In this document: piece after piece, positions 1-64,000 of the stretch
Layout: each line of letters begins with the position of its first letter
Position numbering within the stretch: the stretch's first letter is position 1
NCBI RefSeq assembly: GCF_021869535.1
Contig: NW_026262734.1
Coordinates: 19,592,001 to 19,656,000, forward strand
DNA length: 64,000 nucleotides
Direction of reading: 5' to 3'
Source: Mytilus californianus
Taxonomy: Eukaryota
The notes under the pieces: generated by a model
The model's database searches: none
Seen by the model: only the letters and a program-made list of their open reading frames with translations
Told to the model about the DNA's origin: nothing
Made by a program: the position numbers and the translations under genes

Positions 1-304
1 CAGCAGAAGGTCACCAACAGGTCTTCAATGCAGCGAGAAATTCCCGCACCCGGAGGCGTCCTTCAGCTGGCCCCTAAACAAATATATATACTAGTTCAGT
101 GATAATGAACGCCATACTAAACTCCAAATTGTACACAAGAAACTAAAATTAAAAATAATACAAGACTAACAAAGGCTAGAGGCTCCTGACTTGGGACAGG
201 CGCAAAAATGCGGCGGGGTTAAACATGTTTATGAGATCTCAACCCTCCCCCTATACCTCTAGCCAATGTAGAAAAGTAAACGCATAACAATACGCACATT
301 AAAA
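1..304 (-). repeat. 3' tail fragment of the Penelope-like (Naiad-type) retroelement family, truncated by the window edge
   Basis: Reverse complement of 57712-58015; I saw only about one mismatch by eye. Confidence 0.85.
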
Positions 305-1640
305 TAAGCATACCAGTTAACATTTCAATAAAGTTTCGACCAGTTGAATCTTATAATGAAAGATTTGGATTTTGGATTTTTTTTTACATTTTTGAGGTTT
401 CCATGGAAACGGTGGCCATCTTGGAAAATTCCATAGTCAGATGCACAACTTCACATGGTGCTTTACATTATATCATAGTTTCATCAACATTGGTTCATTC
501 ATTTCCGAGAACTAGCGCGGACAAAAAAGTGTTGAAGAAAAATAAAAAGAAACTAGATTTGTAATTGCTAGCAATAACGGATGGCTACCTTCCACCATTG
601 CCAGGCGAGCGGCAGCCATTTAGAAAATTCCAAAGTCAAAGAGTGCATCTACACAAGCAAATTTTAATTTTTGTATAGTTTCATTAAGTTTGGAGCATTT
701 TGAACTTTTGGACATTTTTGCTGTTTCCATGATTACAGCGGCCATTTTGAAAATTCCAACTTCAAAATGCAACTCTGCCCATGCCAGTTACTATTTCTGT
801 AAAGTTTCATCCAGTTTGCAGCATTTTCATTTTTTTTTTTGAAATTTTGGACATGTTTGTTGTTTCCATGGTTACAATGGATAATTCCAAAATTCTAAAA
901 GCAGACATCTCATTGCCTCATATCATGTTATATATCAATACAGTTTCATTGACTTTAGTGAAATACTTTTTAAGAAAATGCTGATTTTATGCATTTTCAC
1001 ATAGGGTCAATGTAAAACTTGCCCCCAGTTTCCATGACAACGGCGGCCATTTTGGACTATCCAAATATTGTCTTGACATCTTAGCATACTGGGTAACATT
1101 TTCACAAAGTTTCATCCAGTTGGTTCTTATAATGAAAGAGTTAGAATTTTTGATATTTTAGCTGTTTCCATGGTAACGGCAGCCATTTTGAAAATTCCAA
1201 AGTCAAACTGCAAATCAGCACATGCCAGTTACCATTCTTGTTGAGTATCTTCCAGTTTGGAACACTTTGATTTTTTTCGCATTTTTGCTGTTTCCATGGA
1301 AACGGCGGCCATCTTTTACCATTCCATACCAAGGTGCACTACTTGAGATGGAGGTCATCATTATAGTAAAATTCCATCAACATCGGTCCATTAAATTCCG
1401 AGAAACACGACAGACAAAATGTGTGGAAGAAGAATAAAAAAAAAAAGAAACGTAGAATAACAATATGTCACCCCAACTCCGTTGAGGGTGCCATAAAAAA
1501 AGAAACGTAGAATAACAATATGTCACCCCAACTCCGTTGAGGGTGCCATAACAATATATCAGCCCTATTACCATAAGGGTGACATAAAAAAAGGAACAGA
1601 GGAAAAGCAATATGTCATCCGACATTGTCGATCGGGTGAC
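305..1640. repeat. Degenerate non-autonomous repeat cluster with recurring GTTTCCATGG-AACGGC-GCCAT-TT units and stacked terminal hairpins
   Basis: Motif recurs near 400, 725, 1030, 1165 and 1290. There is a ~55-bp tandem duplication at 1440-1550 and ATGTCACCC...GGGTG(A/C)CAT-like hairpins at 1463-1635. Confidence 0.55.
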
Positions 1641-1924
1641 ATGATTAACAAAAATCCTAAGACAAAAAGTACAGATTTGAGAGGACTCACCGTTACCGCA
1701 GCTATTTCAAAGCCAATAACAACTAATTACAAATTAATGTACATAAGACTAGCACACCTGGTATTAAGTCTCTTTCCAATAATTTGACCTATAACCATAG
1801 GTTATATGTTAACATCTTGTTCATTAGTTTGGTCTTCTTAAAAAAAAGGCTCATAAAGAAAATAATATTTGGCACTGTTATGATAATTATGTCAAGTTTC
1901 AAGTTAAAAAGTTATTTGAAGTCT

Positions 1925-2544
1925 AGTTGCGAGTGAAAATGGTGAGTTGCGAGTTGCAAATAGTCGAATTACGAGTTATCAATGTCGAATTGCGAGTAAT
2001 ACGTAACCAATGCCGTGTTGTGAGGTACAAAAGTCGGTTTGCAGTTAAGAAAGTCGAAATTTATGTAACAAAAAGAGATGAATCTGCTGATTTTTTCTCG
2101 AAATTACGAAAACTAGCAAAATTAATAAAGGCGGGAGATACCTAGGGTACATACAAAATCATAAGTTGAACACATCTTCTTGATTTTTAACGTAACAAAG
2201 TTAATATGAAAATAATAAAGTCCGAGAACCCCTTATCAAGCGAAATGGCGAAATTTTTTAAATTGACATTTCTATAGAATATCTAAGAGAATGAATCAGC
2301 AACAAATGAAGAATCAATGTTCACGTGTAGGGATGGTTATACACGCATATATGACATGTTCTTTATATGAAGCAGCATTTTAAGCTCACATTACTAATTT
2401 CTAAATTAAACCTGACAGCCCATCTGATTTCAGTCATGTTGCAGTGATTTCCCTAATGCTACAATGAGACCAAAATGTTAACACTATTTTTGTCATCAAA
2501 TCAATCTAGAAAAAAGAATTTATACTTAGCCCTTTTTTATTATT
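1925..2544 (+). repeat. Left part of a host duplicated segment interrupted by the Polinton
   Basis: Collinear with ~28540-29232 (GTCGAGTTGCGAGTTA microrepeats followed by the same unique sequence); continues at 21661. Confidence 0.8.
2539..2544. repeat. Left target-site duplication ATTATT
   Basis: Identical 6-mer at 21661-21666; a 6-bp TSD is typical of Polinton integrases. Confidence 0.93.
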
Positions 2545-2653
2545 AGTAGTATTGTAGTGCACGTTCTGAAACAGGAGCAGCTTGGAGGAACTTGGAGGAG
2601 GTCAATCAAAGTTCAAATAAGTGACATTCCAGCAATTGTCAGAATGATGTCAT
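2545..2653 (+). repeat. Left terminal inverted repeat
   Basis: AGTAGTATTGTAGTGCACGTTCTGAAAC...AGAATGATGTCAT; reverse complement of 21552-21660 with one mismatch. Confidence 0.95.
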
Positions 2654-3141
2654 CAGGAATGTTGAAACCTGAACCATAGGAATGTGTGGAATGTGTGTAC
2701 TGATGTATTGTTGATTTTATGAATATTGGTTTAATTTTTTTGAACTAATAAATTTAAACAAGTAACATTCCAACAATTGTAAGAATGTTGTAACGTCAAT
2801 CATAGGAATGCGTGTAAATAGTAAACATTGGTATACCTCTTTCAATAAAGTAACTAATTTTAAAAGAAAATGAATGAAAAGCAGATTCATGACTTTTTAA
2901 CATTTACAGATCGACTTACAGATATATATACATTTTTCTTCAGCAGATACCTTAATCGTTGTTTGCTGTTGAAACTTAAAAACAGTTATTATCGAAAGGA
3001 AAGATTAATAGAAAAACGAAAATATGAAATTCTTTGTTCATTTATTGCACCTTAATTAAAAGTCAGCGTTCAAGGATAATGATAAAACCTTTATAACCTG
3101 CCTTTTTCGTTTAGTTTTGATCAGGATATCGTTGGGTAAAG

Positions 3142-3609
3142 ATGTCCAGAAAGAATTCTAATGATCAGATAGACAGCTTTATTTTTGACACAAGCAAAAA
3201 TTCAATGAACCGATCGAGTATAGCAGCTAGCCTGGAATCTTTGTATGAAAACTACAATGTTCACATACATACGTTAAAATGGTCAGGAGTTGCGATATTA
3301 CTATCCATGATATTAGCAACGCTCGTCCTTACAACTGATATTTATTCATCCGTTCACCTTCCAAGTCATAATTCCTCTGACTGCATCCAAATTAAGACTT
3401 GTGGACCAAATATTTGTAAATTTGTAAAACAGATCAATCTTCCTCACAACTATATTCTTAGTATTTGTGAACAATATAATGAGGTAGATATTAGAGAATT
3501 CATCAGAGGGAAGCCAACGAATAATGCCGTTCAACTTAACATTGATCAACTACGCTACATAAAACAAATTCTACCAACAATATTGAAAAATGCTAAGAGG
3601 AGAAATTAA
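3142..3609 (+). CDS. Polinton accessory protein: single TM segment plus C-terminal PC4/Sub1-like domain (155 aa)
   Basis: Hydrophobic WSGVAILLSMILATLVLTT segment. C-terminal VDIREFIRGKPTNNAVQLNIDQLRYIK resembles the PC4 pattern IDIREY..KPG.KGISL..EQW..LK (by eye). Confidence 0.6.
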   Translation: MSRKNSNDQIDSFIFDTSKNSMNRSSIAASLESLYENYNVHIHTLKWSGVAILLSMILATLVLTTDIYSSVHLPSHNSSDCIQIKTCGPNICKFVKQINLPHNYILSICEQYNEVDIREFIRGKPTNNAVQLNIDQLRYIKQILPTILKNAKRRN

Positions 3610-3787
3610 TCGATTTCTTCACGCATGAATATTTTAGCTAGAAAACTATATTATGTTCCATGAATTTCAAGTATGTGAATAATTTATAGAACAATACCAA
3701 GTATGTGAATAATGTTAACTATTTGACCATTAAATATATATATTCCATGAAATTCGAAGCTAATGTAGTTCATAAGAAAAACCTAAG

Positions 3788-4201
3788 ATGGACCAACAAG
3801 AAAAGAACCGTCTGGTCTGGCACTCATATACATTATATATGTTTAAATTTGCTGAAAATATTATAAAACATACTAGGAAATTAGCAAAAGAACATTGTTA
3901 TGGATGTGAAGTGGATCACCCTAGTCAAAGACACCATACTTGCATTATGTGGACAGACGAAGAACATTTAAATCTATACTTTGATGAAGCCTTTAATTCA
4001 ATGAAGACAGAAACCATTACAGCTCAGTGGAAGGAGGAAATTGAACAATTAAATATACCAGAATTATTGATGACCAGGTTGTTTTCATTTCTTGAAAAAG
4101 AAGCACCTTCACGGGAAGCAATACAAGTCACGGCAGAAAGAATGAGAGCGTTGGAGGAACGTTTTTTTATAACTAATAAAGTGACGTTTAAATTGATGTG
4201 A
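3788..4201 (+). CDS. Polinton accessory protein with putative Zn-binding motif (137 aa)
   Basis: CYGCEVDHPSQRHHTC (CxxC...H...HxC) cluster in an intact ATG-started ORF. Confidence 0.7.
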   Translation: MDQQEKNRLVWHSYTLYMFKFAENIIKHTRKLAKEHCYGCEVDHPSQRHHTCIMWTDEEHLNLYFDEAFNSMKTETITAQWKEEIEQLNIPELLMTRLFSFLEKEAPSREAIQVTAERMRALEERFFITNKVTFKLM

Positions 4202-4340
4202 CAATTTTTTTTTATGTGACTGCTCAGTAAACAACATATTGTGACTTTTGTTTTATCATATAATAAAATACAATATATATAACTGCTTTTGTTTTATTCT
4301 TTTCACTTTTAGTATAGTGTTTCAGTTGTCGCTTCAGATA

Positions 4341-5453
4341 ATGAATGACCAATACAAGGTCCTCGAAAAAATATATTATCAGTTTTCCCAAGGTGGTGCA
4401 TATGTCGGTCCTGATAAATTGTACAGAATATTGAAATCCAAAGGTATAACAATAGGTAGACATCGCGTTCGAAAATGGCTACAGGATCAAGACAGTTACA
4501 GTCTGCAAAAACCAGCTCGAAAGTCTTTTCGTAAAGCACGAGTGGTAGTATCTGGTATTGACGACCAATTCGACGCTGATTTAGCGAACATGTCTAATTT
4601 AAAAGACTCCAACGATCAGTTTTCCCAGCTGTTGTTTGTTATAGACATCTTCAGTAAGTACCTCTGGATCCAGCCTCTGAAAAATAAAACAGCAAAAGAA
4701 GTGGTTAGAGGATTCCAAGTAATATTCAAGAATGGAAGAAAGTGTAATAAATTAAGAACGGATAATGGGACGGAGTTCACCTCTAACGTTTCAAAGTCAT
4801 ATTTTCAAAACGAAGGCATATATCATTTCACAACACAAAATTCAAATACAAAGGCAAATATATGCGAACGTGTCATCAAAACTATAAAAACCAAAATGTA
4901 TAGATATTTCACAGAGAACAGAACATATCGATATATTGATGTATTACAAGATTTAACGTCAAGCTATAATGCAACACCACATCGAACTTTGAATAATATT
5001 GCTCCGAAAGATGTAAACAGTAATAACGAAGCGGATATTTGGGCACACATGTATTTGAAAGCGAAGACGTCAAATAAGGGACTCAAACCCTATCATTTTA
5101 GAATAAATGATTTAGTTAGAATTGCAAGTAAGAATTCAACATTTGAAAGATCATATGATGAGCACTTTACCCGAGAAATTTTTAAAGTACGTAAACGCTT
5201 TCGCATGCAAGGAATACCGATGTATCGTTTAAAATCATTTTTAGACACGGCAGGCGTCATTCGAGGCAACTTTTATGAAAATGAGATGCAGAAAGTTCAT
5301 AAAAATGAAGATAGTTTATGGTATATAGAAAAAAAAATACGCAAACGTAAGAGAAAAGGTATCACTGAATGGCTTGTAAAATTTGAAGGGTGGCCAAAGG
5401 AATATAACCAATGGGTAGCTGAACAAGACATCACAGACAAGGCTGATAGCTAA
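4341..5453 (+). CDS. int: Retroviral-like DDE integrase with C-terminal chromodomain
   Basis: Catalytic motifs FDADL, LRTDNGTEF and ANICERVIKT; chromodomain WYIEK...EWLVKFEGWPKEYNQWV. Likely start is ATG 4341, because the ORF-track extension from 4248 is AT-rich. Confidence 0.95.
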   Translation: MNDQYKVLEKIYYQFSQGGAYVGPDKLYRILKSKGITIGRHRVRKWLQDQDSYSLQKPARKSFRKARVVVSGIDDQFDADLANMSNLKDSNDQFSQLLFVIDIFSKYLWIQPLKNKTAKEVVRGFQVIFKNGRKCNKLRTDNGTEFTSNVSKSYFQNEGIYHFTTQNSNTKANICERVIKTIKTKMYRYFTENRTYRYIDVLQDLTSSYNATPHRTLNNIAPKDVNSNNEADIWAHMYLKAKTSNKGLKPYHFRINDLVRIASKNSTFERSYDEHFTREIFKVRKRFRMQGIPMYRLKSFLDTAGVIRGNFYENEMQKVHKNEDSLWYIEKKIRKRKRKGITEWLVKFEGWPKEYNQWVAEQDITDKADS

Positions 5454-5455
5454 AC

Positions 5456-5875
5456 ATGAGCATGTATGTAATTTTAAGTAGCGATAAGTCCATGAAATAT
5501 TTTCCAAATAACAAACCTTACAGGTTTAGATCACATTTAAGTTCACCTTTAGTACTTGACGGAACGTGGAGGGTTGGACTCGTGGAAGCTGATATTACAT
5601 CAACATCATCAATACAAGATTCGTTATACTTACATTCAAATGTATGTGAGGAATCGATCGTTGATGGAGAAAAAAAAGGAGTTCTGAGACGACTGACACC
5701 TACTGCTATTGGAGATTGGACTATCATCATGGATACGCCCCATTACATGCCTGTAAAAGTAAAAGAGATCTACAACATAGAAATTATTATAACAAATGAC
5801 AATGACGATTTATCTTCATTTATAGACAGACCTTCTACAGTCACACTTCATTTTAAGTCATTTCCATTTTCATGA
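5456..5875 (+). CDS. Minor capsid protein (penton, single jelly roll), compact 139-aa form
   Basis: Y.ILSSD.S..YFP.N....F...L..P..L.G.W.VGL.E N-terminal pattern, LYLHSNVCEESIVDG, and C-terminal TLHFK; lies between INT and MCP. Confidence 0.85.
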   Translation: MSMYVILSSDKSMKYFPNNKPYRFRSHLSSPLVLDGTWRVGLVEADITSTSSIQDSLYLHSNVCEESIVDGEKKGVLRRLTPTAIGDWTIIMDTPHYMPVKVKEIYNIEIIITNDNDDLSSFIDRPSTVTLHFKSFPFS

Positions 5876-6339
5876 ATATGGATTTAAGTAGAATGTATAT
5901 CCCTAATCCTAAAAAATGGATACAATTTTATGATGCAATTGGGAAACAAAAATATAACCCATCTGCAAATCTGAAAAAACAAGCTTACAATAACCAAGTT
6001 GGTGGATCATTAACTGGAACATCAAAACCGTTTATGATTCCTGTGGGTACAATGTCCGCAAACAAGGCTGATTTTTCGAAAGATGTCAAGGTCAAATTAG
6101 TGTCAACAAGCGAACAATTTCTCGAACAAGCCAAAGAAGAAGTCGGAGACACACACGGTTTGAAAAGAAAAGGATCGAAACAAATTATTCATTCTACAAA
6201 ACAACCTCGACAAAGTAAGACGAAGTTAAATAAGGAGAAAGGCAAACCGAGAAAAAATCCCAGGCCAGCAAAACAAACGAAGTCAGGTCTTTCACAAAAA
6301 CCTAAATTCATATATAAAGATATTTTAAGTAAAAAATAA
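5872..6339 (+). CDS. Basic putative virion core/DNA-condensing protein (155 aa)
   Basis: VKLVSTSEQFLEQAKEEV segment, Lys-rich C-terminal half and a NQVGG candidate protease site; stop/start overlaps with both neighbours. Confidence 0.7.
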   Translation: MNMDLSRMYIPNPKKWIQFYDAIGKQKYNPSANLKKQAYNNQVGGSLTGTSKPFMIPVGTMSANKADFSKDVKVKLVSTSEQFLEQAKEEVGDTHGLKRKGSKQIIHSTKQPRQSKTKLNKEKGKPRKNPRPAKQTKSGLSQKPKFIYKDILSKK

Positions 6340-7664
6340 TGGCTTCGTTTACCACCGACGAAATGCAAGAGGCACAACCAAGTGGACTTGACATTTTCTC
6401 TATCCCTCCTTATCAGACGGCCGTGGAGCGTATGTATTATCAAGACGTTCGAACTAATTCACAATTGAGTGGAAACACACCCTTAGAATTTAACGTTTCT
6501 GGACAAAACGGGTTAGAATATGTTGATTTGAAGAGAACAAAATTGTATGTAAAAGCTAAAATAAGGAAAGCAGATGGATCTTCTTTAACAGATACGGAAT
6601 ATGTTGGACCAGTGAATTTGTTTTTACACGCAATGTTTGCACAAGTAGACGTTGCATTACAGGGTAAACTTATTTCGACAGCTACCAACCAATATCCATA
6701 TAAGGCAATGATACAAACATTGTTGTCTTATGGAAGTGATGCTAAAAAAACTCAATTGGGTGCACAGCTTTGGAAGAAAGACACACCCGGATATGTTGAT
6801 GCCAATGATGTAAAGAATTCTGGAAATCAGGCTTTGTATGAGCGCTTTAAGTTATTTGCAGGATCAAAAACATGTGACATGGAAGGTCCCTTACTTAACG
6901 ACCTTTGTAGTATTGATCGCTTTATAATTAATCAAGTACCTATCAGTGTAAAATTGTACAGATCAAGACCAGATTTTTGTCTCGTAACAGCAGAAGAAAA
7001 TCCAAATTTCGAAGTGGTCATTGAAGATATCGTTCTGAAAGTCTGTAAATTACAGATAAACCCAGCAGTGATAGTGGCTCAAGCTCAAAAATTACAATCA
7101 ACCAATGCAAGATACCCCTTCACAAAATCTCAGATCATACCTATGAACATTCCAAGTGGTACTTTGAATATTAACTTTCCAGATTTATTTCTTGGGTCAT
7201 GTCCAGCCCGAGTTGTAATTGGATTTGTTGATGCCGAAGCTGCTGCAGGTAGTTACATCACAAACCCCTTCAACTTTGAGCATTTTAACCTGAAAAACAT
7301 TGGATTATACGTGAATAACATACCCGTTTCAGGTAACATTTTACAGATCAATTTTGACGCTACCACCGGTCGAACGATCATACCGGCATATACAAAATTA
7401 TTCCAAATAACAGAAAAAGACACTCGAGATTCTGGTAATCAAATCACCCGAGATGACTTTGCTAAAGGATATGCATTGTACTGCTTCGAATTAGAACCAG
7501 AATTTGGAGAAAGTGCACACTATTTAACCTTAATAAAACAAGGAAATGTCAGACTAGAAGCTCAGTTTGGTACTGCTCTATCAAAAGCAATCACCTGTTT
7601 CATATATTCAGAACAACAGGGGATGTTTGGTATAACGGCAACTCGCACTATCGAAATAGAATGA
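6339..7664 (+). CDS. Major capsid protein (double jelly roll, hexon-like), 441 aa
   Basis: YVDLKRTKLYV, VNLFLHAMFAQVDV, YPYKAMIQTLLSYG and NPFNFEHF motifs typical of Polinton PY/MCP. Confidence 0.93.
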   Translation: MASFTTDEMQEAQPSGLDIFSIPPYQTAVERMYYQDVRTNSQLSGNTPLEFNVSGQNGLEYVDLKRTKLYVKAKIRKADGSSLTDTEYVGPVNLFLHAMFAQVDVALQGKLISTATNQYPYKAMIQTLLSYGSDAKKTQLGAQLWKKDTPGYVDANDVKNSGNQALYERFKLFAGSKTCDMEGPLLNDLCSIDRFIINQVPISVKLYRSRPDFCLVTAEENPNFEVVIEDIVLKVCKLQINPAVIVAQAQKLQSTNARYPFTKSQIIPMNIPSGTLNINFPDLFLGSCPARVVIGFVDAEAAAGSYITNPFNFEHFNLKNIGLYVNNIPVSGNILQINFDATTGRTIIPAYTKLFQITEKDTRDSGNQITRDDFAKGYALYCFELEPEFGESAHYLTLIKQGNVRLEAQFGTALSKAITCFIYSEQQGMFGITATRTIEIE

Positions 7665-8170
7665 ATACCAATCAGTTGAAAAGTATTATTTCCTGTGACG
7701 CAGATTTAAAGAAACGAGTGGTTGGTATTTTTGCCTCAGATCAATTACCCAATAATGTACGTGAACTAACTGGATTAATTGTAAACACGGATCCAATATC
7801 TAAACCAGGTCAACACTGGATTGCCTTTTATGTGAACAAACAGCAAGAGCTAGAATGTTTCGATTCGTATGGCAATTCGTCAGATCTATATTCTTCTTCA
7901 ATCAAACATTTCATAAGAAGATATGACAAAGTGACATTTAACAATAAACGTCTCCAGGGAGACAAGACGTCTGTGTGTGGACAATATTGTGTTTTTTTTC
8001 TATGGTGTCGTATCAAAGAAAGGCTGTCGATTGTAAAAATGGGAGAGCTTTTTACAAGTGACTATGACTTAAATGATCGATTTGTATTCGATTTTGTAAA
8101 TGATAAATTGTCTCGATGTTTTATGCTTGTAGAACAATCTCAGATATGTATCAGTAAAAATAAATGTTAA
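7661..8170 (+). CDS. Adenain-like cysteine maturation protease
   Basis: IVNTD...GQHWIAF (His), FDSYG (Asp), Q...SVCGQYC (Gln, Cys). Confidence 0.95.
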   Translation: MNTNQLKSIISCDADLKKRVVGIFASDQLPNNVRELTGLIVNTDPISKPGQHWIAFYVNKQQELECFDSYGNSSDLYSSSIKHFIRRYDKVTFNNKRLQGDKTSVCGQYCVFFLWCRIKERLSIVKMGELFTSDYDLNDRFVFDFVNDKLSRCFMLVEQSQICISKNKC

Positions 8171-8272
8171 TAAAAAATATGACTAACCTCTATACTTGTT
8201 TCTCATTTATCTATAAAAAAACAAACATTCACTATACATGTTACCTTATTATTACTTCAACCTTCAAACAGG

Positions 8273-8944
8273 ATGGAAGGCTTGAAAAAACAGCACGCAA
8301 CATTAAAATTCGAATCACCTACATCCATTTTTATGGTAGGTCCTTCCGGATCTGGTAAGACCGTGTTGACAAAACACCTTCTAGAACAAGCAGATGGGAT
8401 GTTTCAAACTCCACCCTCAAGTATATTTTTCTGCTATTCGATTTGGCAACCATTGTATTCTGAAATGCAACAGAGTGTATCATCCATCTTATTTCACAAG
8501 GGTCTTCCCACCATGGACCAGATAAATGAATGGGGAAGTGAACAGGGACATAAACTGCTAGTATTTGACGATCTTATGATAGAAGCAGCTGATAGTATGG
8601 CATTAGTGCATATTCTTTGTGTTGGCTCTCATCATCATAATATAACAATTCTTCATTTACTTCAAAACGCCTTCCCAAAATCAAAATCAATGCGGACGGC
8701 TTCATTGTCCGTTCATTATTTCATACTCATGAAAACAAAAAGAGACCTTTTACAAATCAATACTTTAGGTAGACAAATATTTCCTGGAAAATTGAAATAC
8801 TTTATGGATGCTTACAATAAATCAACGAGTAAACCGTTTGGTTACTTGGTTCTTGATTTAAGTCTCAAAAGCGACGAACAATATCAGTTGCGTACTAACA
8901 TTCTACCAGGACAGAACCCCATTGTCTATCTTCCTGAAAAATGA
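8273..8944 (+). CDS. A32/FtsK-family genome-packaging ATPase
   Basis: Walker A GPSGSGKT, Walker B LLVFDDLM and SHHHNIT..L.QN motif. Confidence 0.95.
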   Translation: MEGLKKQHATLKFESPTSIFMVGPSGSGKTVLTKHLLEQADGMFQTPPSSIFFCYSIWQPLYSEMQQSVSSILFHKGLPTMDQINEWGSEQGHKLLVFDDLMIEAADSMALVHILCVGSHHHNITILHLLQNAFPKSKSMRTASLSVHYFILMKTKRDLLQINTLGRQIFPGKLKYFMDAYNKSTSKPFGYLVLDLSLKSDEQYQLRTNILPGQNPIVYLPEK

Positions 8945-9234
8945 AGAAGTATGAAGCTTTAGTCAAGTATTTAATGGAATCAAAACAAAGGAAAAAAGTT
9001 ATATCAACCTTATCAAAGACCCAACTACAGGTCGTTACAGAAATTGTTTTCAACGTTATACAAGGAGTATGTCCTCTCTCAGATAACGATATAAATACGC
9101 TAAGAAGACACAAAGCAGCCATTCGTAGATTAACCGTTTCGAACTTAACACTGAAAGAAAGACGGATTCGTTTGCAGAACATCAGTAGAGTTTTACCAAT
9201 TTTACTTACATCATATATGAAATATGTCGCGTGA
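8941..9234 (+). CDS. Conserved small basic Polinton protein (protein X/'gasderminX'-like of adintovirus annotations), 97 aa
   Basis: TEIVFNVIQGVCPLS...LRRHKAAIRRL pattern recalled from Polinton small ORFs; ATGA overlap with the ATPase gene. The family name is an inference. Confidence 0.6.
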   Translation: MKKYEALVKYLMESKQRKKVISTLSKTQLQVVTEIVFNVIQGVCPLSDNDINTLRRHKAAIRRLTVSNLTLKERRIRLQNISRVLPILLTSYMKYVA

Positions 9235-9610
9235 AATGGTGCTTATTCCTAAATATAAGTATGATAGACTAATTAAAGACTTTGAAAACAAACAACTTAA
9301 TGATGAACATCATGAAAAAAAACCCCAAGAAGACCATACTGAAGAAATTTTTACGACAGAAAACGACATTAAACCACAAAACAAGGACGATGTAGAAGGA
9401 CAAAAAATAAATATGGATGAACATCAAGAGACAAAAATACACAACGAAAATTTAAATGGGGTTGAAACCGAAAAATCTCAGTCGTATCTAAAAATGAAAC
9501 CTTCAACATTTCTTAAAGTCAAACAACTTAAAAGCACAATGAGGAATGCAGGGGTAAAAACTATGAAAAGGTCACAAACTAGAACAAAATGGTTGACATT
9601 TAAAATATGA
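9224..9610 (+). CDS. Polinton protein of unknown function (128 aa)
   Basis: EMVLIP..KY..L N-terminus, acidic middle and basic C-terminus ending KWLTFKI; overlaps the upstream ORF by 11 nt. Confidence 0.65.
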   Translation: MSREMVLIPKYKYDRLIKDFENKQLNDEHHEKKPQEDHTEEIFTTENDIKPQNKDDVEGQKINMDEHQETKIHNENLNGVETEKSQSYLKMKPSTFLKVKQLKSTMRNAGVKTMKRSQTRTKWLTFKI

Positions 9611-9709
9611 GTGGTATGTCAGAAATGTTTACAATAGAATGTGTGGAATCCCTGATATTTATAAATATATAAGAGCCGCAATCTGTTCACATTATTATTC
9701 ACATCGACC

Positions 9710-12700
9710 ATGGCTGATAGTTTTCTTCAATTTTTAAAACAACGTTATCCTAGAGGAAACGAACAGCTCGAAAGATTATTTCAAGACTTTAACGAGACAT
9801 TAAATAATTCTGAATTCAGCGAGTGTGATGAAGAAGCATTGGTTCGGGCAGCTGACGCATCAGAATCACTTTACAATCGGAAAAGGAAATCAAATGAAAC
9901 GATTCAACAATGGGAAAAGAAAGCGCTATATCAATGTGACTTATGTGATGCAGAATTTACCAAAAAATTCAATCTATCGCGTCATATGAACACACACACA
10001 AGGAAGAGATATGAATGTCGTAAATGTAGCAAAACCCTATCACGTTTAGAGAACTTGAAAAGACACGAGAAAATGTGTATTCGCGCTTCAGAATCCCATA
10101 AAAAACAAAGACAATTTCCATGTAGACATTGTGGCTTACCTTTTGATACATATGAGGATCTTTTTGATCACATCAATGTAGAGCATCCATTGAATCAAAC
10201 TGGAGGTCAGGCAGGGCAAGTCGTGGATCAAATGCATTCAATCACAAACAGTTCTCCTCCATTATCGTCTGATCCGTCTATCAGCACCTTGAATCCGCAA
10301 ATCGAAAACATCAATCCTTTACCTACTGAAAAGAAAAGAAGGAATCATAGGGTTAAAAAATCTGCTTTGAACGATTCCGTTAATCAACTTGAAATAATTC
10401 CAGAAGGAAATGAAAAATACGATCTTCTACAATTTTTTTCGAACGTTAAAGGAGATATACAACAAATAGTCGAGTCTAGGAAAAAATATATGAGAGACAT
10501 TAAATGGTATTTGAATGTCAAAGTTGAAATGGAACGTGATATTCAAGATGGTCAAACAGAAACAGTCTTACCCAGTTTTAGGAGTAGAAATTATGTGTCC
10601 TTGTTTAATGATGATCACTTAGAACATAATTTAAACGAGGCTTATCAAAAGATGCATCGAAGTCTTGAAGAATACATCAATAGAGGCTCAAATTGGATAA
10701 TACGGAAAGTTGTACACTTAGAAGTAAGAACAGTAAAATACGCACCTATTAATGGTTCGTCATACATGCAGCTTCCTTCAACCATAAAACTGTGTAAAGG
10801 TGTAATCAACATTCAAAATGATGATAATAAATGCTTCCTCTGGTCTGTTTTGGCTGCAATTCATCCGACTGATAACAACGCTCATCGTGTAAATAAGTAT
10901 AAACCGTTTGAAAATGAATTGAACACGACAGGAATTGATTTTCCTGTTCCAATTAAGCAGGTGGAAAAATTTGAAAAACTAAACAACCTTTCAATTAACG
11001 TTTTCGGATATGAAGGTGAACAGATTTTCCCTTTAGCTTTATCTAAATCAAGAAACAGCCATCAAAATATTGACTTGTTGTATTTATCAAACGATAAACA
11101 ATCACACTACTGTTTGATTAAGAATCTTAATAGATTTTTAAGACAAACAAACCAAAATCATGCACATTTCTTTTGTCGACGGTGTTTGCATGGCTTTATA
11201 AGAGAAGACCTGCTTGCAAGTCATCAACCCTATTGTGATCAAATAGATTTTCAGAGAGTACAATATCCGAAAGAAGGCGACAATATTTTAGAATTTAATG
11301 ACTTTTACAAAGCAATAAAAATAAGTTTCACCATCATAGCTGATTTTGAATGTTTTTCAAGAAAGATGGATACAAGTCTACCAAACCCGAAGAAATCATC
11401 GATTACACACGAAACGAAATTTGAACCATCGGGGTACTCCTACATAGTCCTATGTACGAACGATGATTATTCTAAACCACCTGTGGTTTATAGAGGAGAT
11501 AGAGTCATAGAACACTTTTTTGAAGACATGGCTATCGAAGAGGAATATATCAATGACATACTTGGAGAACCTGAGCCTTTGATAATGAATGATGAAGCAG
11601 AACAAGCGTTTCAACTTATCACCAACTGTGAGGTTTGTCAGACACTTTTTGATGAAAATGTAATTAAAGTACGAGATCATGCACATCATGGAATAACCAG
11701 AGACCCCAGAAAAAAAGATTATACTAATTATCGTCTTGCATTATGTCAGCGGTGTAATTTAAGTCTAAAAGAACCATCATATATTCCTGTATTATTCCAC
11801 AATGGTAAAAATTTTGATACACATTTACTACTACAAAAGGCTGATTGTTTTAAAGATAAGCCAATATCCTGTATTCCCAATAACATGGAAAAATACGTAT
11901 CACTCACTATAGGAAATCTTCGCTTTTTGGACACATGTCAATTTCTAAATAGTTCTCTAGACACTCTAGTGAAAAATTTATCACAAGAAGGACCTACGCA
12001 TTTTCGACAGTTCAAAAAAGCGTTTCCGTCTGAGGACATAGCAACACTTTTATTGAGGAAGAATGAATATTGCTATGATTACGTGGACTGCGAAGAGAGA
12101 TTTCAAGAAAGGCAATTACCATCAAAAGAAGCCTTTCACAATCGCCTAACGGATGAACCCATTTCGGATCAGGATTATAATCACGCTCTTGAAGTTTGGA
12201 ATACCATGAAAATGAATAATTTGGGTGACTTTCACGATCTATATGTAATGACGGATGTTCTACTTTTAGCAGACGTCTTTGAACGATTTAGAGACATAAC
12301 TATGGAAAATTATGGTTTAGATCCCTGTCATTTCTTTACAGCCCCTGGTCTCGCATGGCAAGCTGCGTTGAAAATGAGTGGAGTTTCGCTAGAATTGATT
12401 ACAGACCCTCTTATTTACAATCTTGTGGAACTTGGAACGAGAGGTGGAATAGCCTCTATTAACCAAAAGTATGCTAAAGCCAACAATAAATATGTGAAAG
12501 ATTTCGATCCTTCAAAACCATCATCACACATATTATATACGGACTGTGGAAACCTTTATGGGGCTGCTATGATGCAACCATTACCAACGGGTCTGTTTAG
12601 ACTGTTGAAGGATGATGAAATACAGCAAGTTAATATAAATGAGATTGAAAAGGATGCATCTACGGGATACATCTTAGAGGTGGATCTGGAATATCCCCCC

Positions 12701-14318
12701 GAACTACATGATCATCATAATTGTTATCCACTAGCTCCATCTCACAAGAAAGTTGAAATGGAAGAGCTGTCTTCTTACAGTCAAAATCTTTGGAAAGACC
12801 TAAATGGTGAAAATGCATCTAAAGTCGTCACCAAAAAACTTATCCCTACATTGGAAAATAAAGACCATTACATTCTACATTATAGAAATTTACAGCTATA
12901 TCTTGAACTTGGAATGAAGGTAACCAATATACATCAGATTGTAGAGTTTCATCAGTCAAGATGGTTGAAGACCTATATTGACTTCAATAGTCAAAAAAGA
13001 AAGGAGGCCAATAATGTGTTTGAGAAAGAATTCTACAAGTTAATGAATAACAGTGTTTTTGGTAAGTTTGTTGTTTTTTTTTTTTGCGTTGTAATGTCTT
13101 TTACTTTTTTTTATTTTCTAATAAGAAACGAAAAAAATCGAACATTGAATTCATAAAAGCAATTTAAAAAAAAATGAAAATATTAATCGATCTTTTACTT
13201 GTAGGAAAGACCATGGAAGATATTCGCAGACATAGAAACGTAAAACTTATGTCAGACCAGAAGAAATTGGTAAAATATACGTCGAAACCGTCCTTTGACC
13301 ATTTTCAGATATTTAACCAACACCTTGTGGGTATAGAAAACAAAAAAGTGAACATTCTTTTAAACAAACCAATCTATGTTGGTCAGGCAATATTGGACAT
13401 TTCGAAAGCACTGATGTATGAATTCCACTACAAAATAATGAAGCCCATGTATGGAGAAGATATTCGATTGCTTTTTACGGATACTGGTAAATATTTTATT
13501 TTTTTTTATATTTTATGGGGATAAAAGACAAGTAGTACATAAGTTATCAATTTTACCGCTTCGACCATGCATGTTTCAGTTAAATAAATTCAGTCGGCAA
13601 CAGAATTATTCGGCTAGTCAAAGCTAAACAATGATGTAATTCTTATTTTCTTACAGACAGCTTGTGTTACGAAATCATGACAGATGATGTATACAAGGAT
13701 ATGGAAATCATCAAAGACCATTTCGACTTTTCTGGATATCCTCAAACTCACTACCTATTTTCAAACAAATACAAAAAAATGCCTGGAAAATTCAAAGATG
13801 AACTAGATGGTAACTAATTTTATTATTAATCGATTAACAAAAACTTAAAAATAACAAATATTGAATATAAAAAAAACAAAGTCCAAAGAAAAAAAATAAT
13901 ACCATTGAGATTTTTTTTATTTTACAAAAATCTATTTCTTTTTAACCTAATTTTAAACCTAATTTTTAACTAAATACTTGATGAATTTCGTTTTGTTTCA
14001 GGCGTTCCAATTAAAGAGTTTATTGGATTGCGACCAAAAATGTACAGTTTGATATATGATGACGACAACACGGAACAGGAAAAGAAAACTGCCAAAGGAA
14101 TAAAAAAATGTGCCGTCAAAAAACAGTTAAAACATGCCAATTATAAAGAATGTTTATTTCAAAATGCATCGACAATGAATTCAATGAAATTGATAAAAAG
14201 TCAAAATCATGAACTCTTTGTCAACCATATTGTCAAAAAAGGTTTATCTAATTTTGATGAGAAAAGATTTTGGATTAATCATATTAAGAGTTATGCCTAT
14301 GGACATTTTAAAATATGA
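9710..14318 (+). CDS. polB: Protein-primed family B DNA polymerase, 4 exons (9710-13061, 13205-13486, 13657-13809, 14002-14318), 1367 aa
   Basis: Domains in order: C2H2 fingers, terminal-protein-like region, vOTU-like (KCFLW...SHY), Exo I ADFEC, EndoVII-like Zn insert, Exo II HNGKNFD, Exo III TDVLLL, motif A YTDCGNLYG. Motif B KLMNNSVFG|KT and motif C FTDT|DS are restored by GT-AG splicing; exons total 4104 nt with no stops. Confidence 0.95.
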
Positions 14319-14437
14319 TTAATCCAAAATCTTTATATCAATTATGTTTTATGTTTTATTTTATAATATACTATGTAATTTGAAATAAAATTTTTTTTAT
14401 TTTTTAAAAACTTTAATGGAATGCCTCAAACAAACTT

Positions 14438-15425
14438 CATCTTACAGAGAGTACATAGATTTTTTATTGAGTATTTACGTCATTAAATAGACCTAAAAGG
14501 TCTACACTGTTCACCTCTTCTATTCTCCTTTTTTTGGGAGCCGTATATGGTGGAGGTGGTGGAGGCATTTCTGCTGATCCCCTTGAGGATGGTAAATTAT
14601 ATTCTGGCTTATAGGTTGCATAGGTTGCAGACCCAAAAGGTTCTTGATCATAGGTTACAGATCCACTAGCTTCGGGTTGATAATTTGGCCCACTGGTACT
14701 TTTATTCTCCTAAAATATTTTTTTTATTTATTTTTTTTTTTTTGCATTTTTTTTATATATTTTATAAGTTTTATATATTTTTTTCGTTCCTTAAGCGAAA
14801 GTTAGTTCTTCGAAAATGAATATGTGTTTGGTAGAACAAACTTCAAGTCTGATAAGTTATATAATAAGATCAACATACATTATTAAAACCCACCCACCCC
14901 CTTATTTTAGCTTTAAGACAGCATTTACATATTATAAAAACATATTTTCAACTTAATTGACTGTTTTGACACCTGAGCTAATACCACTTTTTTTTGTCTC
15001 ATTGGCAAATACCATTTGTCTCATTGACAAAAAAAAAAAACATTTTTATTTTGTCCTATTGGGCAATTATACCACAAATGTTTTTAAATAAGAAAAATAA
15101 CTTACTTTGAAGTTTTCTTTTAAGAGTTCAAGCTGGCTTACCAGTTCCCCGAACTGTACAGCTTCTTCGAAAGAAAACGAAATCCGTCCTCCAAAATTTG
15201 GTCTATTATCATAGACGTTTATCCAAAATTTCCCTATTGATGACTGCTGCATCAGTAAATTCTTCTGATTTCCAAAGCGGTGGGAAAATTCTATTTTCCC
15301 ATTTCTCATTTTTTGAAGAAAAACAAACCTAGAGCTATTCTCCATAATAATTATTAATAAAAGACTTTTATTCTATGAGAAATTAGAAATGAGAAAGTCT
15401 TTATATATGTACTCTCTGTAAGATG
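14438..15425. repeat. Perfect 20-bp inverted repeat pair (14438-14457 and 15406-15425) bracketing the minus-strand PC4-like gene
   Basis: CATCTTACAGAGAGTACATA on the left and TATGTACTCTCTGTAAGATG on the right. Confidence 0.85.
14464..15345 (-). CDS. Two-exon gene (15345-15106, 14709-14464), 161 aa: PC4/Whirly-like N-domain, PPPPPPY motif, PKKRR NLS
   Basis: Phase-0 GTAAGT donor at 15105 and TTTTAG acceptor at 14710; the 246-nt second exon is open to TAA. GGRISFSFEEAVQFGELVSQL resembles the PC4 strand-helix. Confidence 0.7.
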
Positions 15426-15717
15426 CGATGAAACCAACCCCTTGTCAAGAAAAAATTAACTCCACCCACCCCAAAAAGCTTCATGTCATACCATTAGTCC
15501 GTTTTGAAGCATGAAAATTTGAATAATCATTTTGGGAAATTTTCCCACCCACAAATTTCCCGCCAAAGTCCCACAATTTATTCATACAAAAAAATTACAC
15601 GTGCACATAACACAACAAATATCGCAACCAATAAAGAATGACATTGAATTCATATAACATAAAAATACATACCAGAGGGGAAAAAAAAGACAACGCAAGA
15701 ATAGGGGAACACTTACA

Positions 15718-17266
15718 CAAAGCATGTTTCTGGCAATAAGGAAGATGTAGAAATTCCAAAATTAAGAAAATGGATTAAAGACATTGAAGAAAGAAACGGG
15801 GCGCGACAGACCACTTGGGGAGTGATCAAAGATTTGACACGTCCTGTTGAAACTACATTTATATACCCCGTAGCTTCTGCGGAGAAGATTAGCCAACGAA
15901 AAAAGACGATGTATTTAAATGGTTAAATTGTATATATATATTAGTTTATTTTAAATTATTATTTTTCACAACAGAAATTTCTCTCCCTTTGATGGGGTCG
16001 TACCACTCAGCAGATTGGAGAGGCTAGGCCCTATTTCTATATCCCGGGAATCCCTCGGGGCACAGAAAAAAAAAAAAGCAAAGCATGTTTTTTTGACAAT
16101 GAGGAAGATGTAGAAATTCCAAAATTAAGAAAATGGATTAAAGACATTGAAGAAAGAAACGGGGCGCGACAGACCACTTGGGGAGTGATAAAAGATTTGA
16201 CACGTCCTGTTGAAACTACATTTATATACCCCGTAGCTTCTGCGGAGAAGAGTAGCCAACGAAAAAAGACGATGTATTTAAATGGTTAAATTGTATATAT
16301 ATATTAGTTTATTTTAAATTATTATTTTTCACAACAGAAAGTTCTCTCCCTTTGATGGGGTCGTACCACTCAGCAGATTGGAGAGGCTAGGCCCTATTTC
16401 TATATCCCGGGAATCCCTCGGGGCACAGAAAAAAAAAAAGCAAAGCATGTTTTTTGACAATGAGGAAGATGTAGAAATTCCAAAATTAAGAAAATGGATT
16501 AAAGACATTGAAGAAAGAAACGGGGCGCGACAGACCACTTGGGGAGTGATAAAAGATTTGACACGTCCTGTTGAAACTATATTTATATACCCCGTAGCTT
16601 CTGCGGAGAAGAGTAGCCAACGAAAAAAGACGATGTATTTAAATGGTTAAATTGTATATATATATATTAGTTTATTTTAAATTATTATTTTTCACAACAG
16701 AAAGTTCTCTCCCTTTGGTGGGGTCGTACCACTCAGCAGATTGGAGAGGCTAGGCCCTATTTCTATATCCCGGGAATCCCTCGGGGCACAGAAAAAAAAA
16801 AAGCAAAGCATGTTTTTTGACAATGAGGAAGATGTAGAAATTCCAAAATTAAGAAAATGGATTAAAGACATTGAAGAAAGAAACGGGGCGCGACAGACCA
16901 CTTGGGGAGTGATCAAAGATTTGACACGTCCTGTTGAAACTATATTTATATACCCCGTAGCTTCTGCGGAGAAGAGTAGCCAACGAAAAAAGACGATGTA
17001 TTTAAATGGTTAAATTGTATATATATATTAGTTTATTTTAAATTATTATTTTTCACAACAGAAAGTTCTCTCCCTTTGGTGGGGTCGTACCACTCAGCAG
17101 ATTGGAGAGGCTAGGCCCTATTTCTATATCCCGGGAATCCCTCGGGGCACAGAAAAAAAAAAGCAAAGCATGTTTTTTTTTGACAATGAGGAAGATGTAG
17201 AAATTCCAAAATTAAGAAAATGGATTAAAGACATTGAAGAAAGAAACGGGGCGCGACAGACCACTT
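15718..17266 (+). repeat. Tandem array, ~361-bp unit x ~4.3, each unit a putative ~297-nt exon plus ~64-nt intron
   Basis: Unit starts near 15721, 16082, 16444, 16807 and 17167. Each has a GAT|GTATTT donor and TTTTCACAACAG acceptor, both phase 2, around an open frame KFSPFDGVVPLSRLER...EIPKLRKWIKDIEERNG. Confidence 0.8.
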
Positions 17267-17781
17267 ATGATTGATTTAGTCTTCTTTTTAAAAGGATATA
17301 AAAATAGCAATCAATAATTAAATTGATACTAAACCGAAATGTATTGTATTTTTCCTTCTAGTTAAAACACGCACAAATATAATATTCCGGAATAATTTCA
17401 CTCTCCTACACATCGTTTATTTATTTAGTATATCCCCTACATAATTAATCTATTTTCAACCAATCAGAGTTTTGTTTTAAAGACATAACAGTGACTTAAT
17501 ACCAACATTTAAATACAACGTACTCAAAATTATTGTTAATTAACAAACTCATGAAAATAATATAAAGAGAATTAATGATATTATTAAAATATGATTCATT
17601 TATACCATAGAAAGATAACTGATACTAAAAATTCTAAAAAAACATTTTAAATCTCCTTTACAATATGAAAAGTATCTCTTTAGTATTTAGTCAAATCTCT
17701 TTCCCATACAAATGTCATTTCATTTTCGCGCCATATCATGTAAGAAAATTTTCAGTAAACAAACAACAACAAATTGATAAA

Positions 17782-19177
17782 ATGAACATCTTCATCTTCG
17801 TTTTGATAGTGCAAGTTATTGCGTCACCTGCACGCAAGTCTGAAAGAATTGGAGAAGATTGTGAGAACGAGAGAGACGCCATACGCTGTCGTTACACTGG
17901 AATCAAGGATTACATCTTGAAGAAGCCACGGAAGGAAGTGTCCACCCTAATAATGGATCGCTTGTTTGAGCCATCCACACTCAAAGTAGATGGTATAACA
18001 GTACGCATAGAAGACGGGGACATTGAGTGGTGCTGCCACCATATAGAAGGGGCAACAGCTGTTTATGTTCACGATGAACAGTGTGTAAGTCTTCGTTTTT
18101 CTTCTTAATTATCCCCTGACTGCTCTTGTCCCTACAATTATCAATGTATTTATTCTTATTTATAAAAAAATAGATAATATTGTATGGTGAAGCAAAGTAA
18201 ACAAACCAACTTAGCCAAAAAAAAAATGAAAAAAAATGTTTCATTTGAACCCCCCCCCCCCCCCCCCCCCCCCCCCTCCCCTTTATTTTTGTTTTCTTAA
18301 AAAAATACTTTCCCTTTAATGAAAACAATGTTAAACATATTCAGACACTGGTTAAGAGAGTTATTTGACAATATTTTTTTATCTAAAGTAAGTTTCTAAA
18401 TGCTTACCATTGTAGATATTTTTTTCAGCCTACAACTACAGTGAAATCCATTGAATCTTCACTTTCATCAACAACAGTTAACTCTACCATGTCTTCACTT
18501 TCATCAACAACAGTTAACTCTACCATGTCTACAGAATTTAAAAATGTGGTATGTATAATTAATTATGATAAAAACAACATTAACACTCATACCATATCTT
18601 CTTATTTTTGAAATGAATACAAATTGTTGTTAACTTGACCTGACATTAACATAGAGTAATGATTGAAAATTAATGTTTTCTATTATTTTTCAGACTGTTG
18701 GTACCATCATGACAAACATGGAAGGTTGGGTCATTCCCACCGTTTCAATTTTATGTGGTAAGTTTGATAGGATATATATATATCTGAAGTAAATGTTAAA
18801 AAAAAATTCACTAATAAGGAAAATCATACACAAGCACTAAGAAATTCAGAAAGTTGGTATTAAACGGAATTGTGAAAAAGACTTTAAAAGTTAACATATG
18901 ATGATAAATACATTAAGCAAAAAAGAAATACTATTCATAAAAAAATAAATACAATTTAATCAAAATAAAATACAATTAAAGATAAAAAAAAAACACAGAA
19001 AAGGAAAATATAATTACACAATAAAAATACTGAGAAGAAAAGTAAGTTCAAAATAACTATCTTTATTTTTTTTTTTCCTTTTCAGTGCTTCTTGTCATAG
19101 CATTTGGACTTATGTTATATTGTGCCTACAAAAAAACTAGTATTCATATTATATCTTGTGGCAGAAAAAACCAATAA
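17782..19177 (+). CDS. Four-exon type I membrane glycoprotein (17782-18084, 18429-18548, 18694-18757, 19086-19177), 192 aa
   Basis: Signal peptide MNIFIFVLIVQVIA, 5-Cys ectodomain, Ser/Thr stalk with two NST sequons, TM WVIPTVSILCVLLVIAFGLMLYCAY, then KK. Donors GTAAGT/GTATGT/GTAAGT have consistent phases (0,0,1). Confidence 0.82.
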
Positions 19178-19193
19178 TTGAAATGTGGGAGTT

Positions 19194-19394
19194 ATGACAT
19201 TTGGACATTCTTCTTTTTTTTCAGTTTTAATTATCCTTTTGAGCACTACAACATTAATTATAATTAAATATCAAAAGAAAAGGACAGTAAACATTGAGCA
19301 ATTTCAAATGGAACAATTTCCACTGGATCAAAGTTGTGAAAATGATGAAGAAATATCATTAGATGAAACATCAGATATCATTTTTAGTAGATAA
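19194..19394 (+). CDS. Small single-pass membrane protein with acidic tail (66 aa)
   Basis: FFSVLIILLSTTTLIIIKYQKKR hydrophobic-then-basic segment followed by an acidic tail; short ORF. Confidence 0.45.
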   Translation: MTFGHSSFFSVLIILLSTTTLIIIKYQKKRTVNIEQFQMEQFPLDQSCENDEEISLDETSDIIFSR

Positions 19395-19407
19395 TTAAAT
19401 TTTTCAG

Positions 19408-19668
19408 AATATATATTGACTGTGGTGATGATTGTAGTGGGTATAATTGAAATTATTAGAAAATTTAGACAAAGACTTCAAAATTTACTTCGCCGTCTTG
19501 AAAACAATGCTGCACAACCACAACAAGATGCTCAACCACAAGCTGCGCTACCTGCTCAAGATCAACAAATACCCCCCCCAAAATCAACCGATACCAGCTG
19601 TCAATGTAATACCAGTACTGAGAAGATCTCAAAGACAAATTAAGCCTGTTATAAGACTGAACTTGTAG
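19408..19668 (+). CDS. Terminal exon of a TM protein with Q/P/A-rich tail (possible alternative last exon of the 17782 gene; probable 1-nt frameshift in the C8 run near 19572)
   Basis: TTTTCAG acceptor at 19407 is phase 1 and matches the donor at 18758. Translation EYILTVVMIVVGIIEIIRKFR...; Q/P-rich composition continues in the shifted frame to LRRSQRQIKPVIRLNL. Confidence 0.5.
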
Positions 19669-20186
19669 TCAATTGTTCTGTATGGGTAAATATTCTATGT
19701 GAAGTTTTTTTAACAATGTTGTTGATTCTTTTTGAGTTTTCCTTAATGTTTTAGACATGTTAAAAATCTGGTTTTACCACTACCTATAAAAACATTTAGT
19801 TTCAATAGTTCCCATCTTTAAACAATTATATCTTATATCTATAATTTTATTTTTTTAATATAACTGATTTTTATATGGTAGATACCTTAACATGTAAAGT
19901 TAAAGCTTAACTATGAATACATAAAAAAAACTTACCATTTTCCCGCCTAATTGTACAAAAGTTCGCGCCAGTTCTAAAAGAAAGTTTTCGCGGTCTTTTC
20001 TTTTATATGAAACGTGGGTATGTATCATGTTTTTACATCAATCAATTTTAAGTGTCATGTTACACCTTCAGTCTTGACAACTAAATGATTGGTTATTATA
20101 ATTATGATACATGGTGTTTATGAAAATAGTATCCGTTGGATCTTGCACTTGACAGGTTTATAGACAACTTTTTTGTTATACATTCC

Positions 20187-20368
20187 AGTTTGATATTTAA
20201 GAGAGAAACATTCATACTTTTGATTGTTTAATTAGTCTCTATAGATCTCATTTTACATATGGACCAATTTATCCAAGTTTGATATTTAAGAGAGAAACAT
20301 TCATACTTTGATTGTTTAATTAGTCTCTATAGATCTCATTTTACATAGGGACCAATTTATCCAAGTTT
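20187..20368. repeat. Two-copy ~89-bp tandem duplication
   Basis: AGTTTGATATTTAAGAGAGAAAC... starts at 20187 and 20276. Confidence 0.85.
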
Positions 20369-20695
20369 AGTATATGGTATATTGTTGCATTTTTATGGTT
20401 TTGTCGTGTTTAAGATATCTTTTTTTTATCATACAGACTTTTTTATATGATCATGTGTGTACTTTGATTGTTTCTTTAAATCACATTTAACACTGGGAAT
20501 CATTTATCCTAGTATGACATATTGCTGCATTTTTTTTTTCAAAGATCAATTTATTTCCTTTTATTTAGAAACCTTTTTGCAAGAAAAAAATAAGATAACT
20601 GATTTTATACTTTATACTTTATAATAGTTCAAAGTTTAATATATGTTAATTTAGTGAGCTCAATATATTTTCTCTCAGGTCAAATGTTTTTTTTT

Positions 20696-21186
20696 ATTTA
20701 CTGATTTTTTACATGGTGTTAAAGATTGATCATATGTATGTATATTGTTGATGTTGTCATATATTGTTTTTTTATAGTCTATTTTACATCATGTAATAAG
20801 TGCCAAAATATAGTGTAAATACATAGTAGTATTCATTGCATAATTTTCCTGAAGTCATAATTTCATAATAGCATTCATCACATAATTGTCCTCAACTGGT
20901 GTATTTCTTTTAATCAAAAATATCTCGGGTAACATATTTTATTTACTGATTTTTTACATGGTGTTAAAGATTGATCATATGTATGTATATTGTTGATGTT
21001 GTCATATATTGTTTTTTTTATAGTCTATTTTACATCATGTAATAAGTGCCAAAATATAGTGTAAATACATAGTAGTATTCATTGCATAATTTTCCTGAAG
21101 TCATAATTTCATAATAGCATTCATCACATAATTGTCCTCAACTGGTGTATTTCTTTTAATCAAAAATATCTCGGGTAACATATTTT
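20696..21186. repeat. Two-copy 245-bp tandem duplication, with a degenerate partial third copy to ~21320
   Basis: ATTTACTGATTTTTTACATGG... starts at 20696 and 20941; the copies are near-identical. Confidence 0.88.
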
Positions 21187-21551
21187 CGAATGATATATCA
21201 GGTTATATGTTTTTATATATTGATGTTTTACAACAATACATTGCATAATTTTCTCAAGTCATATATTTCTTCAATCAAAAAAGATCTCGGGTAACACAAT
21301 CAGGTTATATGTTTTATATATTGTTTTACAACAATAATGGATAGATGCTTAGGTTGTCTTTTAATATATATATATAGTTTATTGAGAACATGATGTTTAC
21401 TTGAAAAATAATTTAGACACTTGAAACAGTGATGTTAAATGTGAATAAATTTTAATCTGTTTTAATCATCTTTTTCTTTTTCCAAGCCATTTACTAGCTG
21501 TCAAAACAACATATTAGTTTCTATACTCAAGAAGGTATACCAATGTTTACA

Positions 21552-21660
21552 ATGACATCATTCTGACAATTGCTGGAATGTCACTTATTTGAACTTTGAT
21601 TGACCTCCTCCAAGTTCCTCCAAGCTGCTCTTGTTTCAGAACGTGCACTACAATACTACT
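21552..21660 (-). repeat. Right terminal inverted repeat
   Basis: Reverse complement of 2545-2653. A further 18-bp match links 21533-21550 to 2821-2838. Confidence 0.95.
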
Positions 21661-21666
21661 ATTATT
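21661..21666. repeat. Right target-site duplication ATTATT
   Basis: Immediately follows the ...CAATACTACT terminus. Confidence 0.93.
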
Positions 21667-23117
21667 TTTGAATGTTAAAAATCTGAGGTCTAGTAGTTAC
21701 AGAAGAGAAAGTAAAGAAAAACAAACAGTATCAAACATTTTTTCTGCTAAAATGAATCATTGTTTTTCAGTACATCACAAAGAGAAATTTATATATAAAG
21801 AACATACATATTATCCATGTCAAGTTTGGTTGAGATAAGTCTTTAATAGATGTCAAAAGAAACCTAATGGTATGTGCATGTAAATATATGTCTAAACATT
21901 GTAAAAAGTGAGCTTCATCTTAAAGTTTTCTGAATTATTGGGGAGATTTTAGAGAAAATATTATTAAATCAGATAAAGGTAAACTCTTGACTTATTTTTC
22001 AATTAAACTTTTTTTTTTGGTACAGAAAACATTCTGGAATTAAAAGCATATAAAGACGGACACGCACTATGCAAGATCAGAATAAGAGCACAAAATAGAG
22101 ACGGATAGATGTGCAAAAAAACTAAATAGATAAATTAAAAAGATTGTGTAAAAAGTACACGCTGGATAAAGTTGAAGAGATGAGAACATTTTATATGGCA
22201 ATGTCCCCTTTATAATCTCTTGAGAAAAGAGTTATATGATAAAAATTTTATAGGTTAACACAAGTGCCAAGTTGAATTGGCTTTGTGATCAAGAAAACCT
22301 AGATATTAAAATCTATTGCAATTTATAACAATAAAATTAACGTTTTGAACTCATAAAACTATCAATATAGTACAAATATGTTTATATGTAAAAAGTAAAA
22401 TCACAAAAATACTAACCCATTAAGAATATTTGACTGTTAATGTTATATATAATCATACATAGGCCAAATTCGAATTTTATGGCACTAATGATATCCATAA
22501 ACAGTTGCATATATGCCTCAACATTTCTATATGTTAAATATATATACATATCTGGGGTTTTGCTTTTTCTTTTGTGTTTATTTTTTCTCTATTCTATATT
22601 TTGTCAAATATCATTGAGAATTAATAATAATCATTGTAATAAATTATTTGTAATTATACTGCTCTCTTAGGGCGTCCTTGATTGACAATAAAAATATTGT
22701 ATTGTATTGTATTGTTTAACTGTTATGCTTTTTACTTATATGCGTATGGCTCTGGTCTGGCTGTGATTTAGGATCTTAGAATTGAGATGATTGTAATTCA
22801 TATGTATATATGATTATCAAAATTAGTATACCAATTATTAAAATCATTGTAATAAATTACTTTACTCTCCATGGGCCCTTTAATTGGAATAAAACTATCT
22901 TATCTTATATCTTATCTTATAGTATCTTCTATATTTTGATCTCTCGTGGCGGAAGGGCACCAGTTCTGTTTTGATAAATTCTACACTTCACTTCATGCAT
23001 GCAGAGAGAATCTGACACAGGTTTACGCTATCATACATGGATCTACAGTTACTTCTTAGTATATGCTTTTTAAAAAATAGAATAACGTCTACCATGAAAG
23101 TCAAATACTATCTTATA

Positions 23118-23610
23118 TAACACATAACTTAGAGGGTGATAGAGCAGATTGTTATCCCGAGAAAACATTGTCAACTGAGGCGAAGCCAAGGTTGACAATA
23201 TCTTTTCGAGGGGTATCAATCTGCTCTATCATCCTCTCAGATATGTGTTATTTTATTTTAATTTATTATACTGAATGTTCGTTTATTACTGTCGATTAAA
23301 TTTCAAATTCAAAGTAATAAACTATGACGTCTTGTACATAACAACCATCCGTATTTAATAAAGCGCACACTTGATCAAGCGGCTCCGTGAAGGGTAATAG
23401 AGTATTTGCCATAGGATAGAGTCGTATTTAATAAAGCGCACACTTGATCAAGCGTCTCCGTGAAGGGTAATAGAGTATTTGCCATAGGATAGAGTCGTAT
23501 TTAATAAAGTGCACACTTGATCAAGCGTCTCCGTGAAGGGTAATAGAGTAAATTAACACCCTCGTATTAGCCAATCAAAATCTGGCATTTTGACGTGAAG
23601 TATAATAAAT
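23118..23610. mobile_element. Non-autonomous palindromic element (133-nt hairpin 23118-23250 plus 3x ~59-bp tandem); inverted copy at ~31215-31498
   Basis: TAACACATA...GATAGAGCAGATTG / CAATCTGCTCTATC...TATGTGTTA arms; absent from the paralogous position of the other duplication unit. Confidence 0.65.
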
Positions 23611-26600
23611 ATATATATCTACCGAGTCGAACAGAACAACCGACTAGCGACTGTCATATTCCTATATGTAACTTATGGTATTTTCGAGACAAAATGTGTG
23701 ATCAACCACTAAGAGGACTCAATTCCTAAAAAAATTAAAAGTTGTATTTACGGGTTTTGCTGCTTTACTAGATATCCCTCTTCCCTTTTTTTTTGTTTTT
23801 TTTTTTTGGCATCATTAAATAAAAGATAGAAACAAAGATGTGCAAGAATTCTCCGAGGCATCAATATCTTGATAGCTAGTCAGGAGTATGTGCACGGAGA
23901 CGCTTGATTATTTGTGCATTTAATCAAATATAGTTGTCTTGATGCTGAAACTTCATTCTCTCGACTGATATATTTTGCAAATATTTTGCTGCTTCAAAAT
24001 ATCATATAAATGTTCATTAAACTTGATTCCAGACCTGTTTGCTTCATGATTATGTTTTTTTTTTCAATGTAAAATATGCAGTTTTCTAATCGTCAAACAT
24101 CACAAGTTTGTGTTAATGTGCCTCATAAACCTTTAGTAATTAACTGCATCATAGTACATATGCGTATTTCCGCAACCCTAAGAATTTGCGTGGTTTCAAG
24201 CAAGGAGGTTAAACGACGCCTTGATTATATAATTCAAAATAATAATATTCATATCGGAATAATTCTATTTTTATGAATCAGAGGTCTGCACTGCAGTGGA
24301 CGGCGGATGATGTCATCTATCATTTCTGTAATGACATACACGTACTGTAAATTTAGATAGTTTGGCAGTAGACCAAATTTCGTGTATTTGGCGATAACAA
24401 ATGTATATGATAAAAGTGCAAAGATTGAACGGATCCAAATAAAACATTTACCAACATAATAAACGCAAGTATTCGATAATCATATTATTTTAAAGTAATC
24501 TATAATTGTGTGTAAAGATTATAATTAAACAGATATATTGACACATTAATAATTATCTTTAAATGGAAAAAGGCAATTTCACTAAAATACAATAAGTAGG
24601 ACCATGTAAGACCAGTAAATCAAAATTGATATCAAATATTAATGATTCTTCCTGGTTACACAACTAGTTTGCTAACTGTAACAAAACATCAATCAATAAA
24701 AGTTAAAACTTCATTTCATCAACTTGTATAGTTTGTTCTTATGTTGTACTGTTATTACACCACTCTCCCAGGTTAGGGGAGGGTTTGTCGTTGGGATGAG
24801 TTGTGACAGTCGTTGGTTCATATGTCTGTCATATTTGTTTTTCGTAAATTATTTCGTTATAAATTAGACCGTTAGTTTTCTCTTTTGAATTGTTTCACAG
24901 TTTTCATATCGGGGACTTTTATAACCCACTATAATGTATTGGTTTTTTCTCATGGTAGAGGGCCGTACGGGCCTATAACTGCTTACATCCACTTCATTCG
25001 ACCTCTTTGGTTGATATTTGTGCCATCATAAAATTGAGAATGGAACTAGGGAATGTGTCAAAGAGACAACAACCCGACCATAGAGCAGACAACAGCTGAA
25101 GGCCACCAATGGGTCTTCAATCATACCAACATCTCCATATTTTTGTATACAGTTGATAAACAATCTCTTTTAATGGCAAAGTACTGCAACTAATATGATC
25201 TACTCTAATTTTCAGATCAATTTCTTTTATTTGTAATCCCAAATGTGTTTGATGTTTTATATTTTGTCAAAAATGACATATTACAGCTCCAAAAATAATT
25301 TAAAACTACCAAATAAATTTGACATCACAACATAAATCGAACAATGAGTTTCATTTAAGTATGTTTCGACACAAAAGTCAAAACATTTGACACACCAACA
25401 TTTAACTACCAATGATATGGTAAATACCGAAAAAAATATCCTTACACCAAAACATCCCGATTTACGGTATTATCTAACATTTTCAATTTTCATGGGACTC
25501 GGTGATCGGTTGGTTATTGTAGTGTATCTACAGTGATCACTAAACAACGAGGTTGTGAGAACGACTCTAATCTTAATTTACTAGGAATACCAGGGTTCCT
25601 CCCTAAGGTTGGTAATTCTCCCCGGATACTCCAATTTCGTCAATCAATAGAACATGGTCGTCATTATACAGGTTAGAGTGCTAATAGTGGCGTTAAACAC
25701 AACGAATAAATCTATCAATTCAATTTTAAAAAGAAAACTGCAAGGCCTGTCTGCATTTAGAATTAAATGGCCGTCCGCCTATTAACCAGTGATATCAATC
25801 ATTATTTTTTCAAATATTTTAAACTTTCCTAACTCGCAACTCGACTTTTGTAACTCGCAACTCGACTTTTGTAACTCGAAGTTGACTTGTTTAACTGCAA
25901 CTCGATACTTGACTAAAAGAAAACCTTAAACGTCAAGTGTATACTTTTAGTAAACGTATTGATACATTTAATTATAAAGAATTTGGTAATTATGTCTACT
26001 AAATTATTTATTTTTTTTATCGAAAATTGAACAATGTACAAAAACTGATTTATAACTTGCCTTGTTGTAGACAGTTCTTACATTTTATATATCTTGTGTA
26101 ATCGAATAAAGTTATTATGCTAGGTGTGTTTGACTTTTTTTTTTAATTTGAAAATACACAATTTATATAGTTTAGAGTGTAAGAAAGCTCAAAATGTAAT
26201 TGAACTTCGTATTGGGTGATAATTATTTCCCTCGTGTGTTAATCTACCTTAACACCTTCATCCAAGGGCAGTATGTTTATAATCTCAGAATTTATTATAG
26301 ATAAGTAGAAACCCTGTAAACTGCAAAAATGATCAGCTATCAAACAAGATATACAAAACTGTCAAATGACTGTAATTAATAGATTAGATTTTGTTTACTA
26401 ATTTTCGATTAATATGTTTGTAAACAGCAAAGATTATGGTATACACGGTCTTTAGAAATGCCAATATGACAGAAACCTTCAGCTGGCCTCTTGTAGTAGA
26501 AATTGTCATTAAAAGTCGAATTTTTACTAACTTTTGAATTTTACAAATGTACCTATAACTTCAATTTTGACATGTGATCGATTCGGGCTCTTATGAGCCT

Positions 26601-29600
26601 CTTGTTTAGATGTTCATGTGCAGTTCGTCATGCTCTGGTTGCATGCACAATTTTATAAAAATCTGTTAGATCATCCATTTACGTTCCTAATACCTACAAA
26701 TGTAAAGAAATTAGAGCTAAAGATGCTGGCAATTACAAAAGTAATAAACAAATGAATGCTTCATTACTTAATACCCTTTCACAATAAGGGAAATATTGTA
26801 AAATCATTTTTTTGTCTGATGTGTCGGTATCACTTGTAGTAGCCAGTTTAACAGTATTTGGATAACACTGACAAAAGAGACAGATTTAAAACGGTTAAAC
26901 AACAAAAACCTTTTGTGGACAATGAGATGAGTTAACATTATCCTCACTTTAAGCCAGTACCTTGTTATGCACCAAATGACATTTAAAATGTAACCCTAAT
27001 TTTTTTTAACATTGTCGTTTTATTTTGACAGTTTTATCGTACTATTGTCTATATCAGGGTTTTTGATTGTTAATCTGTTTTACGGAATTACACCCCTAAC
27101 CTATTATTTTCAAAACTCCTATGTCCGCCGCTGATTATGTGGCTCTAGTTATGTTGTAACCACTTACAAATCAATCATATTTTAATAGCAATTGAGTTGA
27201 AATATGTGTTTACTTCACAAATTGAAGTTATCAATGAAATGGGAAAAAAACAATGTTTCTTGTACGTTTAATTTTGATCTCGCCTTAGGGACATTTGTAC
27301 CAATCACTAAGCAATGAGATCATGCGAGAGGATTATTGTGAATCGTATTTTAGGGGAAACGTTTTTGATCAATTGAATGTTTATTTAAATACCTGCATAT
27401 ATTTTCAAAGAAATAAAAACATTTCAGAGGAATTGAAATTATTACAGAAACATTAGAATGAAAATTAGATGAAGAAAAAAAAAGGCTTCATGGCTCTCTA
27501 CACTCCATAAATGTGTCAACATGTCCTATTACCTAGCTAACTGATGCCAAGAACTGATTTATTTCTTGTGGAATTAAATATTTATAAAGGTTAAGCACTA
27601 AAGCAATTTAAACCAATCAGTGAAATCTCAAAATTAAATTGTTCCACATATTAAACAGTAGTGTAACAGCTGGTTACATTCCAGGAAGGTTTTAAGAGTT
27701 TGTTAACCTGAGTTAAGTTTGTACTGATTGAAATCCAAATAAATAAAACATATTGGTTTGAGGTAGCACTGGCATTAAAGTATGATTGGTTGGCAGTTGT
27801 ATGAATGAATTATATGCTATTTATAGATTCACCAGGTTGCTCTGTTATGGAATCTCAAGTCCAGAGCATAGGAGTGGTAGGGGATTTCTTATATTAAAAT
27901 CTGTGGAAACACCAAATATTGAATTCCCTGTGAAATAAAGAGTTCTTTCGTGAACCCAGAGACAATTCAATCCCTATTGACTTATTCCAAAAACTTCCCT
28001 CCTGAAAAATATTTTGTCTTTTCAGCCTTTTAGATATGGCTGTTGTAAGATGGAATATTCCATAGTGAGATGCAATAATGAATAGTTTTCAAACTTAAAC
28101 CAAAAAATATGGTATTGGTCGTTTAAGTATACTCCCACTCACAGAGTTGTTTACTGCGATGTAACTTTCTCTATTCTTCTGTCTTTTTGTCTGTCAATAG
28201 CTTTTGTAACACAATTCTCAGTTTCTGTATTACGGAATAATTTGACATTTGGTCAATGTGTTCGTCTGTCGCCCAATGGCATGTTTTTTCTAAGGGACAA
28301 CAAATCAGAGCGTCCTGAGATTTGTTATTAAGCTTTATGTGAGCATGCTACACAGGGGAATGCTTTTGAAATTCATCGCTCGTTAACTCTTTCTGTTAAT
28401 CAATGAATCAAAAACTACATTGTATATTTACAAAAGTACAACTTTCACATGAGTTAATTCTACAAGAGAGAAATATGATCCTCGGTTTTTATGACAGGCC
28501 TTTAGAGTAAATAATATTTGGTACTGGTATAATAGCTGCGAGCTACAAAAGTCGAGTTGCGAGTTATCAATGTCGAATTGCAAGTTATGAAATTTGAGTT
28601 GCGAGTTACAAATGTATCAATGTCGGGTTGCGAGTTAAAGAGTCGAGCTGAGAGTTACCAATGTCGGGTTAGTTAACAAAAGTCATTCTGCGAGTAACAA
28701 AAGCAGAGCTGCAGTTAGGAAAGTCGAGTTTTGAGTAACAAAAGAGACGAATCTGTTGATTTTCTCTTGAAATAAGGAAATTTAGCAAATGTGTACGTAA
28801 AAAGGTGGGAGATACCAATGGTACATTCAAAACTCATAAATGGAACACTACTTCTTTATTTTGTAAAGTAGCAAAAGTACTTACAAAGTAAGGAAAATAA
28901 TTAGGTTCGAGAACATCCATTGTAGCGATCTGGCGAAATCATTGCATTTAAAATCTCCATTGACGATCAAAGATAATGGATCAGTTGCAAATGACGAATC
29001 ATTGTGCATGTGTAGGGATGATGCTATTTAACAGGTTCTCATAAGAAGGAGCAATTTAAGCTCACATAACCAATTTCAAAATTAAACCGGACAGTCAATT
29101 TGATATAAGTCATATCTATAGGACAGTGAGTTCCTATATGATACAATGGGGACAAAAGTGTTAACACCATTTATGCCATCAAATTTAAATCAACAAGAGA
29201 GAGGAATCTATACTAAATCCTCTATCGTCATTTCCGAATGTTTAACCCCGTTGGTCTTGGAATTACAGAAGAGAAAGAAAAAGCAAAAACAAGTATCAAT
29301 AATTTATTGTGCCATAATGAAGCTATGTTTTTCAATACATCGCAATAAGAAATTTATATATATTAAACCTTTTATATATTATCCATGTCAGGTTTGTTTG
29401 AGATCAGACTTATAGATTTCAAAAGGAAACCTATGTGCATGTAAATATATGTCTAACAACATTGTAGAAAGTGAGTTCCATCTTATAGTATCTTCTATAA
29501 TTTTATCTCTTCCTATGACGGAAAGGCACCAGTGTGCCGTCATAGTGTTCTTCTTTCTGATGTGTATGTAGTATTTTGGTAAATCCTCACTCCACTACAT

Positions 29601-32600
29601 GTATGTTCCCAGAGAGAATCTGACACAGGTTTACGCTATCATACATGTATCGACATTAACCTCTAAGTATGTACTTTTTCAAAAAATACAATAACGTCTA
29701 CTATAGTCCAACATTATCCATAACCCATGCAGAGACGAACAGTACAACTAACTAGCGACTGTCATATTCCTGACTTAAGGTACAGACATTTTCCAGACTA
29801 AATGTTTGATTGTCCCAAAAAGAACTCAATTCCTAAAAAAAAAAGTGTATATAGTTGCTGCTTTAATGGATACCCTTCTCTTTTTTGCATCATTAAATAA
29901 AACGTATAGACAATGAAATGTGCAAAAATTCTCCGAGGCATCAATATCCTGATAACAAGATATGATTATGTGCACGGAGACCGTTGATCATCTGTACATT
30001 TAAAAAAATACAGTTGGTTTGATACTGAAAGCATAATGGAACAAGTAATAGCTTTTCTAAAAAGTTGGCCGTCTCATAGCTGATGAAAATGTTTTCCTAT
30101 GCAGAATAGCATTGCATACTGAGTTACAAAAAATAAACGGAAAATACTCATTTTGAGATTTTCCTATTTCTTTTTTGAAGGGAATCACAGGCAATTGTCT
30201 CTGATTTTTTCCATATGTACCTTAATATAACATTAAGTATATACGGCATTTTTTGGAAAAAAAAACACAGAAAAAAGGGGGATACTTACCTAATCATCTG
30301 CGTTTGTATCTATTATCGATTATTCTTTTTTTCAAAAGATATGCTATTCATTTACTTCTTCCTAGATCAGTTGTTTATTTCCTTGTGTTAGATAAGTATG
30401 GCCACTTCCGCCTGTATCTGTTGCATTCATAGTAGGTCTCGAAAAGTGTATAGAGTGCGAAACGTTGTACAATTTATACATTGAACCAATATATTTTTCA
30501 AAAGAATTCTCACATCTTTTTAAAATGAATCGGATCCTTAAAACTTATATTTAACAATCTTTTATCTGTCTTTTATCATTTAAAACTAATTTAAAACGAG
30601 AAGTGTTGAGATCTAGAAAAACTTAGCTTAAGCATTGACCTAATAAAGTTCATGTACTGGTACCTGGTCACGATAGTCCCAATAAATCAACTCATCAATG
30701 CTTTAAGGCTATAGGAAAAGGAAGTTGAACAAGGCAAAAATATTACTACATGTAGTATATCGAGCTTAAAATTCAAATTTTGATTGATGGCTGTTATAAC
30801 AATGAAACATTTTAAAAACAATAACTAGGTTAGATATCATTCTTTGACGACACAGTTAGCATCAATTTCAATTTGCCAGCATACACAAAGAAAGCAGGCA
30901 TCAAATTCCATTCGTTTTCAGAACTGGTAAAAGCTAGCGCATACGTCGACAAAAAGATCTTGTAACATTATACATGCTTATAATACATGTTGAAAATAAA
31001 TAAGATATCTGACTAAAATAGTTCATTCCAGCCTAAATTCGTTGAAATCCACAAGATTTGGAAAATTTCATCAAGTCTGTTGTTTTGGTGTCTTTTTCGT
31101 GTAAACATTGCAACGTAATTTTCGAAGCGTTCGACAAAATTCGTTCTATTTCACTTTATTATACTTCATACCAAAATGCCAGATTTTGGTTGGTTAAATC
31201 GAGGGAGACCATTTACTCTATCGCATTACAAATACTCTATTACCCTTCGCGGAGACGCTAGCTCAAGAGTGCGCTTTAATAAATACGGATGATTGTCATG
31301 TACAAGACGACATAGTTTATTACTTTGAGTTTGAAATTTAATAGACAGTAATAACAGAACATTCAGTATAATAAATTAAATAACACATATCTAAGAAGGT
31401 GATAAAGCAGATTGTTACCCCTCGAAAAGGCTTCGCCTCAGTTGGTAATGTTTTCTCAGGGTAACAATCTGCTCTATCAACCTCTCAGCTATGTGTTATT
31501 TATATATTGTCACATGATGGACTTGATCGATATTGAGAGAAACAATCAGCAAGTGGCAATTGTTTATTTACATTTTCTACATTTACACGTGATCATCTTT
31601 CAAGGTTCTTTTTTTATTAGATGCAGCCAGTTACAACTGCAACCAATGGAAACCATTACCTCGTGGATCCGAAATTCTATTTTAATCCTCCAAAGGTGGA
31701 GAGGAAGGGACTGGATCGTAACCCTTGGCTAGCGAAGATGACATGTAGATGTCTTTCTTTTTTCAATTATAGTCTATAGTCTAGCTAGACTTGGGAGGGT
31801 TAAAAGCTAAAAAATATTGTAATGACATAATATGTCAATTGTAGAAGACTTTATAACTTGTAAGAAGCATGCGTTTTTTGTACTTTAGAAGTAAGGAATT
31901 TTGTGTTTCGATTAATTGGGTTGCCTGTCTTAATTATTTATGTATACTTCGCATCTCCTTTAAATCATATTTAGAAACTAAAATATGTTAACATACACAA
32001 ATAATTGCTTTTATAATCTGATCTTATAATTATCCCCTCGTCTTACGTTCTTCACATTCTGCTATCTTGCCATGGTAAGATAGCTAGGCATCATCTTGTC
32101 CTGCGCAAACCCACCTGCAAATTATTCCCATATTAAACAATATAAATCGAAATTAATTGATTTGGTTATATCCGTTTTTCAATTAAATCGTTACCTTCGG
32201 ATTATCTTACTATCAATATGTATAACCGTGGGGTAAAAGCATGCGCGGTGTGTCCCTAGGTTTTCATATACGTTTCAACATTACTATAATGACTATAAAA
32301 TGTGGAATGATCACGTGTGCGTTTTTTATACATTACAAAATTGCAGAAGTTTGGCTTTCTATAGAAAAATGTTCCTGTGTACCGATATGCATGATTGATC
32401 ACGATGCAATTTTAATAACTAAAATAAAGACCTCAAATCCGACAGGAATGAAGGACATTTACTAGGTTTCAAATTACTCCAACCAACCAACAGACTTTTA
32501 CTATGAAAGAGTCAGTAATATCTTCCAATCCGGTAGTAAGAAAGCATTCAGTACAAAAGCTGTCCATCGTTCAACTTATAAGACCGTCTCCGAGGAGACG

Positions 32601-35049
32601 GTAATTAATTCAAATGCTGAACTGGTATTCGGTATAATTAAACAGGTATAGCAATTTCAAGAGGGATATTTGCGAAATACACCAGTCTAGTCATTCTTTC
32701 TACTGGGATTGTTTGTAAATGATGCTCCTAACCATCAGATATCTGTTTATTAAGCTTAATTACAGAGCTATGATTATTTTATTCAATGAACACATACACT
32801 TTTTACTTAAAAAACATCACAAGCGTGTGTTAATTTGGCTCAGAGACCTTCATACGTAACTGCATCGTAGTACATGTGCGTATATCCGCAACCCTAGGAA
32901 TCCGTCTTAGTTTAAAGCACGGTTAAACGACGCCTTAATTATATATAATTCCAAAAAAACATTCATCAGATTACTTCCATTTCTATAAATCAGATATCTG
33001 CATTGAAGTGGACGGCGGATAATGTCGTGTATCATTTCTGTAATGACACACTGTACAGTAAATTGGAATACTTTGGATGTAGGCACATTTTTCGTGTATT
33101 TGGCGATTATGATGAAAGTGCCAAATTTGAACACATCAAAATAAAACATTTACCAACATAATAAACGCAAGTATTCGATAATCATATTATTTCAAAGTAA
33201 AATATTATGTATAATTAAACAGATATATTGACACATTTATAATTTATTTTTTAATGGAAAAAGGCAATTTAACTAATTGTACAATTAGTAAGACCATGTA
33301 AGATCAGTGCATCAAAATTATATTACATTTTAATGATCCTTCCTGGTAACACGATCAGTTTGCTATTGCAACAAAAAATCAATCAATAAAATATGTACTT
33401 CATTTCACCAACTGACATATCTCATCAACTGATTTTTATAGTTTGTTCTTATGTTGTACTGTTACACCACTGTTCCAGGTTAGAGGACTAGTTTTTTAGC
33501 CAGCTGATAACATGTTTAACCCCGTGTCATTCTTTGTGTGCCTGTCACAAGTCAAGAGCCTTCAGTTCAGTGGTTGTCATTTGTTCATATATGGCATGCT
33601 TGTTTTTCGTAAAATTTTTTATTATAAATTAGACCGTTAGTTTTCTTTATTGAATTGCTTCACATTTTTCATGTCGGGGCATTTTCTAGCCGACTATATG
33701 GTGTGGGATTTTTCTCATGGTTGAGGGCCGTAATGGGCCTATAACTGCTTACCTCAACTTCATTCTAACTTTAGTTGATATTTATGTAATTGGCAATTAT
33801 TGATTTAAATGGACAATAGACATCTGCAAACAATAGGTGATTTAAACTGTGTAACTGAGTGGACCGTATCAAATAAAACTTATGTATTTGTTTATTTTGC
33901 TATCTTCTTCAGACTATCGACAACAGGAAGTGGCTGTACGGCTGATGTACAAATAGCATACACGCTGGAACTCACTAATTATTAAGCTGTAGACTAAATA
34001 TAAAATCATTCCTTTCTATAGAGCCCTGGAAAACTTTACACAATGTATTCCGAACGAGAGGACGGACACAGAGCCGATCTGTTTCTAGACTTACTTTCGC
34101 CTTCAGCGACGCATGTAAAAATGACTACCGGGTTCTGAGTTGTTTTTTTTTTTTTGTTTTTTTTTTTTTTGTGCAATTTGTATAAAGATCTTGGGAATCA
34201 TTTCAGTATAGACGGTTTTTTCACGGTGTCTATAATCATTTCTCTCCTATAACATGGATGGGTCTGGTCTGATCGAAGAATGAGCAGTAACTATTGATCC
34301 GAGACCGGTACAATTGTACTCTAGAGTGCACTTATGAAGGTCACACAAGGTTTATCCGCAAAATTATTTCGTTGGTTAAAAGGGATAAAAGGTGCAAAGG
34401 TATATCAGCCGCGAAGAAATTGTTAAAACAATCGTAAACTATTTAAGCCTGTTAGGGAACAGTTTCGGATATAAAATGTTATCGTGAAAACGAAAGACAT
34501 TGATATTTCAAAAGAATTGCTTAATAATTATATATTGTGTTACTTGTTTATCGCATATTCCCTGATTTTCAAGTGCACCATTTGAAGAGTACCCTCTGAA
34601 CGAATTTTCGCTGATTCTGCTTTACTAAAATAAGGTAAGACGCGATTTTGGAACTATAACAAGCAGATTATAAACCTTATACAAGACAACAAATTGTTCA
34701 AAAACCCCTGAAAAATCAAATAGACTTATTACATACTATAAGAATGAATAAGGTAAATCTTGAACACGCCATCGGAGAATTAAAAACAAAATACAAAGTT
34801 AACTTAAAGGGGGTTTTTGGTGACATATCCAATACAGCGATTCAAATCTGTTGTGACCATTTGCGTTGAATTAGTGTGTCGTCGAAACGTTTTATTGACA
34901 TAACAACAACAAAAAACAATCATTTGGTTTTACTAAGGTATCTGTATTATTGCTTTTTTAAATTTTGAGATGACCCCTTGTTTTTCGTCAACTGTATTCG
35001 TAAGTCTAAGTGTAATCCTAGGTATAGACGTAGTTTCCGCAAATGTTTA

Positions 35050-35570
35050 ATATGGCCGTATTCACCACAAATTTTACTCTAAGTACAGACAAACCTGTGC
35101 ACCTGGAAAAGTTTTAAGGCATGGCAGGAACTAGATAATTAAATTTTATGTTTCAGAAAATTATAAACTTTTCTGGATTTTGCTATTCATTCCTGCAGAC
35201 GGTGCCAAAATAAACTAAGTTGGGAAAGAGGTTTGAGAAGTTCCCCTCATATAATAAATGTTATTACTGAGTGGTATTGATTTAAATGGACAATAGATGG
35301 ACAATAGAATTTGCAAACAATAGGTGATTTAAACTATGTAAACGGAGTGACCGTATCAAATGAAACTCATGTGCATATTTATTTTGCTATCTTCTGCAGA
35401 CTGGAAAAAAATGCACATCAAAATCCAGGTAAGTTTTTAATTTTCTGAAACATAGACTACATATAACTTTTATATATCTAGGTCCTGCCATACCTTAAAA
35501 CTTTCCTAGATGCATAGTTTGTCTCTACTCATAGTAGATTTTGTGGTGTAAACATGGCCGTATTTTTCAA
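35050..35570. mobile_element. Older diverged copy of the same MITE family
   Basis: Inverted arms AGTACAGACAAACCTGTGCACCTGGAAAAGTTTT / AAAACTTTCCTAGATGCATAGTTTGTCTCTACT and a shared internal sequence. Confidence 0.65.
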
Positions 35571-35876
35571 TTCCTTTTGATGATCCTTAAACACAATAAT
35601 AAATCGATCAATTCAATTAAAAAAACTTCAAGGCTTACATTTAGAATGGTCATCCGCTTATTAACCAATGATATGAATAATTATTTTTCAGATATTTTAA
35701 ATAGACTTTCTTAACTCGCAACTCAACTTTTGTAACTCGCAACTCGACTTGTGTAACTCGAAACTCGATTTTTGCAACTCGCAACTGGACTTTTTTTAAC
35801 TTGCAGTTCGACTTTTGTATCTGGAATCTCAATACTTGACTAAAAGAAACCCTCATATGTCAAGTATATACTTTAA

Positions 35877-36458
35877 GGTTCATGTGGACCCTTCGTCTAA
35901 AATGGCTGCATTTTCACCTCAAAATTTACTCTGAGTACAGACAAACCTGTGCATCTGGAAAAGTTTCAAGGCATAGCATGCCCTAGATAAATAAAATTCA
36001 AATATATTTTATGTTTTAGAAAATTAAAAACTTAACCGGATTTTGCAGTGCACTTTTTTTCATTCCTCCAGAAGGTGCCAAAATAAACTAAGTTGGGAAA
36101 GTGGTTTGAGAACTTCCCCACAGGTAATAATTGAAGTGAACTGTTTTGATTGACATGGACAATAGATGGACAATAGATACCTGACAATAATTGGTGATTT
36201 AAACTGTGTACCTGAGTGGACCATATCAAGTGAAACTCAACTGTTTGTTAATTTTATCATCTTCTGCAGGAACGAAAAAAAGTGCACTGCTAAATCCAGT
36301 TAAGTTTTAAATTTTCTAAAACATACAATGCATTAGAAGTTTATTTATCTAGGGCATGCTATGCCTTAAAACTTTTCCAGATGCGCAGGTTTGTCTGTAC
36401 TCAGAGTAAATTTTGAGGTGAAAATGCAGCCATTTTAGCCAAAGGGTCCACATGAACC
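35877..36458. mobile_element. MITE with ~125-bp TIRs and TTAA target duplication (Kolobok-like GG...CC termini)
   Basis: TTAA|GGTTCATGTGGACCC...GGGTCCACATGAACC|TTAA; absent at the paralogous site ~25940-25950. Confidence 0.85.
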
Positions 36459-39400
36459 TTAAGTAAATGTATTGATACATTCAATTATAAAGAACTTGGT
36501 GATTATGTCTACCAAATTATTTTCATTTTCTTTTACTAAAAATAGAACAATGTACAAAAACTGATTTATAAGTTACCTTGTTGTAGACGGTTCTTACATT
36601 TTATAGGTCTGATGTATTCGAATAAATGTAGTATGTTAGGCGTGTTTGACTTTTTGTTTTTGTTTAATTTGAAGATACATAACTGATATAGTTTATCGGG
36701 GCCTTTTAAAGCCGACTATACGGTATGGGTTTTTCTCCCTGTTGAAAGCCTTTCGGTTGTCTATAATTGCTTACATCCATTTTGTTAATAAAATGGGAAA
36801 AACCCATAAAACCTAACAAAGTCTAGGGCAGAGAATAATTTCTTTACAACAAAATTTGGGATGATACTTTTTTACCGCAAAAACTATGCCCCCTTTTTTG
36901 TGAAATATTTTTTGCCTTTGCATTTCGTAATGGTTTATCAAGATTTTCATTTTTAAGAGTGAACTCTATGCCTAATATCAAGTTTCTGACACGTTTGATT
37001 TTGACCTCAGTTTAGGGACATATATACCAAGCACATTGAGGTCGTGGAAGTGCTTATTTTAAAGTCATATTTCAGAGGAAAGGCTTTTGATCAATTGAAT
37101 GTTTATATGATATAACTGCATATATTTTCAAAGAAAAAAACATTTAAGACGTATTAAAAATATTGCAGAAATAATAAGATGTTACTAACATCAAGAAAAA
37201 GAAAGCTTCATGATCCCCTACACTCCATAAATGTGTTGACTTCTCCTATTAACTGGCTAACTGATGCCAGAAACTGATGTATTTCTCGTGGAATTAAATA
37301 TTCATAAAGGTTAAGCACTAACTTAAAAGCACTTGGTACCAATCAGTGAAATATCAATATTAAATTGTTCTACATATTAAACAGTAGTGTAACAGTTAGT
37401 TACATTCCATGAAGGTTTAAGAGTTTGTTAACCTGAGTTAAGTTTGTACTGATTGAAATCCAAATAAATAAAACATATTGATATGAGGTAGCACTGACGG
37501 TATGATTGGTTGGCAGTTGTATGAATGAATTATATGCTATTTATATATTTACCAGGTTGCTCGGTCATGGAATCTCTAGTCCAGAGCATAGGAGTGGTAG
37601 GGGTTTTCTTATATTAAAATCTGTGGAAACACCAAATATTGAATTCCCTGTGAAATAAAGAGTTCTTTCGTGAACCCAGAGACAATTCAATCTCTATTAA
37701 CTTATTCCAAAAACTTCCTTCCTGAAAAATATTTGTCTTTTCAGCCTTTTAGATATGGCTGTTGTAAGATGGGATATTCCATAGTGAGATGCAATAATGA
37801 ATAGTTTTCAAACTTCAGCCAAATAATATGGTATCGGTCGTTTTAGTATACTCCCACTCACAGAGTTGTTTACTGCGATGTCACTTTCTCTATTCTTCTG
37901 TCTTTTTGTCTGTCAATAGCTTTTGTAACACAATATCAGTTTCTGTTTTAAGGAATAATTTGATATTTGGTCAATGTGTTCGTCTGTCCACCCAATGACA
38001 TGTTTTTTTTTCTCAGGGACAACAAATCAGAACTTCTTGAAATTTGGTATTTAGCTTTATGTGAGCATGCTACACAGTGGAATGCTTTTGACATTCATCA
38101 CTCGTCAACTCTTTCTGTTTACCAAATACGTCGCTAATCAACTTTCTGTTTACCAAATATTTAAAGCAGGGGTATCATAAGGTTAGCTTTGCTTACAGTT
38201 AGACTTGTTCAGCTTATATGTGAGTAGTTCCTTATGTACTGATGATACATTAATTTTTTTTGTTTATTACACCCACTGAGCATGGAATGTTTATCAATAT
38301 CTAATAACCAGCTAGTATATACTTTGGAGGATACTGACTGAAAATTCTGTCCATTTTTATTTAAGAGAAATAGTGTCCTAAAAAGCTGTATCTTTGACCG
38401 GTTGGTATTACTTATAAATATGATATACTTCAAAACAGACTAAAACTGATTCACAAGGATATAGATATACAAATGTTTACCTGGAGATTTCTCCTGTCTG
38501 GTTAATAAAACTAACGATTAGTTGTCATCCATTTCATAAGCTGGAAGGGATGAAAACGCAACCAGGTCCGGTTGGAGTTGAGCCATTTCATCAGATTCCT
38601 CGTTTAGAGAAAAAAACAACGCTTCCTGAACGTAGAATAACTCTTGTAACAACGTTAACCATTTGAAGTGTCCCTAGGTGCGTAATTGTATGACAAAAAT
38701 GTTATCCTATATATCTCACATACTTCGTTTTGTTCTTGTAATAGGCAATTTCCCATCTTTCGTCCTGGAAAATCCACTTTGCAGAACCTCCCTGTAATGT
38801 ATTAGATATGGTATTTATTTAATATCGTTCTTAATATGCATTATAAAATAGTTGCCACTGGTCGCAGTATACCTCATGTATTTCTGATATATATCGTAAA
38901 GCTATTAACAAACTGACGCATTCGTTTTCCTGGTATAACAAAATTGAACTAAATATAATCCAAAATTCAAAAATAATAGATTTTAGCAAATTTTGAATAC
39001 ATTATCAAAAACATGGATAAGAAGACATTCTTAACAAAAAAAAATGTAAATTTTCAGTTTGTTTAAGATGTCGTTCAAAGCAAATTAGAACAGGAACATG
39101 CGAATTTGAAATATTGTATCAAAATTGTCTTTACCATTAATGTGTATTGATGACTTATATTGTATGGATATATGCATGCAAAATTGTTACAAAATGTTTC
39201 AAGCTACACATTAGGGTTCCTTCCGGTTCTGGTAGATCTGCAACGTTTTGATTTTTCCAATATTTTGACCTTGTGCATTATCGAAAACACATTCATTGTT
39301 GATATTTGGTGCGGTAAAGTTAGTACCGTCAAATATACATGATTAAGACTTGTAGACATTCAAATGTCAGTAGGATTAAATCTGTCAGTGAATTAAAAAA

Positions 39401-39859
39401 AAGGGGGAGATTGCATCACCCTAATTTTGTAGATAATAGAATAACAACCCCCAAAACATCTGCCATGAACATTTCAAATCATTTTTTTAAAAGGTTAAAA
39501 GCTGTTAATTAAGTATAATTGTTTATAAGTTATCTGTACAATATCATGTATCTTTTGTTTATTTCTAATATCCCAATTTCGTTCAATTTTAATGGAAACT
39601 ATTAAAATTCATCGTATCGTTTCAATGTCAAATATAATATCAGCAATGCAATAAATTGATGTATAAATACATCATTTGACGCTAAAGATATCATTTTAAT
39701 TATTTGAAATTAAACTAAAATGTTATAAAATTTAAAGTACCGTGTCATTTGTAGATGCTGTTCAGTATAAATATCTGCAAACCTCGATTGTAAACGAAAA
39801 AGTTCCCAGTTCTGAAATGTTTTCGTTACTATTAATGTTACTTTCTGTTCATCACGTGC

Positions 39860-42800
39860 ATGGCTGGAACATGTGGGAGTCTGGTAAGTAATAAAATTAT
39901 GTCAATATCGCGGATAGTAGAAGGTCAGGGTGTGGGTTTACAGAATAGAGAATAATGAGTAGACAGTACAGAATAAAGGGCAGAAAATAAAAATATACAG
40001 AAAAATAGGCCAAAAAAAAATAAAAAATAGAGAATAATTGGTTGCTAAAATATAAAGAGTAGAGAATAATGGGCAAAATGTATGAAGAATAGAGAAAATT
40101 GGCTCAAAAAATTAAATAATACAGAATTTTCTTTGTCGTCTTTAGTATGTATGAAATATTTGCCGCTGGACCTTAAACGAACAAACATTAAATCAATCTT
40201 CTGTTTCCTTGTACCAGTGGGAAATCTAGTGACAAAATATTAACATCCCTGTAAACACTGAAAACTAGATCTTCTCAATGTTTGTCCTATTTTAGCAAGA
40301 ACGCTATAAATTATGGATTCACGGGAAAACGTTCTGGTCAATAGTAAAAATAGAAATAAGCTGAAATAAAAACAAAACTTCCATTTAATGTTAGCATTTC
40401 CCTCCTTAAGTAGCAAACGACGAGTACAGCAGGCTATAGAAGCTTGATGTAAAACTGGTTTAAATGCTATGCGAATAAATTCCTGGATTACCAACTTCAA
40501 TTTATTTTTCTACTGGCTGTATACCTCGCTGGAACACGCTAATTTTCCGTATATATATATACAGCTAGATCAGAGAGAGTCAGGGGGAAAATCCCAAAGG
40601 AATCGATTGATATGCAGCAAAGATTGGCACTTTTGAAATTAAGTTACTAAGCAAATTCAAACGGACCTTATCTCGATGTAAACATTGAATGTGAATAGAT
40701 CGAGAAGACCGCAAATACATGTACAAAAATCTAGACGACATTTTCCTAAAATTATATAAAAAATAGAATAGTTATCTTTAATTTCTTAACCTGCACAGAC
40801 AGACTTTTAAATTTCTATATTCACGAAAAGACAATATTTCTCTAGTGAATGTTCATGTGACAAGAGCAGACCGGGGTGCTCAATAACTTAGGTGTGAAAA
40901 AATAAGTATACTTTGGGAAATTGTAACATGCTAAGGACTTTGTGGAACACTCCGAAAATTGGTGACCCGAAAGATCTTTAGATTTTGTATGTACACGATT
41001 TTTTCCAATTTTTTTTTATCAATATGCAGCAAAGACTGGCAGTTTTTAAATTTCAGTTTCACAAGCTTCTAATACAATTATCTCGATAAATAATGAACAT
41101 AAAACATCGTGTATTTGCATGTATATTTCTAATACATTGTAACACAGTTTAACAAATAATTTCTTTAAAATGTACAATTATTATTTAGAAATAACTTTTG
41201 ATAAGTATGGTCACCAGCATTGTTTTGTTATTGACTTTCTCGACTCTATCATAAGAAGAGTGAATGTTCTTTTGTTTTCGATTACTAGATTTCCTACTGT
41301 TACATTTTAAAACTACTGTTGGAATGCAGAAAAAAGTATTTACAACTTTATTGTATACTTATAATTCCAATACTGTGCGTTTTGTTTCATTGTGTTAGTT
41401 GTTGTGATCATGGTCATGGCAACCACAATGCTTTTACAGGTATAAACCTATTTCATGACGTCACGAATACGAATTCTTACAAAGGCGAAAAAGTCCTATA
41501 AAAAGTAGATGTTCTTTTTGATTTGGACACAATGGCGGTGCATTTTCATGGAATTATAAGTATTACCGGTTATATTGATGTGTTAACTCGGGCTTCCACT
41601 CACAAACTTAGCATAAAGTATTTCGAACTTTAAATATTTTGTGGAATGAGTCGGTCGAGGAAACACAACAGTAAACTACTTAAAAAAAGCTGTATTAATT
41701 ACGTCTATATAAGTTTAAATCAGTTGCAATATGATACATTGTAGATTGGACGACGGTCTTTGTTGCTTGTTCTGGTAACGGACAATCAGTATGGGACGCT
41801 TGGAAAGATAATGCTGGAGTGACGTGTGAAGCATCTAGTGTTGTTGAGGATGCTGACACGTGTAAACAATCGCACCAATCAGATCCTATTCTCAATGAAT
41901 GGCGGTCAAGTCGTATAGAACAGGTAAATTTGTTAAAATATTCTGCTATTATTTTTTTTTCGAGACATGCATCTTTTTTTTATATTATACTCGACTAATG
42001 ATATCAAATTCTGGGAATGATATTCTATGATAATAGTGTATCTGTCGTTGGAAGAAACATGCGGTCAAAATATCAAATGTCTTCGATGAAAAAGCAACGT
42101 GATGAAATTATATGCATAGTGATTAAAATATTTCTATTTTGGCGCTGATCATCTGTTTTCAAAGTTTGAGTCATGCAAGTACAGAATGGAAAATCACTAC
42201 AATTTTTATAAATAGATGACCATTGACCAAAATGTATTGCGGTCGATAAACTAGAGTTGTCTTACTTTTTATGACTTCTTTATCTTAGGTACGACTGAGG
42301 CTATGGAAGGATGGTGAAATTGTTGTTGAAATGAAATTTAATGGAACCGACACTAACAAATTCAATTGGTTTGCACAGAGCAAGTTGTTGTCAAGTTCAT
42401 ATTCGGACATCGGAGAACTGGACGCACATTTTACCTTTTTCAGTTCGTACGGGTAAGGTCATTTCGTTACAATAGTATCCCATTGAAAATATCTGTTATG
42501 GATTGTTAGTTCATGCAGTAAAATTGGTACCGTAATTTTTGTTATTGCTGCAGTCACATGTATTTCTATTTACACCAAATTACAAGTACCGTTCTTTCTT
42601 ATGTTGTCTACATTTTTCGTTTGGGTCGATGTCTACATTTCTCGTTTTGGTCGATATCTGAAACTTCATTGACATTAATATGAATACAACTATAAAAAGC
42701 AGAGATAGAATATGACAAATTATTCAAAACTGCTGTTAAATATGTATGACTCTAAAGTGCGATGGTACTCTAAAGCGATGGTTGCTTGTTTTTTTTTTTT

Positions 42801-45800
42801 TAAGTGCGATCAGATACCACGCTAAAGTGCGATGGTATGACACGCTAAAGTCCGATGGTGTAACGGGAATGTGGTTCAGGCAATGGTTTTCGTTTGTTGC
42901 TGAGTTCCTATTACATTTCGTTTATTGTTTTATTTATATATCAAGCCGTAGTCTTTCTCTTTTGAATTGTTTTACACTGGTCATTGTATAAAGATATAAG
43001 AAGACGTGGTATGAGTGCCAATGAGACAACTCTCCATCCAAGTCAAAATTTATAAAAGTAAACCATTAAAGGTCAAAGTACGGTCTTTAACACGGAGCCT
43101 TGGCTCACACCGAACAGCAAGCTATAAAGGGCCCCAAAAATTACTAGTGTAAAACCATTCAACCCTATATAGCTTGTTATGCGGCATGAGCCAAGGCTTT
43201 ACGTTGAAGGCCGTATGATTATAAGTTGCATGCATGAACGCATTTGGGGCTGGATGGATAGTTCAAACTACATCTTCATATTTTTAATTAAAGTACGATA
43301 ATTGTCCAAAATGTGTAATGGTTACATTGCAATAGTTAGTTTATCCGGAATTTAGTGGTAGTCGTTTGTTGGTATATTTCATATTTGCTGTTCGTTTTTT
43401 GTTTTGTATTTAAATCACGTTGATATTTTTCTCGTTTGAATTGTTTTACATTGTTTGTTTAGAGGTCCTTTGGTCTTAATAGAATACTATGCTGTGTAAG
43501 CCAAATTAAATGTTCCGCGTTAAAGGTCATACTATAACCTAAATCTGCATACATTAATGACATTAGGTCTTGGAAAGAGAGTTGTCTTATTGGCAATCAT
43601 ATGATGATATTACAAACCTGTCCGTTAGGTTGCTGTCTAGTTGACGTATATTCATTTTTTAACAGAAATAACAAAGCATGTTGTAATTTTTTTTTATAGA
43701 ATTATTCTATTAGAAAGTAAAAAAGAAGACTTTTTTTGGCACCCCAGCTGTTTGATTAAATTTCTTTTTACAATTTTACAAATTAAGTTAACCTAGGCCA
43801 CTTCCAGCAACGACAAAAAATGTTCCAGATTGTGATCATTTTTTCTCTCTTCTTTCTTTTCTTGTGTAATAACCGTAACCTGCTTTTAAACCCTTAATCT
43901 GGACAATTATTCTCCTCATAATGCTGTTACGTTGCTAACGTTGATACTTTTGCGGAAAAACGCACTTTAGCGTGTTCAAATGAATAGCTTTAGCGTATCA
44001 AACCATCGCACTTTAGTGTGGGCCATCGCACTTTAGCGTGACCATCGCGTTTTAGCGTCCCCATCGCACTTTAGAGTCCTACAAATATAACAGATAGTAA
44101 AGATAATTTTAAGCGGTGGTAGTTCTGCCGAAAGCTTAAAAATGTTATTTCGCATCTAGCGTTTTAGAATAAAATCCTTTGACGCTTGTATCTGACTTCA
44201 CACAATGATTGATTGATTGTTGGTGTTTTAACGCCACTTTTAAGCGCCACTTTTGGGCTATTTCGTGTCGGCCAGTTTTTATTGGTGGAGGAAGCCGGAG
44301 TGCCCGGAGAAAACCACCGACCTTCGATAGGAAAACTGACAATCCTAGTCAATTAAGATTGGAGTCGAGTGCACCCGCACGAGCGGGGTTCGAACTCACA
44401 ATCTCAGTGTTGACTGGCTGGTGATTACAGTAGTAGAACTACTTAGACCACTTGGCCACCGATGACCCTGACTTAGTCATACATTGTATAGAGCAGTAAG
44501 TGTTTAATACAATAGGTATATATGTCGGGTTACACACATTGTTGGTCGTATGTGTTTTACAAAGTTCATAGTCAGCGGACGACTTGCTTACTTAAAGATT
44601 GAAAGACAAATGGAACATTTTACATGAATACTATAAAAAAAAAAAATATTATAGAACTTCATAGAATTAAACATGTGTATGAAAATCGAATAGTTTCTTT
44701 GTTTGGCCTTTCTGTTTATCCTTTTTTCATCTACAATCTAACAAACGGGAAAAAATCGGTGAATTTTTATTGAGATTAATTTAGACGTAAAATGTTTCAA
44801 TCGATCGTCTGCAAATTCGTTATGAAACTGTACGCTTCTTAAAATTACTTTATTCAAACTTGGGTGTATTTAAAATTTTGCGTTCGAGGTAACAAGAAAG
44901 TAATACACCAGAAATAATATTTTTCGAAAGCACAACAGGCTCAACGATTTTTTTTCTCTGTATGTTGTAGCTATGGTTACGGTGTCAATAGACGGTTTTA
45001 CATTAACAAGAGTAACTATTTAGGCTGTGCCGTTGATGCTGGATGGATGTTTGTCAAGGATGTTGGCTATGGAGTGGATTGCTTATTTGATAGCTATAAG
45101 AAGTATCCTTACTTTTTATATGCAACCAATTACCACAGTGGTGTTTGGCAAACAGAGGGTGAGTATAGCTATCAAGGTACCAACAGTTTATCACATAAGT
45201 AAATGTACATGCATCAAGTATGTATTTTAAAGACTTTTCTGGTATATGTATGTTCTACTTAAGACCGTCCGAAACACATCATTACTCATAGACTGTTTGA
45301 CATAAAGCTCTCATGCTAGGTTGGATTGTATCGTCAGTTTAATTTGACAATGTGTACGAGAGTAATGGGAATTTAACCATTATATTTTGGTATTATAACA
45401 ATGATAATGTTTGAATGCATGTCCAATGGTTCTATTTTACAGAAGTTGGTCATATCATACAGTATTTTTGATACAACCATATTATCCGGGAATTATCGGA
45501 CTGTATTTTGGAGTTCTAGTATTGTAATAGTGTCATCTTAGGAACCGAACTTCTCGGAGACCTTTTTAAAGAAAGCTCTCATATTTGGTATGGTTGTTTG
45601 TCATCATGTATTGTATTGCCATTTTGATTTAACCAATTGTATAGGAGAAATGGGACGTTTACCATATTTTTGTATATAAGTCAGACCGTTATATATCTCG
45701 TTTGAATAGTTTTATATTTTTCATGTCGGGGCCCTTTATAGCCAACTATACGGTATGGATTTTGTTCATTGTTGAAAGCTGTATCGTGACCTATAGTTTC

Positions 45801-46157
45801 TAACTTCTGCGTCATTTATTTTAAGGTGTAAAGTTATGTCATTGGCAATCATACCAAATTTTAAATTTTTTATTAGTTTTTACTTATACAATAATTGCTA
45901 CGCTACTCTTCAGTTTTCAAGCTGTGATTCTGTATTGAAAATGAAAATGATTGAGTTTAATTACTAATTTAGTTGTTGATTATTACTATTCTATAGAATT
46001 GGCAATGGTAGTTCCCTTTAATGATAATATTTGATTTATAAACTACATTTTTTCTGTAGGCGACTATGATTTTGCTGACATGATGTCAATTCAAGTACAC
46101 CAAGGAGAGGAAGAACAGAAAGGGACCACAACAACTGAAGAACCAGAGGAAATGTAG
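39860..46157 (+). CDS. Host multi-exon gene for an uncharacterised secreted or membrane-anchored protein (exons 39860-39883?, 41289?-41440, 41745-41923, 42289-42452, 44971-45158, 46060-46157)
   Basis: The last four exons join in frame with canonical GT-AG and phases 1,0,2,1: DWTTVFVACSGNGQSVWDAW...EQ|VRLRLWKDG...WF...SSYG|YGYGVNRRFYIN...GCAVDAGW...YPYFLY...W|GDYDFADMMSIQV. The hydrophobic exon near 41320-41440 has a phase-1 donor; the first exon is tentative (TATAAA at ~39765). Confidence 0.78.
42745..44080. mobile_element. Foldback-like insertion with inverted terminal mini-arrays, inside an intron of the host gene
   Basis: CGCTAAAGTGCGATGG repeats at 42749-42860 and their reverse complement CCATCGCACTTTAGCG repeats at 43960-44078. 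Confidence 0.55.
44206..44468 (-). mobile_element. tRNA-derived SINE with (AATC)n tail
   Basis: Minus-strand A box TGGCCAAGTGG and B box GAGTTCGAACCC; (TGAT)n tail at 44206. Confidence 0.8.
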
Positions 46158-47984
46158 AAAAAAATTAAAAGGATAACACCGCAGGGCAACACAATTCCAA
46201 TTGACATTCGAATATTCTTTATTGTATACATGTAGATTGATGCAATATATTTAACAAACGACTGTGTGTGTTTAATGTTTGTATGAGTTATAATTGCAGC
46301 ATGAGTCAGTGGTAGTAGCCTTCATATAGTTGTATCCGTTATTTTAGTCTGAGTGGCGTTATGTTCATATGATACTGTCCGTAACTATGCCATGTTATAT
46401 ATTTATGTTCCTAAATGGTAACACACTATTGTATTGTTGTAAGTTTGAAACATAGACAAAGCGATAATCATAAGTCATTATACATACGTATAAATCACAA
46501 AGAAAAAGGTTATGCTATTAGTTCTTTTTGTAAACACAACAAAGCAAATGCGTGCATGTCCATGTACTAGATGTTATACTTAGAAGGTATGCAAACTGTT
46601 TGCATTCACAAATATACAATCGCTTTTCTTTTCATTTACTCCTTGTTCTAAGCAAATTACAAACTGTCGTTATCGTAATGATGATAAATATGATCCTGTT
46701 TTTGTTTTGCATTGTTCAAGATCAAAAGAGAAGTTTTAATGAAAGCTGAACTTATGTACAGAGGAAATATGTTTTTAACATTTAGGAACATAGCAATATT
46801 CCCGTCTTACAGATAGCAGTGGTATAACACCAGGGTATTACACCATCTTGAATCGCTCGGCAATAATTATGATTAACAATTAAATATGAGCAACACATTC
46901 CTACCCCAAGATGTTTAAACAGATATGTTTATCCGAATTCATTTTGGTTAAGAATTTGTCCCTTTTTGATTATATTAATAAAACGCTTAGCAAAATAAGT
47001 CAAACAGCCACTCTCCAGCACTACTGAACCCTTTTTATATCCACCAGTTCAAAGGCTAATAGTTGCAGCTTATAAGATCAATCCCGGTTTTTGGTGGGGT
47101 TCGTGTTGCTCAGTATATGTAATCTTATATATATTGTTTGAAGGCTGTAGTTGTTTTTTTTCGTCTTTTTTTGTAATGATTTTATAAGTATCTCTTATAC
47201 GTTCATGAGTGTCCTCTTTTTACTAGTCGTGGTAAATATTTTTAAAGTCAATTCGATAATATAATCAAATTGCATAGAATTTTTATTCTTTATTTGAATT
47301 TTTTTCTGAATACGGGTGGTGATCTTTGTTAAAATCAAATATGACTGATATGTTGGAAATATAAAGTCGTTATTAAGTTAACTGTGAAGAGTTTTGTGGA
47401 TTTGTTTGACTTTGATCGGTTTTTATCTTTATTTTTGCCATGCTATTAACTGTGAATCTTCAAATATGATTTTTTGATTGCTTTCTTGGCATTTTCGCTT
47501 CATGTCTACATAATTTATAATCCAAAAGGTGAATTGGTTTCATACAACTAAGTCCTTAACTGATTTGGTCAAACTTCTATAATTTGATGTTTAATTGATA
47601 TCAGCCGTTTATAGATTACGATGCGATATTGGTTTTACTCATCGTTGAAGAGCGTACAGTGACCTATATTCATAACATCTAGGTCATTCGGTCTTTGGTA
47701 GGATGTTGTCTCGTTTGCAATCATACAATTATTTTTTTTTTATTTGTACATGTTGTATATGAACGGCTTGATTTGGAGATATATTTTTCATAACGTCTGT
47801 GTGCGCAATTTACAAATATAAATATCAGAAGATGTGGTACAATTGCCAAAAAGAAACAACTCTCCACCAGAGACCAAATGACATTGAGGCTAATAACTAT
47901 AGGTCATCGTACGGCCTTCAACAATGAGCAAAACCCAAATGTTTATGTTTTATGATGGTTTTATCTCGGTTGGTAAAAAAGTGC

Positions 47985-50900
47985 AGAAATAGTACTATTT
48001 ACTAGTACATTGGATTGACGGATCACTCCATTTAAAGGACTACTTACTAGTACATTCGATTAACGGATAGCTCCATTTATAGTACTACTTACTAGTACAT
48101 TGTATTAACGGATAGCTCCATTTATAGTACTACTTACTAGTACATTGGATTGACAGATAGCTCCATTTATAGTACTACTTACTAGTACATTGGATTGACG
48201 GATCGCTCCATTTATAGGACTACTTACTAGTACATTCGATTGACGGATAGCTCCATTTATAGTACTACTTACTAGTACATTGTATTGACGGATCGCTCCA
48301 TTTATAGTTCTACTTACTAGTACATTGTATTGACGGATAGCTCCATTTATAGTACTACTTACTAGTACATTGTATTGAAGGATAGCTCCATTTATAGTCC
48401 TACTTGCTAGTACATTGTATTGACGGATAGCTCAATTTATAGTACTACTTACTAGTACATTGTATTGACGGATGCTCCATTTATAGTACTACTTACTAGT
48501 ACATTGTATTGACGGATAGCTCCATTTATAGTACTACTTACTAGTACATTGTATTGACGGATCACTCCATTTATAGTACTACTTACTAGTACATTGTATT
48601 GACGGATAGCTCCATTTATAGTTCTACTTACTAGTACATTGTATTGACGGATAGCTCCATTTATAGTACTACTTACTAGTACATTGTATTGACGGATCAC
48701 TCCATTTATAGTACTACTTACTAGTACATTGTATTGACGGATAGCTCCATTTATAGTTCTACTTACTAGTACATTGTATTGACGGATCACTCCATTTATA
48801 GTACTACTTACTAGTACATTGTATTGACGGATAGCTCCATTTATAGTACTACTTACTAGTACATTGTATTGACGGATAGCTCCATTTATAGTACTACTTA
48901 CTAGTACATTGTATTGAAGGATAGCTCCATTTATAGTCCTACTTGCTAGTACATTGTATTGACGGATAGCTCCATTTATAGAACTACTTACTAGTACATT
49001 GTATTGACGGATAACTCCATTTATAGTACTACTTACTAGTACATTGGGTTGACGAATCACTCCATTTATAGTACTACTTACTAGTACATTGTATTGACGG
49101 ATCACTCCATTTATAGTACTACTTACTAGTACATTGGGTTGACGAATCACTCCATTTATAGTACTACTTACTAGTACATTGTATTGACGGATCACTCCAT
49201 TTATAGTACTACTTACTAGTACATTGTATTGACGGATAGCTCCATTTATATTACTACTTACTAGTACATTCGATTGACGGATCACTCCATTTATATTACT
49301 ACTTACTAGTACATTGTATTGACGGATTGATCCATTTATTGTACTACTTACTAGTACATTCAATTGACGGATAGCACCATTTATAGTACTACTTACTAGT
49401 ACATTGTATTGACGGATAGTTCCATTTATAGTACTACTTACTAGTACATTGGATTGACAGATAGCTCCATTTATAGTACTACTTACTAGTACATTGGACT
49501 GACGGATCGCTCCATTTATAGGACTACTTACTAGTACATTCGATTGACTGATAGCTCCATTTATAGTACTACTTACTAGTACATTGTATTGACGGATAGC
49601 TCCATTTATAGTACTACTTACTAGTACATTGTATTGACGCATAGCTCCATTTATAGTACTACTTACTAGTACATTGGATTGACGGATAGCTCCATTTATA
49701 GTACTACTTACTAGTACATTGTATTGACGGATCACTTGATTTATAGTACTACTTACTAGTACATTGTATTGACGGATAACTCCATTTATAGTACTACTTA
49801 TTAGTACATTGAATTGACCAATCACTCCATTTATAGTACTACTTACTAGTACATTGTATTGACGGATCACTCCATTTATAGTACTACTTACTAGTACATT
49901 GTATTGGCGGATAGCTCCATTTATAGTACTACTTACTAGTACATTGGGTTGACGAATCACTACATTTATAGTACTACTTACTAGTACATTGTATTGACGG
50001 ATAACTCCATTTATAGTACTACTTACTAGTACATTGTATTGACGGATAGCTCCATTTATATTACTACTTACTAGTACATTCGATTGACGGATAGCTCCAT
50101 TTATAGTACTACTTACTAGTACATTGGATTGACGTATAGCTCCATTTATAGAACTACTTACTAGTACATTGTGTTGACGCATAGCTCCATTTATAGTACT
50201 ACTTACTAGTACATTGGATTGACGGATAGCTCCATTTATAGTACTACTTACTAGTACATTGTATTGACGGATCACTTGATTTATAGTACTACTTACTAGT
50301 ACATTGTATTGACGGATAACTCCATTTATAGTACTACTTATTAGTACATTGAATTGACCAATCACTCCATTTATAGTACTACTTACTAGTACATTGTATT
50401 GACGGATCACTCCATTTATAGTACTACTTACTAGTACATTGTATTGGCGGATAGCTCCATTTATAGTACTACTTACTAGTACATTGGGTTGACGAATCAC
50501 TACATTTATAGTACTACTTACTAGTACATTGTATTGACGGATAACTCCATTTATAGTACTACTTACTAGTACATTGTATTGACGGATAGCTCCATTTATA
50601 TTACTACTTACTAGTACATTCGATTGACGGATAGCTCCATTTATAGTACTACTTACTAGTACATTGGATTGACGTATAGCTCCATTTATAGTACTACTTA
50701 CTAGTACATTGTATTAACGGATAGCTCCATTTATAGTACTACTTACTAGTACATTGTATTGACGGATCACTTCATTTATAGTACTACTTACTAGTACATT
50801 GGATTGACGGATAGCTCCATTTATAGTACTACTTACTAGTACAGTGTATTGACGGATCACTCCATTTAGGACTACTTACTAGTACATTGTATTGACGGAT

Positions 50901-51040
50901 AGCTCCATTTATAGTACTACTTTCTAGTACATTGTATTGACGGAACACTACATTTATAGTACTACTTATTAGTACATTTTATTGACGGATCACTCTATTT
51001 ATAATAATACTTACTAGTACATTGTTTTGACGAATCACTT
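47985..51040. repeat. Minisatellite, 45-bp unit (TCCATTTATAGTACTACTTACTAGTACATTGTATTGACGGATAGC), roughly 65-68 copies
   Basis: 45-nt periodicity is directly visible; diagnostic variants recur at 540 bp. Confidence 0.97.
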
Positions 51041-54000
51041 TATTTACCGGACATCAGACAGTGTACTATGGTATCATTTCGAGTCTGCCCCAGTTCAGAC
51101 AGTTAACACATATAGTTGGCGCTGGAGTACGCAGCAGTGTAGGTGTAACGGATATTAGCTTTTTTGCCTTCTTTTGGAACACCACAGTCGACGTACACTT
51201 TAAATTAGAATCATCAAGTAATAAATACGTAAAAAGGTCCCTGACAGCGAGTATGTTATGAGAATATGCTTTTTGGTTGGTGGCAAAGCTGACAGTTTCA
51301 TTTTGTCTTTTGTCCTTTTTTTTCCAAGATCACGAAGAAGAAAATGTTGTGAAATGGGTAAAATCGATTCTAGTGGTCTTTGTTCTAGTTATTCCAATAA
51401 AAAAAAAAACAACTCAAACACGAACAGGTTAATGGACATGCATCCTTAACTTAACATTTTAACTTAAGTTAAATATATTACTTTTGACCATTGAAATGCA
51501 CGTATTCTGTTTAAATTACATGATAAAAAGGAACAGAGAAATCATGTATCTGGTTCCCATTTTGACTGCTGTTTCCAATAATAGATTAAAACAACACATT
51601 TACTGACGAATTTTGCGGAAAAGTGTAAGCTAATCACCTAATGCCTATGGACGCACCAAATTTATAAAATGTTATTTGTATGGATAATATGATAAAAAAA
51701 ACTGTCTATTCATAAAAAAATATTTTTCATATAGAATTGAAATAATTGAAATGTTACTATCCCTAGTGATATAAAAAAAAAAACACACACAAGACTTAGA
51801 AATTGTGCAGTATTTGAATGGCTTACAAATCACTCAACAATACGCCTGAATGGCATTTCTGAGAAAACTTATTTTATCCTAAAATCATTTCTCTTTAAAC
51901 AATTATCGGAAAGTGATATGAATTATATCTATGATAGAATTGTAATCGAATGTTTCAGTTTTTTTTATTTTTTGCGAGAACAACTCTCCATAAAAAAAAC
52001 AATTATCAAGACGGATACCCAGGTAAACACATATATTGACACGAAACCATTCTAATAGAAAAGTATTAACAAAAATACTGAACTCCAATGCCAATTCAAA
52101 ATGAGGCAACCCATAAAAACTGACAAAATGAACATTTAAATTTAGTCTACATCAGTCAACGGAACGAATGGAAAAGTAGTGTCAAATTCCTAATTTAGTA
52201 AGGCATTTTCGACAGAAAATTGTTGAGTAAACCTTGTTTTATAGCTAGCTAATAAACCCACTTGTATGACAAGTGTTTATAGTTCCGTTATATTGACAAA
52301 AAATGGGTGAGCAACATAAACAGATATACTTGGTTAATGTGACAATGATTGAGATCCTTCAGACAAAACTGTGTAAACCTACATCACAGACATGCAATAC
52401 AACTGACTAAAAAATTCAAACAAACATACAAATAAATTTGACAAAGACGCCAACAAAATTTACAGAAGTTGATAGTATAAAAAAAATTTGGTGTTGATAG
52501 TACATGCAGTTTATAAAAACATAATATATAGTATACACTTTCCCGATAAAGTAAACATCCAGTAAAATATAAATACAAGGGTAAACAACAAGTAAAACAT
52601 CATTGTAAAAACCTCTGGCGTCAGAATCGCACCTCTAGACCCACTTGTACCACGAAGGCACACAACCAAACACCCTATAGCTGGACGATAAATACCGAGT
52701 CAAGCCAAAAAGACATACAACCAAAGGAACATACTAGCTTAACGCAAACTGTATAGTAAATAGAATGATACATAATAAAAGAAACTGCAGCACCTAGAAT
52801 CTACAACTCAATACCATCTTGTATTATTTGTAAAGTAAAAGCTGATAATTTATCTAAAGGTCTTGGTAATTTCCGATGAACTTTTGAGAAAAAGGACAAC
52901 ACCCTGGCTTATTGTTTTTTTTTGCACAGACACCGATGGAATTTTACAAAGTAACAGCTGCAAGCTCTTGAATAATGTATGGGTTGAGAAATGTATACTC
53001 AATACATGGGGGATATATTGCTGCTGAGGCGAGGAAAACTTATAATTTCAAAATTGAACTCTTTTGTCATAGATTCTGATACTTAGATGACCGCTGTAGT
53101 CAAATGCGATGTATATGTTTAAAATGATGCGAGGAAGCTGTATCTTGGTATTTTTAATCCCTATTTCAGGAGGATATATTAATGGGACCCAATCAGAAAA
53201 GTTAAATTGCTAATGGATAGAACATCATCAATATACCTCTATTGGATCTTTGATCTTCTTTTTTCTTACAAGTGTCTGAAGGAACTCTTGAACCATATGA
53301 AAAATAAGAAAAGGTCGGTCAGAGGAGGTGCACAGTTGGTTCCTATAGAAATGCAGACAACCTGCTTGAAAATTCTACCTAAAATCTAAAAAAATATGCT
53401 GGCAATGAGAAACTCCATCATACATGTACTGATCGCCTATTATTCGGTTTAGCATGTCTTATTTTCGGGTTCATTTTAACCAAATATGCCGAATTACATC
53501 CAAAAATTATAAATTTGTAGCGCATGGTACCCTTTTTATGGAAGACAATATTGTGTATAATTTTGTGCGGGTTTTCAATTTGTCATGTGGTATGGTGGTG
53601 CGAAGGGTGGACACCATGAATATGTTTGATAAGTATTTATTTTGTAACTATAATTGTCTAACTTTTTGCGCATGACCAGTTAGCTTACAATAATTTAAGT
53701 AACATTCAAACATATTGATTAACGAAGTGTATCCTCCCAGCAAATAAAAGTCTCAAATAACATTATATAATGTGGTTGGTTCGTTTGGCATACGTTTTAT
53801 AATTGAATTTACCACTTGTATTGTTGTAACAATTATAATTATAACATATAGCACGAAAATAATTGATAAATACCATGCATGATAAATGTTATACGTGGTG
53901 CAATATGAATTACCCATGATCAAACTAAGTAAAAGAAATCCATGGGGAAATGAAAAATTTCGAATTAGACAGAAAACAATGTCTAGTCGTTATAACAACT

Positions 54001-55103
54001 GATATTGTATATGGTTGCGAATGACATAATTATCCAACAAAGACAGATCATATGATGCAGCCCTCAACAATGAGAAAACCCCGTACCGTATAGTTACCTC
54101 TAAATGACACCTACATGTCAAAGGGTAAAAAAATCCAAACGAGAACAACAAAGACCCGACTTATGCTAAAACAATTGAAAAAAAACCAGCAATGTTTTAC
54201 AGACTCTTGATTCATATATTAATATTCATATTTAATCTGCTCTTTCACGGGTTATTTTGAATACTATTCAACTCCTCTATTTACAACGTCGTTCAAATCC
54301 GGAAAGTCATTCGTAAAGTTAATTCGAAAATTAAAAAAATCAAACATAATTATTTTTGATTATCAAATCAAACGATTTTACTGATAACTCTTTTCAAATT
54401 ATGAAAATCAATTCAAATAACTGAATAATTTAACCATAAAGTCCTGAAAAAAGGATAACTTCTGATAATTTAACTTCGGATGGCTTTGATCAAATCTACT
54501 CGTCAGTAAATAAACCATTTATACAGCAGAGTGGACTGCTCTCTAATCTCTATTAGCTAGCTATATTAGGTTTAGCTAGCTATAAAACCGGGTTCTTCGG
54601 AAACAATTGATAAATTTGCACTCATGGCAATGCCGTTATTACAGATAAAGTACAACAACTTGTTACCGAGGGTATCATCAGCTTTTCAAAATTTAATAAT
54701 TGTTACTATAGTATTTTCATTTACTAGTATAACAGTATGAACTAAATAAATTGTAGGATTATACAATTTTGTTTTCAATTAAGATGTGTTTATTCTGAAG
54801 ATGCAATGTTAGGTATTGTTAACATGAAGAATTAAAAAACTCTGTAAAGCAAATTCCTTGAAAATTTTACATACGAGGATCTACATAATCTATATCATAT
54901 TTACTATAACAGTTGTATTAATAAGCTATTTGTAAGGTATATCGAATTAGTATTTCTATGATCATCCGTTAATTTAGCATTCACTGTTATGTAAGCAGAC
55001 AATCTTTTGCCAACTTGTTATTGCAAAATATAAAAGCGATGATGTTGTTACCGGAAATAATCAGTCCACATGGTCAATCGGCCATAGTTACGTCATTTAG
55101 AAA

Positions 55104-57439
55104 TGTACTCATATAACTCAAAGAAAATTTCGGACCAATCATACCAATATTTCGGACCTAATTTCTATTTCAAAAAACAACGGCAGACATTATCTGTTAA
55201 CAAAGCTCTGTTCATTACCGGTTAATAAGTTAAATAAAATTTTAGAGGATTGCAACACAATTTCATATCGCAGTCCTAAGTATGAAATCGTTCAAATTAT
55301 AATGGCATATTGTTATTCTAAACTGTTTCCCAAAATTGATCGCCCTGAAGATCATAAAAAACAGTTTATTAAAATAAAGTATGTCAATAAAGGTTTTGAT
55401 TTTGTAAATATTGCCGGTATTTTTAACGACCATTCTGTTAAAGAACAAATTCCGGGATATTTTGATAATACTGAGCTCCCTCTTATTTGTTATATTTACA
55501 AGAAATATACCCGGAAATTTGTGTTTAATTATAGCCAATTGTGTAAAGATGTTAATATCAGTGAAAATACACCTACTTCATGTAATTGCAGTAATTCCGA
55601 ATACATTTATGGACCCATTTCCCATGTTATAACAGGAGATCTTAACATCGTCCAAGACCGAGAGTTAAAATCATTCCTCAGTAAAGGACCTAAATATCGT
55701 CCCCCGTCAATTATTAATTGGAATGAGTGTCGTAATATCATCCACGACTCACTCCATACTTACTGTTAGAAATGGATAAAACGGGAAAAAGCTGACAAAA
55801 AATCTTTGGACTCTTTTTTTAAATCAGTAATGAACATAGTTGATATACGTATTCAACATTTTAAAGAACATTTTACTCTTAACAATTACCACAATAAACC
55901 TATTTCTCGTATCAAACATAAACTAAAAGAACTAGCCAAGGAATTTGTTTTTGTCCCGGCCGATAAAGCTGCTAATAATATTATTATTGTTTGACGTAAA
56001 TTTTACATTGAGGTTCTGAAAAAAGAAATCACCAATTCACCAACATTCCAACTGACTCCATTTTCAGAAAACGACATCTGTAACAAACATAAACTTTTAG
56101 CTACCGCTTTACAAGCAGAACCAAATACAATGAAAGTCCCAACTATGTATTGGCTTCCGAAGCTACACAAAACACCTTACAAATATAGATTCATTTCGTC
56201 TTCAAGCCATTGTTCCACTACTAAATTGTCTATTCTTCTTACCAGTACACTTGGTACAAACAAAAATCTGATAATAAATTGTTCAAATAAGGCCTTCGAA
56301 AATAGTGGAATTAATTACTTTTGGAGTGTCAAGAACTCGTTGGAAGTACTTGATAAATTGCATGCATATATTGGTGATTTTGAATCTGTTCAAAGTTTTG
56401 ATTTCTCTACCCTATATACCACATTGCCTCACATTCTCATTAAGAAAAAATTCACACACCTAATTAAATGGGCATTTAAAAAGTCAGAATGTGAATATAT
56501 ATGTTCTAACTCTTTTAGGTCATTTTTTAGTAGCAATAAACAAAAAAACTATGTCAATTGGACATGCTTTGATACTATATATGCCCTTGAATTTTTACTA
56601 GATAACATTTTTGTTCGCTTTGGAGATTCCGTATATCGTCAGGTTATCGGAATTCCAATGGGGACTAACTGTGCACCACTTATTGCGGACCTTTTTTTTG
56701 TATTGCTATGAGTTACAATTTATGACAAAAATCAGCAAAGACCCATCGAAACAACATCTGATACACAAATTTAATAATACTTTTAGATATTTGGATTATA
56801 TTTTGGCTCTCAATAATGACGACTTCAGTATGTATACTAAAGAAATTTATCCTGTTGAACTTACTTTAAATAAAGTTAATACCAACAATGACCACTGCCC
56901 TTTCCTCGATCTTGATATCTATATCATTAACGGAAAGCTTAATACTAAAATATATGATAAAAGAGATGATTTTTCATTTCCTATCGTTAATTATCCATTT
57001 TTAGGTGGTGACGTTCCCTTGTCACCATCTTACGGTGTTTATATATCTCAACTTGTACGATTCGCACGTGTATGTAACAATGTTTTAGATTTTAACGAGA
57101 GAAATTTATGTATTACTGAAAAATTATAAAAACCAGGGTTTTCGATATCATAAACTAGTCAAAACATTTACTAAATTTTATCATCGGTATAAGGACATCA
57201 TTCGTAAATATAGCTCAACATGCAGACCTCTTATACGTTCAGGTATTTCACATCCAATTTTTTATGGAAATATTCTTTATAAAGCACAAAAATGTCAGTA
57301 TTCACCTCTGAAGCTAACAAAACCTTTAAATAGACTTATTAAGAAGGGATATAGTTACGATACTGTTGTCAGGTCATTAAAGATTGCATATTTTGGCGTT
57401 AATATTGATTCACTTATAGGGTCTTTGCATCGGCACTAA
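55104..57439 (+). pseudogene. PLE-type reverse transcriptase pseudogene
   Basis: Motifs KGPKYR, PADKAANN, YWLPKLHK, FDFSTLYT, GIPMGTNCAP, LYCYE, FLDL. Lesions: TAG at 55767, frameshifts near 56695 and 57128, YLDD changed to YLDY. TGA at 55992 is in frame. Confidence 0.92.
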
Positions 57440-57478
57440 ACACATTTATTTAAAAACCAGTTGTTGGCATGACACGGG

Positions 57479-57567
57479 TTATGTTCTTCTCATATATGTT
57501 ATGATGGTATGATACTAAACCCCTAACGGGAAGGATTGTGCCTGATATTCATATGATGAAGACATAA
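57479..57567 (+). promoter_or_regulatory. Candidate type II SECIS element in the retroelement 3' UTR
   Basis: ATGA (57501) - helix II GGTATGATACT/AGGATTGTGCC - unpaired AAA (57517) - CCC/GGG apical stem - TGAT (57543). Helix I is TTATG.TCTTC.TCATAT / ATATGA.GAAGA.CATAA. Confidence 0.82.
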
Positions 57568-60342
57568 TCTTTCAATCAGTTTAATTGAAGTCTGGAGCTG
57601 GCATGTCAGTTAACTGCTAGTAGTCTGTTGTTATTTATGTATTATTGTCATTTTGTTTATTTTCTTTGGTTACATCTTCTGACATCAGACTCGGACTTCT
57701 CTTGAACTGAATTTTAATGTGCGTATTGTTATGCGTTTACTTTTCTACATTGGCTAGAGGTATAGGGGGAGGGTTGAGATCTCATAAACATGTTTAACCC
57801 CGCCGCATTTTTGCGCCTGTCCCAAGTCAGGAGCCTCTAGCCTTTGTCAGTCTTGTATTATTTTTAATTTTAGTTTCTTGTGTACAATTTGGAGTTTAGT
57901 ATGGCGTTCATTATCACTGAACTAGTATATATATTTGTTTAGGGGCCAGCTGAAGGACGCCTCCGGGTGCGGGAATTTCTCGCTGCATTGAAGACCTGTT
58001 GGTGACCTTCTGCTGTTGTCTGTTCTATGGTCGGGTTGTTGTCTCTTTGACACATTCCCCATTTCCATTCTCAATTTTATCATATATCTATATTACACAC
58101 AGTTACTCAAGTAGTTCAATCACTAAGTATGCTATCCTTGTGGTTTCATGGTAATTTATCTAGGTCAACGATTCAACCATATATTATAATGCCATTTTTT
58201 GTCATAGTAAGATACATCTTCTTTACCTAATCTGACATGGCAGCAGCTACTATTGATCCAATGGCAGCTTCTTTTACAAGCTAAAACAAAAGAGTCAATA
58301 TTTGAATTTAAATCCCCCCCTTTGGAATTTAATTGGTACTTTCTGTGTAAACAATTTAATTTATAACCCGTTTCAAAATCATTTATTTCGGACTGTATGA
58401 AGTGTTCTGTCCCATCCTAAGCAAGGCACGAAGAATCGTACTTCTATAACAACCTCCAAGTGCACTCTAAAACTGCAATCATTACATGAAGCAAGTAATA
58501 TTTATTGTTTGATTAATGGTTGATTAACATACAACGTCTAATATCACATGCATTATAATGACAAAATACACTATATAGTATTTGATCGAGAAGCCGGGTA
58601 GGATTTTTAACGTACTAAATATTCACAAGATAACACATGAAGGCATTACACTTTACAATGACATATAAGTTTGAGTCCAAATCGACCAGCTTTTGTTGTG
58701 ACTTATACATGCTGAGTGTTTTGTGGAGTAAATGCAATTACCCGTTTTAACAGGAAGAGTAGATAATAAGACGGAAATAAAAGAAAACATAAGTCGAAGA
58801 AAAACCGAAGACATCGTGACCAAACACCACAAAAAAACAACCAACATTTCAGAAAACCCTACACACAAAACTAACAAAAATCTTAAGAGTGAAAATACTC
58901 TTTTAAGGCATACACATTTCAGTATAACTTTCGATCAATTTTCAAATCAAGCCAAGATTCTTACAGATAATCAACATACCGTATTACAGAGATTTTCGTT
59001 ATAAGATTTTAAACCTAGATTACTCACTTGTTTTCTCATGATGTGCCAGCATTTATTATTTACAAAAAGTCCTAAACAACCTTTAAACCTAAAACAATCT
59101 TGTGCTGATTCATTAAAGTCGAGCGCACCATAGAAGGTGTGATTAAATATGTCCATGGTTCATATGTCCACTTGTTTTAACTAATAAAAGTAATATCTTT
59201 ATTTTAAAACTTGTTTTAGTGAAATCATAGTTACTACTGCATGCGGTAATCTCCTGTCTATTAAGTACCCATTAGTCAAATAACAGGGGGACGTCTGTGT
59301 TTTTTTATTTGTATATAAAATTTAAAGATGTTTAGCATTGGAACAACATAAGGGCACATAATATCCTTAACTGTATACCAGTAAGTAGTCCGAAATTAGA
59401 TCTGTACTTTACATTATATTATGTTATACCACCGAAATTCCGATCTGTACTGTATAAGTAATAAACTTGCCGCTTGGAAAATTGAAAAAAAAAAAAAAAA
59501 CGTGTTCTCATACACACTTGCTCTTTATTCACAGCGTCAGTTACTTTAATGACAACGTGTGTAATTCTTTCACAATATATACAGCATTGTGTCAACAGTT
59601 TATCAGTGCTTTTGTGAGCGTTGTATCTTTGATCAGTGTTTATTATAAATTTTTCACTGTATTTTGTTTTAGTGACGACATTATTCTCAATGATCAGACA
59701 TTCCGTATATATTAACATTCATTTAACAATTATGACCATATTAAGATTTAGATTTATTGGTATCAAGTTGGTTCCATATTCAACATTCAAAACATTGTAA
59801 GAAAACAGAATGAACCATGTCGATGTTCTGAACATTTCAGATTCATTATACGAGATCCGATATCAAAATTCAACTTTCGATTTCGACATGCAAATTTCAA
59901 TTTTGAATTTAGAATTCGATTTCATCATTACAAATTCCAATTTTCAAACTTCGCAAATTGAATTCAATAGTCTGCCTTCAAATTTCGTTGATTTGTTTAA
60001 AAATCAATGTTTAACATTTGGTTCTCAACAGTCAGCTTATACGTATATATTTCAAGGATGCAAATGTTCAACATTTAATATGTAAATATTCAACATTCGA
60101 TTTCAGAATTCAATATTCATATATGCAACATTAGAAGTCAACGTTCAACATTCGATTTCAAAATAATTCGATTTCTTCTTTCAACATTGGATATTTGTTT
60201 TGTCAAAGTTCAACTTTTTACATTTGGTTCTCAACAGTCAGCTTATACGTATGTGGTAGTGTGTTAATTTGGATATATTTAATTTTGTATTATACTTTGA
60301 TATTGTGATACTATATATTTGATGAGTGTAATATGTCTAGGT

Positions 60343-60432
60343 TAGTCTATGGAAAGGTATATACTATGAAATTTAGAGCGAGGGGCTTGCCCCAAGCTCT
60401 TAATTTCATAGTATATACCTTTCCATAGACTA
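60343..60432. other. Near-perfect 90-nt palindrome
   Basis: 31-bp perfect arms TAGTCTATGGAAAGGTATATACTATGAAATT with an inner AGAGC/GCTCT and GGGG/CCCC stem. Confidence 0.85.
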
Positions 60433-60945
60433 TCCAATTTAGCACATATTTACAACTCGAGTAATCTTTTAATTGGTCTATTGATAGTTTATTTTGGCTG
60501 ACTACTTGTATCACAGGTGTTTGTAAAACGGAGCTCATTAACGAATTTTGTAAATCTACTCACCAGTATCATTGTAAAATATGTGATTTCAAAAGGCCCT
60601 TCACTCCAGAATGAAAAGATGGTAGCTGCTGGTGTAAGTATGTATACTGATATAAAGCGGTGTTTTACTATACATGTTCTTCTTAGGTAAGATGACAAAA
60701 TGAATTGACCAAAAGCAGGTAATATTGAAATTGCAGTGGAAGCTTTACATGTTTTGAAAACATTTTTTAATTTCACAGTAAAACTAAAGCTATAATAAAT
60801 TTGAAACATATAGATAGTTTGTCCCCAAAGATATAGTCTAGCAGATAGGCATTAAAAAGCAACTACAAATAGATCAGAGATTATAGGTTTTGTGTGTTTT
60901 TTTTTTATTAGTTCAAAGTAAAAACTAAAAGATTTATCAGAAGAT

Positions 60946-60948
<3 letters not shown>

Positions 60949-60978
<30 letters not shown>
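60949..60978. repeat. (TA)n microsatellite
   Basis: 15 TA units. Confidence 0.95.
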
Positions 60979-60980
<2 letters not shown>

Positions 60981-63900
60981 TGGCACATTATCTTCAGACA
61001 TAATCACAGTTTTTCAATTCATGACATCGTCCTGAACATGCAGGAAATATTTGCCACTGGACATTAAGCAACCAATAATCAATAAATCAATCAATTCATG
61101 ACGAAATAGATCACTTTCCTTAAGAAAGTTTAAAAAATTATTACCAAGTTGCTTAAATTTTCCTTCACAAGTTTTCATAGTACACACTTTTCTGTGTACA
61201 AAGTAATTGCATGGATGATACATTATCATAATTTTAAGATATCGTTGTACTCTAATCAAGGTATAAAGAACCATATGTATTACCCTTTATTTTAATGATA
61301 AAATTTGCAATTGTCAAAAACATTTTTTAGATCCAAAGATTTTAATAGCAGGATATTTAAAAATCAATGTGAAAACTAATTACAAACTATTTAATTTAAT
61401 GTCTTTAATTTGGAACACAGCATTTTATTTCAAAATAGCCAGTGGCAATTTTTGTTTTAAATATCTTGATTACGATACAATGAAATCTTACCCTTGTGGT
61501 CATTCATGCGTAGTTACTTAGTACACAGGAAAAGTATGTACTATGAAAATTAGAAGGCAAATATAAGCAATTTGATTGGACGAGAAGTTGTAAGTATGTG
61601 CTAAGTTTAATTCTAAGTACTTAGTGAGTTAGTTTCTAGTCATGCTCCACTGGTTATGTTCATTGTATGATCTTTACATGGCTCAGTGAGTTTTGATATA
61701 TTGGTTATTTGTTTACTCTCTGGGTTTTACTAGTTTGTATTGTGAAATTTTTTCTTCTTTGTGATAATTGGCTAATTTAGTCATATGGTCATTTTGGAGG
61801 GAAATCCTATTGTTAGGTCAGAATTTACTCATACTTTGAATTGTAAAGTTGTGTGTTGTTTGCTTTGATACATTTATATTTGTGGACATCTTTGATTCCA
61901 TTATCAGGTCATTTTTCTCTACTTAATATTTCACATTCATACTAAAATACTGATATGAATAGATTGTATAGATGATTTTGTATGAATGGTCAGAATGAAT
62001 GATTTCAGAGTAAAAGGTGTATAAAATAGATTAAAACATATAAAAGTATATTAAATATTGTTTAAATCAGTTTAAATAAATTGACACAGTCAAGTAAATC
62101 ATTTTGTAAGTATTTAAGCCATCAACAGTAAAATTATATGAATAACTCAGTTTAGTGAAAAGAAGTAATAGTAAAGATATAAAATAGTAATTTGTATGTT
62201 AAGACATATTTTAAACTATTAAATGATTTGATAATTTAATACGTAAACTATAAACACAAATAGTTATGATAATATTTTTATTACATATATTTGAACCATA
62301 CTGTTTGTATATCATGTAGAAGATTCCATATTGTAAATACAGGACCTATGTACCTCATACATGGTAGGTTTTGTATTCTGTTTATATGTGTGTTTTTGTG
62401 ATTAACATTTGTCTTGAGCATGGCTATAATATTTGTTTTAATAAGCTTATTGTGTTATGTTACTGTACGCTTTGCTTTATGTGTACTAATTCAATGTTGT
62501 TAGTAATTTGAATGAAATGACCCATAAATGACTATCAGAAGAATATTTGGTAGAATACAATATGTTAAATGTTAAGATGTGTAATTTATGATTAGAACAA
62601 TATTTCTCATGATTAATATTCTATGTAAATAGATTTGTAAGTAAATAACATGGAAAACCATAGTTGTCCAGTAGGAAATATTTGAGTATTGTATTTTAGG
62701 TATTGTCACCTAGAATGAATAGAGTTATCTTTCTTTGTACTGATTATTTGTATTTGTATTGCAGGGTCATTTCTCATATTACACAATAAAACGAATCCAT
62801 TGATCCTGAGGTGTTTAATTTATTATACGACCAAAACAACCTGGTTACACGTATATATTTCCAGGATGCAAATGTTCAACATTTAACATGTAAATATTCA
62901 ACATTCGATTTCAGAATTCAATATTCATATATGTAACATTAGAAATCAACGTTCAGCATTCTATTTCTTCTTTCAACATTGGATATTTGTTTTGTCAAAG
63001 TTCAACTTTTAACATTTGGTTCTCAACAGTCAGCTTATACGTATATATTTCCAGGATGCAAATGTTCAACATTTAACATGTAAATATTCGACATTCGATT
63101 TCAGAATTCAATATTCATATATGCAACATTAGAAATCAACGTTCAACATTCGATTTCAATATAATTCGATTTCTTCTTTCAACATTGGATATTTGTTTTG
63201 TCAAAGTTCAACTTTTAACTTTTAATTTCGACATTCAACATTCAATATACAGTAAACCTTTTACCGACTGGAAATAACTCTTTATATCTTAAGTGCGTCC
63301 GGAGCTCATTTCTGATTTTACCTTCAAAATGAACGATCAAACTCAATCATTTAAACCATGGAATGAGTAAATAAGCAGCAACGTAAAGAGCTTTATGACC
63401 AAAAGTTAAATAAAAAAATGCCATAATCTTAGGTCAACTTTGGCTGAAGGAGTTGGAAGTTTAGTTTCAACATTCAGCTTTCAAAATTCTATTTAAATTC
63501 AACATTGAAATAATCAGCATTCAAAATCAACATTTAAGATATGGTTTCCAACATTCAATTATTCGATTTCGATATTCAATAGTCAATGTTGCTCATTGTT
63601 GAAGGCCGTACGGTGACCTATAGTTGTTAATTTCTGTGTCATTTGTTCTCTTGTGAATAGTTGTCTCATAAGCAATCATATCACATCTTCTTTTTTATAT
63701 TGTCATGAGCAAGTGAGGATTTCTCAGAGTTCTTTTGGAATTAAGTGACAACTCTTTAAGAAATGGCAGCATTCCTTAACATCATTAATGTCGGTAACAT
63801 GAATCTTTAAGAGTCCAAATCTAAACCAAACCTATCATCAATGCTTGAAATAAAAATAACTAGCATGTTTTGTGATTTTATATTATTATTCCTGCCATTA

Positions 63901-64000
63901 TAATCAACTTTTAAATAGATTTATTCATCTTTGCTTCAACTGAAACCTATTCTGCGGGTTTTGATCTTCGTTATTTGTAGAACAAGACTGTTATCATGAT

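Follow-up and report, generated by a model that had tools for sequence, protein, structure and literature searches.

The window, a 64,000-nucleotide stretch of Mytilus californianus DNA, holds a Polinton (Maverick) element of 19,116 bp (2545-21660) that starts with AGTAGT. Its terminal inverted repeats, at 2545-2653 on the plus strand and 21552-21660 on the minus strand, are identical at 108 of 109 nt, with the single mismatch at position 30, and the likeness of the two ends ceases at position 110. On either side lies one copy of the 6-bp target-site duplication ATTATT (2539-2544 and 21661-21666, plus strand), so the end comparison bears out the first-pass annotation of this DNA, which had described one difference in 109 nt and a perfect duplication. 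A joint between 2653 and 2821 was considered as a deletion class and rejected, as it represents the right end of the element itself. Terminal repeats with AGT-type ends and a 6-bp duplication, both features of Polinton membership, occur here together with an rve integrase, a protein-primed family B polymerase (PolB), both capsid proteins, a packaging ATPase and an adenain-like protease. In the available text of PMC8097293, intact vertebrate Polintons likewise have inverted repeats, the (AGT)2 end motif, a 6-bp duplication and sizes of 12.7-24.6 kb, within which the mussel element falls; they share with it the order integrase, penton, small ORF, major capsid and protease, as well as an ATPase, a protein-primed PolB and lateral accessory regions. 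Among the vertebrate elements described there, the one-strand core layout seen here is found only in Xenopus tropicalis.

Core genes and the right arm

The core genes all lie on the plus strand and contain no stop or frameshift. The rve integrase (4341-5453), which carries a C-terminal chromodomain and the residues D80/D141/E176, matches PF00665 over the cut-off (1.7e-08), and its D,D35E is conserved among relatives. The adenain-like cysteine protease (7661-8170; H52/D68/C106) scores over the cut-off of PF00770 and the A32/FtsK-type packaging ATPase (8273-8944) slightly under that of PF04665; the motifs of both are conserved, and the Walker A and B motifs of the ATPase are present and common to relatives. 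Pfam recognises neither the capsids nor the polymerase core. Structure models indicate that the capsid proteins have double jelly-roll and penton folds: the model of the 441-aa major capsid protein (6339-7664; pLDDT 86) finds its best structural matches in the Sputnik, iridovirus, mavirus and PBCV-1 capsids (top E 8e-15), while that of the 139-aa minor capsid protein (5456-5875; pLDDT 96), a minimal single jelly roll, reaches Z 14.1 against a PBCV-1 capsid chain (rmsd 3.0, 134 aligned) and Z 11.5 against the mavirus penton (rmsd 2.8, 125 aligned). Many relatives of the latter measure 135-150 aa, and its reading as a truncated penton was rejected. At 5 of its 441 positions, the major capsid protein of the window departs from all six close relatives. 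The catalytic residues, open frames and capsid folds uphold the earlier statement that integrase, protease, ATPase, capsids and PolB are free of lesions.

Smaller plus-strand ORFs lie between and before these genes. A basic ORF of 155 aa (5872-6339) has homologues in equal position in loci L001 and L071, a position from which a role in the virion core may be inferred. The 155-aa ORF at 3142-3609, without a Pfam or Atlas hit, has what we take to be a PC4-like look, and is followed by an ORF of 137 aa (3788-4201). After the ATPase come ORFs of 97 aa (8941-9234), with a similar-looking ORF, judged by eye, in the same place in L002, and of 128 aa (9224-9610), whose N-terminus is conserved in L002 and L004.

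Outside the first description of the element lay its 7-kb right arm (14,320-21,550). It contains a predicted two-exon minus-strand gene (14464-15345; exons 15345-15106 and 14709-14464) convergent with PolB, a 363-bp tandem array of 4.3 copies (15718-17266) whose units differ by 1-6 substitutions and short indels, and a predicted spliced plus-strand gene for a type-I membrane protein (17782-19643; exons 17782-18084, 18429-18548 and 18694-18757) with candidate alternative last exons at 19086-19177, 19225-19394 and 19408-19643. The predicted protein has about 190-240 aa and a Ser/Thr-rich stalk; a search of longer proteins with its first exon yielded no homologue, a result of little weight. Nematode Mavericks, as described in the available part of 10.1101/2022.07.12.499685, similarly carry intron-containing accessory genes near a terminus and a type-I membrane protein; theirs, however, is an 866-aa herpes gB-like fusogen, unlike the short mussel protein with its three candidate tails and no homologue found. 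Genes for PLA2X, gasdermin or cupiennin were not recognised in the element, as judged from its general annotation rather than a targeted search.

The polymerase gene and its predicted introns

The protein-primed PolB is predicted to consist of four plus-strand exons joined across GT-AG, phase-1 introns into 1,367 codons and a stop, with no internal stop. Exon 1 (9710-13061) encodes C2H2 fingers, the conserved C375/H466, the exonuclease and motifs A and B, and is followed by an intron of 143 nt (13062-13204); exon 2 (13205-13486) ends inside motif C, the last Asp codon of which is split by the second intron (13487-13656, 170 nt); exon 3 (13657-13809), a third intron (13810-14001, 192 nt) and exon 4 with the stop (14002-14318) complete the gene. 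The exons are collinear with the intronless PolB of other loci: a PolB match of any kind occurs in 5 of the 71 loci compared, and all three that cover the four exons (L016, L067, L070) are insert-free. Furthermore, each of the nine indels listed for 12617-14322 falls within a predicted intron, although introns make up 505 of these 1,706 nt (22 further rows lie beyond those listed), and, on indirect evidence, two of the intron positions seem common to relatives of 41-57% identity. Given that the introns interrupt the catalytic motifs of PolB, nuclear transcription with host splicing is implied, and the three introns would be removed by the host spliceosome. No sense-strand PolB splice was seen in any run, and run X17, discussed below, keeps the introns.

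PolB has 7,016 relatives. Exonuclease and polymerase residues are conserved in 114-119 of 115-119 relatives compared, and the Cys/His pair upstream of the exonuclease in 88 of 89 and 101 of 102; the pair would fit an OTU domain. Among the closest known systems are the TP-vOTU-exonuclease-palm pPolB outlined in the available text of PMC11161782 and the adintoviruses, which the element resembles in combining an integrase with adenovirus-like virion genes (PMC8502044, available part); unlike either, as far as these texts describe them, the mussel PolB has N-terminal C2H2 fingers and introns. Several PolB relatives carry PF03175, which may hint at the Alpha class of adintoviruses; the window PolB itself has no score on it. 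A PDB sequence search with exon 1 returned only zinc-finger proteins among the best 60 of 142 matches.

Intact vertebrate elements are described as intronless ORFs (PMC8097293, available text), in contrast to the three predicted spliceosomal introns of the mussel PolB, and core genes are likewise intronless in the nematode Mavericks (10.1101/2022.07.12.499685, in part). Intronless core ORFs are thus a described trait of vertebrate and nematode Mavericks, one the mussel element lacks, and no definition of the class. Spliceosomal introns do occur inside dinoflagellate Polinton-like elements, where they are mobile, repeated introners (PMC11957031, available part), whereas self-comparison found no mutual similarity between the three mussel PolB introns; an introner origin was rejected for this reason. 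In summary, the element is an ordinary member of its class and a modest variant.

Insertion site and age

The flanks of the element have a host duplicate at 28570-29489 on the plus strand, uninterrupted at 29227-29232 and identical at 71% on the left (641 columns) and 78% on the right (271 columns). The distance between TATACT and GAATGTT is 21 nt both at the joined flanks and at the duplicate, so the earlier claim of collinear spacing and fixed boundaries holds; within this spacer 11 of 21 letters are identical, as are 4 of the 6 opposite the target. The description of the duplicate as a paralogous empty site stands in so far as it confirms the boundaries, but the duplicate is an old one, about 80% identical over 4,214 aligned nt, and cannot date the insertion; the paralog was rejected as an age marker. 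No conserved coding blocks were found between the two host duplicates at the thresholds used, and hence no host gene is named.

The first-pass annotation also called the element young, and this is supported by other evidence, namely reads. In both DNA runs examined (X2 and X5), the match of the flank contig ends at 2544: an 859-nt X2 contig covers 2014-2544 with six differences and one gap and continues for 327 letters that lie off the stretch, and the X5 contig ends likewise. These are the contig matches listed, and 359 further pieces may include a filled junction. Both flank contigs likely represent a true empty allele, which we infer and have not read through, because the 327 letters and the sequence from 21667 were outside the comparison. 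Near-identical contigs occur in other samples: a 6,478-nt core contig of X2 differs by five letters and one gap (99.9% identical) and a 7,913-nt contig of X5 by 27 letters and five gaps. On these comparisons, the insertion is likely recent and lacking in other individuals.

Given that no raw reads were seen across either junction and that terminal-repeat identity is no strict clock, the copy might be taken for an artefact of assembly, or for an old and fixed fossil whose youth is only apparent. This is highly improbable for three reasons: the target duplication is perfect and the duplicate collinear, the core genes have no stop or frameshift, and element contigs of 99.6-99.9% identity come from two independent studies.

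Transcription, silence and possible activity

Sense transcription of the core genes was found in neither of two RNA runs. In the raw RNA run X21, of unspecified tissue, 5 of 10.3 million records (about 6% of the run) fell on the stretch and none on the core genes; the silence is that of this one run, and the run search had no RNA run on record as carrying the element. The second, X17, bears another organism label, that of a related species about 96% identical, and is by our guess probably RNA. Among its joints listed, five of seven have CT..AC ends, with minus-strand consensus donors and pyrimidine-rich acceptors (chance about 0.003 per joint), and define five GT-AG introns on the minus strand between 4677 and 10139 (4677-5633, 5751-7140, 8460-8815, 8460-10139 and 8934-10139). 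These minus-strand joints run across the core genes and point to antisense RNA; the related species seems to produce spliced transcripts of this orientation over the core genes. Protein coding by this RNA was rejected, its longest open stretch being 96 aa; the lack of a long frame in the antisense exons fits a host or an element origin alike. A literature search, chiefly of openly available papers, listed no paper on antisense spliced Polinton RNA and none on introns in animal Polinton PolB.

The most likely source of the antisense RNA is a copy that host transcription traverses in reverse; such RNA could feed small-RNA silencing. As a long non-coding antisense RNA on a young element in a mollusc, it resembles piRNA-cluster transcripts, in which transposons lie in antisense, and recalls the mollusc somatic piRNA pathway (PMC6128900, available text). 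It is also conceivable, if rather unlikely, that the element itself makes this RNA as a built-in latency switch, using the promoter that drives the minus-strand gene at 15345. Such a gene is predicted and converges on PolB, the antisense donors and acceptors without exception match the consensus in the window copy also, and the three joints in 8460-10139 combine two donors and two acceptors, i.e. alternative splicing. However, the RNA comes from one run and one organism label, with none in X21; X17 has depth 0 at 14690-15159 and loose ends at 14455 and 14540, so that no link to the promoter is apparent, and AT-rich DNA commonly contains cryptic sites.

Taken together, we consider it quite probable that this is a complete Polinton with six intact core genes, which its own integrase likely placed in an old host duplication not long ago and which other chromosomes of the species probably lack, with a PolB predicted to depend on the spliceosome and core genes that are probably mostly silent. 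In a scheme that draws on part of PMC11161782 and on general background, the N-terminal protein domain of the polymerase would serve as primer, replication of an excised linear form would start from the inverted repeats, and this form would be integrated with a 6-bp stagger by the integrase.

This reading is compatible with a less probable one, in which the element belongs to an active virus family whose particles form at a certain stage or during stress, and which passes from one mussel species to another. The morphogenesis module is complete, with correct folds in the models. The nearest proteins are labelled Mytilus, and near-identical ones occur under three Mytilus species labels (12 of 441 positions separate capsid entries under the M. 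edulis label from those under M. coruscus, and the ATPase differs at 5-8 of 223), as element DNA does under three organism labels in the run search. In the X17 copy, synonymous changes make up 16 of 31 altered codons of capsid and protease, where about 21-22% would be expected, no stop occurs among the rows listed, and all five integrase changes listed are synonymous (39 of the rows listed, with 378 further rows besides); these codons point to purifying selection on capsid and protease. Vertical descent under selection may nevertheless account for the similarity across species. Furthermore, neither RNA run has sense RNA, the IMG/VR contigs contain no capsid relative, and two papers state, in their available text, that no Polinton virions had been seen (PMC8097293, 2021; 10.1101/2023.08.22.554363, 2023). 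IMG/VR holds one distant PolB locus, and a GTDB scan gave one contig, which is probably contaminating host DNA in the genome bin of a symbiont. Of the first-pass term "virus-competent", the coding capacity stands; the proposed look at major capsid RNA met with no core-gene reads in X21 and no sense RNA in X17, where the only spliced RNA is antisense. For nematode Mavericks, too, no transcription of Maverick genes was detected (10.1101/2022.07.12.499685, available part). More doubtful than either the viral or the self-made antisense reading is a view of the family as a virus latent in the nucleus, with a spliced PolB, self-made alternatively spliced antisense RNA repressing the core genes and a membrane glycoprotein whose three last exons swap anchor and cytoplasmic tail, still inserting and crossing Mytilus species.

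Bivalve genomes were reported to contain 107,631 viral regions, 58.5% of them of Polinton type (2026 preprint). Introns in PolB make ORF-based surveys score such elements as broken. RNA reads on Polinton hallmark genes can stem from spliced antisense transcripts, and unstranded read counts are therefore no evidence that a capsid is expressed. A coral study took hallmark-gene expression to support virion production, in a text without the word "antisense", library strandedness aside. As a complete, low-divergence and probably polymorphic copy, the mussel element would make integration and latency observable in natural mussel populations.

Anatomy and coding capacity of the element

The Polinton spans 19,116 bp (2545-21660) and is bounded by inverted repeats of 109 nt with a single mismatch at position 30, with ATTATT on either side as the target-site duplication (2539-2544 and 21661-21666); all of the testable class features of Polintons are present. 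On the plus strand, ten ORFs are followed by the large polymerase ORF. Pfam identified an rve integrase with a chromodomain, an adenain-type protease and, below the cut-off, an A32-type ATPase, and the catalytic residues of the integrase, protease, ATPase and polymerase are common to the element and its relatives. The 441-aa capsid ORF (6339-7664) is full length compared with its relatives and its model (pLDDT 86) matches the capsid proteins of Sputnik, iridovirus, mavirus and PBCV-1; the 139-aa ORF (5456-5875) is full length within its own family and its model (pLDDT 96) matches penton-type chains at Z 11-14. The first-pass annotation had described these ends, flanks, catalytic residues and capsids accurately, and the element is a genuine, intact and probably polymorphic Polinton. 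For both capsid and ATPase, the nearest proteins carry the labels Mytilus edulis, M. coruscus and M. galloprovincialis; these named entries differ from the element at 8-11 of 441 positions in the capsid and at 1-7 of 223 in the ATPase. A mussel is the probable host. The capsid departs from all six close relatives at five positions, which counts against a simple picture of a perfect element. Beyond the inverted repeat there is a 38-nt match between the ends (2821-2858 and ~21513-21550), and the repeat itself has a 46-nt inner echo near 2746-2791; both are possible protein-binding sites.

The right arm (14,320-21,550) holds a predicted two-exon gene on the minus strand that converges on PolB, a tandem array of a 363-bp unit (15718-17266) and a predicted spliced membrane-protein gene (17782-19643). 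By eye, each 363-bp unit contains a possible GT-AG intron of 53-55 nt, along with short reading frames whose register depends on homopolymer length, and the head-to-tail joint of the array is also present in two DNA sequencing runs, X2 and X5. The predicted membrane protein has a signal-like start, a Cys-containing domain and a Ser/Thr stalk, and homologue searches found none. Three consecutive exons, all of phase 1, are candidates for the last exon of its gene, and each opens with a hydrophobic stretch and completes a hydrophobic helix; this 330-bp cluster holds three of the six such acceptors among 88 scanned, by a criterion set after seeing them. In L002, a Polinton that is only distantly related and whose polymerase differs, the region past PolB (14553-16252) also encodes, by eye, Thr/Ser-rich repeats, a hydrophobic stretch and then a Pro/Gln-rich tail, so accessory genes of this sort may recur. 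Recent tandem duplications lie near the right end at 20187-20368 (88 bp) and 20692-21186 (246 bp), with matches of 97-99%. Another related locus, L071, is a Polinton contig inside a bacterial symbiont genome bin, probably through host contamination.

The insertion site and its alleles

Aligned separately, the flanks of the element match 28570-29489 at 71% (left) and 78% (right), and the anchors TATACT and GAATGTT are 21 nt apart at both the element site and the duplicate, with 11 of the 21 letters the same in both copies, and four of the six opposite the target. The duplicated host blocks share ~80% identity over 4,214 aligned nt, and the paralogous site is an old duplicate. From it one can see that the insertion consists of the element and one target copy only. 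The "paralogous empty site" claimed earlier fixes the boundaries and the single target copy, but at ~80% identity gives no date for the insertion. The surrounding host region forms an old tandem duplication (1889-28403 and 28570-38125) of ~80% overall identity, reaching 88% between 27255-28403 and 36982-38125, within which no host gene was identified. Elsewhere in the window, 305-nt stretches at 1-305 and 57711-58015 are 99.7% identical in opposite orientation, and the latter adjoins frameshifted ORFs (55101-57439) which we take to resemble reverse transcriptase by their motifs, Pfam giving no support for that domain; together these are probably a young retroelement. A 45-bp satellite of 67.7 copies lies at 47989-51032, with one minus-strand frame open for 753 codons.

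Four of 24 listed runs were matched against window positions 2000-16078. An 859-nt contig of X2 matches 2014-2544 with its other 327 letters off the compared stretch, and a contig match in X5, from a different study, likewise ends at 2544. Given that a filled site is expected to match partway into the repeat, both samples probably carry an empty allele, a likely reading drawn from the left junction among the contig pieces listed (359 more exist). Core contigs of 6,478 nt in X2 (five differences and one gap) and 7,913 nt in X5 (27 differences and five gaps) are either sibling copies or the window's insertion on another haplotype. Read depth over core and flank is of the same order, suggesting that full copies are few, with the caveat that depth is no measure of copy number.

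Predicted introns in the polymerase

The four PolB exons (9710-13061, 13205-13486, 13657-13809 and 14002-14318) have no internal stop once joined, and the predicted introns of 143, 170 and 192 nt are GT-AG, all in phase 1, with junctions just past motif B, within the codon for the final Asp of motif C, and at a conserved Gly. Five of 71 related loci had PolB matches and all three that span the four exons are continuous without inserts; all nine indels listed within 12617-14322 lie in predicted introns (22 more indel rows exist). Exon 4 is reached by 83 of 120 PolB relatives; by our own reading of the printed ends, four of the 120 stop at the intron-1 position, six at the intron-3 position and ten at three codons before intron 1, which points to an intron-bearing PolB clade from gene calls rather than DNA. 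The last ten (among P0137-P0156) share one and the same break, and their gene calls, again not DNA, suggest that a sister clade has another intron site within motif B. No sense-strand PolB splice was seen in the RNA run X21 or in the probable RNA run X17.

Intact vertebrate Polintons are reported without introns (PMC8097293), in contrast to the three predicted here, and nematode Mavericks have intronless core genes with introns confined to cargo (10.1101/2022.07.12.499685), whereas those predicted here lie in core PolB. Introners are carried by dinoflagellate elements (PMC11957031), and bivalves are rich in Polintons (10.1101/2025.04.19.649669); the comparison also drew on PMC8502044, 10.1101/2023.08.22.554363, PMC11131425 and 10.1101/2024.01.15.575659. 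The search, with Repbase and most subscription papers outside its scope, gave no account of introns in animal Polinton PolB or of antisense spliced Polinton RNA.

Antisense RNA over the core genes

In ~6% of X21, a raw RNA run with the organism label of the best DNA runs, five of 10.3 million records match the compared stretch and none falls on core genes. X17 has a different organism label and is RNA by guess; its contigs are ~96% identical to the window and cover 27 of 30 bins. Five of the seven joints listed have CT..AC ends; of the remaining two, one replaces a stretch within intron 3 and the other is a TA..AT skip. On the minus strand these five read as GT-AG introns whose donors match the consensus and whose acceptors are rich in pyrimidines, a signature with a chance of about 0.003 per single joint. 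The sense PolB introns are kept in X17, as an antisense RNA would be expected to show, and the antisense exons lack a long reading frame. The RNA could come from an element-borne promoter; the simplest reading is that a copy of the element is transcribed backwards by the host. A transcript produced by such host transcription is possibly a small-RNA precursor, and the piRNA pathway in molluscs is described as expressed in both soma and germline (PMC6128900). Among the differences listed for the X17 copy, the capsid and protease show 31 changed codons, of which 16 are synonymous (21-22% expected) and none is a stop; all five integrase changes are synonymous too.

Direct support extends to the structure of the element, its intact genes and their folds, the collinearity of the exons, how the junction behaves in two samples, and the antisense joints of one run. 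The element would be transcribed in the nucleus, with host splicing removing the PolB introns; a fused terminal-protein domain may prime copying from the termini (PMC11161782), integration would use a 6-bp stagger, and latency would follow, perhaps imposed by antisense RNA. "Virus-competent", as first annotated, holds in that the core genes are present but should read "has the genes", given the absence of core reads in X21 and the antisense RNA of X17. Of the new results, the most useful is the antisense orientation of the RNA over the Polinton core genes.
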